Positions 1 to 64,000 of a stretch of DNA of 64,000 bases are shown piece after piece. Location: IMG/VR virus record IMGVR_UViG_3300042566_001492; one strand, given 5' to 3'. The position numbers and the translations under genes were made by a program. The notes under the pieces are model-generated. The model was not told where the DNA came from. It was given only the letters and a program-made list of their open reading frames with translations, and did no database searches. The stretch comes from an uncultured virus (IMG/VR IMGVR_UViG_3300042566_001492) (taxonomy: Duplodnaviria; Heunggongvirae; Uroviricota; Caudoviricetes). Numbering within the stretch: the first letter of the stretch is position 1; each line of letters begins with the position of its first letter.

Positions 1-1380
1 ATGTACCGGAAGTTCCAGAAGATCCACTAGTTCCAGACGTACCGGAAGTACCGGAAGATCCAGATGTTCCACTAGAACCACTTGACCCGGAAGTACCTGA
101 AGATCCACTGGATCCAGAAGTACCGGAAGAACCGGAAGTACCGGAAGAACCAGATGTACCACTTGTTCCGGATGAACCGGATGAACCAGAAGTACCGGAT
201 GAACCAGAAGTACCGGATGAACCAGAAGTACCGGATGAACCACTAGAACCAGATGAACCGGAAGTACCAGAAGAACCGGAGGTACCAGAAGAACCAGAAG
301 TACCGGATGAACCACTTGTTCCGGAAGAACCGGATGTACCGGATGAACCACTTGTTCCGGATGTACCGGAAGAACCGGATGTTCCAGATGATCCGGATGT
401 TCCACTTGAACCGGAAGAACCTGAAGTACCACTAGAACCAGATGTTCCAGAAGATCCGGATGTTCCAGAAGTACCGGATGAACCACTTGTTCCGGAAGAT
501 CCAGAAGTTCCAGATGAACCAGAAGATCCACTTACACCACTAGATCCACTAGATCCTGATGTTCCGGAACTACCACTTGTACCGGATGAACCAGAAGTAC
601 CGGATGAACCAGAAGTACCACTAGAACCAGAAGATCCACTAGTTCCCGATGAACCAGATGTACCACTGGATCCTGATGTGCCACTTGACCCGGAAGTACC
701 TGAAGATCCACTGGATCCAGAAGTACCGGATGAACCAGAAGTACCGCTAGAACCAGCAGATCCTGAGGTGCCAGATGAGCCAGATGTACCACTTGAACCA
801 CTAGATCCAGATGTTCCAGAAGAGCCAGATGTACCACTTGAACCACTAGATCCAGATGTACCGGAAGTTCCACTAGATCCAGATGTACCAGATGATCCAC
901 TAGTTCCAGAAGTACCGGAAGATCCAGAAGTACCACTTGTTCCACTAGAACCGGAAGTACCAGATGATCCGGATGATCCAGATGTACCACTAGATCCACT
1001 TGTTCCAGATGAACCGGAAGTACCAGATGTTCCAGATGATCCAGAAGTACCAGAAGAGCCAGAAGAGCCACTTAAACCAGAAGAGCCAGATGTTCCACTT
1101 GATCCACTAGTTCCAGATGAACCGGAAGTACCAGAAGATCCACTTGTTCCAGATGATCCAGAAGTACCAGATGTTCCATCCATGCCACTTAAACCAGAAG
1201 TACCGGAAGATCCACTTGTTCCACTAGAACCAGATGAACCAGAAGTACCACTAGAACCGGAAGATCCAGATGTACCACTAGAACCAGATGAACCAGAAGT
1301 ACCACTAGAACCGGAAGATCCAGAAGTACCAGAAGAACCAGATGTTCCACTTGTTCCACTAGAACCAGAAGTACCAGAAA
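1..1380 (-). repeat. 9-bp-unit coding tandem repeat encoding (S-G-T/S)n
   Basis: Units such as gtaccggaa, gatccagat, ccactagtt throughout. Confidence 0.95.
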
Positions 1381-1696
1381 CACCACCAATAAGCCAGTTA
1401 TTTCCGTCACTAGTTATATAAATACTATTATTTTGAGATAAAGTCTTAGTTAAAGAACCATCAATTGTTTGAGATGATGTTGTATTAACTGTGATGGTAC
1501 CAACACCACTATTTTTTACAATATAAATTTTACCAGCTATACCAACTGCTGTTGGAAGAGTTACATTAAAAGTACCAGAACAATCAACGAAATAATCATC
1601 TGATGTTACAGTATAAGCTGTTGTTGTCGAATAATAAGGGAAGGTTACACCTCCTAAGGATATAATACCACGTCTGGTGACGAATTCATTAGCCAT
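1..1696 (-). CDS. Ser-Gly-Thr repeat fibre-like virion protein (partial, runs off the window start)
   Basis: Not in ORF track. ATG at 1696 reads MANEFVTRRGIISLGGVTFPYYSTTTAYTVTSDDYFVDCSGTFNVTLPTAVGIAGKIYIVKNSGVGTITVNTTSSQTIDG..., a beta-rich module typical of phage fibre proteins, then (SGT/SGS)n from ~1380 to base 1. Confidence 0.8.
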   Translation of the reverse strand, partial: MANEFVTRRGIISLGGVTFPYYSTTTAYTVTSDDYFVDCSGTFNVTLPTAVGIAGKIYIVKNSGVGTITVNTTSSQTIDGSLTKTLSQNNSIYITSDGNNWLIGGVSGTSGSSGTSGTSGSSGTSGSSGSSGTSGSSGSSGTSGSSGSSGTSGSSGSSGTSGSSGTSGLSGMDGTSGTSGSSGTSGSSGTSGSSGTSGSSGTSGSSGLSGSSGSSGTSGSSGTSGTSGSSGTSGSSGTSGSSGSSGTSGSSGTSGTSGSSGTSGTSGSSGTSGSSGTSGTSGSSGSSGTSGSSGTSGSSGSSGTSGSSGTSGSAGSSGTSGSSGTSGSSGSSGTSGSSGTSGSSGTSGSSGTSGSSGSSGTSGSSGTSGSSGTSGSSGTSGSSGSSGVSGSSGSSGTSGSSGTSGSSGTSGTSGSSGTSGSSGTSGSSGSSGTSGSSGTSGSSGTSGTSGSSGTSGSSGTSGSSGTSGSSGTSGSSGTSGSSGSSGSSGTSGSSGTSGSSGTSGSSGSSGTSGTSGSSGTSGSSGTSGSSGSSGTSGSSGSSGTSGSSGTSGTSGTSGSSGTSGT

Positions 1697-1836
1697 CTAT
1701 TTATCTTTTTTTTCTTTTTTCACTCTCCAAAAGAAAAGCCGTTTAGGTAAAATATTTCCACCTTCTCTATATATAAAAATAGAAATCTTCATTTTGTTAG
1801 AAGATGTATATTAAAGATAAAATTGATAAGAAAAAA

Positions 1837-4800
1837 TTAAATAATTCTTATACCCGTGTCTACAGACCAAGTACCCGATGTTACAACAGATTGAAGTGTT
1901 ACATTACCCGTAATAATAGCAACATTAAACTCAATTCCTTTTGTAGAACCATTCAAATCAGGTGTAGATGTGTCAGTATATTGAACATTTGTACTATCCC
2001 AAATAGCCATTACAGTACCTGTTCTTCTTTCTCCAGAAAATCCTGAAAGATGATAATCAAAGTATGAACCATTACCAATAGAAATACCAAATGAAACTAT
2101 AGAAGTTATACCAGTTGTAAGACCTGTTGATTGATTTGTATTAAGAACAAACTGACCAGAAACTGAAAATGTTAATCCATCATATGTCAATCCAGTATTT
2201 GCTAATGCTGAATTTGTAGATGATCCAGTAGCTGTTAATAATCTATAATCAGCTGGTTGCAGTATAGTATCAAAACCAGTACCACTTGTTCCTGATGATC
2301 CAGATGTACCAGAAGATCCAGATGATCCAGATGTACCGGAAGTACCGGAAGTTCCAGAAGATCCACTAGATCCAGAAGTACCGGAAGATCCAGATGTACC
2401 GGATGTGCCAGAAGTACCAGAAGATCCAGATGTACCACTAGTTCCAGAAGTACCGGAAGATCCAGATGTACCAGAAGTACCAGAAGATCCAGATGTACCG
2501 GAAGAACCAGACGTACCGGAAGTACCGGAAGATCCAGATGTACCGGATGTGCCAGAAGTACCAGAAGATCCAGATGTGCCGGAAGTTCCAGATGTTCCAG
2601 ATGATCCACTAGTTCCAGACGTACCGGAAGTTCCAGAAGATCCACTAGTACCTGATGTCCCAGAAGATCCACTAGTTCCAGATGTCCCAGAAGATCCACT
2701 AGTTCCAGATGTCCCAGAAGATCCAGATGTACCGGAAGATCCACTTGTACCAGATGATCCACTAGTTCCGGAAGTACCAGAAGATCCAGATGTACCGGAA
2801 GTACCAGAAGATCCAGATGTACCGGAAGAACCAGACGTACCACTAGTACCAGAAGAACCAGACGTACCACTAGTACCGGAAGATCCACTTGTACCAGATG
2901 ATCCACTAGTTCCGGAAGTACCGGAAGATCCACTTGTACCAGATGTACCGGAAGATCCACTTGTACCAGAAGATCCAGATGTACCACTAGTTCCAGAAGT
3001 ACCGGAAGAACCAGACGTACCGGAAGTACCAGATGAACCAGATGTCCCAGAAGATCCAGAAGTACCGGAAGATCCAGAAGTACCGGAAGATCCAGATGTG
3101 CCGGATGTACCGGAAGTACCAGAAGATCCACTAGTTCCAGAAGATCCAGAAGATCCACTAGTTCCAGAAGATCCAGAAGATCCACTAGTTCCAGAAGATC
3201 CAGAAGATCCAGAAGATCCAGAAGATCCACTAGTTCCAGAAGATCCAGAAGATCCACTAGTTCCAGAAGATCCAGAAGATCCACTAGTTCCAGAAGATCC
3301 ACTAGTTCCGGAAGTTCCACTAGATCCAGATGTACCGGATGTACCAGAAGATCCAGATGTGCCACTAGTTCCAGAAGATCCACTAGATCCAGAAGATCCG
3401 GATGTACCGGAAGATCCACTTGTACCGGAAGTACCAGATGAACCGGAAGTACCGGATGTACCACTAGATCCAGATGTACCGGATGATCCAGAAGTTCCAC
3501 TAGTACCGGAAGTTCCACTAGATCCAGAAGTTCCACTAGTACCGGAAGTTCCACTAGATCCAGATGTACCGGAAGTACCAGAAGATCCAGATGTACCGGA
3601 TGTACCACTAGATCCAGATGTACCAGAAGATCCGGAAGTTCCAGAAGTTCCTGATGTTCCTGATGATCCAGATGAACCGGAAGATCCACTAGTTCCAGAT
3701 GTTCCAGAAGATCCAGATGTACCGGAAGTACCAGAAGATCCAGATGTACCACTAGTACCGGAAGAACCACTAGATCCACTTGTGCCGGAAGTACCAGAAG
3801 ATCCACTAGTTCCTGATGTCCCAGAAGATCCACTAGTTCCAGATGTACCGGAAGAACCAGACGTACCGGAAGAACCAGACGTACCGGAAGAACCAGACGT
3901 ACCGGAAGTACCGGAAGAACCACTAGTTCCTGATGTACCGGAAGAACCGGAAGTACCATCAACACCACTTAATCCTGAGGTACCAGAAGACCCACTTGTA
4001 CCGGAAGTACCGGAAGTACCAGAAGATCCACTTGTACCGGAAGTACCGGAAGTACCAGAAGATCCACTTGTACCGGAAGTACCGGAAGTACCAGAAGATC
4101 CACTTGTACCGGACGTACCTGATGAACCAGAGGTACCACTAGTTCCGGAAGATCCAGACGTACCAGATGTACCGGAAGATCCAGACGTACCAGATGTACC
4201 GGAAGATCCAGATGATCCACTAGTTCCTGATGTTCCGGACGAACCAGAAGTACCGGAAGTACCACTTGTACCGGATGAACCACTTGTACCGGAAGTACCA
4301 GCTGAGCCACTTGATCCGGATGAACCGGAAGTACCATTAACACCAGAAATTCCAGATGTTCCAGATGATCCACTTGTACCACTTGTACCGGATGTACCAG
4401 AAGATCCACTAGTTCCAGAAGATCCAGATGTACCGGAAGAACCAGACGTACCTGATGTCCCAGAAGATCCACTAGTTCCAGATGTCCCAGAAGATCCACT
4501 AGTTCCAGATGTACCAGAAGATCCACTAGTTCCTGATGTCCCAGAAGATCCACTAGTTCCAGATGTACCAGAAGTACCGGATGATCCACTAGTTCCAGAT
4601 GTGCCGGAAGTACCGGATGATCCACTTGAGCCGGAAGTACCGGATGATCCACTTGATCCGGAAGTACCGGATGATCCACTTGATCCGGAAGTACCAGAAG
4701 ATCCAGAAGTACCGGATGAACCACTTGATCCGGAAGTACCAGAGGTACCAGCAAGTGCACCAACTGATGTAAGAACAAATGAGTAATATGAATTACCTTC

Positions 4801-7800
4801 AGTATAATAAACAACCGATTTTGACGATGATGTCATATTATTCAAATATAACCTAACAATCATTCTATTTGTTGGGTCAATTGTTGTTGTTGGTAATACT
4901 ATATCAACATTAACTTCAACCGGTATTACACTACTAACCCAACCAATTAATGCAGTGTTAGAAGATATTGTTGGACCTATTGGGGTTCCTGATGAATCTG
5001 ACAATTGTATTTCAACATATGCATCTATATCATCATTACTTGCCTGTTTTAAGTAATGTAAATGAAATCTTTGTACCCCACCAGGAATAACTGAAAATCC
5101 TAATTGTGGTGTTATGTAATCAGAAACCAATTTATTTTGTTGACTTCCCGTTAAATTTGTTGTTAAAGTTTGTGTTGTTGCGGTTGATGGTTCTTTACTT
5201 AATACTTTATAACCTGATACATCACTATTCTGACTTTCGTTGAAATAATAAACTTGTCCCGCAGATATACCATTTCCTCCGCTTGTTCCTGAAGTTCCAC
5301 TTGAACCAGAAGAACCTGAGGTACCAGATGAACCACTAGTTCCAGAAGTACCGGAAGATCCACTAGTTCCAGAAGTACCGGAAGTACCGGATGTACCAGA
5401 AGATCCAGATGTACCACTAGTACCGGAAGTACCAGAAGATCCAGATGTACCACTAGTTCCAGAAGTACCGGAAGATCCACTAGTTCCAGAAGTACCGGAA
5501 GATCCACTAGTTCCAGAAGTTCCAGAAGATCCAGATGTGCCGGATGTACCAGAAGATCCAGATGTACCACTAGTACCGGAAGATCCAGATGTTCCAGATG
5601 TACCGGAAGATCCAGATGTACCACTAGTTCCAGAAGATCCACTAGTTCCAGAAGTACCGGAAGATCCACTAGTTCCAGAAGTACCAGAAGATCCAGATGT
5701 ACCACTAGTTCCAGAAGATCCACTTGTACCGGAAGTACCGGAAGTACCAGAAGATCCACTTGTACCGGAAGTACCTGATGAACCAGAGGTACCACTAGTT
5801 CCGGAAGATCCAGACGTACCAGATGTACCGGAAGATCCAGATGATCCACTAGTTCCTGATGTTCCGGACGAACCAGAAGTACCAGAAGATCCAGATGTAC
5901 CAGAAGATCCACTAGTTCCAGAAGATCCAGATGATCCACTTGTACCACTTGTACCGGATGTACCAGAAGATCCACTAGTTCCAGAAGATCCAGATGTGCC
6001 GGAAGAACCAGACGTACCGGAAGTTCCAGAAGATCCAGAAGTACCGGAAGAACCACTTGTGCCGGAAGTACCAGAAGATCCAGATGTGCCGGAAGTACCG
6101 GAAGAACCACTAGTTCCTGATGTTCCAGAAGAACCACTAGTTCCAGATGTACCAGATGATCCAGATGTACCAGAAGTACCGGATGATCCACTAGTTCCTG
6201 ATGTGCCGGAAGTTCCAGATGTTCCAGATGATCCACTAGTTCCAGATGTACCGGAAGTACCGGATGATCCACTTGTACCAGAGGTTCCAGAAGATCCAGA
6301 TGATCCACTTGTACCGGAAGTACCAGAAGATCCAGAAGTCCCGGAAGTTCCGGAAGTTCCGGAAGAACCACTAGATCCACTTGTTCCAGACGTACCGGAA
6401 GAACCACTAGATCCACTTGTTCCAGATGTACCGGAAGAACCAGACGTACCGGAAGTACCGGAAGTACCGGAAGTACCAGAAGATCCACTTGTTCCGGATG
6501 TACCGGAAGAACCAGACGTACCGGAAGTACCAGATGAACCAGAAGATCCAGAAGTACCAGATGTACCGGATGTACCACTAGTACCAGAAGATCCACTTGT
6601 TCCGGAAGAACCACTAGATCCACTAGTTCCTGATGTCCCAGAAGATCCACTAGTTCCAGATGTACCAGAAGATCCACTAGTTCCAGATGTACCAGATGAT
6701 CCAGATGTACCAGAAGTACCGGATGATCCACTAGTTCCAGATGTACCAGAAGTACCGGATGATCCACTAGTTCCACTTGTTCCAGAAGTACCTGATGTTC
6801 CAGAAGAACCACTTGTTCCAGATGTTCCAGAAGAACCGGAGGTTCCTGATGTTCCGGAGGATCCTGAAGAACCAGATGTTCCCGATGTTCCTGACGTTCC
6901 AGAGGATCCTGAAGAACCAGATGTTCCCGATGTTCCTGACGTTCCAGAGGATCCTGAAGAACCAGATGTTCCCGATGTTCCTGACGTTCCAGAGGATCCT
7001 GAAGAACCACTTGTTCCTGATGTTCCAGACGATCCTGAAGTTCCACTTGTTCCAGAAGAACCAGATGATCCAGAAGTTCCACTTGTCCCTGAAGAACCAG
7101 ATGATCCAGAAGTTCCACTTGTCCCAGAAGAACCAGAAGATCCTGAAGTTCCACTTGTCCCAGAAGAACCAGACGATCCTGAGGTTCCCGAAGAACCTGA
7201 TGATCCGGATGTTCCACTTGTTCCAGAAGATCCAGAAGTTCCAGAAGATCCACTTGTACCTGATGTGCCAGAAGAACCACTAGATCCACTTGTACCTGAT
7301 GTACCGGAAGAACCACTAGATCCACTTGTTCCAGATGTACCGGAAGAACCAGACGTACCGGAAGTTCCAGATGAACCAGATGTTCCAGAAGATCCAGAAG
7401 TACCAGATGATCCAGAAGTACCTGATGTACCGGAAGAACCAGACGTACCGGAAGTTCCAGATGAACCAGATGTTCCACTTGTACCAGAGGTTCCATTAAC
7501 ACCGGATATAACCATAACATCCCAATCAGGATTAGCATCAGGAGCAGTAGCACCAATATTTATATTATTAAGCGCGATATAAACAATATAAGGATTGCCA
7601 TAATTAACAACATCATTAGTTGAGTATGGTATAGAATTTAACCAATATCCTTGCCAAGATAGACCTTCACCAGAAGTACCACTAGATCCACTTGATCCGG
7701 ATGTACCGGATGTACCAGACGATCCAGATGTACCGGAAGTTCCACTAGATCCAGATGTACCGGAAGATCCAGATGTACCACTAGTACCGGAAGATCCAGA

Positions 7801-9564
7801 AGATCCAGATGTACCAGATGTACCAGAAGATCCAGATGTACCGGAAGAACCAGATGTACCACTAGTACCGGAAGATCCACTAGATCCACTTGTGCCGGAA
7901 GTACCAGATGATCCACTAGTTCCGGAAGTACCAGAAGATCCACTAGTTCCGGAAGTACCAGAAGATCCAGATGTACCACTAGTACCGGAAGATCCAGATG
8001 TTCCGGAAGTACCAGATGATCCACTAGTTCCGGAAGTACCAGAAGATCCAGAAGATCCAGATGTGCCACTAGTTCCAGAAGATCCAGATGTACCACTAGT
8101 ACCGGAAGATCCAGATGTTCCAGATGTACCGGAAGATCCAGATGTTCCAGATGTACCGGAAGATCCAGATGTTCCAGATGTACCGGAAGATCCAGATGTT
8201 CCAGATGTACCGGAAGATCCACTAGTTCCGGAAGTACCAGATGATCCACTAGTTCCAGAAGTTCCAGAAGATCCACTAGTTCCAGAAGATCCAGATGTAC
8301 CGGATGTGCCAGAAGTACCAGAAGATCCAGATGTACCACTAGATCCAGAAGATCCGGATGTACCGTCCATACCACTTAAACCAGATGTACCGGAAGATCC
8401 ACTAGTTCCAGAAGATCCAGAAGATCCACTAGAACCACTTGTACCGGAAGTACCAGATGAACCGGAAGTACCGGAAGTACCGGAAGATCCAGATGTACCG
8501 GATGTACCGGAAGATCCACTTGTACCGGAAGTACCAGATGAACCGGAAGTACCGGAAGATCCAGATGAACCGGATGTACCGGAAGATCCGGAAGTACCGG
8601 AAGATCCGGAAGTACCGGAAGTTCCACTAGTGCCGGAAGTTCCACTAGTGCCAGAAGTTCCACTAGATCCAGAAGTTCCACTAGTGCCGGAAGTACCAGA
8701 TGTACCGGAAGATCCACTTGTACCGGAAGTACCGGAAGATCCAGATGTACCGGATGTACCACTAGATCCAGATGTACCGGATGATCCAGAAGTACCATCA
8801 ACACCACTTAATCCTGAGGTACCAGAAGATCCAGATGTTCCACTAGATCCACTTGTACCAGATGTTCCGGAAGTACCAGATGATCCACTAGTTCCTGATG
8901 TTCCGGAAGATCCAGATGATCCAGATGATCCAGATGATCCACTAGACCCGGAAGTACCAGATGACCCACTAGTTCCGGATGTACCAGATGACCCACTAGT
9001 TCCGGAAGTACCAGATGACCCACTAGTTCCGGATGTACCGGAAGATCCAGATGATCCACTAGTTCCTGATGTTCCGGAAGATCCAGATGTACCGGAAGTA
9101 CCAGAAGAACCGGAAGAACCGGAAGAACCGGAAGAACCGGAAGAACCACTAGTGCCGGAAGAACCACTAGTACCGGATGTACCACTTGTACCGGAAGATC
9201 CAGATGACCCACTAGTTCCAGAAGTACCGGATGTACCAGAAGATCCACTAGATCCACTAGTTCCTGATGTACCAGAAGATCCACTAGTTCCACTTGTCCC
9301 TGATGAACCAGAGGTACCGGAAGTACCACTTGTATTAGACACCGATTGTGTCCAGAAAGATAAACCAGTAGCATCGGACATCAATATATACCCGTTGCCC
9401 TCAGTACCATCTTGAATTCTCAGCTTAGTATTAATATTAACTACACCAGAAGATTGATCATAGTTCAATTTACTTATATCTTCTGATACTATACTATTTG
9501 TTCCGAGAAATAATATTGAACCTTGAGTTCCACCTCTAATTTGTTTAATATGTTGTTGGCTCAT
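1837..9564 (-). CDS. Giant 2575-aa Ser-Gly-Thr repeat protein, probable tail/head fibre
   Basis: About 2100 aa of Gly-every-third-residue repeat in three tracts, with non-repeat islands at ~9330-9564, ~7495-7670, ~4750-5280 and 1837-2280. Confidence 0.8.
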   Translation of the reverse strand: MSQQHIKQIRGGTQGSILFLGTNSIVSEDISKLNYDQSSGVVNINTKLRIQDGTEGNGYILMSDATGLSFWTQSVSNTSGTSGTSGSSGTSGTSGSSGTSGTSGSSGSSGTSGTSGTSGSSGSSGTSGTSGTSGSSGTSGSSGSSGSSGSSGSSGTSGTSGSSGTSGTSGSSGSSGTSGTSGSSGTSGTSGSSGTSGTSGSSGTSGSSGSSGSSGSSGSSGTSGTSGSSGTSGTSGTSGSSGTSGSSGTSGLSGVDGTSGSSGTSGSSGTSGTSGSSGTSGTSGSSGTSGTSGTSGTSGSSGTSGTSGTSGTSGTSGTSGSSGTSGSSGTSGSSGSSGTSGSSGTSGTSGSSGTSGTSGSSGTSGTSGSSGTSGTSGSSGSSGSSGTSGSSGTSGLSGMDGTSGSSGSSGTSGSSGTSGTSGTSGSSGTSGSSGTSGTSGSSGTSGTSGSSGTSGTSGSSGTSGTSGSSGTSGTSGSSGTSGTSGSSGTSGTSGSSGTSGTSGSSGSSGTSGTSGSSGTSGTSGSSGTSGTSGSSGTSGTSGSSGTSGTSGSSGTSGTSGSSGSSGTSGTSGSSGTSGSSGTSGTSGSSGSSGTSGTSGSSGTSGSSGTSGTSGSSGTSGTSGSSGSSGTSGEGLSWQGYWLNSIPYSTNDVVNYGNPYIVYIALNNINIGATAPDANPDWDVMVISGVNGTSGTSGTSGSSGTSGTSGSSGTSGTSGSSGTSGSSGTSGSSGTSGTSGSSGTSGTSGSSGSSGTSGTSGSSGSSGTSGTSGSSGTSGSSGTSGTSGSSGSSGTSGSSGSSGTSGTSGSSGSSGTSGTSGSSGSSGTSGTSGSSGSSGTSGTSGSSGTSGTSGSSGSSGTSGTSGTSGSSGSSGTSGTSGTSGSSGSSGTSGTSGTSGSSGSSGTSGTSGSSGTSGTSGSSGTSGTSGTSGTSGSSGTSGTSGTSGSSGTSGTSGSSGTSGTSGSSGTSGTSGSSGTSGTSGSSGSSGTSGSSGTSGTSGTSGTSGSSGSSGTSGTSGSSGTSGTSGSSGTSGTSGTSGTSGSSGTSGTSGSSGSSGTSGTSGSSGSSGTSGTSGTSGSSGTSGTSGSSGSSGTSGTSGSSGTSGTSGTSGSSGTSGTSGTSGTSGSSGTSGTSGSSGTSGTSGSSGTSGTSGSSGTSGTSGSSGTSGTSGSSGTSGSSGTSGTSGSSGTSGSSGTSGSSGTSGTSGTSGSSGSSGTSGSSGTSGSSGTSGSSGTSGTSGSSGSSGTSGTSGSSGTSGTSGSSGTSGTSGSSGTSGTSGTSGSSGTSGTSGSSGTSGTSGSSGTSGTSGSSGTSGTSGSSGTSGTSGSSGTSGTSGSSGTSGTSGSSGTSGTSGSSGTSGTSGSSGTSGTSGTSGSSGTSGTSGTSGSSGTSGTSGTSGTSGSSGTSGTSGSSGTSGSSGSSGTSGTSGGNGISAGQVYYFNESQNSDVSGYKVLSKEPSTATTQTLTTNLTGSQQNKLVSDYITPQLGFSVIPGGVQRFHLHYLKQASNDDIDAYVEIQLSDSSGTPIGPTISSNTALIGWVSSVIPVEVNVDIVLPTTTIDPTNRMIVRLYLNNMTSSSKSVVYYTEGNSYYSFVLTSVGALAGTSGTSGSSGSSGTSGSSGTSGSSGSSGTSGSSGSSGTSGSSGSSGTSGTSGTSGSSGTSGTSGTSGSSGTSGTSGSSGTSGTSGSSGTSGTSGSSGTSGTSGSSGTSGSSGTSGSSGTSGTSGTSGSSGTSGISGVNGTSGSSGSSGSAGTSGTSGSSGTSGTSGTSGSSGTSGTSGSSGSSGTSGTSGSSGTSGTSGSSGTSGTSGSSGTSGTSGSSGTSGTSGTSGSSGTSGTSGTSGSSGTSGTSGTSGSSGTSGLSGVDGTSGSSGTSGTSGSSGTSGTSGSSGTSGSSGTSGSSGTSGTSGSSGTSGTSGSSGTSGTSGSSGSSGTSGTSGSSGTSGTSGSSGTSGTSGSSGSSGSSGTSGTSGTSGSSGTSGSSGTSGTSGSSGTSGTSGSSGTSGTSGTSGSSGTSGTSGTSGSSGTSGSSGTSGTSGSSGTSGTSGSSGTSGSSGSSGSSGTSGTSGSSGTSGTSGSSGTSGTSGSSGTSGSSGSSGTSGSSGSSGTSGSSGSSGSSGSSGTSGSSGSSGTSGSSGSSGTSGSSGTSGTSGTSGSSGTSGSSGTSGSSGTSGSSGTSGTSGSSGTSGTSGTSGSSGTSGSSGTSGTSGSSGTSGTSGSSGTSGSSGTSGTSGSSGTSGTSGSSGTSGSSGTSGTSGSSGTSGTSGSSGTSGSSGTSGSSGTSGTSGSSGTSGTSGSSGTSGTSGSSGTSGTSGTSGSSGTSGTSGTSGSSGTSGTSGTSGSSGTSGTSGSSGTSGSSGTSGTSGSSGTSGTSGTSGSSGTSGTSGTSGSSGTSGSSGSSGTSGTSGTSGSSGSSGTSGSSGTSGTGFDTILQPADYRLLTATGSSTNSALANTGLTYDGLTFSVSGQFVLNTNQSTGLTTGITSIVSFGISIGNGSYFDYHLSGFSGERRTGTVMAIWDSTNVQYTDTSTPDLNGSTKGIEFNVAIITGNVTLQSVVTSGTWSVDTGIRII
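2280..9330 (-). repeat. Three tracts of 9-bp-unit coding repeat with internal block duplications
   Basis: Direct reading; e.g. ~4070-4190 recurs at ~5720-5840. Confidence 0.95.
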
Positions 9565-9654
9565 CTGTTATAATTTAATACTAATTTTCCTTCAAGTATA
9601 TATTAAATACCAGAGGCCTTTTTTAATAACATATAATAAAAGAGTAAAAATTTA

Positions 9655-10806
9655 CTAAGCTTCGTAAATTATTTGAATTAAATCTTGTGTATCTAAATTA
9701 AACCTGGAAATAAGACCATTCCAGTACAATTCATCACCTAAAGACAAATTATTAAAATTTTTAATTGTGAATCCATCAGTAAAATAACAATCATCTGTTG
9801 TAACACCATCACCCAATCTTTGCAATTGACCATTAATAAAAACCAAAATAGATGAAAATGAAGTTGGAATATTTGATAAAGTTAATCCAGTTGGTTGATC
9901 ATTACCAGTTGTTACTAAACTATAAGATGTTTGATAAATTGGTGAAGATCCACCACCCGCAACATAAAGTTGGCCATTTGAATCTAACTGAATTGTTGAG
10001 TTATCAATTGATACAGTAAGTTCATTGTTATTAGAAAATGTTAATCCACTTTGAGTTCCAATATTTATACTCAAAGTAACAGATCCACCAGATTCGCTTG
10101 ATGTTAAACCCTGACCTGCTGTTAAACCCTGACCTTGATTAAAATTTGATAATAATTGTCCAGTATAATTCCATGCAATAACTCTTGGACCACCAGTAGA
10201 AGTGTTTTGTATATAAGCTTTCTTTAAGTTATTTGCTGTTGATTCAAATGTTGTTTTATCAAATTGAAATCCTAAACCGCTAGAAATTGATGAGTCTTTT
10301 GGTGTAGCATTCTCTTGAAATCTTATGAGTCCTGAAAAATAATCAACATCATAAAATGCGCTACCATAAGCTATTGGTGTGGTACCATCCGGTCTATACA
10401 TAGAAAGTTGATAACCCCAAGACGGATAACCATTAGAGTCTGGTACATCAGAAGGATTAATTAATGGTTTTGCCCAATCAAATGAAGGAATGAAACCATC
10501 AGCAGTAGCTGACGGAGTACCCATATCAATAAACCAAGTTTGATAATTTGTCTGTGTTAAAGGATATAGGTAAACTGGATTAGAAGACGTTCCACATTGA
10601 GTAACAATAACGTTATCGGAAATACTTGATGCTGATGCGTATGTATTAGAATGTGGTATAATATCCATCCAAACCTCATTAGACCTAACGTTATGAGCAC
10701 TCTTATAAGCCTCATTACCAACTAGATTATTCTGTTCGGTAAGAACTTTACCCAGTGAGTGATAAAATCCGGCTTTTCTTTGTAGGTCTGTATTTGTATT
10801 TGGCAT
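9655..10806 (-). CDS. Virion structural protein (fibre/neck-associated), function unknown
   Basis: 383 aa, S/T/G/N-rich; DYFSGLIRF, AGQGLT and ILVFINGQLQ segments recur in jumbo-phage structural proteins; co-oriented with fibre genes. Confidence 0.55.
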   Translation of the reverse strand: MPNTNTDLQRKAGFYHSLGKVLTEQNNLVGNEAYKSAHNVRSNEVWMDIIPHSNTYASASSISDNVIVTQCGTSSNPVYLYPLTQTNYQTWFIDMGTPSATADGFIPSFDWAKPLINPSDVPDSNGYPSWGYQLSMYRPDGTTPIAYGSAFYDVDYFSGLIRFQENATPKDSSISSGLGFQFDKTTFESTANNLKKAYIQNTSTGGPRVIAWNYTGQLLSNFNQGQGLTAGQGLTSSESGGSVTLSINIGTQSGLTFSNNNELTVSIDNSTIQLDSNGQLYVAGGGSSPIYQTSYSLVTTGNDQPTGLTLSNIPTSFSSILVFINGQLQRLGDGVTTDDCYFTDGFTIKNFNNLSLGDELYWNGLISRFNLDTQDLIQIIYEA

Positions 10807-10810
10807 AGTC

Positions 10811-10818
10811 TATATATT
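10811..10818 (-). promoter_or_regulatory. Putative late promoter AATATATA, 4 nt before ATG 10806
   Basis: Recurrent upstream motif (see findings). Confidence 0.6.
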
Positions 10819-10990
10819 ATTCTATTTCGTTATTATCATACATCGACTTTAATCGAATGCATAATTTATCTAACTCTTCTTTACTGAGAGTCAAATTATA
10901 GTACTTATCACCAAACTGAATTGAAAGTACATACACATCTAACATTGTGTTAGGATCCTTAAATACTTTATTAATTTTAACATCAAACAT
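10817..10990 (-). CDS. Small hypothetical protein, 57 aa
   Basis: Not in ORF track; MFDVKINKVFKDPNTMLDVYVLSIQFGDKYYNLTLSKEELDKLCIRLKSMYDNNEIE fills the gap between two co-oriented genes. Confidence 0.6.
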   Translation of the reverse strand: MFDVKINKVFKDPNTMLDVYVLSIQFGDKYYNLTLSKEELDKLCIRLKSMYDNNEIE

Positions 10991-11005
10991 ATTTTACTTA
11001 TTTTT

Positions 11006-14000
11006 TTATGCGAAAGCTATATTAGTCATTCTTAAATTTTTTCCAGTAACTGAGTTTTTATACCCTATGAATAGCCAAACTTTTTTAACTACTTCCGGTA
11101 AAGCTCCCTTACTCCACTGAATAGTTTTAGAACTTTCAGTTACATTATTAAGGTTGTAAGTAACAGGATTTTGTCTTGTGCCATATGTAACAGGATTTCC
11201 CGATACAAATAGAAATCTATCCGGTGTTAAATTATTACTTGTACTATCAATACCCACAAGTATTACTAAATCACCACTACCAGCAGTACTATTAACACCA
11301 TCATAATCTAAAACCGCTTCTGTGAAATTACTATTGAGTGTAAATATACCATTGGTAAAGCTTGTGGAATATGCAGAATCTTTTCCATATGAAGTAACAT
11401 GCCATCTATAATCATTAAAGTTAACAGTAGTTGTTGTTCCAATATTTATGTCAGTATAAACTGTAAATGATTTGTTAGCACCCGACATCGAGGAATAATT
11501 CACTGAGGAAGTCCAGTTAATAGTTGGATAGAACAAAGTAAAATTAGTCTGAGGATATATAACTCTACCAAAAATATACTGTAATTCATCAGATGGTAGT
11601 GTGACATTTGATACAAATAATGAAGAACCATTTGATATCACACCAGTAGTTGATAATCTATTAGATTCACTATCAAGTGGATTATTATTAAAAGTAACTG
11701 AAGCTGTTGAATATGTATCAAATAACATCAATCTACTTACTGACTGACTTGTACCAACGAGACCATAATCATAAATACTCGCCAAAGCATATGAAGCTGA
11801 TGAAGTACTTATAGTATTATTTGATGAGAATCCAGGGATGTATTGTGATGACACATTAACAGTAGCTGTATTTGAATAAGTAAGACCAGATTTATCCCAA
11901 TCAAGTGTCCAACCAGTTATTACAGAACCAGCACCTTTAGTACCATCTGTATGACCAGCAATAACACTAGATATAGCAAGACTAACAAAAGAAAAATCCA
12001 TTTGTTTTGTAGTTGGTATAGTAATATCATTTAATAAATTTATTCCAGAAGCAGTTACCGCAAAAGTTGTTCCTGTTTTGTAAAAAGCAACCCCTGAGTA
12101 ATATACTGTACTGGATGACAATTCATTAAAAACAACACCATTCGATATAGAAGAACTTGAAAAAGAACCATCATTATCATAAAAAACAGGTGTACTTTGT
12201 GAAAAAGAATAAACACCGTAAGAAACGTTTCCAGCGCCTTCTCCATTATAATGAGTAACATTCCAATTAAATCTTCCACCATTCGTAAATAATGATCCAA
12301 CATTGATTGTTCCAGAAACATTAGCTTTATATCTATCACTATCTGTCTGAAAACTATTAACTGTTATAGTCAATCCATTAGAAGATGTCGATCCAGGACC
12401 ACTTATAACAAAATTACTTATTTCTGACAATATAGATCCATCATGATTATAAAGTGTAAAACTCATAGTAGTACCATTTGTAAAACATCCAAACTCTGAT
12501 TCAGAAAAAGCTGTCAATAGTCCTGAACTATTCGTAACATTTCTTGTAGTACTTGTCGTAAAATCACTCGTAGTAGTCCAGTTACCCGTGCCATAATATC
12601 CACTAGAAACAGATGAAGTATAACCATTTGTAGTAGGAGTGGCGATATATCTAGAATGAGCACCCCCTCCAAGTGATGGAGTAAAATAATCTACATATTT
12701 TGGAGCAGGAATCCAAACCGTAACTTGAGGAGCCGGCCCTTGAGCTAATACTCCAGTTGCTGTTCCACCAGGTGTATTAACAACACCACCTCTAAAAATA
12801 AGAGATGTAACATTACTATAAGTCACACCTGTTAAATAATCAGAAACTTGCATTCCAGAAGATTGTACCCACTTAAATTTACCATCTCCTTGATTTGATA
12901 AAATATAACCAGCAGTTGCTCCTCCACTATTTCCAGTATCTAATAACGAAGCTGTTAAACTATCGTGTTTAATATTTGCTGAAGCAGATAAACCATTGAT
13001 AGTACTCGAAGTATCAAAATCAATAGTGACCGAGTCGTTAAGTAACATCGATGGTGTACCAGAAACTGGAAAGTTTATTAATGCTAATTGACCACCACCT
13101 AATGTACTAAAAGTACCACCGGTTAAAACTAAATTACCATTTGCTATAATTACGTGACCATAATTAAGTATTTGACCAGCAACTGTTAAATCACCATATA
13201 CCCAATATTGATAATATTGAGGAACAATAATTGTTTCCGAAGGTCCTATATAATATTTTATAGCAAAGGCATCATCATTAGAAAATGGTTTTACACATTG
13301 AAAATAAGTTCCATCATAGGTTAAACTATAAACTACATTTGGAACTAACTCTGATCCACCAATATCTGTTAAACCTGATATAACTGGTCTTTTTACAATG
13401 ACATTTCCAATACCATTAACATTTAGATACACTGGTGAGGATGTGTTCGAGACAGCAAAAGTTGTTAGAAAAATCATATCCTGTGAATAAGCAGAAAAAG
13501 TAGGACTAGACAAAGATGTATAGTTCTGACCATCCAAACTACTAGCAGATAAATTTCTTATTTGTTGAAGACGTTCTTTTTGCCAACCACCACTAGGATA
13601 AGTTCCTTCATATCTATAAATAGCATTATCTTCATTATCTACAGTAACAGTCATACCCTCTGTAGGAAATGTCATATCCCATCTATTTAACGGCGTATTC
13701 CACTGAGCAACAAAACCAGGAGAAAAAGATGACCAAGATGCTCCGGTAACAACACTTGTAGGATTTGTTCCAACTAAATATCTATCACCATTTGCAGGAG
13801 TTAATGGTTCTGTATAATTTACAGAAAAAACTGAGTCTATCCATTCGGTTGATCCTCCACCTCCGCCCGATCCAGAACCAGAAAACTCTACCCAGTTAAG
13901 ATTGTCCATTATATTTGTTGAAAAAACACCATACTTTAATTGATATGTTTTATCATCATTAATCACATAACACATCATACCCCACTCTCTACGCTCGAAT

Positions 14001-14140
14001 ATAATGCTATTTCTACCCGTCAGGTCTTGAGCAGTGTGTAAACCACCCTTTATCTCAGAAGCAAACGCCGACGCGATTGGGTCTAATGAGTCATTTGGCC
14101 TAATTGCTGCTGATATTAATGTTCCTGTATTCTGTGACAT
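11006..14140 (-). CDS. Large virion structural/adhesin-like protein with DUF2793-like segment
   Basis: 1044 aa, S/T/G-rich beta character; PANGDRYLVG...W...AQW...W...PTEG resembles the DUF2793 pattern. Confidence 0.55.
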   Translation of the reverse strand: MSQNTGTLISAAIRPNDSLDPIASAFASEIKGGLHTAQDLTGRNSIIFERREWGMMCYVINDDKTYQLKYGVFSTNIMDNLNWVEFSGSGSGGGGGSTEWIDSVFSVNYTEPLTPANGDRYLVGTNPTSVVTGASWSSFSPGFVAQWNTPLNRWDMTFPTEGMTVTVDNEDNAIYRYEGTYPSGGWQKERLQQIRNLSASSLDGQNYTSLSSPTFSAYSQDMIFLTTFAVSNTSSPVYLNVNGIGNVIVKRPVISGLTDIGGSELVPNVVYSLTYDGTYFQCVKPFSNDDAFAIKYYIGPSETIIVPQYYQYWVYGDLTVAGQILNYGHVIIANGNLVLTGGTFSTLGGGQLALINFPVSGTPSMLLNDSVTIDFDTSSTINGLSASANIKHDSLTASLLDTGNSGGATAGYILSNQGDGKFKWVQSSGMQVSDYLTGVTYSNVTSLIFRGGVVNTPGGTATGVLAQGPAPQVTVWIPAPKYVDYFTPSLGGGAHSRYIATPTTNGYTSSVSSGYYGTGNWTTTSDFTTSTTRNVTNSSGLLTAFSESEFGCFTNGTTMSFTLYNHDGSILSEISNFVISGPGSTSSNGLTITVNSFQTDSDRYKANVSGTINVGSLFTNGGRFNWNVTHYNGEGAGNVSYGVYSFSQSTPVFYDNDGSFSSSSISNGVVFNELSSSTVYYSGVAFYKTGTTFAVTASGINLLNDITIPTTKQMDFSFVSLAISSVIAGHTDGTKGAGSVITGWTLDWDKSGLTYSNTATVNVSSQYIPGFSSNNTISTSSASYALASIYDYGLVGTSQSVSRLMLFDTYSTASVTFNNNPLDSESNRLSTTGVISNGSSLFVSNVTLPSDELQYIFGRVIYPQTNFTLFYPTINWTSSVNYSSMSGANKSFTVYTDINIGTTTTVNFNDYRWHVTSYGKDSAYSTSFTNGIFTLNSNFTEAVLDYDGVNSTAGSGDLVILVGIDSTSNNLTPDRFLFVSGNPVTYGTRQNPVTYNLNNVTESSKTIQWSKGALPEVVKKVWLFIGYKNSVTGKNLRMTNIAFA

Positions 14141-14141
14141 A

Positions 14142-15167
14142 TTAACTTATAACTATATTTAATGGTGAATTCTGTTGTGTATTTGACACCCAAACTTCAT
14201 AATTTGTACCACTGAAACCCCAGACATTCACTAACGGTGATGACGTTCTAACTCTTGTAAAAGCCGTATTAGGCAAACCATTAACAGCAAAATTAGGAGT
14301 TAAAGCACCACTAACATTAGAAGGCCAAGCAAAAATTAAATAATCACCAGCACCATCTATACCCAAAAGACTTCTATTCTTAGTAGTTGATAACAAACTA
14401 CCATAAGATAATCCATTCGCATTAGCTCCAAAATTAGGACCATCATTATTATTGACTATGGTACTATCATCACACAAGGAAGCAACTAAACTGGCTGATC
14501 CCGGATTAGTTGTCAAATTAGGATTCCCTATTGAAGATAAATCTACACTTCCCCAAAAAACTCTATTCATCCAAACAAGTTGAGTACTCGACGAAGATGG
14601 GGTTGTACCGTCAGTAGTATTAATAGTAAAAGTATTAGTCTGACTAATAGATGGTGAGGTACTATGAGTACCTGTAGAAACTAAAGTACCAGTCTGGCTA
14701 TTACCAGTAGGAACTTGAGGAATACTATCTACACTAATTGTTGTTATACTATTACTATTCTTAGTAACAGACCAATTCAATGTGACTGAAACTGGAGAAC
14801 CAAACTCTCTAGGTGAGTTGATAAGTGATATAGATGAGGAAGGAGCAACATAAGGATAAAAAACTCTATCTAAAGCATCTTGAATAGTTCCTGAAAAAGT
14901 ACTACCTTGATTAACACCACCGACATTACCAACATAACTTGATGGTAGACTTCTATCATAAGTCACAGATGCAGTAGACGACGCAGAAGCTGAAACATTT
15001 CCAACAATCTGATACAAGCTGTAAACAGCATCCCTAATATTGATTGCTTGAATCAAATTATTAGTGTTGTCTGGCAGACCCAACAAAAGTTCATCGATTG
15101 TCGAATAGTAACGACTCAACGTAGTAGCAGTAGCACCAGTAACCGAATATGAACCAACTAAAGACAT
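14142..15167 (-). CDS. Virion structural protein with Ig-like beta-sandwich character
   Basis: 341 aa; FYPYVAP, VTLNWSVTK, YLIFAWP; first gene of the fibre cluster. Confidence 0.5.
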   Translation of the reverse strand: MSLVGSYSVTGATATTLSRYYSTIDELLLGLPDNTNNLIQAINIRDAVYSLYQIVGNVSASASSTASVTYDRSLPSSYVGNVGGVNQGSTFSGTIQDALDRVFYPYVAPSSSISLINSPREFGSPVSVTLNWSVTKNSNSITTISVDSIPQVPTGNSQTGTLVSTGTHSTSPSISQTNTFTINTTDGTTPSSSSTQLVWMNRVFWGSVDLSSIGNPNLTTNPGSASLVASLCDDSTIVNNNDGPNFGANANGLSYGSLLSTTKNRSLLGIDGAGDYLIFAWPSNVSGALTPNFAVNGLPNTAFTRVRTSSPLVNVWGFSGTNYEVWVSNTQQNSPLNIVIS

Positions 15168-15251
15168 TTACTAATTAGATTTTAGGTATATATTAAATCC
15201 TATTAGTTAAAAGAACAAAAATATATAAAGTTATATCATGATGTTACATGA

Positions 15252-15962
15252 TTAATTTACCCAAAGGTAATATCCATCAACATTTTCTAAAAATTTAAAG
15301 TCGTTGCCTAATGTTTTAGATACAGTATCTATCAAAAATTCCTCTGTGAACTTATTGGATATTTTTTCTTGTGAACCCTGTTTATCTATAATTGAATTTA
15401 ATTCGATTTCAATTTCACCGGATACGGTTATTTTAGAATCATTTAATTCTCCATAAATGAAGTCTACAAAATTATCTTTTATAATATTTATATCTTCTTT
15501 GGAATAGATAACAACATCCCAATCATCATTATTCCAATCATTTATTCTAAATAAATGTTTTTCAGCGTCTTCAACATCAATATCACCAAGATTTATATCA
15601 AAATAATCAGCGATAACTTTTTCTTCCTTTATATTGGACTTATCTATACCCTTATACAAACAAATTTTCATAGATTTTATCTTAAACTCACTTGACTCAT
15701 AATATTTATATGACTCAAAAGTATAAACACCATCTTCCTCCATTCCAGCTCTGTCATATAAAACATCTTTTAATACAACTTCAGCACCAGCAACTTCACT
15801 TAGTCCGCTTTTAAGTAAAAATTTATTAAATCTATCAGAGCCAGGACTCAAATATTTTATTAGATTACTTGGTCGTATCTTATGTTTTTCAACATAGTTA
15901 TCTACTAACTCATTTATAAGGTTGTAATACTTATTTAAGTCTTCTCTATTGTTTATCGACAT
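15252..15962 (-). CDS. Hypothetical protein
   Basis: ORF; likely start ATG 15962 (MSINNREDL) just after the upstream stop. Confidence 0.6.
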   Translation of the reverse strand: MSINNREDLNKYYNLINELVDNYVEKHKIRPSNLIKYLSPGSDRFNKFLLKSGLSEVAGAEVVLKDVLYDRAGMEEDGVYTFESYKYYESSEFKIKSMKICLYKGIDKSNIKEEKVIADYFDINLGDIDVEDAEKHLFRINDWNNDDWDVVIYSKEDINIIKDNFVDFIYGELNDSKITVSGEIEIELNSIIDKQGSQEKISNKFTEEFLIDTVSKTLGNDFKFLENVDGYYLWVN

Positions 15963-15964
15963 AA

Positions 15965-16531
15965 TTAAAAGAAAAATTTTAAATCTCCTGACACTGGAGG
16001 CCAACTAGTGAAACCTTCTAATTCATCATAAGCTCCTCTGTTCCATAGTAAATCAAAAGTACAGTTGTCTTTTTTTCTATAAACTCTTACAGCATATGTA
16101 CCATCAACTTTTGGATCAGGAACAACTTCTATCCTATTTTGAGGATCATTGTAATCAACATAATCCAGAAGTTCCTTTTTAGCATCATCAGGTAGAAAAG
16201 ATGCATCTAATATTTTTGATTCTAGATATTTATTTTGTAAATCCAAATTAATCAAATCTACAAATTCTTCAGACTCTTTACTTCTCTCAGATTCCATATC
16301 TTCTATTTCATCCTCATCTAGTCTCGATTTTTGTAAATCATAATACTCATCTTCACTTAAATCCTCTATTTCACTACAACTGCAAAACTTACACTTTTCT
16401 ACATTTTTATTAAACTCTTTCCATAAAGCATTACACTCATCACAACTGTAATAATTAGTTAACACATTTTTAGATGTTGTAGGAATTGTCTGACTAAAAT
16501 CAAAATCTTCGTAAGTTCTAATATAATTCAT
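15965..16531 (-). CDS. Zn-ribbon protein with capsid-targeting-like N-terminus
   Basis: Likely start 16531 (MNYIRTYEDF), 5 nt after TTTATATA; CDEC...CKFC; acidic middle. Confidence 0.6.
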   Translation of the reverse strand: MNYIRTYEDFDFSQTIPTTSKNVLTNYYSCDECNALWKEFNKNVEKCKFCSCSEIEDLSEDEYYDLQKSRLDEDEIEDMESERSKESEEFVDLINLDLQNKYLESKILDASFLPDDAKKELLDYVDYNDPQNRIEVVPDPKVDGTYAVRVYRKKDNCTFDLLWNRGAYDELEGFTSWPPVSGDLKFFF

Positions 16532-16627
16532 AAGTCTATATATAAAAAAAAATTTGTTAAAATCTAAAAACTTATTTACTTTATACAATATATATGTTGA
16601 AATCAAAAAACAAAAATCAAGTTAATT

Positions 16628-16792
16628 ATGAAACAAATCGTAATCGCACTTTTAGTGGTAGGTTTTTTGACTGCTTGTGGTTCCAACGGAACTACTGAAA
16701 CTACAACAACTGACTCAACTTCAGTTACATCTACAGATACAAACACTGTAGCGGTTGACTCAGTTGTGGTTGATACAACAGCAGTTAAATAA
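16628..16792 (+). CDS. Small lipoprotein, 54 aa
   Basis: Not in ORF track; MKQIVIALLVVGFLTAC-GSNGTTETTTTDSTSVTSTDTNTVAVDSVVVDTTAVK; lipobox LTAC; followed by terminator. Confidence 0.8.
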   Translation: MKQIVIALLVVGFLTACGSNGTTETTTTDSTSVTSTDTNTVAVDSVVVDTTAVK

Positions 16793-16806
16793 TAACACAA
16801 AAGAGT

Positions 16807-16837
16807 AAAAAGAGAGTTACTAGGTGACTCTCTTTTT
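16807..16837 (+). terminator. Intrinsic terminator
   Basis: aaaaagagagttac-tag-gtgactctcttttt hairpin with T tract. Confidence 0.75.
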
Positions 16838-16875
16838 ATTTTTAAATTGTGTGTATGACATTTAATATATATGTT

Positions 16876-17778
16876 ATGAATCTAGCACAATTAAAAGATT
16901 TCTATAATAAAAAGCCTGTAGAATTTGTTCTCAAGGAAAACTACCAACTCATCGAAGATAGAGAGTATATTCCTAGATTTACACTTAAGAATATCAAAGA
17001 TTTGGGGAATATTCCAGTTAATCAACCTATTAAATACGATGAAAACATTATGAAAAAGGCCATAAAATATGGAATGATGTTTTTAATAAACTATAAAGGT
17101 GAAGAGGATTCACACTTTGCAGGACACGAAAGAGTTATTTATCCAATGGTCTTAGGTAGATCCTCAAAAGGTAAATCATTACTTAGAGGTTGGCACTTAA
17201 ATGGTTGGTCTGTATCAAACAAAAGACATATTAATAAAATTTGGAGACTTTTTAGAACTGACAGAATATTATCAATGACATTTACTGGTTCATTTTATAG
17301 ACTCCCACCGTCTGGTTACAATATGAACGATAAAGGAATGAGAGGTGGAATCTTAGTTAGAGCAGATTTTAATGAGATTAGAAGAAATCAACAAAATTTA
17401 GTTAATCAAAACAAAATTCAGAATAGAGAAGAGGTCACAATTGGTGAAGAAGACAGGAAATTTGTATCAATACGTGTAAAAGAAACACAAACTCAAATAG
17501 ATTTACTTAAACCACTTGAGAATGCTTATGTTAGTAATATCAAAGATACTGCTAGTCTTAGAATGTCTTTCTTAAAAAGTGTCTATGGAAATAAATATGT
17601 TGCGGTTTTAGGAGCATTAGGTCAACCAGGTAATACTGTAAAGATAATGACCGACAAAGGAATAAACTTAGGAGTTTACAAAGTTTTAGATTCTATTACC
17701 GGAGATGTTCTAAAAAGTATCAAAAGAGTAAAAGGAAATTCAATTTATGACCTGTTCTTATTTGATAAGAAGTTATAA
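16876..17778 (+). CDS. WYL-like domain protein
   Basis: Likely start 16876; YKGE...ERVIYPMVLG...LLRGW...WRLFRTDRI matches the WYL-domain pattern. Confidence 0.6.
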   Translation: MNLAQLKDFYNKKPVEFVLKENYQLIEDREYIPRFTLKNIKDLGNIPVNQPIKYDENIMKKAIKYGMMFLINYKGEEDSHFAGHERVIYPMVLGRSSKGKSLLRGWHLNGWSVSNKRHINKIWRLFRTDRILSMTFTGSFYRLPPSGYNMNDKGMRGGILVRADFNEIRRNQQNLVNQNKIQNREEVTIGEEDRKFVSIRVKETQTQIDLLKPLENAYVSNIKDTASLRMSFLKSVYGNKYVAVLGALGQPGNTVKIMTDKGINLGVYKVLDSITGDVLKSIKRVKGNSIYDLFLFDKKL

Positions 17779-17818
17779 AAACTTAACATTAAAATCCACT
17801 TTTCTTATTAAATCATTT

Positions 17819-17826
17819 AATATATA
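17819..17826 (+). promoter_or_regulatory. Putative late promoter AATATATA, 5 nt before ppk2 ATG
   Basis: Recurrent upstream motif. Confidence 0.6.
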
Positions 17827-17831
17827 AACAT

Positions 17832-18992
17832 ATGATTAAAAATTTTAGAATTTTTGTAAATGAAGAGTTGAGAATCGAAAAAATGGATTTAAAGACTTTA
17901 GATGCATTAAAAATAAATCTCCTAACAAGACTTAATGAATACAGAACTTATATACTAGCTAACATAGAATATAACACACAAACTAACAAAATTGAATATA
18001 AAAATTTTGATAGAATTGATATAAAGGTAATAATAAGAGAACTATCTAACGAATTTTCCGAAGAGGTAGTTAGAGAATTAAATATTGAAACATTTCTTCT
18101 TAAATTAAATCAACTCTTAGAGTTAAAGAAAAGAAATACTAAAAAGAAAGTTAGAGAAGAATTTGGAACTTACTTTAAATCAATTGAAGAAAGAATAGAT
18201 AAAATAAAGTCAGAACCAAATCCTGGATTCGGAGAAGTTGACCCATTTGAGGGAGAAGGATCCATAATAGGTAGAAAAAAATACGAATCCGAAAAATATC
18301 AATTACAAATTGAGTTACTAAAACTACAAGAATGGGTTGTTAAAAACAACAAAAAAGTAGCAATAGTTTTTGAAGGAAGAGATGCTGCCGGAAAAGGATC
18401 AACAATTAAAAGATTTATTGAATACTTAAACCCAAGAGGATTCAAAGTTGTAGCATTGGGTATTCCAACAGAAGAAGAAAAGAATAACTGGTTTGGTAGA
18501 TATGAGAAACACTTACCAAATGAAGGAGAAATAGTTTTCTTTGATAGAAGTTGGTACAACAGAGCCGTAGTTGAACCAGCTATGGGTTACTGTACAGAAG
18601 AACAATATACAAACTTTATCGAAAATGTAGTAGACTGGGAAGAAAAGTTAATTAAAAATCAAGAGGTTATACTTATAAAGTTTTGGTTCTCAATAACTAA
18701 AGAAAAACAAGTCTCAAGATTTGAGCTTAGACAAGCATCTCCACTAAAATATTGGAAGTTTTCACCAAATGATGCTAAGGTTATAGATAAGTGGGAGATA
18801 ATTTCTAACTATAAAACACAAATGTTTAATAAGACATCATCAAGAATGTCACCGTGGGTGATAATTAACTCAAATGATAAGAAAATTGGTAGATTAAACG
18901 CTATTAGATATGCGTTATCAGTGATACCATATGAAGGTAAGAATAATGAACTATGTAAATATTACCCAGAGGTTGTTAATATTCTAAAATAG
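17832..18992 (+). CDS. ppk2: Polyphosphate kinase 2 with ~140-aa N-terminal extension
   Basis: LQIELLKLQ, FEGRDAAGKG (Walker A), FDRSWYNRA, SPLKYWKFSPND, PW..I..NDKK..RLN. Confidence 0.95.
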   Translation: MIKNFRIFVNEELRIEKMDLKTLDALKINLLTRLNEYRTYILANIEYNTQTNKIEYKNFDRIDIKVIIRELSNEFSEEVVRELNIETFLLKLNQLLELKKRNTKKKVREEFGTYFKSIEERIDKIKSEPNPGFGEVDPFEGEGSIIGRKKYESEKYQLQIELLKLQEWVVKNNKKVAIVFEGRDAAGKGSTIKRFIEYLNPRGFKVVALGIPTEEEKNNWFGRYEKHLPNEGEIVFFDRSWYNRAVVEPAMGYCTEEQYTNFIENVVDWEEKLIKNQEVILIKFWFSITKEKQVSRFELRQASPLKYWKFSPNDAKVIDKWEIISNYKTQMFNKTSSRMSPWVIINSNDKKIGRLNAIRYALSVIPYEGKNNELCKYYPEVVNILK

Positions 18993-19023
18993 AATTTAAT
19001 ATATACAAAAAATAACACAAATT

Positions 19024-19566
19024 ATGATAAAGAAATTTGAAAATTATATGTCAAGAGAAGAGATGTGTGGCAGACTTTGTAGATGTGGATACACTATGAA
19101 TGAACTTGAAAAATGTTCAAATCAAGAACTCGAAGAAATGTGCAGAAACGCTGAGAATGAAGAAGAGAATAATAACACACATGCTCATGCCATGACACAC
19201 GAATCTAAAAAAACACTTAAAGGTTTAAAAGAACACCAAGGAACACAAAATTATATGTTCTTCGCGAGTCTACAAACTATTAAAAGATTAGTAGATGGGA
19301 TGCTTGAGATGGATGAGTCTAAAGTAGATAGAATACTTTCAGACGGTCACAACTGGGCATTGGATCACATTGCAACTTCTAAAGATGACGTAGAAGAAGT
19401 ATTCAACTTCTTAGCAAGTCATGAATCAGATGAAGACCACGGTTATACAACTCATGACACAGAACACAATGAACCATCACATGAAGAGACTGAAGGAAAT
19501 TTAGCTAATAAAGACCTTGAATCAGAGATGAAAGGTATTAAAAGTTTTAATGATTTTAAAAAATAA
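19024..19566 (+). CDS. Acidic/His-rich hypothetical, probable internal head protein
   Basis: N-term MIKKFENY; C-term MKGIKSFNDFKK; NYMFF...GHNWALDHIATSKDD core. Confidence 0.55.
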   Translation: MIKKFENYMSREEMCGRLCRCGYTMNELEKCSNQELEEMCRNAENEEENNNTHAHAMTHESKKTLKGLKEHQGTQNYMFFASLQTIKRLVDGMLEMDESKVDRILSDGHNWALDHIATSKDDVEEVFNFLASHESDEDHGYTTHDTEHNEPSHEETEGNLANKDLESEMKGIKSFNDFKK

Positions 19567-19576
19567 AAAATAAATT

Positions 19577-20173
19577 ATGAGTTATACAAGAGAACAAGTT
19601 GAAGCGGCAGTAAAATCAAAGAGTTACGTTTATTTTGAGGACGCTAACAATAAAGGATTTGATGTAAATATTGTTGGTATTAGAAATTCAGCAACTGGTC
19701 AAAAAGTTACAAACGCTTTCGATGACTATATTACTTTATCTTATAAAGAAAATGGTGAATGGAAATTTCATATCTGGCCAGCTACAACCGATCCAGGAAA
19801 AAAAGGTGTTTTAGAATATCACAATGCTGCAGGTGTCGCAAGATTAGTTGAAGGTCAATATAGAGGATCTCACAATATTGGTTTACACCAAGGAAAATAT
19901 GAAGCTCTTAGACAAGCTAAAAATGTAAAGGTTTACAGAGACGCTAATAAAGACTTAAACTATGATGAAAACAAAATTGCAGAAGGAGTTTTTGGAATTA
20001 ACATTCACAAAGCTGGCGCAGACTCTACATATGTTGAGAACTGGTCTGAAGGATGTCAAGTATTTAAAAAATCAGCAGACTTTGAAGCGTTCATGAAGAT
20101 ATGTAGAAAAGCCAGAGACATACATGGTAATAGTTTTACTTATACTTTAATTGAATCAAGTGATATTAAATAA
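19577..20173 (+). CDS. L,D-transpeptidase (YkuD)-fold peptidoglycan enzyme, candidate endolysin
   Basis: GINIH-x11-WSEGC His/Cys catalytic motif; NIVGIR, FDD, TTDPG. Confidence 0.65.
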   Translation: MSYTREQVEAAVKSKSYVYFEDANNKGFDVNIVGIRNSATGQKVTNAFDDYITLSYKENGEWKFHIWPATTDPGKKGVLEYHNAAGVARLVEGQYRGSHNIGLHQGKYEALRQAKNVKVYRDANKDLNYDENKIAEGVFGINIHKAGADSTYVENWSEGCQVFKKSADFEAFMKICRKARDIHGNSFTYTLIESSDIK

Positions 20174-20188
20174 TCAAACAAAATAAAT

Positions 20189-20217
20189 AAAAACCTCTCA
20201 ATTTGAGAGGTTTTTTT
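20189..20217 (+). terminator. Intrinsic terminator
   Basis: aaaaacctctca-att-tgagaggttttttt. Confidence 0.8.
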
Positions 20218-20253
20218 ATGCCAACAAATTAATACTTTCAACATAAAAGTAAT

Positions 20254-20514
20254 ATGTATTTAAACTCATCACCTTATATTAAATATTTAATATCCAATAT
20301 GGTTTTAATAAATGATTGGATAGAAAAGTTTGGAATAGGCGAAGATTCTGAAATTATCAAAAGTTCTGAAAAAATTGCATCTGAAATAAGTGACATTATG
20401 AATAGAATGGAAGAAATGGGAATTGAGGTAAGTGAAATACATAATGAGTCATATGATGTTGATAAACATATTAGAGACTTCAAGATAAAAAGAATACTAA
20501 ATAATGACAAATGA
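20254..20514 (+). CDS. Small hypothetical protein with C-terminal IRDFKIKRIL motif
   Basis: 86 aa, first of three overlapping co-oriented genes. Confidence 0.65.
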   Translation: MYLNSSPYIKYLISNMVLINDWIEKFGIGEDSEIIKSSEKIASEISDIMNRMEEMGIEVSEIHNESYDVDKHIRDFKIKRILNNDK

Positions 20515-20914
20515 GTATTTAGATAACATGATTCAGTTTCTTATGGATCACATCGATAGAGATGATAGAATAAGTGTTATAAAGAAAATGAAATACGGAT
20601 TTAGACACTATCATCTAATTCTATCAATTGATGAAGAAAACACAAAACTAAATAATAATCAAAATCACTATCATTTTAGAGAAAGTTTAGAAATAAATTT
20701 TGATAATAGAAATAAATGCATAGAAATAATGTCATACAATGAAGACTCAATGATTATTGAGGACAATGAATTACTTGAAAAATGGAATGAAGTTTTAGAA
20801 AATTATATAAATAAAAATATTGATGATAAAATTAAAGATTCTTTTGAGAAATCTTTAATGAAATGTCATAATAAATCTCTACACAGAGAATATCAAATGA
20901 AAAAATTATTATGA
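20504..20914 (+). CDS. Hypothetical protein
   Basis: 136 aa, overlaps neighbours. Confidence 0.65.
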   Translation: MTNEYLDNMIQFLMDHIDRDDRISVIKKMKYGFRHYHLILSIDEENTKLNNNQNHYHFRESLEINFDNRNKCIEIMSYNEDSMIIEDNELLEKWNEVLENYINKNIDDKIKDSFEKSLMKCHNKSLHREYQMKKLL

Positions 20915-21405
20915 ACCCATATAACCAGGAAGAAGTTGATAGAATTAACAAAGTTAAAGAAACAAATGATAAATTAGAAGATTTCTTTAATGGAAAGAGA
21001 GCCGAATGGAATGGTAATGTAGAACCTTTATTTAAGATTATAGCAATCGACTTAACAAAAAGTACATCTACTAAAGATATACTGGATTGTCAATCATTAG
21101 CACTTACTTTTAGACAACAAATAAACGAACAAATTAACTTCTTCCTAAATAAAAGAAGTAAAGAAACAACTAAAATTAAAAGACTTAGACAAGATAAATT
21201 TTTATTTTACGCAACTGGATTTGGAGTTAAAACAAACTTAGGTGAAAAGGGGATTTTAATTGATGGACATTTAGCGGAAAATGATAGAAGTTTAGAGTTA
21301 ATTGAATCTTATATTGAATTCCTAAGAGATACTGTTAAGAATTTAGAAAGTTTGAGTTATTCAATTAAGAATATGATTGAATTGTTAAACTATCTAGGTC
21401 GTTAA
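20911..21405 (+). CDS. uvsY: UvsY-like recombination mediator
   Basis: 164 aa, helical; C-terminal IEFLRDTVKNLESLSYSIKNMIE resembles T4-type UvsY C-termini; UvsW also in window. Confidence 0.55.
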   Translation: MNPYNQEEVDRINKVKETNDKLEDFFNGKRAEWNGNVEPLFKIIAIDLTKSTSTKDILDCQSLALTFRQQINEQINFFLNKRSKETTKIKRLRQDKFLFYATGFGVKTNLGEKGILIDGHLAENDRSLELIESYIEFLRDTVKNLESLSYSIKNMIELLNYLGR

Positions 21406-22517
21406 TCAACTTTTTTATTCCATTTAGTTTCGATTCCTAATGTCTTTAATGTAATATGTCCTTCTGCACAATCATCACATAGATTTTTTCTACCACCCCA
21501 AGTTTCAATTACATCACCATCACAGTCACTACAAATTTCATAGTCACCATAAGTTGATTGTAATATGTAACTATTTTTATCCGCAACATTAGAAACAGAT
21601 TTTTTATTACTACCTAAATAACAAAGAGTGTCTAAGAATGGAAACTCATTAAAATCACCATCTAATTTAACAGTAACAACACCATTCACATTAGATCCTT
21701 TATACATAAATCTTACATTATCTTTAATATGTGAGTTATTTATTTTTTTATAAAACCAACCTTGTGAGTCTGCAAAACTTTTGAATCTATTAACATCAGA
21801 ATCTCTATTTGTGTAAATTCTATCCATAAAATATTTAGAATCACAAGGAGACTCTTTAACCTTCCAAACAAGAGCACGACCATGAATCTTATCATTACCA
21901 TCTACGTATATTAATAACTTAACCTTATCTGGATTTTTTGTGTATAACTTAAAAAGTGATTTTTTTTCTTCTGCCATACAAGAACCACCAAGAGAACCAA
22001 CACTATTGTAATATTTGTCCATGTCATAATATTTAGCAATATCCTTACCACTAACTAACTTAAACTTTATACCAACTTCAACTTTTGATGACTTCCAAAC
22101 ATTAACAAATTCTTCTAATTCAGTATCAGTTAATTTTATATTTTTGAGACCATATAAATATCTAATAATTCTTCCGATTTTCATCTCTCCTCTACCAGGC
22201 ATCGTGTATGGAAAATCAGGATTCTCATCTTCGTCATAATCAGCTGATAAAACTTTTGAGTACATAGCAAAACTAACTTTATCATCTTCTGATGATTGGT
22301 CAAAGTAATTTTGTTTGATATCTTTATCTTCAAACCAATGTTCATCTTCAATCCAAGAAAGTATATTTTTAGAAATTTCACCGGCTTTACCAGATCCAGA
22401 GGATAATTCTTTTAACCTGAAAACAAAATCAGTGGTTCCATAGATATAACCCTCCAAAAGAGAAAACATTTCCCACTTAATTTTACTTTCTAAAAAACTC
22501 TCATATTTCTTTAACAT
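21402..22517 (-). CDS. SCM/RALVW/MDRIY-family protein, paralogue of 32783..34615, with C-terminal Zn finger
   Basis: Likely start 22517 (MLKKYESFLES); LGGSCM, GRALVW, FMDRIYT, FPFLDT; CSDC...CDDC. Confidence 0.7.
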   Translation of the reverse strand: MLKKYESFLESKIKWEMFSLLEGYIYGTTDFVFRLKELSSGSGKAGEISKNILSWIEDEHWFEDKDIKQNYFDQSSEDDKVSFAMYSKVLSADYDEDENPDFPYTMPGRGEMKIGRIIRYLYGLKNIKLTDTELEEFVNVWKSSKVEVGIKFKLVSGKDIAKYYDMDKYYNSVGSLGGSCMAEEKKSLFKLYTKNPDKVKLLIYVDGNDKIHGRALVWKVKESPCDSKYFMDRIYTNRDSDVNRFKSFADSQGWFYKKINNSHIKDNVRFMYKGSNVNGVVTVKLDGDFNEFPFLDTLCYLGSNKKSVSNVADKNSYILQSTYGDYEICSDCDGDVIETWGGRKNLCDDCAEGHITLKTLGIETKWNKKVD

Positions 22518-22542
22518 ATAACTATATATTATTTTATTTATC

Positions 22543-22902
22543 ATGAAATTTCGATTAACAGAAGATTGGACATATCAGACCACGTTTTTAGGAAAAACTA
22601 TCACTAAGACTCTTTACACAAAGGATACTTTATTTGAGCCTAATAAAGATGATAAATATGAAATTATTCAACCAACTGGTGAGATATCTTTGTTCAGTTT
22701 AGAAGATATAAAATCAATAGAATTCTTAGAAGAGATCATTGAAAAACAAGAAAACGATTTTGAAATAATAATTGAAGAGATTCCTGAAGATGATGATATC
22801 TTAGTTAGAAATTGGAGAATACAATTAGATGTTAAAACAACTCGTAAGAAATTAAAAGAAGTACAGAGAATTATAGAAGAATACGTAAAACCTATTTTAT
22901 AA
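22543..22902 (+). CDS. Hypothetical protein
   Basis: 119 aa ORF. Confidence 0.6.
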   Translation: MKFRLTEDWTYQTTFLGKTITKTLYTKDTLFEPNKDDKYEIIQPTGEISLFSLEDIKSIEFLEEIIEKQENDFEIIIEEIPEDDDILVRNWRIQLDVKTTRKKLKEVQRIIEEYVKPIL

Positions 22903-22903
22903 A

Positions 22904-23617
22904 CTATTTTTTCTTTTTCTTTTTTCTTGCTTTTGCTGCTTTCGCCTTAGTCCATAAATCAGCATCAGCTTTTCTAGCACCACCAGCACCAGTGATAAAA
23001 GAGTTCACACGACCCATTCCCCATTGATGTTGAGCAACACCCGGTCTGTGTCCTGCGTTCCAAGCTTGCATTCCTTTAGCGAAAACTTTTCTTAAAATTC
23101 CCATTGGAATTCCAGAAGCCTGAGACTTCTTTTTTAATGAAGCACTTACACCAGACTTTTTAGATTCATCTAAACCTTCCAACTCACCACCATCTAAACC
23201 AATAGCATAATTCAATTCATCAAGAATAGCATCTGTAGGTATCTCATCATCATCTTCATTATAGAACTTTCCTTCAGTTCCATACTCAGAGTAACTAACT
23301 AATGGAGTTCCTTCTTCAACTATTTCATTATATAATGAGATAATATCATCTGAATTAGCATCATCCGAATCTTCCAGACCAAGTTCCATTCTTACACCAC
23401 TATAGTGAGTTGGTATATGAATTTTACTTTCATTAAACATTTGTTGATTTTTTCTAATAGAATCAACTATTTGTTTAACTTTATCTAAACTAAAGTCTAA
23501 TTCAATAGCAATTTGCTCAATATCTAGACCTTCTTCTAGTAATTCTTTAACATCTTCGATATCAGCGTGTGTGAAGTCTTCAAATGTATATGTCTCAAAT
23601 GTTTTTAAGTATTTCAT
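22904..23617 (-). CDS. Acidic N-terminal region fused to a basic DUF5824-like C-terminal part
   Basis: MKYLKTFE start; SGIPMGILRKVFAKGMQAWNAGHRPGVAQHQWGMGRVNSF. Confidence 0.65.
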   Translation of the reverse strand: MKYLKTFETYTFEDFTHADIEDVKELLEEGLDIEQIAIELDFSLDKVKQIVDSIRKNQQMFNESKIHIPTHYSGVRMELGLEDSDDANSDDIISLYNEIVEEGTPLVSYSEYGTEGKFYNEDDDEIPTDAILDELNYAIGLDGGELEGLDESKKSGVSASLKKKSQASGIPMGILRKVFAKGMQAWNAGHRPGVAQHQWGMGRVNSFITGAGGARKADADLWTKAKAAKARKKKKKK

Positions 23618-23618
23618 A

Positions 23619-24053
23619 TTAATGTTTTAATTTTTCTAATCTTTTTATTACCTCATCGATATTTTGGTTCCAATCTTTTGATAATACTGATTTACCAAAC
23701 TCATTAAGATTACCAACACTATCTCTAATACCTTCTATCTCTGAAATTATATCATCACACTCATCATAGATATAAGTATCTTTAATATCTTCCCTTTCGT
23801 AACTATCAAAAAATTCTGGGTAATTTTCAACAAAAACGGCACCTGCACTTTCTTCTTCACCTGGTTTTGTTTTTACAATATATCCATTATCATAAATTTC
23901 CCCGGTTACTTCGTATCCAAGTTTTCTTGCTAAATCTTTTACCGTATCGTATCTTATATCAGCGTTTCTATTTGCAAATACAACTACTTCACCTTTCTTA
24001 TGAGAGGGAAATCTTGATACTAATTCTTCATTAAATTTTCTTAGGTGTTTCAT
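23619..24053 (-). CDS. Hypothetical protein with capsid-targeting-like N-terminus
   Basis: MKHLRKFNEE start; 144 aa. Confidence 0.65.
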   Translation of the reverse strand: MKHLRKFNEELVSRFPSHKKGEVVVFANRNADIRYDTVKDLARKLGYEVTGEIYDNGYIVKTKPGEEESAGAVFVENYPEFFDSYEREDIKDTYIYDECDDIISEIEGIRDSVGNLNEFGKSVLSKDWNQNIDEVIKRLEKLKH

Positions 24054-24055
24054 TA

Positions 24056-24622
24056 TTAATCTTTCCCCCCAAACATTTTTTGATAAGCTTTTGTAGCAGC
24101 TGATTTTTTAGTTTTTACTCTTTTGCCTTCACCACCTTTACCAGATTTATAATCAGCATCCCAGTCTTTTTTGTATTCTTTTTTACCTCTATAGGTATCA
24201 ATTTCTTTTTTCATTTGACTAGGATTTTTTGTTAAATATTTACCCGGTATTTTTTTACCTTTATATCTTTGAGAACGAGGTCTACCTTTTCTAGCCTCAG
24301 ATATTCCAAGTATGGACTGTATATCTTTTTCAATCATATCTAAACCAGCATCTACTGAATCAACTGGATTTCTAAAATCAATAGTATCTCCCGAAGTTTT
24401 TGTTAAGTTTAAGTCATCAATATCAAAATCATATTTTATAGAAAAATCGTTAACAGTAAAACTAACTACTAATTCATGGTCATTTTTGTTTTCCCATTCA
24501 TATAAAATATTATCATCAGAGATATTACTTATTAAGTCTTTCAACTCAGACATTTTAGCGTCAATAACACTCGGTGAATTTTCGACAAATTCTCTTATGA
24601 ACTGATTATATCTTTTTAACAT
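24056..24622 (-). CDS. Acidic N-terminal domain plus very basic C-terminal tail
   Basis: MLKRYNQFIRE start; tail KIPGKYL...VKTKKSAATKAYQKMF. Confidence 0.65.
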   Translation of the reverse strand: MLKRYNQFIREFVENSPSVIDAKMSELKDLISNISDDNILYEWENKNDHELVVSFTVNDFSIKYDFDIDDLNLTKTSGDTIDFRNPVDSVDAGLDMIEKDIQSILGISEARKGRPRSQRYKGKKIPGKYLTKNPSQMKKEIDTYRGKKEYKKDWDADYKSGKGGEGKRVKTKKSAATKAYQKMFGGKD

Positions 24623-24672
24623 ATAGTATATATTATTTTTAGTATTTCATTTATTCTACCTAAAATTTAACT

Positions 24673-24697
24673 AAACATTTGTAGGTCGAATGTATAT
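24673..24697 (+). promoter_or_regulatory. Putative early/middle promoter AAAC-N16-TATAT
   Basis: Same spacing upstream of primase, uvsW, slyD and the aaRS-like gene. Confidence 0.5.
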
Positions 24698-24704
24698 CAT
24701 GTAT

Positions 24705-25481
24705 ATGGCAAATAAAGTAAAATTTAAATTTATACCTATCAATCTTTCTGATTTCATATCAAAGATTGATGACTTATCAAAGATTGATGACACGATTAAG
24801 TTAAAGATTGACAATGAGAATATTCTTATGTATTCTATGTTGGGTGGTAATGTATTACTTGCCTTTAAGAATTTTTTAGTAAAAACATCAGACTATTTAG
24901 ACAATGTAGATTTTGACTATAAAATTGACTTAATTATTCCAAGCGCTAAAAAATTTGTTAAGAATCTAACATTTATAAAAGACCAATCATCTGTATCATT
25001 AGATATTTCTTACAAAGAGTCTCCAGATGATGATGAACTTTTTTTAGCCAGATCTTTTCAGATTACTTCTGGTAAATTTAAAGTAAATTGGTTAGCAGGA
25101 GAACACTATGAAATGAGAGATATTGATAAAAATTCTTTAACCACTCGATTAGATTTAAGAAATAAAAAGTGGTCCTTTTCAATCAAAAATGAAGATTTCG
25201 TAGATATAAAAAAACTATCATCAATCAACTCAGAAAGAGTTATTTCAATAATGGTTACTAAAGGAAATGTAGTTGTTTCAGAGAAATCAGCTTGGGAATT
25301 AGAGATAGATGATTTAGATGATGATAGAAGTGCTAGTTTAATATTAAATAAAAGATTCTTAGGATGTATAAATGATAAACTGACAAGAGTAGACTTTCAT
25401 ATATTTGATACATTCATGTTAGTAAAAGATATAGACTCAAATTTAATGTTGAGTTTTGAACAAGATTTCTCAGATGATTAA
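24705..25481 (+). CDS. Sliding clamp-like protein (gp45/PCNA fold)
   Basis: About 260 aa, two alpha/beta halves, clamp-like N-terminus (FISKIDDLSKIDDTIKLKIDNENI), in the same run as the polymerase; likely start 24705. Confidence 0.55.
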   Translation: MANKVKFKFIPINLSDFISKIDDLSKIDDTIKLKIDNENILMYSMLGGNVLLAFKNFLVKTSDYLDNVDFDYKIDLIIPSAKKFVKNLTFIKDQSSVSLDISYKESPDDDELFLARSFQITSGKFKVNWLAGEHYEMRDIDKNSLTTRLDLRNKKWSFSIKNEDFVDIKKLSSINSERVISIMVTKGNVVVSEKSAWELEIDDLDDDRSASLILNKRFLGCINDKLTRVDFHIFDTFMLVKDIDSNLMLSFEQDFSDD

Positions 25482-26004
25482 GAAAAGTAATTATAAAAAA
25501 AAGACTAGACATAAAATTAATTCAGACATAACCTACTCTGAATTAAGATTAATATCCACTGAAGGTATGGTAGTTATCTCTCTTCAAGACGCTCTTATCA
25601 GAGCTAAAAAAGAAGATAAGGATTTAATTATGATTAATGAGAATCAAAATCCACCTATCGTTAGAATCGAAGACTATAATAAGTTTCTTTATGATTTAGA
25701 TAAATTAGAAAAAGAAAGAAAGAAAGCATCAAATAAGTCACAACTCAAAGAGATTCAATTAAGTGCTTCGATTTCGGATAATGATATTAAAACAAAATCG
25801 AAAAAGGCTATAGAATTTTTAGAAGATGGTGATAAAGTAAAAGTAACACTCTTAATGAAGGGAAGAGAAAAAGCACATCCTGAAAGAGGTGAGTTAGTTA
25901 TATTAAAATTCACAGAATCTTTGTCACAAGTTGGATCACCTGAAAGTCTTCCAAAATATGAGAACGGAAAATGGATTATTATGTTGAAACCAAAGAAAAA
26001 GTAA
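25474..26004 (+). CDS. infC: Translation initiation factor IF-3
   Basis: IN..I...ELRLI, ALIRA....DLI, PPIVRIEDYNKFLY, KEIQL...I..ND...K.....FLEDGDKVKV....GRE. Confidence 0.92.
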   Translation: MIKKSNYKKKTRHKINSDITYSELRLISTEGMVVISLQDALIRAKKEDKDLIMINENQNPPIVRIEDYNKFLYDLDKLEKERKKASNKSQLKEIQLSASISDNDIKTKSKKAIEFLEDGDKVKVTLLMKGREKAHPERGELVILKFTESLSQVGSPESLPKYENGKWIIMLKPKKK

Positions 26005-27440
26005 TGAGTAAAGAAGAAAAGTTAAAAAAAATTGAAGAGTTAAAAAGAAAAGCTTCTGAATTAAAAAAAGAAGTTGATTACTATAACGCTCTACAACTCG
26101 CACTAAAATTAGTACTGAATGGTAGTTATGGTGCCTTTGCCACTTCATACTTTATTCTTTATAATAATCACGTCGCTGGAACAATTACAGCACAAGGTAG
26201 AGACCTTACAAGAACAATGGATAAAGTCAATGAAGATTATTGGTACAAACAATGGCATAATGATCACGAACTACACTATCTATTAGGAGTTAAAAATGTA
26301 ACTTCAATAAACAAGTCAGAAAATGTCAGTATTTACGCAGATACAGACTCTTTATTCGTTTCATTTAAACCAGCAATAGACCATTGCACATGGGAGAATT
26401 TACATATTAATGATGACTACTTAGACTTTTTAGATAAAAAGTTCATCATACTCACACCAGACACAGATTTTAAGTATAAAAGTTCTAATTTAGTAGGAAT
26501 AGCACATAACGTTTCAGATTTAGAAGAATTACTTAAAAATGATTATGACACTCTTATATTTGACGGCCATTATGTTAAAGATAGAAGAATTAATAAAATG
26601 ATGGAAGATGGAGTATTTACTTCTGAGATAATCTGGAATTGGTCTAATGAAACAGACTTTATACAAGGAATGGACTTTTTCAGATACGCTGGATATTTCA
26701 AGAAATGTTTAGAAGAATACGCAGGTTCTTTTGGAGTTGAAAATAAAGAAGACTTTGAGCTTGAAAGAATTTCAGAATCAATCATCAACATCGCAAAGAA
26801 AAAGTATATTCAACATATCTTATTTGAGGATGGAATACCTTATGAAAGATTAAATTATATCTACCCAAAGGGAGTAGAACTTGTTAGATCCTCTACACCA
26901 GCATTCGCTCGTGATAAAATTGTTGGAATTGTTAAGTATCTTTTCTCACATCCGGATACTTTCAACATCAAAGACTTATTAAAGTTGGTAAAACAGTTAA
27001 GAAAAGAATTTGAATTGGCTGATATTGATGATATCTCAATGCAGTCATCTTGTTCTAACTATGAAATAAAGGTTCTTAATGACAAAACTTTACCTTTGCA
27101 GTTTGTTTCTGGTGCTCACTTTGCGGTAAAGTCAGCTGCTCATCATAACTACTTACTTATTAAAAACAAAGAGTATCAACAAAAGTATGAATTCATTAAA
27201 TCAGGAGCTAAGATTAAATATTATGTTTGTAAAGATAAATCAGTAACGGATATGTTTGCTTATACCAGAGGTAGTTTCCCACATGAGTTTGCACCACCAA
27301 TTGACTTTGATGAGCAGTTTGAGAAATCAATCTTATCTCCTATTAATTCAATTATTGCACCACTTGGATTACCAGAAATAACTAAAAGATTGAGTGTTGT
27401 TATGGATATATTTGGTGGTTTTGGAAGAGGTGGATTTTAG
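26004..27440 (+). CDS. Family B DNA polymerase, C-terminal subunit of a split gp43
   Basis: Motif B QLALKLVLNGSYG, ITAQG, motif C YADTDS, KKKY, KGVELVRSSTP; no exonuclease domain or motif A; TAATG coupling to infC. Confidence 0.9.
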   Translation: MSKEEKLKKIEELKRKASELKKEVDYYNALQLALKLVLNGSYGAFATSYFILYNNHVAGTITAQGRDLTRTMDKVNEDYWYKQWHNDHELHYLLGVKNVTSINKSENVSIYADTDSLFVSFKPAIDHCTWENLHINDDYLDFLDKKFIILTPDTDFKYKSSNLVGIAHNVSDLEELLKNDYDTLIFDGHYVKDRRINKMMEDGVFTSEIIWNWSNETDFIQGMDFFRYAGYFKKCLEEYAGSFGVENKEDFELERISESIINIAKKKYIQHILFEDGIPYERLNYIYPKGVELVRSSTPAFARDKIVGIVKYLFSHPDTFNIKDLLKLVKQLRKEFELADIDDISMQSSCSNYEIKVLNDKTLPLQFVSGAHFAVKSAAHHNYLLIKNKEYQQKYEFIKSGAKIKYYVCKDKSVTDMFAYTRGSFPHEFAPPIDFDEQFEKSILSPINSIIAPLGLPEITKRLSVVMDIFGGFGRGGF

Positions 27441-28243
27441 AATAAAGTACTAACATCTTCACCACCAACACGACCAACATTACCATTATCAGACCAATAG
27501 AATAAATCGATAGAAGAGTAGTTTGACTTTTTAGAAGCTTCTATAGCACTAATTTCTTTTGTTTTTACTTGAACAGTTTCAATTTTATCATCTTTCGATA
27601 TAATTAAATCACAACCATATGCCATATCAATAGGATCACCATCACCACCTCTGTAAAGTATTTCATATTCCTGGTTTTGTAGGTAATCAGCAACTTCTGA
27701 CTCAGCCTTTTCACCAATTGCTGAGTTTGTTCTATTATGAGTAGTGTAATTTGATAATTTCAATCCGAACTGTTTCATTAAAGAAGGAATATCGTTTGTA
27801 TTAAAAAAATTTTCCAGATACGTCTTTAATGCTCTTTTATTGAAAATAACTTTCTTTACCTCATCTAATTTATTCATATTTTTAAGAATATCAACTAATA
27901 AATCAGCTTGGTCAAATGTATTTGTATTTAACTTATTTACAGGGTGCCATAAACCATTGACTCTAACTTGATTCATTTTATTAATTTTTGGTGACCAATA
28001 TTTATCACCATATAATTTTATATCAGGGAATTTTCCAGTATTAAATAACAAAGATAATGGATATTGATAATTATCATCACTATTAAAATTTATTACATCA
28101 GAGTAAGGACTGAGCATATCATCCACTATTTTTCTCATACCTAAATCATAAACTAAAAAGTTCCAAAGACCTGCTATCGATCTTGCCACTTCTGAATCAG
28201 ATATAGATACAGTGGACTCCATTATTTTAGAAAATTTCTTCAT
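27437..28243 (-). CDS. Protein with C-terminal PD-(D/E)xK nuclease-like domain
   Basis: GEKAE...L...GCDLII...VQVK; N-term MKKFSKIMES. Confidence 0.55.
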   Translation of the reverse strand: MKKFSKIMESTVSISDSEVARSIAGLWNFLVYDLGMRKIVDDMLSPYSDVINFNSDDNYQYPLSLLFNTGKFPDIKLYGDKYWSPKINKMNQVRVNGLWHPVNKLNTNTFDQADLLVDILKNMNKLDEVKKVIFNKRALKTYLENFFNTNDIPSLMKQFGLKLSNYTTHNRTNSAIGEKAESEVADYLQNQEYEILYRGGDGDPIDMAYGCDLIISKDDKIETVQVKTKEISAIEASKKSNYSSIDLFYWSDNGNVGRVGGEDVSTLF

Positions 28244-28275
28244 CGTGGTATATATAAAAAAACGATATATAAAAT

Positions 28276-28506
28276 ATGAAAGAAGAAACTTTATATCAAG
28301 ATTATTTAAACTATTTAGACTGGAGATTAAAAGAAGGACAAATTAATAAAGGAAAGTACTCTTTAATGAAGATATCAAATACTGGTTTTGTTGATTTTAA
28401 GAAAACATTTGAGAATGATGAACATTTTAGACAAAAAGTACTAAAAATAAAAATCTCTGAAATAAGAGATAAAAAAATTGATGACATCTTTGATGACTTT
28501 GATTGA
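28276..28506 (+). CDS. Small hypothetical protein with C-terminal IRDKKIDDIF motif
   Basis: 76 aa ORF. Confidence 0.65.
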   Translation: MKEETLYQDYLNYLDWRLKEGQINKGKYSLMKISNTGFVDFKKTFENDEHFRQKVLKIKISEIRDKKIDDIFDDFD

Positions 28507-28867
28507 AGAAATACCATTTCAAGATAATTTAATAAGATTCTATTCAGGTATAGACTTCGATAGATTAATTAAACATCCTAAAGATGGAAGTGATGGATTC
28601 ATATTTTGTTTTATAAAAAATTGGAAAAACGAAGTTGACTCACATAATAGAAACAGTAAGCTGAAATCTATAATTGAGGATATCAATTATGAAAAATTTC
28701 AATGGGAATCAATTAACAATGACTTTATAAGTATTTATCAAACAGAAGGAATCGGATATGATGTTGTTTATAGAACAATAAAAAATAAAATAATTAACCA
28801 GCAATTTCCAGATCAACCATGGATTCCAATAAATAGTATATCAACAGGTGCCTGGAAAATTAAATAA
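28478..28867 (+). CDS. Hypothetical protein (internal NRNSKLKSII motif)
   Basis: ORF; start uncertain (28478, 28481 or 28493). Confidence 0.6.
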   Translation: MMTSLMTLIEEIPFQDNLIRFYSGIDFDRLIKHPKDGSDGFIFCFIKNWKNEVDSHNRNSKLKSIIEDINYEKFQWESINNDFISIYQTEGIGYDVVYRTIKNKIINQQFPDQPWIPINSISTGAWKIK

Positions 28868-28890
28868 ACTTGATATTAATATATATCACA

Positions 28891-29391
28891 ATGAAGATTA
28901 TGAAACATCTAATGAGATATGAAGGATATACCTCTAAAGAAAGAGTGGACGACATCTTAGATAAGATATCTAAGTATGGTATGCATTCTTTAACTCATTT
29001 AGAAAAAGAATTTTTAGATTCACACAGTCAGGGTAAAGAAGAAGAAATTCATGATAAAATAACTAAAGAAGAATCCGAATCAGTATTCGAGGACGATTTT
29101 GGATATTTTAAGTTTGAGCATGAAGAGACAGAAGATTATGGTGATGAGATCCATTATATTGGTACACTTTATGTTCCTGATTTAGTTTTTCCGAACGGTA
29201 AAAGAATTGAGGGAGTCTTATATGGTAGAATCGTAGTTTATGAAAATGGCACAAACTCACCTGATTTTTATTCACTTGAAAAAGACAGTACTAAGAGTAA
29301 CTATGATGTTTTTGAGTTTTGTAATGGTTTAGAATATGAGTTAGATAGTTTCATTGATTATGTTGTCAGTGAATTGGAATCTAAAAATTAA
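28891..29391 (+). CDS. Acidic hypothetical protein
   Basis: Likely start 28891, 5 nt after AATATATA; VDDILDKISKYGMHSLTHLEKEFL helical motif. Confidence 0.65.
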   Translation: MKIMKHLMRYEGYTSKERVDDILDKISKYGMHSLTHLEKEFLDSHSQGKEEEIHDKITKEESESVFEDDFGYFKFEHEETEDYGDEIHYIGTLYVPDLVFPNGKRIEGVLYGRIVVYENGTNSPDFYSLEKDSTKSNYDVFEFCNGLEYELDSFIDYVVSELESKN

Positions 29392-29431
29392 ATTCATATA
29401 TTAATATATAATAAAAATTAATAAAATAAAA

Positions 29432-29977
29432 ATGATTAAAAAATATAATCAATTTATAGGAAAAAAGACAAATGAAGAATTTGTTTTTGATAAAGCACCA
29501 ATTGGTGGTCCAGAAACAGCACCTGTAACACCAGATGTTAAACCAGATACAACGGAAAAACCACTTACGGAGCCAGACGCACCTAGTCCAATAAGAAGAG
29601 AAAGAACTTCGCCAGTTCCAGCACCTGCTAAAGCAGAAATGGAAGAAGAAGGATATGACCTTTATACAACAAAATTACAAGAATTAGCAGATTCTTTAGG
29701 AGTAGAAGTGGAAAATAACCAAGTTGTTTACAACGGTAAAAGAATTATTTTTCCATCTGAAACAGAAAAGTATCAAGTTGAGGGAGTTAAAAAAGGATTC
29801 AACACTGTTGAAGAAGTAGTTGCTGAACTTGAAAAATCAGAACCAGTTGAACAAGCTCAAAGAGTTCAAGAAACTGAAGAAGAATTAGATTCATTAAAAG
29901 ATGATGAAGCATCAGATGTTATTGAAAGAGAATTTGAGTCTAAAAGCTACAAATCAAGATATAACAGAAAATCATGA
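29432..29977 (+). CDS. Acidic Pro-rich protein, probable head internal/scaffold-like protein
   Basis: MIKKYNQFIGKKTNEE start; low-complexity P/E content. Confidence 0.55.
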   Translation: MIKKYNQFIGKKTNEEFVFDKAPIGGPETAPVTPDVKPDTTEKPLTEPDAPSPIRRERTSPVPAPAKAEMEEEGYDLYTTKLQELADSLGVEVENNQVVYNGKRIIFPSETEKYQVEGVKKGFNTVEEVVAELEKSEPVEQAQRVQETEEELDSLKDDEASDVIEREFESKSYKSRYNRKS

Positions 29978-30084
29978 AGATATTAGTATTAATAATATTA
30001 TTAGTATTTTGTTACGGTTGTAAATCACAAAAAGAACACTGTGACGCATACTCAAAGTTAGAAACAAAAAAGACCATCAATTGA
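29974..30084 (+). CDS. Tiny lipoprotein, 36 aa
   Basis: Not in ORF track; ATGA overlap; MKILVLIILLVFCYGC-KSQKEHCDAYSKLETKKTIN. Confidence 0.65.
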   Translation: MKILVLIILLVFCYGCKSQKEHCDAYSKLETKKTIN

Positions 30085-30093
30085 TGGTCTTTT
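30068..30093. terminator. Bidirectional terminator (perfect palindrome)
   Basis: aaaagaccatcaattgatggtctttt between convergent genes. Confidence 0.8.
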
Positions 30094-30106
30094 AGTTTTA
30101 AATTAA

Positions 30107-30436
30107 TTAGACATTTTCATCTGTCGGTGTTTGAGACTCTTTCTCTTTCTGAATCTTATTGATGATATAACCTGATACTGCAAACTCAGCAGCTGCCCAA
30201 AGTAAAAACTCACCCATAGTCAAAGTAGGATACTTTTGTAACAAAAAGAAAATCATACCCCATTGTGCTATAATAAAAGCTACTCCGGATTCAAGTCTTT
30301 TTTTCGAGAAATAAGATGGTTTGGACGAATAGACATTAATGATTTCTTTACAAAACCATTTGATATTTGCCCATCCAAAAAACCAATTTTTCTTAGGTTC
30401 TTCAACAGAAACCTGTGTCTTTTTTTCGTTTGCCAT
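30107..30436 (-). CDS. Small membrane protein with 2 TM segments (holin-like)
   Basis: SKKRLESGVAFIIAQWGMIFFLL and FLLWAAAEFAVSGYII; charged C-terminus. Confidence 0.45.
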   Translation of the reverse strand: MANEKKTQVSVEEPKKNWFFGWANIKWFCKEIINVYSSKPSYFSKKRLESGVAFIIAQWGMIFFLLQKYPTLTMGEFLLWAAAEFAVSGYIINKIQKEKESQTPTDENV

Positions 30437-30515
30437 AGTGATTGTTATTTTTTCATTTGTATATATTATTACAGGAAAACGGACTTTAGTAATATATAAA
30501 GCTGAATTATAAATT

Positions 30516-30983
30516 ATGAGGTTAACTAAAATATTAAAATTTTTATATACTGCTGAACATCCACACTTTCTTTATATTGATAAGAATACATACTTTAAGT
30601 GGAAATATTTACTAATGTTGGTAGTAAAACTAAACAAAAACTATATGTCCTGTGAGATTTTTAGAAAGAAGTACAAGGCTATGGAGAATTTCGTTGTTAT
30701 CGGTTTAAAGTATAACGGTAAAAACGTAAAAAGAAGAACATCCGGTTTCGCAAAAGAATTTCTTGAAGAAAATACAGAGAGTAATTGTATTTACTGTGAT
30801 TGTGAGTTGAATAACTCTAATGCTACAGCTGATCATATAATACCAATATCAGAAGGTGGTAATAATTGTCAGGTAAATTTAGTAGTGTGTTGCCAAGATT
30901 GTAATAATGAAAGAGGAAACATGGACTTTCCAACATTCATATCAATTAAAAGAAACAAAAGTCACAAAAGATACTTTATTTAA
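30516..30983 (+). CDS. HNH endonuclease
   Basis: CIYC...ATADHIIPISEGG.N...NLVVCCQDCNNERG. Confidence 0.88.
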   Translation: MRLTKILKFLYTAEHPHFLYIDKNTYFKWKYLLMLVVKLNKNYMSCEIFRKKYKAMENFVVIGLKYNGKNVKRRTSGFAKEFLEENTESNCIYCDCELNNSNATADHIIPISEGGNNCQVNLVVCCQDCNNERGNMDFPTFISIKRNKSHKRYFI

Positions 30984-32177
30984 TTAAAGATTATTAAAAG
31001 AATCGAACTTTTTAGAGTAATCAACCTCTATATCTAACTTTCTTCTTCTTTTTGTTTTTGGAATCCATTTGATGTCTAATATATCTTTGCTAAAGAAAGA
31101 CCATAACTCTAACTTAGAGTATGCACCAGGTACTAATTGACAAAGTTTATTTATATCCTTTACTTTAGATATTCTGTGCATTAACTTATAAGGATCTTCT
31201 ACATTTTTCTTATCTACTATATCCTCAAATAACTTTTTCCACAAAAACACAGAATAATTATCCTTTAACTTTTCTTCTGTTTTTTTATAACCAGCTTCAT
31301 CATTATCGAAAAAGTATTGAATATCTAAGTCATTACTTTCCAAAAATCTATAGTCGGTATTTACACCAACAAGACCTATCGAATTCGGATAAAAAAGAGA
31401 ATCTAAATAACCCTCAAAAACTGTTACTCTTTCTGAAAAATTAACATTTAGAATATTAAAATAATATGATAGTTTATTATAAACAACTAACTCATTAATA
31501 TTTAATTCCTCAACATCCTTTCCTATGTTTACCCACTCAAGTAGATTTTCATAGTTATAAATCTTAAACATTCTACGTCTACCTTCTTTTAGATTTCTTA
31601 TTTGCATACCCAAGACCTTATTACCTCTTCGGTTTAACATTACAATAATCCATTCTGACTCATCCTCATTCTTCCAATATTTAGCTTGATAAATATTCGT
31701 ATGAAACTCAGGTGGTATTCCACGACCTATTAAATACTTGTAGACACCACCATTAACTTGTATAGGTTTAAAATCAGATATTGGAGTAAGATCTTGACTG
31801 AAAACTCTTTCTAACTCAGACATCTCTATCAAACTCTCAAACTTAGCATCAACAAAATCTCCTTCATAATCAGAATATGTCATAACACTATTTAAGTGTT
31901 CGATCATTTCCAACTTTTTATCTGGATCGATTTGTTCATTAAAGTCTTTTGCGAATCTATCAAATGTAGTTTTTTTATCACAGTTAAAACAAATATAGAT
32001 AAGTCTATTGAAATAAAGATTTCCTCTTTTAGCGTATTGATTTTTGTGACTATCACCACAATATGGACAAGCAAAGTTTAAACGGTCATTATAATCAACA
32101 ACCTTTCTTTTACTCTGATTAGAAGACTCTTTATCTAGAATCTTCTGAAGAATACTTTTAACATAAACTTTATCCAT
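30984..32177 (-). CDS. DNA primase (T4 gp61-like)
   Basis: Zn finger NFACPYCGDS...CFNC; TOPRIM VFEGYLDS, FFDND..G, KDIN. Confidence 0.9.
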   Translation of the reverse strand: MDKVYVKSILQKILDKESSNQSKRKVVDYNDRLNFACPYCGDSHKNQYAKRGNLYFNRLIYICFNCDKKTTFDRFAKDFNEQIDPDKKLEMIEHLNSVMTYSDYEGDFVDAKFESLIEMSELERVFSQDLTPISDFKPIQVNGGVYKYLIGRGIPPEFHTNIYQAKYWKNEDESEWIIVMLNRRGNKVLGMQIRNLKEGRRRMFKIYNYENLLEWVNIGKDVEELNINELVVYNKLSYYFNILNVNFSERVTVFEGYLDSLFYPNSIGLVGVNTDYRFLESNDLDIQYFFDNDEAGYKKTEEKLKDNYSVFLWKKLFEDIVDKKNVEDPYKLMHRISKVKDINKLCQLVPGAYSKLELWSFFSKDILDIKWIPKTKRRRKLDIEVDYSKKFDSFNNL

Positions 32178-32237
32178 TACATGATATATTGATAAAACTA
32201 TTAGGAGTTTTAATATAAAATAACTATATTTGTTTTT

Positions 32238-32498
32238 ATGAATCTAAAAGAAATTTACGAATTGGGAATTGATGTTAAAGACTCTCAAATTCCACAAGAG
32301 TGGAAAGAAAGTTTTAATAGTTTTATCTTTGGTCAAACTTGCCAGGCTGAATTAAATGAAGATGGTAGTGTAAAAGATTTTATCTATTACTCTCATGATT
32401 TTAGATTTTGGTATCACCAGAACCAAGAAGCAATTGAAAGAGATATTAAAATTGATGAAGTATGCAAAAAGGAAGATTCTTATATGAACAAAAACTAA
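32238..32498 (+). CDS. Small hypothetical protein with ERDIKIDEV motif
   Basis: 86 aa ORF. Confidence 0.6.
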   Translation: MNLKEIYELGIDVKDSQIPQEWKESFNSFIFGQTCQAELNEDGSVKDFIYYSHDFRFWYHQNQEAIERDIKIDEVCKKEDSYMNKN

Positions 32499-32794
32499 AA
32501 GACCATCCAGAAATCGGTGTTTATGGTATTTTTGATACTAGAAAAGTCAGTTGGTCTTATTATGTGATTTCATTTGAGAATGTTGTATCTGGAGGTATTA
32601 GATTGTCACCAGAAATCTGTGGATACTCAAGTAACGCATCATACGAAACTGTTGAAAAGCAAGGTAAAAAATTTAATACAAAGGAAGAGAGTATTAAATT
32701 TATACAAGATTATAAAATAAAGTGGGAAACCGGTTCTAATAATACAACTGAGGAAATTAGAGACCAAAAAATAGACGAACTTTTAGAGAGTTAA
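32462..32794 (+). CDS. Small hypothetical protein with C-terminal IRDQKIDELL motif
   Basis: 110 aa ORF. Confidence 0.65.
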   Translation: MQKGRFLYEQKLKDHPEIGVYGIFDTRKVSWSYYVISFENVVSGGIRLSPEICGYSSNASYETVEKQGKKFNTKEESIKFIQDYKIKWETGSNNTTEEIRDQKIDELLES

Positions 32795-34615
32795 GAGTAA
32801 ATACATCTTATAGATATCAGGTATCTTTGACCAATCGATAGTTTTACACACCGCGATTGAATATCTCATAATTCTAGAATCAGTTCTTTGCCATCTATCA
32901 TAAAGAATAGCTCTTTCTGAGTTTAATTCATCAACTTTCGTTATAAGTTCTCGTATACTTGTACTACTCAAAGAGTTAACAGATCTTGTCATGATAGTAT
33001 AACTCATTAAAGAAGCAAAAGACAATTCTATTAGTCTCTTAGCATTAGGAGTCTGGTCTTTGTCCAATCCCCAGTATACTTGTAGATTTTTATATCTAGG
33101 TGATTGCTCAATCATTTTTTCCAATTCTTTTTGATTATCCCCTGATTTGTAAATCTCTATAAGCCTTTTATAAACTTTTATTTTAACTTCTGAATGGTCA
33201 CTAACACTTTTGCCAAATAATTCAGTAACTATTTTATTATAAATTGTATCAGAGTATTTATTACCCTCTTCATCCTTTTCATCTAAGAAGTGGTATTTAT
33301 CGGTATATGGATCCTTAATATATGTTGACTTTCCATAGTACTCACCTTCAATCTCAATATAAAGGTCTGTTCTTGATTTGACAACATAGTCAGTATTACC
33401 ATAATCATCGACTCTAATTTCAATAACTTGCTCATTATCCGGATAAAGATTATCGGACATTAATTCAGAATACACCACATCATCTGAATAGAAATTTTCA
33501 CTGTGAAATTCCGAATATACAACATCCTCGTTCGGATAAGCATATTCATCCTTATATTCCAAATAAACAGCATCACCCGACCAAACATAATCGTCAATAT
33601 TTTTACAAAAAACTGCATCACCACTTGGTATATATTCATTGACCCAATTAGACCAAACTACATCATCACTTTTATAACTTCCGTCTGTCTCTTGTAAAAG
33701 ATAATATCCGCTGGATGGCCAAAGAGTATCATCGTCACTAAGCAACTTCTTAGACGGACTGTAAGCTAAAAATGTATCCATATATGGATATTTACTATAC
33801 TCGTGATTACTTAGTTGTACCTCAAAATTTATACCGGTATTATTATCATAAGAGTATTGAATTTTTTTTACTCTAGCATAATCTAAGAAAAGTAGTCTAT
33901 CCGAATCATTTATTGTATAAATTCTATCCATATAATATGTTCCATCAGTTAATTTCCAAACTAAAGCACGACCTTTTATTTTTTCTTCGTTTTCGCTCTT
34001 TAATATAAGAAGTTGACATACCTCAGGATTTTTAACATAAATATCAAAATATGTCTGACAATCAGTATATCTCATACAAGAGTTTCCTAATTGACCTCTA
34101 ACCACTTCATAGTTAGATGATAAGTACCACTTTCTTATATCTTCTCCATTGACTAACTCAAAACTACTTAAATCACCACCATCTATTATAGATTTGTAGA
34201 GATTTACGAATTCTTCAATTTTAGAATCCAAAACTGAGGTTTTATGAACTTCAGTTAATAGTCTTTTTACCCACCTACCAATTTTCATCTCAGTTCTCGA
34301 TTTAGTCCAGAACTCACTACCTCTTTTTTTATCTCTAATATTATATGGTAGTGTCTCTCCTAAATCTGTATTACCTCTAGTTATTCTATTTACTTGTAAT
34401 AGTGAGATTGTGTCATTTTTATCAGTAATATCAATTAAGGTATAGATATCAGTCGTTTGATTTGAATCCTCTGCTGAAGCTAAAGCTTGAGCAATTGAAG
34501 ATTTATCAGACATTCTTTTTAGAATGTTTCTAAACTCATCTGAGTAATAAAGTCTCATTTCTTGTTTGGCAACAGACTCAAAAATGAAATCTAAGTAGTT
34601 AGATAAAAATTTCAT
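32783..34615 (-). CDS. SCM/RALVW/MDRIY-family protein with C-terminal short repeats
   Basis: MKFLSNYLDFIFES start; LGNSCMR, GRALVW, YMDRIYT, YPYMDTF; ~13-aa D(A/V)V(Y/F/W) repeats. Confidence 0.7.
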   Translation of the reverse strand: MKFLSNYLDFIFESVAKQEMRLYYSDEFRNILKRMSDKSSIAQALASAEDSNQTTDIYTLIDITDKNDTISLLQVNRITRGNTDLGETLPYNIRDKKRGSEFWTKSRTEMKIGRWVKRLLTEVHKTSVLDSKIEEFVNLYKSIIDGGDLSSFELVNGEDIRKWYLSSNYEVVRGQLGNSCMRYTDCQTYFDIYVKNPEVCQLLILKSENEEKIKGRALVWKLTDGTYYMDRIYTINDSDRLLFLDYARVKKIQYSYDNNTGINFEVQLSNHEYSKYPYMDTFLAYSPSKKLLSDDDTLWPSSGYYLLQETDGSYKSDDVVWSNWVNEYIPSGDAVFCKNIDDYVWSGDAVYLEYKDEYAYPNEDVVYSEFHSENFYSDDVVYSELMSDNLYPDNEQVIEIRVDDYGNTDYVVKSRTDLYIEIEGEYYGKSTYIKDPYTDKYHFLDEKDEEGNKYSDTIYNKIVTELFGKSVSDHSEVKIKVYKRLIEIYKSGDNQKELEKMIEQSPRYKNLQVYWGLDKDQTPNAKRLIELSFASLMSYTIMTRSVNSLSSTSIRELITKVDELNSERAILYDRWQRTDSRIMRYSIAVCKTIDWSKIPDIYKMYLLLTL

Positions 34616-34648
34616 AATGTATATATTAAATAGAATGATTTAAAATAA

Positions 34649-34677
34649 AAAAAGTCCTCTTATTTTGAGGACTTTTT
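34649..34677 (-). terminator. Intrinsic terminator
   Basis: aaaaagtcctc-ttatttt-gaggacttttt hairpin overlapping the stop of 34660..35730. Confidence 0.6.
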
Positions 34678-35730
34678 CTTTTTCTTATCTCCTAAGATAT
34701 CCTTAGATGTCTTAGCTAAATATTTTGTTTGTCTTATGAACTGATTATAAAAATCATCTTGTCTGTTTATTTGACTAACTGGATTTAATCTACCAGCTTG
34801 ATTTCCAAATTGTGTACAAGTTAATACTGAGTTTTCCAAACCTGTAGCTTGGTGTGATGTCTCAGTAATTTCTTCTTCACCTCTTCTAACAACCTTTTTA
34901 GTTATGTTAAGTGGATCTTTAGTTCCTTTGACAACAATTTCAACAATATTAGGAAATTGTTCATTATGTAGACTATCTACTAGATCCTCAATATGTTTAA
35001 CATTCTTTAAGTCATCATCGGAAAATCCTACCTTTGCTTCTTTACCAAGTCTTTGAGCATAGTCATTGACTTTTTGTTTAAATAGTAAAAGAGCATCTTC
35101 TTTTGCTTTTTCTGGATTAGCAGGTGAACCACCTCTAGATGGAGCAGACACACCTACAAACTCACAACTATCTAAGTACTTTCGTACAAGTTGATTTTGA
35201 GATGGAATTCCACTAAGAATTCTTTCAGACTCTGTTTCCATATCGTAGAAATACTCAAACTTTCTAAGATTATTATACATCTCAAATAATTGAGATTCAG
35301 TTAGAACATTATCAATAATCCACTCAACACCTTTTTTCATAGATGGTGACTCGTGACCTCTTGCAGTAATGATGGCAAAAATAGATCCATTTACAAGACA
35401 TTCAATAAAATCATCCCAAGCTGGACCTAATTTTTGTTGTGATATAGCGGTTCTAACATCTTCTAAGAAGGCATTATCACCTCTTTCTCCCTGGTCTCTG
35501 AACTCGATAAAGGCAACATCATAGTCGATTCGCCAATTTTCAGTATCAGTTCTAACTTCTGCAAATTCAGCAGTAGAAACCGGTTGTTCAATCCACTCAT
35601 CACCAACTTTTTTTTGCATGATAATTTTTGTTGGCATCATAAGTATGTTATCATCCCAATCAAATGCATAGTATAATAAGTAATCAGAATCTTTACTTTC
35701 TGATATGAACTGACCAAACTTCTTTACCAT
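34660..35730 (-). CDS. HAD-superfamily phosphatase-like protein
   Basis: Motif I YAFDWDDNI, motif II IITARGH, Lys in EKAK, motif IV GFSDDD; N-term MVKKFGQFISES. Confidence 0.7.
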   Translation of the reverse strand: MVKKFGQFISESKDSDYLLYYAFDWDDNILMMPTKIIMQKKVGDEWIEQPVSTAEFAEVRTDTENWRIDYDVAFIEFRDQGERGDNAFLEDVRTAISQQKLGPAWDDFIECLVNGSIFAIITARGHESPSMKKGVEWIIDNVLTESQLFEMYNNLRKFEYFYDMETESERILSGIPSQNQLVRKYLDSCEFVGVSAPSRGGSPANPEKAKEDALLLFKQKVNDYAQRLGKEAKVGFSDDDLKNVKHIEDLVDSLHNEQFPNIVEIVVKGTKDPLNITKKVVRRGEEEITETSHQATGLENSVLTCTQFGNQAGRLNPVSQINRQDDFYNQFIRQTKYLAKTSKDILGDKKKKKSSK

Positions 35731-35734
35731 AAGA

Positions 35735-36067
35735 TTATTTTCTTTTGTTAATAAAAGATTGAAAAGATTCTAAAGCAGCACCTGGCATTTCGGATTTTTC
35801 TTGAGACTCTTCTTCATCGTCATCTTCTTCCTCTTCGTCATCTTGGCCTTCTAACTCATCTTCAAGATCATCTCTATCAAAGTCTTCTTCTTCGTCACCG
35901 TAGTCACCGAATCCTTTAACATCTTCGCCTTCACCTTCTTCACCTTCTTCAGTTTCAATTGTGAACTCTTCGATTACCTCTTCATCTTTAATAGCATTAA
36001 CAGAAATAACTCCTTCTGTTTCCTCGATAGAAATTACGTAACCATTTATTTCAACGCTAGTTTTCAT
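35735..36067 (-). CDS. Very acidic small protein
   Basis: 110 aa, long D/E runs; C-term LESFQSFINKRK. Confidence 0.65.
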   Translation of the reverse strand: MKTSVEINGYVISIEETEGVISVNAIKDEEVIEEFTIETEEGEEGEGEDVKGFGDYGDEEEDFDRDDLEDELEGQDDEEEEDDDEEESQEKSEMPGAALESFQSFINKRK

Positions 36068-36174
36068 ATTTTAATATTATTTTTTAGTATATATTAAAAA
36101 ATAAAATCACTTTTGTATTTACCAACTTTTAGTTGTTATTTGACTAAAAAAAAAATAACAAAAACTATTTCACA

Positions 36175-36831
36175 ATGAAAGACCTAAATAAATTCTTACT
36201 AAGCCAATCTATAAGTAGTACTCTACAATTGGATTATTTCAATAAACTATCAAAAAAAAGTAATCTAACATCATTCGATGCTAGTGGATTACCATTAGAT
36301 GTATTTTCTAAACTACTTGACGAAAGAATTATATTTCTTTCAACTGAAGTTGATTCAGATGTTTGTAACATAATTAAAGCTCAAATGATGTATTTAGACT
36401 CTCTTAGTGATGATGATATTTCAATATACATCGATTCACCAGGTGGATCTGTTTATTCTGGATTAGGTCTATTAGATGTTATGGACTTTGTTAATTGTGA
36501 CATCTCAACAGTAAACACTGGACTAGCGGCTTCTATGGCAGCAGTAATATTGTGTAGTGGTAAAAAAGGTAAACGTAGAGCTCTTAAAAGAAGTAGAACG
36601 ATGATACATCAACCACTAGGATATGGTGGGTGGGTTCAACAAGCTTCTGATATGGAAATAGAAGCAAAAGAAATAAACTCACTTAAGAAAGAGTTATACG
36701 AGATTATATCTGATAGAACAAATCAATCTTACGATAGAGTTTATAAAGATGGTGATAGAGATTATTGGATGACTGCACAAGATGCTAAAAAATATGGAAT
36801 GATTGACGAAATCATAACACATAGAAAATAA
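36175..36831 (+). CDS. clpP: ATP-dependent Clp protease proteolytic subunit
   Basis: DVFSKLLDERIIFL, YIDSPGGSV, GLAASMAA (Ser), MIHQP (His), DRDYWM (Asp). Confidence 0.95.
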   Translation: MKDLNKFLLSQSISSTLQLDYFNKLSKKSNLTSFDASGLPLDVFSKLLDERIIFLSTEVDSDVCNIIKAQMMYLDSLSDDDISIYIDSPGGSVYSGLGLLDVMDFVNCDISTVNTGLAASMAAVILCSGKKGKRRALKRSRTMIHQPLGYGGWVQQASDMEIEAKEINSLKKELYEIISDRTNQSYDRVYKDGDRDYWMTAQDAKKYGMIDEIITHRK

Positions 36832-36832
36832 A

Positions 36833-36859
36833 AAAACCCACTCAAATTGAGTGGGTTTT
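36833..36859. terminator. Bidirectional terminator
   Basis: aaaacccactcaa-a-ttgagtgggtttt between convergent genes. Confidence 0.8.
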
Positions 36860-36875
36860 AAGTTTTGTAAAAAAT

Positions 36876-37175
36876 TTACTCGGCCTTTTTAGGTTTAGAA
36901 GGTCTCTTATTAGACTTCTTCTTCACAGTTTCAGCTTTAGGTTGTTCAGTCTTATTTTCAACCTTCTTTTCAGTTGGTTGTTTTTTTACTTTAGACTTAA
37001 TTTCCTTAGCTGTAACTTTTTCTTCAGCTTTAGGAGTAACAACCACAGGCTTAACAGTCTCCTTTTTCGGAGCCTCAACTACAACTTCTTTTTTAGGAGC
37101 CTCAACTACTACCTCAGTTACAGTCGTGTTTTCTTTTTTACCGAATAAGTTTCTGAAAAATGAAAATATTCCCAT
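36876..37175 (-). CDS. Lys-rich small protein with amphipathic N-terminus
   Basis: MGIFSFFRNLFGKK; duplicated VVVEAPKKE; basic tail. Confidence 0.6.
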   Translation of the reverse strand: MGIFSFFRNLFGKKENTTVTEVVVEAPKKEVVVEAPKKETVKPVVVTPKAEEKVTAKEIKSKVKKQPTEKKVENKTEQPKAETVKKKSNKRPSKPKKAE

Positions 37176-37285
37176 GATTTAAATTATTTTTCTTTTATAT
37201 ATCAAACCTAACTTCTTCCCTCTATAAAAAACCTGAAAAATTCCTAAATTTAAACACAACCTCTTATTTTATATATAAATAAGAG

Positions 37286-38902
37286 ATGAAATTTAGATAC
37301 GATAAATCTTCAGAAGAATTAGTAGTAACAACAGCAACTAGAATTGAATACCACCAATTAGGACTGTGGTTGACTAGACATGTAAAAGGATACAGATACA
37401 TGCCTGCATTTAAGATGGGTGTCTGGAATGGTCAACAAACTTATTTTAAAAATGGAAGAATAAATGTTGGTCTTTGGAAAGAAGCAATGAAAGGTTGTAA
37501 AGAAATTGAAGCTTCTTTCATACTAGAAAATAAAGATGAGTTTCCACTAAACAGAGATATAACATTAGAAAAAGTTCAAGAGTTCTGTGAAGAATTCTTT
37601 AAGTTTCATAAGGTTAGAACCAAATCAGGAGAATGGATTCCATTCATGCCATATGACCACCAGATAGAGTCAGCTTATAAAATACTTAAGAATAGATATT
37701 GTATGGCTGAAGTTGCAACATCAGGTGGTAAATCACTTATTATATCTATTGTTATGTTTTATACTCTAAAACATATTGATCCTAAGGCTAAGTTTCTTAT
37801 TATTGTTCCTTCAATAACACTTGTTACTCAATTTTATGATAATATTATGGAATACAACTGGGGAATTAACAATCTCTTAGAAATGAGAGAAAAGAAAATT
37901 GATTCTATACTAAATCCAGAAGCTAAATATTCTCCTTGTGATGTTAGAGTTGAAGAAGTTATGTCAGAAAGACCTAGAAAATTCTCAGGGGCTCAAGATC
38001 CAAATGTTTATATTGGCACCTATCAGTCTCTTGAAAAGTGGCCAAAAGAATTCTTTCAACAATTTCACACTGTTGTAACAGATGAAGCACACGGAGCTAA
38101 AGCCAAAACAATAACAACAATTTTACAAAAAACATTTGGACATGCTTACTCAAGATTTGGAGTATCTGGTACTTTTCCAGATGATGATACCTGTGAAATA
38201 TTAACAATACAATCAGTTTTAGGTCCTAAAATTACCGAAGTCTCAGCTAACGAACTTAAAGAAAAGGGTATTATTACTCCGATGGAAATCAGATGTGTTA
38301 TAATGAATCACAATGATAAGGAATTTGATGATAGAATACAGATAATCAAAAGGGGTGGAAATGGTAAAGATGCATTTGAGCTTGAAAAAGCATATATTCA
38401 CGTTTCGGATAAGAGATTAGAATTTATTAAAAAAATAGTAGAAAAGTGCGACTCAAACACACTACTTTTATTTCATACAATTGAGTATGGTCAAGCAATA
38501 TTCAACAAACTACAAAATGACATATCTGATAAAGAATTCTTTTATATAGATGGTGAGGTAAGTGGTAAAAAGAGAGAAATAATTAAAAAAGAAATGGAGG
38601 TCACTGATGGTAAAGTAAAAGTACTAGTAGCTTCATACGGAACACTATCAACCGGAGTTTCAATAAATGCTATATTCAATGTTATTTTTACAGACTCTTT
38701 TAAATCCGAACAAATTATTATACAGTCTATAGGTAGAGCACTTAGACTACATTCTGATAAAAAGAAAGCTAACATATTTGACTTAGTTGATGTGTTTGAC
38801 GCTAACAATATGTCAAATATTTTATTCAGACATTTTAAAGAAAGAGAAAAGTTTTATATTAAAAGACAATATCCTTATAAAGTTATAAAAATTAATCTTT
38901 AA
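37286..38902 (+). CDS. uvsW: UvsW-like SF2 DNA helicase
   Basis: PYDHQ, ATSGGKS, IIVP, TDEAH, GVSGT, STGVSI, QSIGRALR. Confidence 0.92.
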   Translation: MKFRYDKSSEELVVTTATRIEYHQLGLWLTRHVKGYRYMPAFKMGVWNGQQTYFKNGRINVGLWKEAMKGCKEIEASFILENKDEFPLNRDITLEKVQEFCEEFFKFHKVRTKSGEWIPFMPYDHQIESAYKILKNRYCMAEVATSGGKSLIISIVMFYTLKHIDPKAKFLIIVPSITLVTQFYDNIMEYNWGINNLLEMREKKIDSILNPEAKYSPCDVRVEEVMSERPRKFSGAQDPNVYIGTYQSLEKWPKEFFQQFHTVVTDEAHGAKAKTITTILQKTFGHAYSRFGVSGTFPDDDTCEILTIQSVLGPKITEVSANELKEKGIITPMEIRCVIMNHNDKEFDDRIQIIKRGGNGKDAFELEKAYIHVSDKRLEFIKKIVEKCDSNTLLLFHTIEYGQAIFNKLQNDISDKEFFYIDGEVSGKKREIIKKEMEVTDGKVKVLVASYGTLSTGVSINAIFNVIFTDSFKSEQIIIQSIGRALRLHSDKKKANIFDLVDVFDANNMSNILFRHFKEREKFYIKRQYPYKVIKINL

Positions 38903-38938
38903 TCATCGAAGGCAAACCATAATTAAAATATATAAATT

Positions 38939-41900
38939 ATGGCTACTTATAAATCACCGACGGATGATACAATAATAACTTCCTTACCAAAAGAATTTTC
39001 ACTCTCAAAGGGAAAGACTGCTACAATAAATAGAGAAATTCAAAGTGAGAGTCCTTACCAGGTAAGAGTTTTTGGTGTATATGATACAAGTAAAGCTCCA
39101 CAGGGAGGTGGTGGTGATGCCTTACACTCATTTCAATCAAGAGCTAAGGATGATTTTGGTGGAAGAATGAATGATGCCATCATCTGGACTATGATCGAGA
39201 TGTATGAGAAGAAACTTAATCCATTTGTAAAGTCGCTCAGTGTAAAATTCACACCAAGTGCGTCCTCTGGTCCCAAAGTAGAATGGGAAGCAATATTGAT
39301 TGAGAGTCCAGACGGCAAAGCTTATATGGGATTCAATTCGAGAGGAGGAGCTGGTGGTACTTATGTGAATAGAGCAGCGACTCAAACTGCTGATAAAAAG
39401 AAAAAACTACGTACAGAATTAGGTGAGCCTAATCTTGAGAATCTAGATGTTTTAGACTATCTAAATACTAAAGGAGCAATCAGACAATTATTCTGGCAGT
39501 ATACTAAACCAAAAGCCTATCCGTCTCATCCAAAATCTGGAACAGCTGGTCAAACAACGACTGCTACATCAGGTGGTAATGTTTCAGTATCTGGTTCATC
39601 CGGCGTCTCAGGATCGGCTGGATCAAGTGGATCGAGCGGATCTTCGGGAAATTCAGGGTCTGGTAAAAATGTTCCAAAAATAACACTTAAAAAGAAATCA
39701 GGTCCAGGTGAAATTATTGGTCTCACAGAAAAAGAAGTTTACTTCAATGAATCTCTTTTTAGAGGTTTACAATTTGATCAACCAGGTGAGTATGTTATTT
39801 CGGTAATACCGTCAGCTCCGGATGTGGATCCAACTGAATGGAAAGTTACTGTGAAAGAGGATCCAAACGCACCACAGGAACCTAAGGCAACTGAAGAAGA
39901 AAAAATAGAAGGTTCTAGACCAATAATAACACAAGTAGATAAACCTGCTTATAAACTTGAACCAATAGAGTTTGATATTTCACCAGACCAAAAAGAAAAT
40001 ATAGAAATTGCAGCAAGTGTTGGTTATACTCCATTCTTTTGGTACTTAGGATATCAAATACCACCATCTGCGATAAGTAATCTTAACCTTTACCACACTG
40101 GAATTATACCTCAAGTAGTTATAGTATTTAGAGATACTATTGGGTTTCTTAAAAAGGAGGCTATGCCACTTGATAATACAACATTTGAGGTCTTTTTAAA
40201 TTCTGGATCAGATAATCTTAAATCAATACATCTTAAATTTAAGTTGGTAAAATTTCAAGAGAATAAAGGAGGAAGTTACACTATTACCGGCACTTTAGAT
40301 TTAAAAGATTTTTATAAACCAAATTATAAGTCATACACAGGCACTTCACTACAAGTACTTAGAGATATTGCAAAAGAAAATGAGTTAGGATTTAATACAA
40401 ATATTGAAAGCACTGACGACTCAATGAAGTGGACCAATACTGGTAAATTAACAGGAGATTTCATAAATGAAATTATTAAACATTCATACATTTCAGACTC
40501 TTCTTTTGTTGGAGCGTACATAGACTTTTACTACTGTCTTAACTATGTTGACTTAGAAAAAGAGTGGACAAGGGATATATCAAAAGATATTTGTATACTA
40601 AGTACTGGTGTATCTTCTGACGCATTAGGAGCCAAAACTCCAGATGAAGGTAAGACCGCTCCGTTTATATTGACTAATGATAAGTCACAGAATTCTACTC
40701 CACTGTTTATACAAAAACATCAAATGAATAATGACTCTACATCTAAATCTCTTAATGAAGGTCAATTTAAGATTTCTAAATTTTATGACACATCAAGTAA
40801 GTCATTTTTGATTTTTAACGTTGACTCATTGACATCAGAGAGTGACGATAAAATAATTCTTAAAGGAGCGCCTACTGATAAGTCTGAATTAGAAACTAAC
40901 TTCCGAACAATCTTCTCTGGTAGAGTTGATATGGAAAATGTACATAAAAACTATTTATACGCTGAGACACAAAATAAGACAAACTTTGCAAACTTAAGTA
41001 GAATTTCAATGAGCCTTGAACTTCCAAATGCTAATTTTACAATGTACAAATTTCAGAAACTACAAATTAGATTCATCGCACCAGCTGAAACAATCTCACA
41101 ACCAGATACACAGGTAGAAAGAATATCCGGAGAATACATGGTAGTGGATATTGATTATTCTTGGTCTGGTGGTAGATTGTCTCAGAAAGTTTTGGCAGTT
41201 CGTAAAGAATTGAACAAAACAACTCAAGAAAAAGAAAATCAAACTACAGATAAAAAACCCGAAGAATCTGGACAAAATGAGAATCCAGTGACAGAACAAC
41301 CAGGTGGTGTTCCGAATAAAGTTTATGCAGTAGGTGAGTTTTATAGAGCGGTGGATAAGAGTGGTAGAGAATTTTCTATAGAAATTAAAGAACTTTCTGA
41401 TAATGGTATAGAAGTCACTGCGGATGTGATAGAAATTCCTAAACCACCACCAGAGCCACCAAAGCCAGCACAAACTACACCTTCAAGTCAGACAAGTGTT
41501 GATGCTGCTAATGGCGCCACAAATACTGGTGATGCTGGAAGTACAACTACAAATTCTGCCAATACTGGTGATTTAACTACTACTGAAAATAAACTGTATG
41601 ATTTCATTAGGGCGAAAAAAGATAAAGGTCACTCTTATCTTGGATACAAAGTATATGATGTTCAACCATCCGATATTAAAAAACTTGGAACAATCTGTAA
41701 GAAATATGGTATTCCTTTAGAATGGGCGGCTAACCTCATAAATCATGAATCAGCAGCAACTTGGAACCCAGCAATTCAAAATGGAATCGGAGCAACTGGT
41801 CTCATTCAGTTTTTAAAGTCGACTGCGAAAAATTACAATACAACGACTTCTCAGTTAGCAAAAATGACATTCAGTGAACAACTTGACTATGTCGATGAGT

Positions 41901-42199
41901 ACTTAAATAGAGGAACAAAAAAGTATAGAAAAGATGGCAAAATTAAAAGCACATTTACACAAACCGACTTATTTATGACTATATTCTATCCAGTTGCAAT
42001 TGGGAAAAGTACTACAGGATATAAATTTCCGGCAAATGTTCCTGAAAATAATCCAGGTGTTTATAAACCAAACGACTACACCGACAAAGCATGTGCTTCT
42101 GGAAAAGCTCCTTTTCCGCCATCAGTTGTACCACATGATTTGACGGCTTATGTTAAAAAGTTTGGTAATAATGATATCGAAAATACAAATGTAGCATAA
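38939..42199 (+). CDS. Baseplate hub-like protein with C-terminal lytic transglycosylase (SLT) domain
   Basis: Central region resembling gp27/tail protein D (ISGEYMVVDIDY); C-terminal LINHES...NPAIQNGIGATGLIQF...EQLDYVDEY. Confidence 0.65.
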   Translation: MATYKSPTDDTIITSLPKEFSLSKGKTATINREIQSESPYQVRVFGVYDTSKAPQGGGGDALHSFQSRAKDDFGGRMNDAIIWTMIEMYEKKLNPFVKSLSVKFTPSASSGPKVEWEAILIESPDGKAYMGFNSRGGAGGTYVNRAATQTADKKKKLRTELGEPNLENLDVLDYLNTKGAIRQLFWQYTKPKAYPSHPKSGTAGQTTTATSGGNVSVSGSSGVSGSAGSSGSSGSSGNSGSGKNVPKITLKKKSGPGEIIGLTEKEVYFNESLFRGLQFDQPGEYVISVIPSAPDVDPTEWKVTVKEDPNAPQEPKATEEEKIEGSRPIITQVDKPAYKLEPIEFDISPDQKENIEIAASVGYTPFFWYLGYQIPPSAISNLNLYHTGIIPQVVIVFRDTIGFLKKEAMPLDNTTFEVFLNSGSDNLKSIHLKFKLVKFQENKGGSYTITGTLDLKDFYKPNYKSYTGTSLQVLRDIAKENELGFNTNIESTDDSMKWTNTGKLTGDFINEIIKHSYISDSSFVGAYIDFYYCLNYVDLEKEWTRDISKDICILSTGVSSDALGAKTPDEGKTAPFILTNDKSQNSTPLFIQKHQMNNDSTSKSLNEGQFKISKFYDTSSKSFLIFNVDSLTSESDDKIILKGAPTDKSELETNFRTIFSGRVDMENVHKNYLYAETQNKTNFANLSRISMSLELPNANFTMYKFQKLQIRFIAPAETISQPDTQVERISGEYMVVDIDYSWSGGRLSQKVLAVRKELNKTTQEKENQTTDKKPEESGQNENPVTEQPGGVPNKVYAVGEFYRAVDKSGREFSIEIKELSDNGIEVTADVIEIPKPPPEPPKPAQTTPSSQTSVDAANGATNTGDAGSTTTNSANTGDLTTTENKLYDFIRAKKDKGHSYLGYKVYDVQPSDIKKLGTICKKYGIPLEWAANLINHESAATWNPAIQNGIGATGLIQFLKSTAKNYNTTTSQLAKMTFSEQLDYVDEYLNRGTKKYRKDGKIKSTFTQTDLFMTIFYPVAIGKSTTGYKFPANVPENNPGVYKPNDYTDKACASGKAPFPPSVVPHDLTAYVKKFGNNDIENTNVA

Positions 42200-44031
42200 T
42201 GGCAAATTTTAGTTTTTACATACAAATTGAAAATAAGAATCCCTTTCAGGTAACTGCTAGAGAATACTACTATATTTATGCTTCACAAACCGACTCACCA
42301 GCGTTGGGTATAACAGAAGAGTATGATTTAATCGAAGGATTAGCTTTCGAGTTAGAGAACTACTATAATGGAGAAATTGCAACATATTCTGGAATTTATC
42401 CAAGTTATAGAGGACCAGGAGGTGGTGGTCTCTCAGGAGAAGACTTTAAGAAAAATGTTGCTGACTTTGCCTGGTACAATCCACAACCTTATTTATATAC
42501 CATAAATATGAACTTTGATTTAGATAAAATAAATCAAGTTACTGGTAGTGTTGATAAAATAGCGACAGATGTAAAAAAGATAATAGAGTTTGCGTTTACA
42601 AATGCAACAGCATCTCAATCTAAAATTTATTTAGATCCTGTTTTTTCTTACTATACTGGTAAAAGATCAGCTATAACACAAACCACATCTAATGGTCAAA
42701 AAAATACAAGGTATACACCTTATGGATATACGTTTAGTTTTCCATATAATATTAAATATTCTAAGACTCGTGAGACAAATGAGAATGGAACTTACAATAT
42801 AAAGTATGAAATAGATGATATTGTAACTATAGATGAGTTTAAGAGCCAATATCCAGAACTTTATCAACAATCATATCAATTACATGCCGTAAATACACAG
42901 ACCACGACTGAACAAACCAACACTGGTCAGACACCATCTACTGGATTAACACCATCCGGATTAACACCATCGGGTATTACGCCATCAACCGTGACTTTAG
43001 GTCTATCTGGTGGAAGTTACTCAGTAGGTTTATCTGGATCAACACCAAGTGTACCACCTGAACCACCTATTAAAGGAACATTTGTTTTTAATGTAGAAAA
43101 ACCAGGAATTTTATCACACACTGGACTCGGAGAATTAACTATCACCGAAAAAGAATTAGGAGCTGAAGACATATTTATTTTTAGTGATGATATAAGTATC
43201 GAGCAACAAGAATTAGATGATGAGTATAGTGAGGGAGCATTCACTGGAGCAGAAGAAGATATTGCTTTTGATATCGCTGAGGGACAAAGACTATCACAAG
43301 GACAAGAATTACTTACAGATCTAAACACAGATGATCCAAATGTAGCCAATTCAACACAGGGTGATAATGGAGACCCGAATCAAACCAATGAAAGTACAGT
43401 TAACACTGTAGCAAGAGGTAAAATTAAAAAAATGCTAGAGGTCGCAAAGGGTGAAATAGGATACAAAGAAAAATACAACGCTAAACTTACTCCAGCTCCT
43501 AAAAAAGACACTAAATTTGGTGTTTATTGGGGTATGAACGGACATCACTATTGTGGTATGTTTGTTTGTTGGTGTGCTGAACATGCTGGTATGAAAGTAA
43601 CAACAAGAGGAACAAATATACTCAATGGTAAAGAAAAAGATGGAAATATGCCTAATAGTATAGCTTGTCCAAGTGGAGTTAAAATATTCAAAGGAAAAGA
43701 CTGTTGGGTATCTAATGGTAATAACAAAGCAGAGAGACAAAATAGTACTGTAAAACCAGAACCAGGAGATGTAGTATTTTTCTCTTGGGATTACAATCAA
43801 AACGCAGATCACGTTGGAATTGTTGTAGAAGATATGGGTAATGGTACTGTAAAATGTTATGAGGGTAATACATCACCTGGTAAAGAAGGAGCAAATCAAA
43901 CAGGATCTGGTGTATGGGAAAGAATAAGAAATAAAGCTGTAATTTTAGGATATGGAAAAACTGCTCTTTATGATTCAACAAATTTAGAAGAGTTTACTTC
44001 AAAAGCTGGTAAAGCCGGAAGATCTGCGTAA
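42199..44031 (+). CDS. Virion protein with C-terminal CHAP amidase/peptidase domain
   Basis: AKGEIGYKE...YCGMFVCW...PEPGDVVFF...DHVGIV...EGNT. Confidence 0.8.
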   Translation: MANFSFYIQIENKNPFQVTAREYYYIYASQTDSPALGITEEYDLIEGLAFELENYYNGEIATYSGIYPSYRGPGGGGLSGEDFKKNVADFAWYNPQPYLYTINMNFDLDKINQVTGSVDKIATDVKKIIEFAFTNATASQSKIYLDPVFSYYTGKRSAITQTTSNGQKNTRYTPYGYTFSFPYNIKYSKTRETNENGTYNIKYEIDDIVTIDEFKSQYPELYQQSYQLHAVNTQTTTEQTNTGQTPSTGLTPSGLTPSGITPSTVTLGLSGGSYSVGLSGSTPSVPPEPPIKGTFVFNVEKPGILSHTGLGELTITEKELGAEDIFIFSDDISIEQQELDDEYSEGAFTGAEEDIAFDIAEGQRLSQGQELLTDLNTDDPNVANSTQGDNGDPNQTNESTVNTVARGKIKKMLEVAKGEIGYKEKYNAKLTPAPKKDTKFGVYWGMNGHHYCGMFVCWCAEHAGMKVTTRGTNILNGKEKDGNMPNSIACPSGVKIFKGKDCWVSNGNNKAERQNSTVKPEPGDVVFFSWDYNQNADHVGIVVEDMGNGTVKCYEGNTSPGKEGANQTGSGVWERIRNKAVILGYGKTALYDSTNLEEFTSKAGKAGRSA

Positions 44032-44058
44032 AAATTCAATAGAAATGGTATCTTAATT

Positions 44059-44066
44059 AATATATA
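44059..44066 (+). promoter_or_regulatory. Putative late promoter AATATATA, 4 nt before ATG 44071
   Basis: Recurrent upstream motif. Confidence 0.6.
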
Positions 44067-44070
44067 AGAT

Positions 44071-46365
44071 ATGTCTGAGAATTCAATATACGGAACACCA
44101 AATCCATTACAAGCGATAATTAATCAATTAGGTGAAAATCAAATTGAAGCTATACAAGATGCACAAGCTGCGCAAACAGGTGAAAATTTATCAAACACAA
44201 TTGCTTATCAAAAACAACAAATAGAGAAAGCAAAATTTACAAAAGATCAGATTACATCAATGTTTGCAAATCCCTCAAATTCTTGGCCACATGCGGTGGG
44301 AGCTAGAACTAACACACAAGGTTATCAAGAATTTATTGTAGGTGATGGTTTTTTACCACCAATATTGATATCTCCAACTATAAAGTCATTTGAGGAAGGT
44401 GCTCCAAAACCACCAGCTCAATATGAATATAAAGACTGGAGAGGTGCTTTGTTAGTCGATACACCAAATAAACTATCAGTAGAACAAAGATTTAATTTAA
44501 GTAAAGATATACCAAAGAAGAAAGAAGATTTACCAAAAAGTCCTTATTCAATGAGAGATATTCCTGTTATATTTTCAGATTACAGACAGGATTACTTTAA
44601 GCATGGATTACAAATTATTGATAATTTAGGAAAACCGGTAACGGGTATTGACGGTGCTCCCGATGCTTTACTATCAGAATATAAAGGAACCCCATTTGAA
44701 AATAATGATCCTGTAATGTTTGGATTTGATATTATAATTGATGCTGTGAGTTCTCCTTTATTAAATGGTTCTGTAATAGATTTTATCAATCAGTATAGTT
44801 CAATAAATGAGATAGCAGCAAGAAAAATAGTATATGAAGATTTTAAGAATCAATTTGTGAAATTCTTTCGAACAAAAGGTACTGTTAGAATCGATAATAA
44901 TGTTTTACTAGCCGGGGGTATCTCAAGAACAACTACAAATCCAGCAAATCTTGATGCAAATCAGTCTATATTCTGGCCAGGTAAAAAAGCATACATGGGT
45001 TATTATCTTAAAAAAATATCCGGTTTAGATCTTTTATCAGAAGCAAATAAAGGAGATACCTTTAAGTATTTACCCGAATATAGAAAAGATATGATAACTT
45101 TGGATTTTTTTGAGGATGTTTCTTTAAGTTTAGGAACTTTATCACACTTATATAAACTATTATATTGGTCCAAACCAAATGGAAAAGTCATGATACCTGA
45201 AAATCTTTTAAGATTTAACTGTGATATAGTTATTTCAGAGTGTAGAAGTTTTTTAAGAACTAGAAAAGATGTCTCATCTGGTAACTTAGAATTAGTAAAG
45301 GATAACCTTTCACGACATGTATTTCAATTAAGAGATTGTCAATTCTGGTTTGATAAATCAGTTGTTCCAAATGATGTTGATTTAGGTGGTCAGGGTCCTC
45401 AAGTATACGACACACACAATATTTCCTTTGACTTTAAATATGTAGCTGAAAGATTTGAGAAGTTTGTACCAATGGGTAATTTCGGAACATATATAGGATA
45501 TAACGGAGGTGCAATTTGGAAAGTTGGAAACGCCGGTGAGAGAGAAAATAGAAATTTAGAATCAGGTGGTTCTACAACAGATTCGTCAACTCCGAAATTT
45601 TTAACAATTGGTAAAAATCCATTTAGTGAGAATGGTGTAGCTGAAACGAATACACCATTTATAATTAAGATTATAGGTAATGGTCCTATACAAGCAGATG
45701 GTGAGGAAAATGTAGGAGAAACGCCAAATTCAGAAGCCACAGTTGAGGACTTAAAGTCAGCATCAGAAGCTGCTGGTAAATTAACAACAGAAGCAAACAA
45801 AGCAGCTGAAGCATCAGGCTTACCATCTACAAACGTTGGTGGTAATAATCTTCAGAAGATAAGCTCTGAAAATTCATCGAACTTCATCAAATCAATACCA
45901 AACATACCAGGCGCATCAGGAATTAAAAAGGCTCTTACAGAAAATACACTTGGTAAAATACAGACTACTGTAAATCAAGGCGTTAGTAATTTAATGGCAA
46001 ACATAAGAACTGGTAATATTGAAGGAGCTAAGAATGCACTTAGTGTTGGTGCTGGAGGATTGAAAAATTCTTTAGGTAATGCTGCCATAAATGCAGCCAA
46101 AGATTTGATACCAGGTGGTGGAGTTGGAGATTTAAAAAGTTTAATATCCACAAATGCCATAAATTTCACAAAGGATCAAAAAAAGAATGCTGGAGTAGCT
46201 GATACAAGACAAAATATATTGAATAAAACACTTGACAAAGTTTTTAATACAAAAAATATAAGCATTCCTACAAATACAAACGGGGGTCTACCTAGTTCAA
46301 ATGTCACTGATATTAAAGGTCAGTTAATAAATTTTGCAGGTCCTTTAGGTGGAATGCTAGGATAA
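44071..46365 (+). CDS. Baseplate/tail structural protein
   Basis: 764 aa in baseplate cluster; IPENLLRFNCDIVISE and ISFDFKY suggest a tail-tube-like fold; low-complexity C-terminus. Confidence 0.45.
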   Translation: MSENSIYGTPNPLQAIINQLGENQIEAIQDAQAAQTGENLSNTIAYQKQQIEKAKFTKDQITSMFANPSNSWPHAVGARTNTQGYQEFIVGDGFLPPILISPTIKSFEEGAPKPPAQYEYKDWRGALLVDTPNKLSVEQRFNLSKDIPKKKEDLPKSPYSMRDIPVIFSDYRQDYFKHGLQIIDNLGKPVTGIDGAPDALLSEYKGTPFENNDPVMFGFDIIIDAVSSPLLNGSVIDFINQYSSINEIAARKIVYEDFKNQFVKFFRTKGTVRIDNNVLLAGGISRTTTNPANLDANQSIFWPGKKAYMGYYLKKISGLDLLSEANKGDTFKYLPEYRKDMITLDFFEDVSLSLGTLSHLYKLLYWSKPNGKVMIPENLLRFNCDIVISECRSFLRTRKDVSSGNLELVKDNLSRHVFQLRDCQFWFDKSVVPNDVDLGGQGPQVYDTHNISFDFKYVAERFEKFVPMGNFGTYIGYNGGAIWKVGNAGERENRNLESGGSTTDSSTPKFLTIGKNPFSENGVAETNTPFIIKIIGNGPIQADGEENVGETPNSEATVEDLKSASEAAGKLTTEANKAAEASGLPSTNVGGNNLQKISSENSSNFIKSIPNIPGASGIKKALTENTLGKIQTTVNQGVSNLMANIRTGNIEGAKNALSVGAGGLKNSLGNAAINAAKDLIPGGGVGDLKSLISTNAINFTKDQKKNAGVADTRQNILNKTLDKVFNTKNISIPTNTNGGLPSSNVTDIKGQLINFAGPLGGMLG

Positions 46366-46369
46366 TTTT

Positions 46370-48403
46370 ATGAAAAGAAAAAAAGTAGAAGCCGGTAAAA
46401 CATATGTCGGTGTAGTAGAAGACAACCAAGATCCAAAACGAGAAGGTCGAGTTAAAGTAAGGGTAGTTGATGTATTTGAGAATGTTCCGGTTGAGGATAT
46501 TCCTTGGGCAACTCCGTGGAAAGATTTATCAGGTAGTCAATTTGCATTACCAGAAAAGGGTAAAGTTGTTGTTGTTGTTTTTGAGCAAGCGGATGAATAT
46601 AAACCGGAATACATTTTTACAGATCACTTTAATGTTAACTTAGAAAATAAATTAAAAGGTCTAAGTGACTCAGATTATCTTTCAATGAAGTCTTTGATAT
46701 TTGACCATAAAACTCAAATATTCTCAAATGATACCGAAGGACTTAAACTTGACCATAAATTTAATAATATTAATATTAAAGAAAACTCAATTAATCTTAA
46801 TCTAAAAGATAATAACATGAGTGTAAATATTGGAGATTCAGCGTCAAATCAACAAGTTATATTAGGTACTAACTTTTTTAAGTGGTTTGACGAATTCGTT
46901 GATCAATTAATGACACAACCATACTTAGGTGTAATACCTAATCCAACATTTATTAAAACATTATTAAGATATAAAGCGGAAAAAAGTAGTAAGTTTTTAT
47001 CACACCACGTAAATGTAGTGGATAATAACCAAGTATCCACAGTAAAGTCAGAAACTAGACAATCTGAATCTCAAGTTGGTGATACTTGGAATTCAACTAA
47101 AGAAGAAAATACAATCACCACAACTACTGGTGAAGACTACAGTCCAACAGAAGGTGAAAAGAAACCATATGATGATACTTATAAAGCACCACCAGCTGAA
47201 GCTGGTTTAACTACCGATGTAAAACCAGAGCCAACTGTGGATAAATTACCAGATCCAACAACAACACAATCTAATAAAGATATAGACCGTATTGTGAAAT
47301 TTTTACAGAAGAAACAATATAAAATTTTTGAGGAGAACTGGATTCTAAATATTGTGGCTTTTAGATCAACGGATTCTCAAGTTTCAAATGTATTCGATGA
47401 TGAACTTCATGTTTTTTATAAGAATGGAAGTGGTAACTGGGAAATTAACAAATATCAAATTACTACAGTTCCGGGACTAGTACCAAAAACTGAATATCTA
47501 CCAAATAATGTTGCTGTTTTGAGACTTGGTCAATATGTCGATCAACTAAAAATGGGACTCCATCAAAACGATCCTAATCACAAATCTTTGATATTTGATA
47601 ACTGTGCAATACATAAAAATAATAATACTAAAAAGTTTGACTTTACTTCACCATCGGAAATTGGACCTTTTCCAATTTCAATTCATAGAACATCCGAAGT
47701 ATCATCAGCTGAATATGTATTTAATTATTCCGAGGGTGACCAAGTATTTAAATTTACGAATCAATTTGATCAATTTATGACAATATGTCAAAAACAAATA
47801 GATGAGGGTAAAAGAGATAGGTTCAGTTATACACTATGTTCTAAAAGAGAATTTGACGAAACTATTGTAATATCACAGGACGAGGTAAAGGTTAATCAAT
47901 TTGAAAAATATTTACCCAAACCAAAACAACAAAAAACTGTTGAAGAAAAAGTTGAGAAACTAAAGGAAACTAAAGGAACTGATAAATCTAATGATGATAA
48001 AGATAAAATCACTAAGGAGAAGGAATCTTATAAACTTTATAAACAAATTGTTTTAGGAATACAGAAGATATACCGACTAAAAGATAACTATGATAACGGT
48101 AGACCAGCCTTTAGTGATTTCAAAGGAACTTTCAATGATGATGAGGATGGCGCGATCAAAAGACTCAGAGAGATATTAGGTTTGGTCACTACAAACAAAG
48201 ATAAAACTTGGTATGGTAAGTTATCAATCTCTAAACTAACAGGAGGTCACAAAACTTTATTTATTTCGGAATTTAAGGATTTAGTAACAGCTACTAAAAA
48301 TGGAGATAATACAATCAACTTTTTATTACCATCTAGATACGATTGGGGTGAAGGATTAGATGTCAGTGGTAGTGATTATGTAAAGATTACTCCGGATTTT
48401 TAA
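46370..48403 (+). CDS. gp5/VgrG-like baseplate spike protein with a degenerate L,D-transpeptidase-fold domain
   Basis: N-terminal OB-fold signature YVGVVEDNQDPKREGRVKVRV...DIPWA.P...LPEKG..V.V.F; second half homologous to 19577..20173. Confidence 0.8.
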   Translation: MKRKKVEAGKTYVGVVEDNQDPKREGRVKVRVVDVFENVPVEDIPWATPWKDLSGSQFALPEKGKVVVVVFEQADEYKPEYIFTDHFNVNLENKLKGLSDSDYLSMKSLIFDHKTQIFSNDTEGLKLDHKFNNINIKENSINLNLKDNNMSVNIGDSASNQQVILGTNFFKWFDEFVDQLMTQPYLGVIPNPTFIKTLLRYKAEKSSKFLSHHVNVVDNNQVSTVKSETRQSESQVGDTWNSTKEENTITTTTGEDYSPTEGEKKPYDDTYKAPPAEAGLTTDVKPEPTVDKLPDPTTTQSNKDIDRIVKFLQKKQYKIFEENWILNIVAFRSTDSQVSNVFDDELHVFYKNGSGNWEINKYQITTVPGLVPKTEYLPNNVAVLRLGQYVDQLKMGLHQNDPNHKSLIFDNCAIHKNNNTKKFDFTSPSEIGPFPISIHRTSEVSSAEYVFNYSEGDQVFKFTNQFDQFMTICQKQIDEGKRDRFSYTLCSKREFDETIVISQDEVKVNQFEKYLPKPKQQKTVEEKVEKLKETKGTDKSNDDKDKITKEKESYKLYKQIVLGIQKIYRLKDNYDNGRPAFSDFKGTFNDDEDGAIKRLREILGLVTTNKDKTWYGKLSISKLTGGHKTLFISEFKDLVTATKNGDNTINFLLPSRYDWGEGLDVSGSDYVKITPDF

Positions 48404-48452
48404 TTTTTTTATTTTTTAAGTTTAATATATACAATAAATAAAAGTAATAGAA

Positions 48453-48713
48453 ATGGAATATCCTAAATACTTAGTAAATATATCTTATTATCCATCAAGA
48501 CCAGCTGGTCAACAAATAGTTTACCTTAACGGAATTACACAATCAATGCATACATATGATGCTGGTTACTATTTAGCTTCCATGCCTGAATTAAAGATTG
48601 CCGCTTCTGGTTCTAATTATACAACAGCACTTAATAACTTATTAGCTGTGGCGACTGCTTCTTCAACTATTGATGGTGGTAACGGACCTTTTAATTCAAT
48701 TAGAAACTGGTAA
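48453..48713 (+). CDS. Small hypothetical protein
   Basis: 86 aa ORF with its own AATATATA element. Confidence 0.6.
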   Translation: MEYPKYLVNISYYPSRPAGQQIVYLNGITQSMHTYDAGYYLASMPELKIAASGSNYTTALNNLLAVATASSTIDGGNGPFNSIRNW

Positions 48714-48714
48714 T

Positions 48715-50895
48715 TTAACTTGTAACACCGAAAGAAGCCAAGAACTTCTTGTAAGCAGCTGTTAGTGACTTTGAGTTATTTAGAGTTTTATAGTCTAATC
48801 CATACTTATCCAATTCGGATTTAAATGGTTTCCAATAGTCAGCCATCTTTGATGACTTTAATTCAAAGTGGTGATACTCTAATATACCTCTTCCAACTAC
48901 CACGCCTTTATCCGGAGCACTTCCTTTCTTAGAATCAAATGATGCTCCCCAGACTAAGTCTCCTTGATTTTTAACAAATGCGGCTATTACTTTTGTTAAC
49001 TTTGCATCAGAGGCCAAATTTTTATTATCAGGGTCATAAGTTTTCCACTTGAAACCTGGTATAGAAAAAGTAACATCGACAGCTAGTCCGGCACCATGAA
49101 ATGAACCAGCTATACGAGCTGGGTTGCCTGGATAGGTTGATGCGTGTAAATCTCTCATAACACCATTGCTGCCTATTTTAGCACCTGGATATCCGTTTGC
49201 CTTTAAGTGTTTTTCTAAATCCTTTGGAACATTTTTTAATCTATGTCCAGCTAAACCATCACTACCATTAATTACGTAGTAGACCTTACCACTTTTCTTC
49301 ACAAGTTTCCCACTAGGTCCAGTACCCGGAGGTGATGCGTCAACATTAACTATAGCACCATCAGCACCAACTGTTCCCTCCTCGGTTTCACTAGTAGTTG
49401 ACCCAGTATCAGTAGGTAGTGGATCAGGAGCATCAGCTTCTCCCTCAGGAATTTCTTCCTCAGCACCAGTAAATCCACCTTCGAGATATTCATCATCAAC
49501 CTGTTGTCCCTCAAATGGCTCTTGATAGATAAATGCTCCTTCAATTTCTTGAGAAGGTATATCACCAACAAATATCTTAAATTCAGGAACATCTTGTCTT
49601 ACTATTATATCAAAATCATCCGGAAATAAAAAGTTTAATTGTGACATAGTACTACTAGATGTAGATGGAGTGGTACCTGGAGCATCCGCATTAGATATAG
49701 CCTCTAATTGAGCCTCTATTGCATCAGCAGGTTTTATAGGAGATATATACTGAATTAAACTACACTCTTTATAATCCGGACTACAAGCACCAAAGCTCAA
49801 TTCTTTATACTGAGGTATTTTGTCTTTCCAAGCTTGTATTAAACCATCAAGTAAAACAAAATCTTTAAGATAAGAAAAAGTAGTACCACTTTGTAACGCG
49901 TTCAATCCTGTCTCATCAATAAAATATTTGTAGTCTTTCTGGTCATTACTTCGTATATCACTTATGTAAGAAAAAACAAAACTACTTGGATAATCACTCG
50001 ATTCAGCTTCAATCGAAAATGGCTGGTCAACATAATCACCATCAGAATCCTTAGGTGGGTAAACTTCGACTCTTCTTATAAACTTTGGAGAAACAATTTC
50101 CGAATTCTCAATGATACCCATATATTTACCATTATCATAAACTTGTTTAGAATACTCAACACCACCATGACTCACCAAACTATCGGTATCAGTAATGCTA
50201 TCACCTGGAAGAGCATATTGAAATCCATTTGCTGATAAACCAATAATTTGATTCATACCCGGACTGGTATAAGAATCCCATAATAAATAAACATCATCGT
50301 AACTTGGTGTCAATCCATTGAAAGGTGGAGTATTTTTTGTATAATAAAAATACATTGGGGGTCTGTTTGGTTGATTTGTTTCAATTTTAATCTGAACAGA
50401 TCCAGTTGCTGACATTGTAGATGTGGTTGAGTTGGAATAAGTCCATTCAACCTCAGTTAATGGAGCTTCAAACCATTTTATATTAACTTGTGAACCATTA
50501 TTTAAATAATATGGATCAAAACCAAAAGAACGTCTTATAGGAACCGTTTTTTGGAATGGATCCTGTATTTTCTCATAATACGTTACTTCTTTACTTGGAA
50601 AACCGATTTTAATTTTATCACCTTGTGGTCTTTCAGCTAAAGTATTTAATCTTATAAAATCATCAATTATAACATCATCTGATAAGTTTTCATACCTATC
50701 ACCTTCATATCTAGCTTCTTTCCATAGTTCTAATAGCTCATCGCCAGCTGGATTTATACTAAACCCCTTTACTGACCTTCTTTGTCTCTTTCTATAAAGC
50801 ACTATCTTTATATCTGAGCTACCGAGATTTTCTTCTGAAGTCGATATTCTTTTCCTAATTCTTATAGATTTAACCTCATCCATCTTATTAATCAA
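48715..50895 (-). CDS. Virion protein with C-terminal M15-type Zn peptidase domain
   Basis: R...SFHGAGLAVD (SxHxxGxAxD)...WG...EYHHFE. Confidence 0.7.
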   Translation of the reverse strand: MINKMDEVKSIRIRKRISTSEENLGSSDIKIVLYRKRQRRSVKGFSINPAGDELLELWKEARYEGDRYENLSDDVIIDDFIRLNTLAERPQGDKIKIGFPSKEVTYYEKIQDPFQKTVPIRRSFGFDPYYLNNGSQVNIKWFEAPLTEVEWTYSNSTTSTMSATGSVQIKIETNQPNRPPMYFYYTKNTPPFNGLTPSYDDVYLLWDSYTSPGMNQIIGLSANGFQYALPGDSITDTDSLVSHGGVEYSKQVYDNGKYMGIIENSEIVSPKFIRRVEVYPPKDSDGDYVDQPFSIEAESSDYPSSFVFSYISDIRSNDQKDYKYFIDETGLNALQSGTTFSYLKDFVLLDGLIQAWKDKIPQYKELSFGACSPDYKECSLIQYISPIKPADAIEAQLEAISNADAPGTTPSTSSSTMSQLNFLFPDDFDIIVRQDVPEFKIFVGDIPSQEIEGAFIYQEPFEGQQVDDEYLEGGFTGAEEEIPEGEADAPDPLPTDTGSTTSETEEGTVGADGAIVNVDASPPGTGPSGKLVKKSGKVYYVINGSDGLAGHRLKNVPKDLEKHLKANGYPGAKIGSNGVMRDLHASTYPGNPARIAGSFHGAGLAVDVTFSIPGFKWKTYDPDNKNLASDAKLTKVIAAFVKNQGDLVWGASFDSKKGSAPDKGVVVGRGILEYHHFELKSSKMADYWKPFKSELDKYGLDYKTLNNSKSLTAAYKKFLASFGVTS

Positions 50896-50900
50896 CTATT

Positions 50901-51434
50901 TTATAAACCACCTATTATAAATTTACCATTTTTAATATCAACAGATGTCTTTGGTTGTTCTAAAGCAGTTGGTGGAAGTGCTAACCCGTTCTTTAAATAA
51001 TCTGATCTAGATTTGTCTTTTCTAGTTTGTTTATTTGGAACACCTAATCTATTAATAACTCCTCTTCTAGAAGATTTAACTTTATCCACCTCATCTTCAA
51101 TTCTAAATAACTCCATTTGTCCAATCTGAGTCGGATATAATAGAATAGTTCCTCTTCTGATATTAAGAGGATTATCTATGTTATTTAAAGCCAATAAAAC
51201 ATCAATGTGTTGATAAAAATCTGTCATATCTATATTGTCTAATTCGTAAATATTTTGTAGAATTAAGTCTATTCTCATTTCATCACTTTCATTGACTGTA
51301 TAACTTCTAAATTGAACTTCTGCAAATTGTTCACCACCAACACCATGTTTTATAGTAGGTTGAAACAAGTTACTCAGACCACCACTTTGTAGTCTATCTT
51401 TTCTTATCGTTTGGAATAGTGACTTAATATTCAT
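50901..51434 (-). CDS. Baseplate wedge gp53-like/LysM-like protein
   Basis: YTV...EMRIDLI...IY...VLLALNNIDNPLNIRRGTILLYP. Confidence 0.65.
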   Translation of the reverse strand: MNIKSLFQTIRKDRLQSGGLSNLFQPTIKHGVGGEQFAEVQFRSYTVNESDEMRIDLILQNIYELDNIDMTDFYQHIDVLLALNNIDNPLNIRRGTILLYPTQIGQMELFRIEDEVDKVKSSRRGVINRLGVPNKQTRKDKSRSDYLKNGLALPPTALEQPKTSVDIKNGKFIIGGL

Positions 51435-51448
51435 ATTTCGTAGTTATT

Positions 51449-53620
51449 TTATGTAGCAGTTGATGTTGTATTAGACGGTGGTAGAGTTTGTCCAGTTGTT
51501 GTCGCGACCGCCGCTTGTGTATCACCGGTACCAGCTGTATTAGGTGGACCAGGTTGACCACTATTATCTATTGTGGTTGCTCCAGGTGGTGGATCACCTA
51601 CGGACAATTTAGCCTCTTCAATTAATATATTTGCATCAGGTTGGAAACTAGGCTCACCCTTGTAAACTTGATTTCCAGATTTATCGGTGACCACCACGTA
51701 ACTCTTAGGACCCACTTTCTTAACTTCGTAAGTGTACCCAAGTTTTGACTCAGCACTTGCTTTACTAGATGGGCTAGTGTTACTTGTGTTGTTAGTGCCA
51801 TCAGTGGTAACTGTTGGTTTCTCATTCTCAACTGGTGGATTTGGTGAATTAGGATCAGGATTTATACTTTGTTGAACTTCGTTTTCCTTTGTTGTATTTG
51901 CAGCACCAGATGTACTAGCATCTATTTGACCTTGGCTTGATGGTATTGTAGTACCAGCGCCAACGTTAGATACAGCACCTGATGTAGTATTACTTGGACT
52001 CATACCAGCAACACCTGAAGTACTATCACTATATACTAATGTATTTGCATTAGGATTCTGTAAAGGATCTAATGCTTTGTCATCAGCTACTGTGTTAACC
52101 GTTCTTAAGTGACCAGTATTAAATTTTGCCAATATTTCTGTAAGACCCCACGATCTGGCGTTTGTTAAAGTAAAATCTACAGTTATCGAAGATGGCATAT
52201 CATTAAAAGACAAAATTGGTCCTAATTTCAGAGTGATATCAGTCGTGTACATATCACCACTACAAAATATTGGCCTAAGTGGATTACCTACAGCAACATG
52301 CCAAGGAGTAGATGGTACACCAGATAAAGCTGCCACAATACCCTTAACCTCTTCTTCGTATTTTTGTATCGTTTTTGATATTGCTTTACCAGCGTAATCC
52401 ACCACCTTATCGAATTGAGCAAGTGCAGCATCCATCAACGATCTTTCCTCTTCTCCTGCCTCAGCTTCTTCTTCTGGATCATCCGCCTCTTCATCTGCTG
52501 ATTCGGCCTTTGCAATCAATCCTTCAAAATATTCTGTTATTTCCGCCTTTACTTTACTCAAAGAGTCTTTTATAAAACCAGCAAAGTCTGAAACAATAGT
52601 GTTAGGGAACTTTACCCACCTAACTAATTTTGCTCCAAAACTTTTACTCAAACCATAGTTACTACCTGGTGATGTACCAAATCTAACAGCGTTAGCAACC
52701 ATATCTTGCCAAGCAATTGTAGGGTCAATACCAGAAATGAATTTTTGTTCATATTCACAAGTCATTTTAATACTACAAGTACATTTTAGACCAGATCCAG
52801 CTTCTTCATATTTGATAGTTTTTCTTCTTTTTGCTTCTTTGATTAGGTTAGGATCACCAGCTGGTAATTTCTTTTGACCTGCTCCCTCTTCATAAACACC
52901 AAGTTTTGATAATAGTTGTCGAGTCAATGATTCAGTAAATCCTGGTAAAGGAACAGCACTTAACATACCGGATATAGAACCAGCTACTGACTTACCGATT
53001 AGATCATTAGCAATATTATTAATCATTTCAGTGAAGTCTGCTTTTGCTTCTACCCATTCTTCACCATAAGTAAGTTCTAAGAAGTTCTCATTTTGTGGTA
53101 TCCAAGAAATCATAATAGCAACAGGAACCTTTGCTTTTATAAAAATATCATCAGTTACTGGGGATGCAAATCTTCTAGCTATTATCAATCTATTATTAGG
53201 AAAAACACCTAAGTTTTTAAGATAAGCAAAATCAGAAGGTCTTAATGCTGCTGCGGTATTTGCAGTTTTTTCAATTATGTTTAGAATTGATGTATCATAA
53301 ACATCATTATTATGTAATGTTTTTCTTGAAACACCACCATAGCTCGCATCCAAACCTAACTTTGGAGTCTCACCTGAATAATCAACAGCTGATACATTTG
53401 GCCAAGGTCTAACAACATTACCCCCGGTAAATAACGAAAAGATACCACCCGCTGTGTTATTTGTCTTACCCATTCTTTCTTTGTCGGTTTCTTTACCAAC
53501 GTTATAAAGATTGACATTAACGTTTCTGGACTTACCACCATTAAAGGTAGATAAACCAGAAGAGGTAGGTGTACTCATAACACCAATTAAACCCAAAGGA
53601 GAACCACCTAAAATTGCCAT
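51449..53620 (-). CDS. Baseplate/tail-tube junction-like structural protein
   Basis: 723 aa; NNRLIIARRF, PWHVAVGNPLRPI..GDM, FNDMPS.ITVDFTL; adjacent to gp53-like gene. Confidence 0.45.
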   Translation of the reverse strand: MAILGGSPLGLIGVMSTPTSSGLSTFNGGKSRNVNVNLYNVGKETDKERMGKTNNTAGGIFSLFTGGNVVRPWPNVSAVDYSGETPKLGLDASYGGVSRKTLHNNDVYDTSILNIIEKTANTAAALRPSDFAYLKNLGVFPNNRLIIARRFASPVTDDIFIKAKVPVAIMISWIPQNENFLELTYGEEWVEAKADFTEMINNIANDLIGKSVAGSISGMLSAVPLPGFTESLTRQLLSKLGVYEEGAGQKKLPAGDPNLIKEAKRRKTIKYEEAGSGLKCTCSIKMTCEYEQKFISGIDPTIAWQDMVANAVRFGTSPGSNYGLSKSFGAKLVRWVKFPNTIVSDFAGFIKDSLSKVKAEITEYFEGLIAKAESADEEADDPEEEAEAGEEERSLMDAALAQFDKVVDYAGKAISKTIQKYEEEVKGIVAALSGVPSTPWHVAVGNPLRPIFCSGDMYTTDITLKLGPILSFNDMPSSITVDFTLTNARSWGLTEILAKFNTGHLRTVNTVADDKALDPLQNPNANTLVYSDSTSGVAGMSPSNTTSGAVSNVGAGTTIPSSQGQIDASTSGAANTTKENEVQQSINPDPNSPNPPVENEKPTVTTDGTNNTSNTSPSSKASAESKLGYTYEVKKVGPKSYVVVTDKSGNQVYKGEPSFQPDANILIEEAKLSVGDPPPGATTIDNSGQPGPPNTAGTGDTQAAVATTTGQTLPPSNTTSTAT

Positions 53621-53657
53621 AAAATAATACTATTAATTTTATTGTATATATTTAGAA

Positions 53658-54047
53658 TTAGTAGTCTCGTATGATTTGTGAATTAGAAAATTTTGATAAA
53701 TTTCCGAGAACATCATCCATTACTTCTGGATTTTTTCTGAACTCGTTATAAAAGATTAAAACATTGAAATTATTTTCACCAAGTATCTTTTTTAGATTTA
53801 GAAGTTTTTCGATTGAAAATTGATTATCAAAGTCAGGAATGTAATAAATATCTTTCTTTTTGTCTATAGCTTGTTGAATTTTATTAAATATTAAAATTTT
53901 GAGATAAGTTTTATCGATGGTAAAATCCACCTCTTCTTCGTCTATAATTTTTTTTATATCAATTATATACTTATTCTTTATACGATTCACCTTGATAAAC
54001 TTATCAAACTTCTTTCTTGTTTTACAATAGACACAAAAGAATTCCAT
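53658..54047 (-). CDS. Hypothetical protein
   Basis: 129 aa ORF. Confidence 0.6.
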   Translation of the reverse strand: MEFFCVYCKTRKKFDKFIKVNRIKNKYIIDIKKIIDEEEVDFTIDKTYLKILIFNKIQQAIDKKKDIYYIPDFDNQFSIEKLLNLKKILGENNFNVLIFYNEFRKNPEVMDDVLGNLSKFSNSQIIRDY

Positions 54048-54147
54048 TTCTTATTTATTCATTATTTATTCTTTCCTATAAACTTTATTGTGATATATAT
54101 AATTTAGCGAATCTTTCCTTTACTTTATAAAATAAATAAAACATTTT

Positions 54148-54155
54148 AATATATA
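54148..54155 (+). promoter_or_regulatory. Putative late promoter AATATATA, 4 nt before ATG 54160
   Basis: Recurrent upstream motif. Confidence 0.6.
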
Positions 54156-54159
54156 CTCT

Positions 54160-55548
54160 ATGGATAAATACTCAGATAAGTTTCTTAATAACGCAAACAT
54201 ACTAAAAAAAGCAAAGGTTGGATTCGAATTTGAATTCTATCTAAAAGATTTATCATTCTATAAAACATTAGAACTAATAAATCAAGAGCTGTCACCAGTT
54301 AAAGTTTGGGGATTTAGACAATATCACTCTGACTTTACACCAGATGATAAAAACTTTAAAATAGAACCAGATTTATCAGGTGGTTCTAACATGGTTGAGT
54401 TAGTTACCGGTCCATTAAATTTCTATGACGCCAAATATTACTTAATAAAAATCGTTAAGTTTATACAGAACTACGGATATACTAATGAAAAAGCATCTAT
54501 ACACTTCAATATCTCATTTACAGATAAAGATTTAAATGACTTAAATACATTGAAATTAATACTTAATATCGATGAAGATGAAATATTTAGAGCTTATCCA
54601 TCAAGAAAAAGTAATGTTTATGCAAAAACAGTAAAAAAGATTGTACCATTTAAGGAATATGACTTCTTTAATATACCAATCGATGTTGTAAAAAATAATA
54701 TGAGACTTCCAAATGATAAATATTATGGTGTTAATTTCTTACATATGAACAATGAAAGAAGTAGTCAAAGATTAGAATTTAGATATATTGGTGGTAAAGA
54801 CTATGAAAAAAATGTAGGTCAGTTAATTTATTTCTTAGAAAGATTTATTATACTCACTTACGGATGTATTGATATTGATTTTAACAAAGAAGATAGTGAT
54901 AAGTTAGAAAATTATTTAGAAGAAAATATCTCAAGTTTTAAAAACTTATCCAACTATGATAACTTTATAGTAGATTTTCCAACAATACAAATACAAATCG
55001 ATCAAAACTCTAACTACGATGTTATTTCAGCTTACTACTCAAGAATTTACAATAAGTTATTTAGTTTAGTAGATAATACATCAGAACTTAGAGAGTGTAT
55101 AGTAAACTACGTAACATCTACACAAACTATGGAAGTAATTGATGCTAATGTTAAAACCACATCTACTCTTAGGTCTTATGACTTAGTTAACTGTGAAGTA
55201 GAAGGTATATTAGAAGACTGTTTCTTTTTAGGATGTGAAATAACCAATTCTCAAATTGTTAAGTCAAAGATTTTACATTCAGACGCGACGAACTCTAAAA
55301 TACTTAACTGCAAAGTAGATTCTACAACATTAGTAGAATGTTATTTTATGGATGGTTACTTAAATGGAGATATGCAAGGTGGTATCTATCGTTCAGGAAA
55401 ATTGGGACCTTACGCAACTATGGACTCTGAAGTTAAAGTAGTAACAGATGATCACAACTTCTTTGATACAAAATATGAGGCTGATGGAGAAAAAGGTGAT
55501 AAGAAAGGTATAATAGATGGTTACGGTAAAACATTTGGTAAAAAATGA
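54160..55548 (+). CDS. Putative amidoligase (COOH-NH2 ligase fold) with C-terminal beta-helix-like repeats
   Basis: VGFEFEF, D.S...ELVTGP, TNEKASIHFNIS, KYYGVNF, RLEFR; C-terminal 5-residue periodicity (ITNSQIVKSKILHSD...). Confidence 0.7.
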   Translation: MDKYSDKFLNNANILKKAKVGFEFEFYLKDLSFYKTLELINQELSPVKVWGFRQYHSDFTPDDKNFKIEPDLSGGSNMVELVTGPLNFYDAKYYLIKIVKFIQNYGYTNEKASIHFNISFTDKDLNDLNTLKLILNIDEDEIFRAYPSRKSNVYAKTVKKIVPFKEYDFFNIPIDVVKNNMRLPNDKYYGVNFLHMNNERSSQRLEFRYIGGKDYEKNVGQLIYFLERFIILTYGCIDIDFNKEDSDKLENYLEENISSFKNLSNYDNFIVDFPTIQIQIDQNSNYDVISAYYSRIYNKLFSLVDNTSELRECIVNYVTSTQTMEVIDANVKTTSTLRSYDLVNCEVEGILEDCFFLGCEITNSQIVKSKILHSDATNSKILNCKVDSTTLVECYFMDGYLNGDMQGGIYRSGKLGPYATMDSEVKVVTDDHNFFDTKYEADGEKGDKKGIIDGYGKTFGKK

Positions 55549-55937
55549 AAAATATAAAATACTTTGAATCTGTTGATGACTACTCAGAATGGGGAATCGA
55601 ATTACAAACAATAGAGGAAATGTTTTATGATATTTCCGATTTAGGCTGGTTGATAAGAGTAAATCCATCAAAAAGATTAGTTCGCCAAAATTCAATATCC
55701 GATAATATTGAATTTGAGTTTCAGTACTATATTAAAGTTGTTATTTATAAACCATTCAATAGTATAGATAGAGATAAAATTAGACAGGAATTAAATCAAT
55801 TAATTAAGTCAACTATTTTTATAGAAACATTGGAAGAAGTTAAATTAAGATTAGAATTCTTTGATTATGAAATTTCAGACACTGATACCAATAATGGTCG
55901 TAATTTAGAAATTACTATAACAAAAAAGAGTGACTAA
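55545..55937 (+). CDS. Hypothetical protein with capsid-targeting-like N-terminus
   Basis: MKNIKYFES start; ATGA overlap. Confidence 0.6.
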   Translation: MKNIKYFESVDDYSEWGIELQTIEEMFYDISDLGWLIRVNPSKRLVRQNSISDNIEFEFQYYIKVVIYKPFNSIDRDKIRQELNQLIKSTIFIETLEEVKLRLEFFDYEISDTDTNNGRNLEITITKKSD

Positions 55938-55953
55938 TTAGTCACTCTTTTTT
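55922..55953. terminator. Bidirectional terminator (perfect palindrome)
   Basis: aaaaaagagtgactaattagtcactctttttt between convergent genes. Confidence 0.8.
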
Positions 55954-57555
55954 TTATTTATTATTGAACTTCTCAAATTTTGCAATTATCTTTCGATTGT
56001 CTGTATCGATTTCCATTTCATTTGGCTTCATCGCTTTGTCATAACCAGCTTGAATAAATTCATCTCTTGTGACATCTTTGGTATTTCCATCTTTATCTTT
56101 TATTTGGTAATCAAAATTTTCTTCGACTATGTTTCCCTCCTTATCTAATTTAGTTACATCAGCAACGTTCATTACTTTATTGTCCATCGCTGGTTCTTTA
56201 GATTTATCTTCTGATGGTTCACTCCATTTTGTTTTAAGTGGAAAATTTACTCCGGATAAATCAGTGATTATCTTATTCTTAAACATATCTATAAATCTAA
56301 CTCCTTCATAAGGAGCAACTTCACAAACACCAAAGATATTCGAGATAGAACCAATACCACCATGCCCACCAGAAACTGTTATCTCATCCTGACCAATTGA
56401 GGTATCTGGATTATGATATCCTAAGTGAGATTGGAAATTTCTTAACAATCCTGTCATATAAGCTCCTAAATCATTTACCGGTTCACCAGTTTTAAGAATC
56501 GGTAAAGTCTCCATCTGGTCAATCTTAGAGTATGAACACACTTGTAATGTACCACCATATTGAAGTAAAACAAATTTTGGTTCTTCGGATATAAGACCAT
56601 CCTTAAAATCATTAGAGATGATTGTTCTGGCTCTTAAAGCATTCGCCCAAGTTCCAGTTGGAATAAAAGCTAAATCACCAATTAACTGATAACCATCGAG
56701 TTTAATCGTACCATTTCTACCAAAATCTTTAAGAAATCTTTGCAATGTGGTATATTTTTTCTTAGCTACATTTTGACCTCTTGTTCTTTTAGCCATTTGA
56801 GCTAATCTCCACTCAGAATCAGCTAAGAAATCTTTTTTCTGACCACTTCTTGGAAAAACATTGTGTTCAGGATATACTTTTTTCATAACATTGAAAATAG
56901 AATAAATTGAAGCATCAGGACAGTTATGTATAACAGATATTAAGGTTTTGTGATCAGATCTTTTTAAGAATTGATTAAACGCAGCTGCGAATTCTAATCT
57001 TTTATTGTCTGATTTTTTTATATCAACGATATTGAAATCTAAAAGCCTACTCCAATCAACATTGTATTCTTGATACTTAGCTGCATCAATCATATCAATT
57101 ACTGAAAGAGTTAACTCGTCTTGAGGAACTCCTAAATTTTGACAAATCGCTTCATAAGCCGAAGCTGTTTTTTTCTTTTGTATTGGGGAAGATTTATATT
57201 TATCTAACTCAAATTCAGTAAATGAACCATGATGATCTAAGTAATAATCAATATACTCATCTCTTTCATCACCTGGCATGTTAGCAAAGTCTACAACAAC
57301 ATTTATCAATTTAGGATCAACTGTAGTGTATTTCCAACCCTCAGAGTAATTAATTATACCATACTTAACAATCTCAAATCCAGAGTTCTGTAGATATTTC
57401 TTTACCTCGATTGCTGAGAATATACCGTCCATATCATCGTGTGTATAAAGAGCAACCTTTTTACCGTCTTTACCTTTTTTAAGCCAGTATTCCTCATTCT
57501 TTGGTAGTCGAGGAGAAGCCTCTTCATTTATGAACTGAACATATTTCTTTAGCAT
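55954..57555 (-). CDS. DHH/DHHA1-family phosphoesterase
   Basis: YTHDDMDGIFSA, VVDF, LDHH, SGGH; N-term MLKKYVQFINEE. Confidence 0.8.
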   Translation of the reverse strand: MLKKYVQFINEEASPRLPKNEEYWLKKGKDGKKVALYTHDDMDGIFSAIEVKKYLQNSGFEIVKYGIINYSEGWKYTTVDPKLINVVVDFANMPGDERDEYIDYYLDHHGSFTEFELDKYKSSPIQKKKTASAYEAICQNLGVPQDELTLSVIDMIDAAKYQEYNVDWSRLLDFNIVDIKKSDNKRLEFAAAFNQFLKRSDHKTLISVIHNCPDASIYSIFNVMKKVYPEHNVFPRSGQKKDFLADSEWRLAQMAKRTRGQNVAKKKYTTLQRFLKDFGRNGTIKLDGYQLIGDLAFIPTGTWANALRARTIISNDFKDGLISEEPKFVLLQYGGTLQVCSYSKIDQMETLPILKTGEPVNDLGAYMTGLLRNFQSHLGYHNPDTSIGQDEITVSGGHGGIGSISNIFGVCEVAPYEGVRFIDMFKNKIITDLSGVNFPLKTKWSEPSEDKSKEPAMDNKVMNVADVTKLDKEGNIVEENFDYQIKDKDGNTKDVTRDEFIQAGYDKAMKPNEMEIDTDNRKIIAKFEKFNNK

Positions 57556-57606
57556 AATAATAATTTATTTTATAACGTATATATAAAAAAATCACAAATA
57601 AAAATG

Positions 57607-57978
57607 CTACAAAATAACGTTTATTTTTAGGTCTTTTTCTAAGTCACTAATTCCCAAAATCGAATTGATTTTGTTATCTCTCATAGATTGTTTGTCCTTT
57701 GACATTACTATTGTGTTATCAGTTATCATTAAATCAACGTAACACTCATAACCACAAAAATCACCAACCTTATACACACCATCATTCACCACAACATGAC
57801 AAGGATTAAAACTTTTATGACACTCTATGATGTTGTATACCGAAATTGGCATTATTATGAAATTATGTTTCTTTTTCATATTTTTAATTTCACTCCACAT
57901 TTTTGCTGACTTTAGTAAATACAATTCTTTATCAGTTTCTGTTACTCTTAATGGAATATCCGACAAATCAATTATCAT
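57607..57978 (-). CDS. Small hypothetical protein with MRDNKINSIL motif
   Basis: 123 aa ORF. Confidence 0.6.
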   Translation of the reverse strand: MIIDLSDIPLRVTETDKELYLLKSAKMWSEIKNMKKKHNFIIMPISVYNIIECHKSFNPCHVVVNDGVYKVGDFCGYECYVDLMITDNTIVMSKDKQSMRDNKINSILGISDLEKDLKINVIL

Positions 57979-58639
57979 TTAGTAAACTACTTATTTTTTT
58001 CTCTCTAATTTTACCTAAGCTTCTAACAACAATCTTAACCGATTTATAATCACAGTGATAAAATCTATACTTTACTATATGTTTATTTATTTCATAATCT
58101 TGTATAATCTCATATGTCATATTTTGTAATGACCAGACTAAACTTTGTATTGGATTATCTGTTAAAAAAATCTCATATTCATCTATACTGTCTTTAATAA
58201 TAGGACTAAAGTAAGCAGAAACATCACTACCATAAGAAGATAACTTAATGCGCTGATTGAAATAACTCGGTAAAAAGTAACTTCCAAATTCTCCTTCTGA
58301 ATGATTTGATATATTTAAATTTAAATTAGAATTATTTGAGTAGAATAAATATTTTGAATTAACATTCATATCAAGTAATTGATAAATATCCTTCAGATTA
58401 TTAGAGGCTATTGAAAACTCCTCTGACTTCTCCATCATCTCACTCAGTGAATCATTATAAATATCCAATAAAACATCTCTCATTAAGTCAGGCGAAAATG
58501 AATTATGTTTAACATTCATAGTCATTGTTCTTTCTTCAGAAGATATAACATCACCAGAATATAAAAAACTTATATTTTGTAATAGATCTTCTAAAGTTTT
58601 TTTATAATCGGAAAAGTCATAGTTTTTTATTAAAGACAT
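57968..58639 (-). CDS. Hypothetical protein with C-terminal IREKKISSLL motif
   Basis: 223 aa ORF. Confidence 0.6.
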   Translation of the reverse strand: MSLIKNYDFSDYKKTLEDLLQNISFLYSGDVISSEERTMTMNVKHNSFSPDLMRDVLLDIYNDSLSEMMEKSEEFSIASNNLKDIYQLLDMNVNSKYLFYSNNSNLNLNISNHSEGEFGSYFLPSYFNQRIKLSSYGSDVSAYFSPIIKDSIDEYEIFLTDNPIQSLVWSLQNMTYEIIQDYEINKHIVKYRFYHCDYKSVKIVVRSLGKIREKKISSLLNDN

Positions 58640-58683
58640 AAAGTTTTTATTGTATTTTATAATATAAGTTTAATATATATGAT

Positions 58684-59265
58684 ATGAAGATTAAATTATA
58701 CGAAGAGTTTAATTATGAAAAAGCGTCTTTTGATGAACTTAGAAATAATCTAGTTGAACACGGTATACCAGTTGAAAGCTGGGGAACAGGTCAGTCAAAA
58801 ACTCTTAAACATTTATATAATGAAATTGAGAGTGGTGAATGCTCATTATCGGATGAGGGAGAGTACTTAACAAGATATATTGAATTTGTCGCAATAAAGG
58901 TTTATTACAGAAAAGAAGAAGATTTATACTTTCTGAGAGAAGACAGACAGGAATTTAATGATGGAAGAATAAGAAAAAGAAACATGCCATCTTCGGTTTC
59001 TGAAAAAATGAAATCAGGTGAGGATCCTTTAGTATCAGCAATCAGAGGAATAGAAGAGGAATTAGGATTTAGAGTAGAATCATCTCAATTAAGTAAAAGG
59101 AAAGATATTGTTTATAATGGAAGTTCGGTTTCCTATCCTGGCTTAACAGCAAAATATAAAGGTCATCAATATATTTGTTATATAACCGACGAACAGTTTA
59201 GTGACAGTGGATACATAGAAGTTCAAAAAGATAAAAAAACCTTTTTTAATTGGACTAAAATCTAA
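58684..59265 (+). CDS. Nudix-like hydrolase
   Basis: Degenerate Nudix box EKMKSGEDPLVSAIRGIEEELG; N-term MKIKLYEEF. Confidence 0.6.
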   Translation: MKIKLYEEFNYEKASFDELRNNLVEHGIPVESWGTGQSKTLKHLYNEIESGECSLSDEGEYLTRYIEFVAIKVYYRKEEDLYFLREDRQEFNDGRIRKRNMPSSVSEKMKSGEDPLVSAIRGIEEELGFRVESSQLSKRKDIVYNGSSVSYPGLTAKYKGHQYICYITDEQFSDSGYIEVQKDKKTFFNWTKI

Positions 59266-59978
59266 ACCTTTTTAGAATAATCTTTTGTAAATTTATAACC
59301 GATACCAATAGTGAGGTTATGTAAAATCTTAACATTACTAAGACTATTGTAGTTTAGAATGTCGGATATTATAAAGTTAAACTTTTTCTGTGGTAAAAAA
59401 CTTATTTTAGTTGTTCCAAATATAATAACGTCTGAAATTTCATTAAAACTCGGTTGATAATAATACTCACTATTTAGTAGAAATAATTTATGAGAATATT
59501 TAACTTTGAATCTAACAGAATGTCTCAATGTATTTTTAGTATCTAATAAAACATAATCTACATTCTGATAAAGTAGAGCATATGATAAAGATATTTTACC
59601 AGACTCAAAAACTTTTTTTACTCCTAAACCAACACCAAACCAATTGTCAGCATTAATCTTTCTAATATGTGAATAGTTGTATTGATGGTTAACAAAAAAA
59701 TCAAAATTCTTAACAGATCTTGAAATATTAATTCTATTAGAAAATTCATTTTCACTCAACTTTGGGTTAAATCGTAAAGAATACACCGTACCAAGTTCCA
59801 AAGCATTTTGTTTATATTCAAATTTATTTAGTCCGAAAAATTGTAAGGAAGCTTGAGTATTTTGATTGTTTGATAATATTCCTGTTAAGTTATTATCTAA
59901 ATTTAAGATTTGTCCGGTCAACAATTTAGTAACTAATAGACAAAAAAATAGTAGTGACCACTTTGTCATTTTTTTCAT
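59262..59978 (-). CDS. Outer-membrane beta-barrel protein (DUF481-like)
   Basis: N-terminal signal peptide, alternating amphipathic strands, YYYQP, C-terminal strand LTIGIGYKF. Confidence 0.65.
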   Translation of the reverse strand: MKKMTKWSLLFFCLLVTKLLTGQILNLDNNLTGILSNNQNTQASLQFFGLNKFEYKQNALELGTVYSLRFNPKLSENEFSNRINISRSVKNFDFFVNHQYNYSHIRKINADNWFGVGLGVKKVFESGKISLSYALLYQNVDYVLLDTKNTLRHSVRFKVKYSHKLFLLNSEYYYQPSFNEISDVIIFGTTKISFLPQKKFNFIISDILNYNSLSNVKILHNLTIGIGYKFTKDYSKKV

Positions 59979-60015
59979 TTTTTATTTTATATATAAACAA
60001 AAAATTCAGAAAAAC

Positions 60016-60159
60016 ATGGCAAAGAAAACCACCACTACTACATCAAACTATTTGGAGAAATCAAGAGTCAAAAGAACTGGAACACACTCTAAGAAAAAGA
60101 CCTCAAAACTAAAAAGTTCTAAAAACTATAAAAAGGTTTATAGAGGTCAAGGTCGTTAA
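60016..60159 (+). CDS. Very basic 47-aa peptide ending YRGQGR
   Basis: ATG 60016, 20 nt after TTTATATA; MAKKTTTTTSNYLEKSRVKRTGTHSKKKTSKLKSSKNYKKVYRGQGR. Confidence 0.65.
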   Translation: MAKKTTTTTSNYLEKSRVKRTGTHSKKKTSKLKSSKNYKKVYRGQGR

Positions 60160-60575
60160 TCTTGAATTGAAACTACTTCAATATCAAAGACTAACTCTTT
60201 CCCAGCTAGTGGATGATTCCCATTGATTACACAATGGTCCTCATTTACTTCTTGAACAACTACTTGTGTGCTTCTTCCATCATCGGAAGTAGCTTCAAGT
60301 ATTTGACCTACTTGAACTTGTCCCGGAAGTTTGTCATTAGGAATTTTTACGAAAAGGTCTTCCTTTTCGACACCATACGCTTCTTCCGGCGAAATTGTTA
60401 CGGTAACTTTATCACCGACATTTTTACCAATAACAGCGCTTTCAAAACCTGGGATAATTTGACCGGAACCAATTTGAAATCTTAAAGGATCACGACCTTC
60501 TGAAGAATCGAAAACACTCCCATCAGTTAATTTGCCTGTGTAATGAACATCGATTACGTTACCATTTTGAATCAT
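60156..60575 (-). CDS. FKBP-type peptidyl-prolyl isomerase (SlyD/SlpA-like)
   Basis: VHYTGKL.DG.VFDSS.GR.PL.F..G.GQIIPGFE, PEEAYG, NHPLAGKEL.F. Confidence 0.93.
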   Translation of the reverse strand: MIQNGNVIDVHYTGKLTDGSVFDSSEGRDPLRFQIGSGQIIPGFESAVIGKNVGDKVTVTISPEEAYGVEKEDLFVKIPNDKLPGQVQVGQILEATSDDGRSTQVVVQEVNEDHCVINGNHPLAGKELVFDIEVVSIQD

Positions 60576-60619
60576 AATAATAATTTTTTTCTTATTATAT
60601 GACTAGATAATAAAATTGT

Positions 60620-61594
60620 TTAATCTTTTTTTATAACTTCTATAAAATCAATAATAGAGTCCACTGGATTACTCCAATTGTAATCTATTTTTTTATACTG
60701 AAATATCCACTTATAAATGTTGTGTTGATTAAGATCCTCTGTAAATACACCAATATCTTTCAGTGAAATAGCATTTAGTTGTTGTTCAGCGTGAAATTTT
60801 AATGGAATTGACCATAATTTTTTTCCTAATATCAAAGCCTCAGATGTCGTTGAAAATCCTGAAGCAGTTATAACTCCTTCACAATTTATTAAATCGTTCT
60901 GAAACTTTTCTCTATTTATTTTATTCACTGTAATATTTTTTACACACATATCATTCTTGATTTCATCTGAATATATCACCCAATTGATATGTTTGTATTG
61001 TAAAATTGAATCTAGAATGGTAGTCAATTTAATTGATGGTAGATATATTAAAAAAAATTTATTATTTTTAGGATTAGCTTCTATAAATTTACTGGATATT
61101 ATAGGTTGATAACTAATACCACTTTTAGTTTGTATATAATCAAGAGAAATATATCTTTTACAAGGTGTAAATATTTTACTAAAAAAACTTAAAAATCTAT
61201 ATTTTAATTTAGTTTTCTTAGTAGAGAATATCGAATATTGATTAGATATTCCAATTGAACGCACTTTACATCTTTTAGCAGCCCAACAACTTATTGGTTC
61301 AAAGTCCGAGATAACTAAATCATACTCCGAAACATCTAATTTGGTGTCTTTGTAAAATTGATAAAGTTTTATCTTTTTTAATGTTTTAACCCAATCTACT
61401 TCACCAAATTTATTATAAAAAATTGATATTCCGTGAAATTTATATTTCACATCAAATGGAATATTTACAGAATAATTATTACCCGAAACTAAAATATCAA
61501 CTTCAAATCCACGTTTTTTTAACTGTGAAATTAATTCAATTGACCTAGTTAAGTGTCCATTGCCTGTAAGTTGTATACCATAAAGTATTTTCAT
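60620..61594 (-). CDS. GT-B glycosyltransferase (MJ1255/GT28-like)
   Basis: MKILYGIQLTGNGHLTR, DLVISDFEP, ITASGF...SEAL.LGK.L...P...H.EQ..NA. Confidence 0.85.
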   Translation of the reverse strand: MKILYGIQLTGNGHLTRSIELISQLKKRGFEVDILVSGNNYSVNIPFDVKYKFHGISIFYNKFGEVDWVKTLKKIKLYQFYKDTKLDVSEYDLVISDFEPISCWAAKRCKVRSIGISNQYSIFSTKKTKLKYRFLSFFSKIFTPCKRYISLDYIQTKSGISYQPIISSKFIEANPKNNKFFLIYLPSIKLTTILDSILQYKHINWVIYSDEIKNDMCVKNITVNKINREKFQNDLINCEGVITASGFSTTSEALILGKKLWSIPLKFHAEQQLNAISLKDIGVFTEDLNQHNIYKWIFQYKKIDYNWSNPVDSIIDFIEVIKKD

Positions 61595-61612
61595 GAATTA
61601 TATATTCAATAA

Positions 61613-61640
61613 AAAAGGCCTGATTTTTACCAGGCCTTTT
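61613..61640 (-). terminator. Intrinsic terminator
   Basis: aaaaggcctg-atttttac-caggcctttt. Confidence 0.7.
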
Positions 61641-61641
61641 G

Positions 61642-61983
61642 TTAGTAATTTGTTGTTGTGTGTCTTACTTCAAAGCCACCAGTTCTTCTGTATTCTTCAT
61701 TTTCCTCACCAATATCAAACCAAGATTCTTCTCCATCCCAAGCTGAATTATACCACTCTTCCCATTCAACATTATCATGAAATTTATCCAATTCACTGAA
61801 TGTTTCTTCATCTAATTCCTCGTAAATATCATCTATGTATAACTCACTGATATAGTTTACAAACTCTTCTTCTGAATCACCCTCATATGGAATTGATAAA
61901 TTTCTAAATTTTTCAGGATCCAAAACCGCAGTTTTTGTTTTACTCGTAACCGAATAGGTTTGACATTTTCTAATTTGATACAT
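61642..61983 (-). CDS. Acidic small protein
   Basis: 113 aa, D/E- and aromatic-rich. Confidence 0.6.
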   Translation of the reverse strand: MYQIRKCQTYSVTSKTKTAVLDPEKFRNLSIPYEGDSEEEFVNYISELYIDDIYEELDEETFSELDKFHDNVEWEEWYNSAWDGEESWFDIGEENEEYRRTGGFEVRHTTTNY

Positions 61984-61998
61984 ATTATTATATTTTAA

Positions 61999-62202
61999 TT
62001 ATTCTTCATCTTCTATCTCGAAGTCATACATATCCTCATCCTTAATCTTATCCCACTCAAGATCTTGGTTACCTTGGTAGTCTACTTCTTCAAAGAATCT
62101 ATCTTGATCTTCCTCGAATAAAGCAGCTTCTTCATCCGTTAATTCTGCCGAATACTTACAAATTGTTGTGTAAGATTCAAACCATACTAATTTTTTTGCC
62201 AT
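61999..62202 (-). CDS. Acidic small protein
   Basis: 67 aa, D/E- and aromatic-rich. Confidence 0.6.
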   Translation of the reverse strand: MAKKLVWFESYTTICKYSAELTDEEAALFEEDQDRFFEEVDYQGNQDLEWDKIKDEDMYDFEIEDEE

Positions 62203-62257
62203 AATGTTAAATTTTAAAAGTTATAAAAAGTATATTTAAGAAATATAAAAAGTTTGA

Positions 62258-62821
62258 CTACTTATTAGAAAATTTCATAGGATAGTTATGATGAACTTTT
62301 CCTTTACTTATTTTATCTAATTTAGATTGTAGTAACTTTCGTCTTAAAGGAGCAACTTTATCAATCCACATAACTCCTTCTAAATGGTCATATTCGTGTT
62401 GTAATATCCGAGCTTTTATCCCAGTAAATTCTTCTTCATGTAAATTCCACTCTTCATCAAACCAAGTCATAATAATTTTTGACGGTCTGGTAATTTCTTC
62501 AGAAACACGGGGAAGTGATAAACAACCTTCTCTGAAAGTAAAGTCTTCGCCAAATTCTTCCTCAATTATTGGATTTATAAATACTCTCTTAAATTCTTCT
62601 AATCCTTCTTCTAGAAAATCAGAAGACATTTCTTTAGAATTTATAACTATTAATCTTATACTTTTTCCGATTTGAGGAGCGGCTAGTCCAATACCACCAG
62701 CTTTCTCCATCGTCTCAAACATATCTTTAATTAGATTGTCTAATTCCGGATAATCTTTATCAATCTCTTCTGATTCTTTTCTAAGAATCGAATTTCCATA
62801 AGCGTATACAGGTAAAATCAT
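62258..62821 (-). CDS. def: Peptide deformylase
   Basis: GIGLAAPQIG, EGCLS, QHEYDHLEG. Confidence 0.96.
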   Translation of the reverse strand: MILPVYAYGNSILRKESEEIDKDYPELDNLIKDMFETMEKAGGIGLAAPQIGKSIRLIVINSKEMSSDFLEEGLEEFKRVFINPIIEEEFGEDFTFREGCLSLPRVSEEITRPSKIIMTWFDEEWNLHEEEFTGIKARILQHEYDHLEGVMWIDKVAPLRRKLLQSKLDKISKGKVHHNYPMKFSNK

Positions 62822-62969
62822 ATCTATTATAACACAAAAATAAAAAAAGTTAAGTCTTCAATAAAAAATCCATAAAATATTTAAAACAAAGGATTTCAAT
62901 TTTCATATATACACTTAGTGTAAAAAATATTGGTTCAGATTAATCTCTGTATCAAAAAAAAAATTTCCT

Positions 62970-63806
62970 ATGAGAAACACTAAAACCTATCATGAGCTCG
63001 TACAAAAGATGCGAGCATTTTTTTTGCAAAAAGGCTTCGTTGAAGTCCCAACACAATCTAGATTATCAATCTTAGCAGCGTGTGAAAATCCTCACTCAAT
63101 TACCACATTCAACTACAGTGGTGAAGTTTGGCCCCTACCACAAACCGGTCAAATGTGGCTAGAACATGAATTACTTATGAATCCAGAATGGCCTGGATGC
63201 TTTTGTATTTCAACATCTTACAGACAAGAAAAAGATCCAATTCCTGGAAGACACGAATTAATTTTCCCAATGTTTGAGTTTGAATCTAAAGGTGGTATGA
63301 AAGAACTACTTAAATTAGAATCAGAACTTTTAGAACATTTAGGATTCGACCAACCAGTTGAAGTAAATTACGATGAAGTTTGTCAAGAGTACGGTGGAGT
63401 TCCAATTTTAGAAAATGAACACGAACAAAAAATGTGGAATGAAAAAGGATCTGTTATTTCACTTCAGAACTTTCCAAGAAGAACCAATCCATTCTGGAAT
63501 ATGCAACACAACAACAATGGCATCTTCAATAAAGTAGATGTTATTCTTTATGGACAAGAAACCATTGGTTCTGCTGAAAGAAGTTGCGATGTTGAGAAAA
63601 TGAAAGAGATGTTCTACACAATCGAAGACGGTAAATACTGTGCTAAATTGTTTGAGTTGTTTAGTAAAGAAAGAGTAGAAGCAGAACTTGAAACATTCTT
63701 ACAATATGAATTCTTTCCAAGATTCGGAGGTGGAATTGGTATGACAAGATTGGCTCGAGCATATGAAATGATGAAAAGTGAAAAAGAAGTTGAAGAACTG
63801 GCTTAA
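62970..63806 (+). CDS. Class IIb aminoacyl-tRNA synthetase paralogue, catalytic domain only (AsnRS-derived asparagine synthetase-like)
   Basis: Motif 1 FFLQKGFVEVPT, motif 2 SYRQE...RH...F.MFEFE, motif 3 PRFGGGIGMTRL; 278 aa, no anticodon-binding OB fold. Confidence 0.8.
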   Translation: MRNTKTYHELVQKMRAFFLQKGFVEVPTQSRLSILAACENPHSITTFNYSGEVWPLPQTGQMWLEHELLMNPEWPGCFCISTSYRQEKDPIPGRHELIFPMFEFESKGGMKELLKLESELLEHLGFDQPVEVNYDEVCQEYGGVPILENEHEQKMWNEKGSVISLQNFPRRTNPFWNMQHNNNGIFNKVDVILYGQETIGSAERSCDVEKMKEMFYTIEDGKYCAKLFELFSKERVEAELETFLQYEFFPRFGGGIGMTRLARAYEMMKSEKEVEELA

Positions 63807-63813
63807 ATATTAG

Positions 63814-63839
63814 AAGGGAGAGTAAAATCTCCCTTTTTT
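63814..63839 (+). terminator. Intrinsic terminator
   Basis: aagggaga-gtaaaa-tctccctttttt. Confidence 0.75.
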
Positions 63840-63890
63840 ATTTTAAAACATTTACAATTTTAATAATAGAAGACTAAAATAATATCTTAA

Positions 63891-64000
63891 GTGGTGATAG
63901 TAATAGATGGTGTCGTAGGTGCAGGAAAATCTACATTAGCTCAAAAAGTAAGTAATAAATTGGGAATTCCAATTTATGAAGAACTACAAAATCAAACAAC
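63891..64000 (+). CDS. Deoxynucleoside/nucleotide kinase (partial, runs off the window end)
   Basis: Not in ORF track; GTG start, VIVIDGVVGAGKSTLAQKVSNKLG...YEE P-loop typical of the dNK family. Confidence 0.7.
   Translation, partial: MVIVIDGVVGAGKSTLAQKVSNKLGIPIYEELQNQT

Follow-up and report, generated by a model that had tools for sequence, protein, structure and literature searches.

A recurrent terminal helix on unrelated small proteins of a megaphage lineage, probably a docking tag

The stretch of DNA that we have analyzed (64,000 nt, the window in what follows) is a fragment of a megaphage genome of about 630 kb, whose closest public relatives are LR745206.1 and LR756502.1. It raises a simple question: Why do small proteins which otherwise have little in common carry the same short peptide? 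The first-pass annotation, made from the letters alone, listed seven strong cases and a weaker one, and proposed an amphipathic helix which docks varied effectors on a common partner, or else a degron for the phage ClpP. We give a probability of about 80% to the first part of this proposal, namely that the helix is portable and docks its carriers on one common partner, with which it co-evolves. The annotation knew of no described function for the tag, and a literature search has found no publication describing it.

The core consensus is h-R-[DEN]-x-K-[IL]-x-x-[IL]-[LIF], followed by 0–10 residues and the stop codon. The tag is amphipathic and portable, a helix with two to four turns and often an N-cap, whose aliphatic face has an invariant arginine and a lysine at its middle; the helical state is that predicted by one structure model, of the protein at 57968..58639. 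When the expression R[DEN].K[IL]..[ILVMF][LFICVM] is run on all 220 window ORFs of at least 40 aa, eight of them match. Eight matches are also obtained with a rough list of 66 genes of the window, five of them at most 10 aa from the C-terminus. Shuffling the window genes 200 times gives an average of 0.185 matches (maximum 2), or 0.005 near the C-terminus (maximum 1), and none of the 154 shadow ORFs of the window matches the expression.

Related genomes contain many more of these tags. In LR745206, 93 of the 990 called proteins match the expression, versus 2.4 in shuffles, and 80 of the 93 do so at most 10 residues from the C-terminus, versus 0.22. There are 92 matches in LR756502. A profile of the tag, with a strength of about 15 bits, gives 104 real matches and no decoy match at a score of at least 8. 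The mostly C-terminal position reported for the tag is thus far above chance, as judged by shuffles, shadow ORFs and LR745206, and the C-terminal enrichment expected in relatives is found in LR745206. Tags are present on about 10–13% of the proteins of this megaphage lineage, far beyond the initial list. Their distance from the end is variable: 85 of 101 instances end 0–10 residues before the C-terminus, and the other 16 are internal. No residue follows the tag in 9 instances, one in 29, two in 18, three in 7, four in 6, five in 8, six in 4, seven in 2, nine in 1 and ten in 1.

Within the window, all seven strong cases are found with the ORFs and peptides originally reported, and the four loci where they had been seen in pairs are indeed adjacent, overlapping genes. 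The first six of these genes are on the + strand and code for orphan proteins. At 20254..20514, a protein of 86 aa carries IRDFKIKRIL from residue 74, four residues before the stop (tag DNA 20473–20499, which matches the expression, as do all tag positions given below except that of the next gene). No family was found for this protein, whose gene overlaps the following one by 11 nt; the syntenic gene in LR745206 (142684..143121) has a nearly identical tag and a body which BLAST cannot align. The following gene (20504..20914, 136 aa) contains the weak case, HREYQMKKLL, at 20882–20908. This is probably a degenerate copy of the tag, because the LR745206 orthologue (36% identity) ends in ...YRDYQMEKIFKKDERI, which includes YRDYQMEKIF. 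A UvsY-like gene comes next (20911..21405, PHROGs E 2.5e-5).

In the second pair, the protein of 76 aa at 28276..28506 has IRDKKIDDIF from residue 64, with four residues before the stop (28465–28491), and the tag is kept in its LR745206 orthologue (54% identity). Its neighbor of 129 aa (28478..28867) has an internal copy, NRNSKLKSII, at residues 58–66, with 63 residues after it (28649–28675); in the LR745206 orthologue (41% identity) the tag is found at residue 57. The third pair starts with an 86 aa protein (32238..32498) with ERDIKIDEVC from residue 68, ten residues before the stop (32439–32465). A host-type TAnnTTTG motif is found at most 60 nt upstream of this gene, and its tag is retained by the orthologue in LR745206 (48% identity). 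Its partner of 110 aa (32462..32794) carries IRDQKIDELL from residue 100, two residues before the stop (32759–32785); BLAST finds no orthologue of it in LR745206, and its sole match in Atlas is an unnamed viral cluster.

The fourth pair is on the – strand. The protein of 123 aa at 57607..57978 has MRDNKINSIL from residue 100, with 15 residues before the stop (57655–57681), and R100, N102, K103, I107 and L108 are invariant across 22 homologues. Atlas gives a lead to the Gp23 capsid fold (TM by query 0.65), for which the protein's own low-confidence structure model gave no confirmation. The protein of 223 aa at 57968..58639 carries IREKKISSLL from residue 212, three residues before the stop (57980–58006), and R212 is invariant in 18 homologues with identities down to 36%. 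Sequence-family searches give no match for it. Its AF2 model (pLDDT 81, pTM 0.79), on the other hand, gives 19 Foldseek matches at E ≤0.001, the best with E 4e-6, and among the matches listed all are a capsid, a capsid-associated particle or an encapsulin. VIA alignments with T4 gp23 (Z 9.9, rmsd 3.5, 174 residues aligned) and HK97 Prohead II (Z 9.4) stop near residue 208, and the tag is modeled as an appended last helix (residues 208–221) outside the HK97 core. The predicted structure is a capsid fold of the HK97 type, to which the tag helix has been added.

The eighth match was absent from the initial list. It is found in a UvsW-like helicase (37286..38902, + strand; Pfam DEAD, ResIII and Helicase_C), where MREKKIDSIL occupies residues 201–209 with 329 residues after it (37886–37912). 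Residues 192–237 of this helicase are unaligned against residues 182–203 of T4 UvsW, an excess of about 24 aa. The window, LR745206 and LR756502 all have this insert, where LR756504 and LR756501 show a gap. UvsW-like and DinG-like helicases both have tag-bearing loop inserts of 12–16 aa in this clade only. The tag is portable: It is found at C-termini, in a few N-terminal regions and in loop inserts of two helicases.

Apart from the tag, these proteins are a heterogeneous collection, mostly small, fast-evolving orphans of the early (host-type promoter) class. Median identity is 41% for tagged genes and 52% for all genes, and only 3 of the 107 tag-bearing LR745206 proteins contain a Pfam family. 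Two other tagged proteins have a recognizable origin: The product of LR745206 207176..207907 is a gp23 fragment which aligns to residues 344–530 of the capsid protein (E 2e-17), and an 83 aa protein consists of three copies of a 14 aa repeat of the protease-scaffold fusion. BLAST of 99 proteins trimmed of their tags gives 95 clusters, in keeping with the original remark that they share no other similarity; of the four clusters with two members, three pair a window protein with its LR745206 orthologue. These data bear on the idea that the tag has no common reader, being either a generic self-association or end-cap module like SHOCT, whose Pfam name offers a precedent for short C-terminal modules shared by diverse proteins, or the relic of one huge diverged paralogue family. 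Tagged genes do cluster, with 24 adjacent pairs in LR745206 versus an average of 10.5 and a maximum of 19 in 1000 shuffles, and in LR756501 they form three tandem arrays with longer and more similar tails, as duplication predicts. Nevertheless, the 26 tagged proteins of LR756501 still give 22 clusters when the tag is removed, and bodies as different as an HK97 fold, helicases and a scaffold repeat cannot be one family. SHOCT (PF09851) is found at E ≤1e-4 in none of the 107 LR745206 proteins, nor at E ≤1 (Pfam) in nine window proteins, and an arginine amid the aliphatic face would be unusual in a plain coiled coil. Tags are also uniform within a genome and change as a set between clades, which points to a shared constraint, so we regard the absence of a common reader as quite improbable.

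Several observations show that the peptide itself is under selection. Codon choice at the R, D, E, K and I4 positions of the tag is the same as genome-wide usage; since synonymous sites are free, it is the peptide which is selected. An alignment of 79 segments, picked with an expression which fixes R and K, has both of them invariant. Orthologues of the window and LR745206 with 34–54% identity retain the tag, which persists longer than the protein bodies. Sister clades have their own variants around the same arginine, changed as a set. In LR756504 the variant is R-K-x-[RIK]-I-[ED]-x-L, found in 91 tails versus 2 inner windows, LR756501 has about 26 tails of the form ...KRTKL[IM]DxML, and one orthologue pair shows a switch from the RD.. 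to the RK.. type. Portability, selection at the protein level, persistence and clade-wise change all agree with the addressing or docking helix first suggested.

Tagged genes also differ from other genes in their predicted promoters. With classes inferred from promoter motifs, and with noisy host-type calls (TA..TTTG is found upstream of 87 genes versus 34 after shuffling), the promoter nearest to C-tagged genes in LR745206 is phage-type in 14 cases and host-type in 42, versus 281 and 182 for other genes (p 5e-7). The figures for C-tagged genes in LR756502 are 6 and 37 (p 5e-10), and the bias persists among genes of at most 150 aa (p 2e-4 in both genomes); it is not significant in LR756504 (p 0.31). 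C-tagged genes therefore lean to the predicted early (host-type) class. The phage promoter AATATATA serves the portal, scaffold and terminase genes, together with genes whose products have a different, N-terminal tag, found in 64 of 990 LR745206 proteins versus 6.7 in shuffles. For these N-tagged genes, the nearest promoter is phage-type versus host-type in 40 versus 10 cases in LR745206, and in 55 versus 5 in LR756502. We take the N-terminal tags of the lineage to resemble the T4 capsid targeting sequence (CTS), and they are a better counterpart of it than the C-terminal tag. A T4-type CTS has been rejected for the latter, with 85 of 101 copies C-terminal and a predicted promoter class unlike that of head genes. 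As had been pointed out, an N-terminus of the M-x-K-K-[YF]-x-x-F type is found by eye in none of the eight proteins.

We infer that the tag is read by one partner, and also which partner this may be. The helix would be a handle docking all carriers to it, and the leading candidate, which we put forward tentatively, is the phage's own Hsp100 unfoldase, a ClpC-like protein which lacks the N domain and has a VGF loop of a kind that docks ClpP, acting with the phage ClpP. Tagged proteins might then be substrates for timed clearance, or adaptors carrying bound targets to the protease. The ClpP homologue of the window (36175..36831, + strand; Pfam CLP_protease E 1.3e-64) would be part of this partner; NCBIfam ClpP models give it 257 bits versus 80 bits for the model of the ClpP-related head-maturation protease. 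A Clp-linked role leads because ClpC-like protein and ClpP co-occur with abundant tags and a conserved neighbor is tagged. The three genomes with at least 90 tags all have ClpP and a ClpC-like protein with the VGF loop; LR756501, with about 26 tags, has a ClpB-like form with the N domain and without the VGF loop or ClpP, and Lak-A2, with ClpP and no ClpC-like protein, has one weak profile match. One family is found as the immediate same-strand upstream neighbor of the ClpC-like gene in 25 of 80 IMG/VR loci and in LR745206, and it ends in ...ERRDEIIDEILNE.., a tag. Published work mentions phage-encoded ClpP and ClpS in jumbo phages (PMC7824862) and a ClpA-like core gene in another lineage of large Bacteroidota phages (PMC12619734).

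We should also note that this phyletic link covers five genomes, three of them relatives, and that with 10–13% of genes tagged, chance alone will not rarely place one next to the ClpC-like gene. LR756501 retains its tags without ClpP or VGF loop, and the ClpC-like protein of this clade lacks the folded, adaptor-reading N domain of known ClpC and ClpA, both of which count against this choice. The degron for ClpP initially proposed does not fit in its classical terminal form: The tag may be anywhere between 0 and 10 residues from the end, and helicase loops contain internal copies of it. A bolder version is very unlikely in our opinion: about a hundred fast-evolving early proteins would be exchangeable adaptors for targeted proteolysis, with one helix plugging into ClpC-like/ClpP and variable baits, including capsid-protein-like and scaffold-like ones, aimed at host sensors or rival phages.

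Several tagged proteins are derived from head proteins, and these favor the procapsid over a protease. The helix might bind scaffold, or else the major capsid protein at its inner face; heads would then incorporate the tagged proteins and deliver them along with the DNA. Besides the three head-derived proteins (57968..58639, 207176..207907 and the scaffold-repeat protein of 83 aa), the lineage has a T4-like head module and already seems to use N-terminal peptide tags for heads. The architecture is also that of the tails of the 80alpha scaffolding protein and SaPI1 CpmB, reported to be an 11-residue C-terminal amphipathic helix with a RIIK hook which binds the capsid protein, and where an R202K change is lethal (PMC5644958). 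P22 gp8 R293 and K296, which bind the coat protein N-arm (PMC9965877), have the same i, i+3 spacing as R and K in the tag. We nevertheless consider this role unlikely: C-tagged genes avoid the promoter class of portal, scaffold, terminase and N-tagged genes, the LR745206 structural block (150–200 kb) has no tags, the scaffold fusion has a different terminal helix (...AIMERFKSI), helicases would be odd cargo, and a site of the head-protease type (h-x-E, searched as [LIVMF]-x-E at –4 to –2) is found before only 6 of 102 tags in LR745206, and before 18 of 91 in LR756504. A host hub such as RNA polymerase, the ribosome or a host chaperone or protease, to which each early protein would be brought, is somewhat less doubtful. 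It would suit early, small, fast-evolving orphans (41% versus 52% identity) and variants which differ between clades with probably different hosts, but leaves the tags on the phage's own helicases and capsid-derived proteins unexplained.

In PIP-boxes, a polar residue is followed by two residues, an aliphatic one, two more and two hydrophobic residues, and in T4-type phages the polymerase tail is a clamp-binding peptide. The D-x-K-I-x-x-I-L string has this spacing, and PIP-type motifs occur at termini or in loops. The tag could then recruit proteins to replicating DNA by binding either the sliding clamp of the phage or a gp32-type SSB at its acidic tail. Tags are found on two helicases, the tagged genes of the window lie among genes for a clamp candidate, polymerase, primase and UvsY-like and UvsW-like proteins, and the acidic-aromatic tails of gp32, UvsX and polymerase could pair with a basic helix. 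On the other hand, the window DNA polymerase fragment (25971..27440) ends in ...SVVMDIFGGFGRGGF instead of a tag, as in LR745206 and LR756502. This different, acidic-aromatic tail counts against the clamp, one of the partners first listed, and about 100 partners would be far above any known clamp or SSB interactome, so a replisome hub seems to us quite unlikely. The 263 aa clamp candidate has no match in Pfam, in PHROGs or, at E <0.1, among solved structures.

Megaphage genomes consist mostly of orphan genes, and a shared tag makes it possible to group about a hundred uncharacterized proteins in each genome as one functional cohort. As bait for the hub of these proteins, a peptide of 15 residues is practical. 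If the hub is the phage unfoldase-protease, it would be a virus-run system for protein turnover or targeting in bacteria; if it is the procapsid, there would be a second, scaffold-like code for cargo loading beside the T4-type one, useful for loading proteins into phage heads. The set-wise change between sister clades is a natural experiment in the co-evolution of a motif and its reader.

The docking helix may be compared with several known systems. ssrA, the SspB tail and ClpS route proteins to an ATP-dependent protease by terminal peptides. As degrons and adaptors of AAA+ proteases, they give unrelated proteins a common terminal peptide for one protease, as the tag would. The degrons known so far have no structure and are recognized at the extreme end of the polypeptide, whereas this tag is helical, 0–10 residues from the end and also internal. 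Targeted proteolysis would be the counterpart in bacterial viruses of the F-box/BC-box logic exploited by eukaryotic viruses. The clamp-binding tails of T4 gp43, gp33 and gp55 and PIP-boxes join unrelated proteins to one ring; they share the x-x-aliphatic-x-x-hydrophobic-hydrophobic spacing and are terminal or in loops, but this tag is aliphatic, not aromatic, with about tenfold more carriers. The T4 CTS (IPI–III, Alt) is also one short peptide on diverse, fast-evolving small phage proteins; it serves only as an address, and many of its carriers are anti-defence proteins (PMC3012670). It is N-terminal, cleaved at h-x-E and directs head cargo, whereas this tag is C-terminal or in loops. The tails of 80alpha scaffolding protein, CpmB and P22 gp8 are short C-terminal amphipathic helices with an essential arginine, a lysine at i+3 and Ile/Leu contacts; this tag resembles them, with R212 invariant in 18 homologues and R100 and K103 in 22. 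The 80alpha and CpmB tails may also be swapped between unrelated proteins, and this tag is likewise found on unrelated proteins. Scaffold-type helices, however, are known from one or two head-assembly proteins in a given phage, while this tag is present on about 100 early orphans.

The C-tag, a short helix of the form h-R-[DEN]-x-K-[IL]-x-x-[IL]-[LIF] found mostly near the C-terminus of small proteins, is a genome-wide feature of this megaphage lineage. The seven strong peptides reported in the first-pass annotation are all found where it had placed them (20254..20514, 28276..28506, 28478..28867, 32238..32498, 32462..32794, 57607..57978 and 57968..58639), and the four loci are, as it had claimed, overlapping gene pairs. 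An eighth tag, MREKKIDSIL, is found at residues 201–209 of the UvsW-like helicase (37286..38902). The peptide HREYQMKKLL (20504..20914), which had been noted as a weaker instance, keeps its relation to the tag, likely as a decayed copy, since its orthologue in LR745206 ends in ...YRDYQMEKIF.... The regular expression R[DEN].K[IL]..[ILVMF][LFICVM] has 8 matches in the 66 called genes of the window, against 0.185 expected (200 shuffles, maximum 2). Five of them lie within 10 residues of the C-terminus, where 0.005 are expected, so the frequency at C-termini is beyond chance. The 154 non-gene (shadow) ORFs of the window contain no match, and the shadow ORFs of LR745206 contain four.

The closest public relatives of the window are two records of uncultured phages, LR745206.1 (634,780 bp) and LR756502.1 (642,428 bp), with 77% and 73% identity, respectively, to its polymerase fragment. 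Both are described in PMC9723777 as freshwater and subsurface megaphages. The 103–155 kb region of LR745206 is the collinear counterpart of the window, inverted. Our comparisons are based on four complete relatives, with crude gene sets (greedy longest ORFs of at least 40 aa) which cover 94–96% of each genome. LR745206 has 93 matches of the regular expression in 990 genes (shuffle mean 2.4, maximum 7), and 80 of these 93 are within 10 residues of the C-terminus (shuffle mean 0.22, maximum 2). The profile search which the annotation had proposed gives a similar picture: a profile built from the instances has 104 sites in LR745206 at 8 bits or more, and none in shuffled decoys. In LR756502 it has 92 sites. 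A pattern search free of assumptions detects R..K-h..h in 116 of 907 C-terminal 16-mers and in 3 of 907 interior 16-mers. The tag is followed by 0–10 residues in 85 of 101 cases, most commonly by a single D, N, K or E, and a variant tail, ...R-D-x-K-L-x-x-L-G-I, closes about 17 LR745206 proteins. Carriers are small: their median size in LR745206 is 108.5 aa, versus 142.5 aa for all genes.

The claim that these proteins share no similarity beyond the tag is borne out. Once the tag is removed, 99 carriers form 95 BLAST clusters, and three of the four clusters with two members are pairs of orthologues from the window and LR745206. Only 3 of 107 tag-bearing LR745206 proteins match Pfam at E <=1e-4 (two helicases with internal tags and one UVR motif), and searches of Pfam and PHROGs with eight small window proteins give no match of known function. 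A signal at the DNA level (promoter, ribosome site or repeat) is ruled out by synonymous codon usage, residue alternation and the counts in shadow ORFs. At the fixed residues (R, D, E, K and the first Ile), codons are used as in the genome at large (chi-square 0.0–1.9), which argues for a constraint on amino acids and not on DNA; the sole deviation is a mild ATA bias at the Ile of position 7. The conserved positions alternate between Ile and Leu and between Asp, Glu and Asn. These sequence comparisons indicate that selection acts on the tag as a peptide.

Orthologues from the window and LR745206 keep the tag at only 34–54% identity. In the case of 20254..20514 and its positional counterpart in LR745206, the tags are near-identical and the bodies cannot be aligned by BLAST. 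R212 of 57968..58639 is invariant in 18 homologues, down to 36% identity, and K210 and I216 are nearly so; in 57607..57978, residues R100, N102, K103, I107 and L108 are invariant in 22 homologues. Among 137 loosely tagged LR745206 proteins, 50 have a homologue in LR756502, and 34 of these homologues are tagged too. Median identity to LR756502 is 41% for tagged proteins and 52% for all genes, which indicates that tagged proteins turn over fast.

The tag is portable. In the UvsW-like helicase it sits in a stretch absent from T4 UvsW (query 192–237 against T4 182–203). When five orthologues of this helicase are aligned, an insert of 14–16 residues is seen only in the window, LR745206 and LR756502, and it is already decaying in the last of these. 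The DinG-like helicase of LR745206 and LR756502 has a second tag-bearing insert, and in a few proteins the tag is near the N-terminus. In the AlphaFold model of 57968..58639 (pLDDT 81, pTM 0.79), the tag forms the last helix (residues 208–221), directly after the final strand, and structural alignments with capsid proteins end near residue 208; therefore the tag helix is an appendage to the fold.

The fold of 57968..58639 in this model is that of HK97 capsid proteins. At E <=0.001, Foldseek finds 19 PDB entries (best E 4e-6), and among the matches listed all are phage or satellite capsid entries or encapsulin. VIA-align gives Z 9.9 with gp23 of the unexpanded T4 head (rmsd 3.5, 174 aligned) and Z 9.4 with HK97 Prohead II, and its best 50 rows are all viral capsid, encapsulin or other HK97-type shell proteins, or a phage-related protein. 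A tagged protein of 243 aa in LR745206 (207176..207907) aligns to residues 344–530 of that phage's gp23-like capsid protein (E 2e-17), and an 83-aa tagged protein is built from three copies of a 14-residue repeat which is also found in a 707-aa prohead protease-scaffold fusion. The protein atlas pointed to the Gp23 cluster for 57607..57978 (TM by query 0.65). Its own AF2 model is poor (pLDDT 58.8) and has no Foldseek match at E <=0.001, so a Gp23-like fold is only a lead here.

The tag changes from clade to clade. The LR745206-type profile finds 84 sites in LR756502, but 2 in LR756504 and 0 in LR756501, which represent sister clades, and 1 each in the further phage genomes Lak-A2 and LR756500. 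LR756504 has a version of its own, R-K-x-[RIK]-I-[ED]-x-L-[LI], in 91 tails versus 2 interior windows. LR756501 has three tandem arrays with about 26 tails of the form ...K-R-T-K-L-[IM]-D-x-M-L. All versions have the arginine and the two aliphatic positions. In one pair of orthologues the tag has changed from the RD.. to the RK.. type, and another LR756504 orthologue retains an LR745206-like tag. That the tags of unrelated proteins change as a set is the prediction of one shared, co-evolving partner which reads the tag. That the helix is a handle which docks its carriers to one common partner seems well supported, with a probability of roughly 0.8.

LR756501 also has another abundant tail, ...D-P-Y-G-E-E-x-W, with 107 occurrences, 39 of them within 12 residues of the C-terminus. 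This seems to be the main tag of that genome, rather than the Arg tag.

A separate N-terminal motif, M-x-K-K-[YF]-x-x-F-[IL]-x-E, is found in the window on PPK2, a DHH-type protein, a DUF5824 protein and several orphans (N-termini at 17832, 19024, 22904..23617, 23619..24053, 24056..24622, 29432, 34660..35730 and 55954..57555). In LR745206, 64 of 990 proteins have it, against 6.7 in shuffles. We take it to resemble the T4 capsid targeting sequence, with an h-x-E end of the cleavage type. There is no significant exclusion between both tags (four proteins with both, 6.6 expected).

The two tags differ in promoter class. The motif AATATATA is found 10–40 nt before the start codon in 174 of 990 LR745206 genes (40 after shuffling), including those for the portal, the protease-scaffold fusion, the terminase, UvsX and a sigma factor. 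TA..TTTG, the -7 element of Bacteroidota sigma-70 promoters (PMC12632263), is upstream of 87 LR745206 genes (34 after shuffling). AATATATA was found de novo and is used here as the phage-type promoter, in place of the T4 late-promoter octamer, whose peak upstream of genes is small. AATATATA probably serves this phage as a middle or late promoter of its own, alongside the host-type TAnnTTTG sites. Examples in the window are upstream of 17832, 24056, 29432 and 38939.

Each gene was assigned to the class of the nearest motif upstream within its same-strand gene run. Phage-type versus host-type counts in LR745206 are 14 vs 42 for C-tagged genes, 281 vs 182 for other genes (Fisher p 5e-7, C-tagged vs other) and 40 vs 10 for N-terminally tagged genes, which share the AATATATA class with the head genes. 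The corresponding counts in LR756502 are 6 vs 37, 309 vs 187 (p 5e-10) and 55 vs 5. Among genes of up to 150 aa, C-tagged and other genes give 11 vs 34 and 117 vs 95 in LR745206 (p 2e-4), and 6 vs 27 and 113 vs 99 in LR756502 (p 1.5e-4). The C-tagged genes of LR756504 are distinct from its N-tagged genes (p 8e-5) but not from the remaining genes (p 0.31). Only the 32238/32462 pair has its own host-type motif among the tagged genes of the window. These motif calls, of which the host-type one is noisy, place the C-tag cohort apart from the head genes, with presumptive early genes.

The window as a whole has a T4-like gene content: the C-terminal part of a family-B DNA polymerase, IF3, ClpP, PPK2, an HNH endonuclease, the UvsW-like helicase, a primase, a UvsY-like protein, and proteins of the baseplate hub and lysozyme types. 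It is AT-rich, with about 29–35% G+C beyond the first 8 kb. The sole G+C-richer part (about 45%) contains the gene at 1837..9564, whose 2575-aa product is nearly all collagen triple-helix repeats (Pfam E 1.9e-275). The polymerase is split: 25971..27440, just after the IF3 gene, codes for the C-terminal part only, and the exonuclease/N-terminal part is about 100 kb away in LR745206 (listed there at 232803..234344). The polymerase, UvsX and gp32 end in acidic-aromatic tails (..DIFGGF.., ..AEDIFG and ..DDFFADL). A run of cell-like genes at 59262..63806 codes for a 238-aa protein whose start resembles a signal peptide, an FKBP/SlyD-type isomerase, a glycosyltransferase, a peptide deformylase and a protein similar to class II aminoacyl-tRNA synthetases. 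Of these, LR745206 has counterparts of the isomerase and, weakly, of the deformylase, and of no others. The most conserved protein of the window (53658..54047, baseplate region) has 129 aa and a CxxC start, with 91% identity to LR745206, 48–50% to distant megaphages and no family match.

Several proteins have been considered as the reader. The 707-aa fusion (198546..200669 in LR745206) and its orthologues have an N-terminal domain which, by eye, we take to be prohead-protease-like, and a scaffold with at least 12 tandem 14-residue repeats (Y-S-E-Y-[IL]-A-E-N-L-D-K-N-I-x), followed by an acidic stretch and by a C-terminal helix that closes with R-F-K-x-I. These repeats are an unlikely multivalent reader: they are near-identical across four megaphage genomes, so they do not co-vary with the tag, and a homologue of the protease part is also present in the near-tagless Lak-A2. 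The LR756500 match to the fusion extends over the repeat and C-terminal part too (query 260–664). Removal of the tag by the head protease has also been discarded, since few tags have the cleavage site ahead of them.

A core of 124 LR745206 proteins has homologues in each of the three other genomes; it includes Hsp70, DnaJ, an Hsp100 double-AAA+ protein, gp32, UvsX, a sigma factor, head proteins and many unknown proteins. The two most conserved small ones, examined as a hub, are a 129-aa baseplate-region protein and a presumably gp55-like protein without a family match; no link to the tag was found for them. A second J-domain protein was rejected as a clade-specific reader: it has only the J domain and the zinc-finger part of DnaJ. 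The Hsp100 protein is under every NCBIfam equivalog cut-off (ClpB 876 bits vs 1232 needed, ClpA 755 vs 993). In LR745206, LR756502 and LR756504 it is without Clp_N, and its second AAA+ module contains a loop, G-V-G-F or S-V-G-F, of the type that ClpC and ClpX use for docking on ClpP. The LR756501 protein has the N domain and no loop of the VGF type. As for the N domain as reader, the clade of the window has a conserved acidic N-terminal stretch in place of Clp_N, and LR756504 has neither. There are two ClpP homologues in LR745206, three in LR756502, three in LR756504, none in LR756501 and two in Lak-A2, where a search for an Hsp100 homologue found none. Thus the three genomes with at least 90 tags are the three with a pair of ClpC-like protein and ClpP, in a comparison of five genomes, three of them kin.

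The gene for the ClpC-like ATPase (423224..425329 in LR745206) has 578 IMG/VR relatives, widespread on large viral contigs. The conserved block around it also contains a CYTH-like gene, a 201-aa gene and a tagged gene of about 130 aa. In LR745206 and in 25 of 80 IMG/VR loci, the gene directly upstream of it, on the same strand, belongs to one family of about 115–140 aa, in which a tag, ...E-R-R-[DE]-E-I-I-D-E-[IL]-L-N-E..., is the stretch with the best conservation. Complex prediction for the ClpC-like protein (32-sequence alignment) with 28276..28506 gave ipSAE 0.00 in both runs and weighs neither way.

Our pick for the common partner, a tentative one of low confidence, is the phage's Clp machine, because of the co-occurrence of ClpC-like protein and ClpP, the tagged neighbor gene and the early, fast-evolving cohort. 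Against it, the tag is helical and not strictly terminal, it is found in helicase loops, LR756501 has tags and some carriers are head-derived. A hub protein of the host is a rather unlikely partner. The best structural precedent belongs to binding in the procapsid, as the C-terminal helices of scaffolding proteins do: these proteins and CpmB of SaPI1 are described as gripping the capsid protein through a C-terminal amphipathic helix with an essential Arg (PMC5644958), and P22 gp8 uses R293 and K296 (PMC9965877), with the same i, i+3 spacing as the R and K of the tag. However, promoter class splits the C-tagged genes from the head genes, the structural block is empty of tags and the scaffold fusion ends in a different tail; we regard this reading as unlikely.

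A hub formed by the clamp or gp32 would fit the tagged helicases and a PIP-like spacing, but the polymerase's own tail differs from the tag, and such a hub appears improbable. We give equally little credit to self-association or hidden paralogy without any common reader, which leaves both the change of the tag as a set and the diversity of folds unexplained. Docking to one common partner is still the reading we prefer.

Docking helices and degrons are known in general. In T4, portable address peptides are found on diverse phage proteins (PMC3012670). The available text of two surveys of jumbo phages mentions phage genes for ClpP, ClpS, ClpA-like proteins and DnaK/DnaJ, and no such motif (PMC7824862, PMC12619734). 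Our literature search, mostly of titles and abstracts, found no description of the tag sequence, of a tag on the scale of a tenth of the proteome, of its placement in early orphans and helicase loops, or of clade variants.
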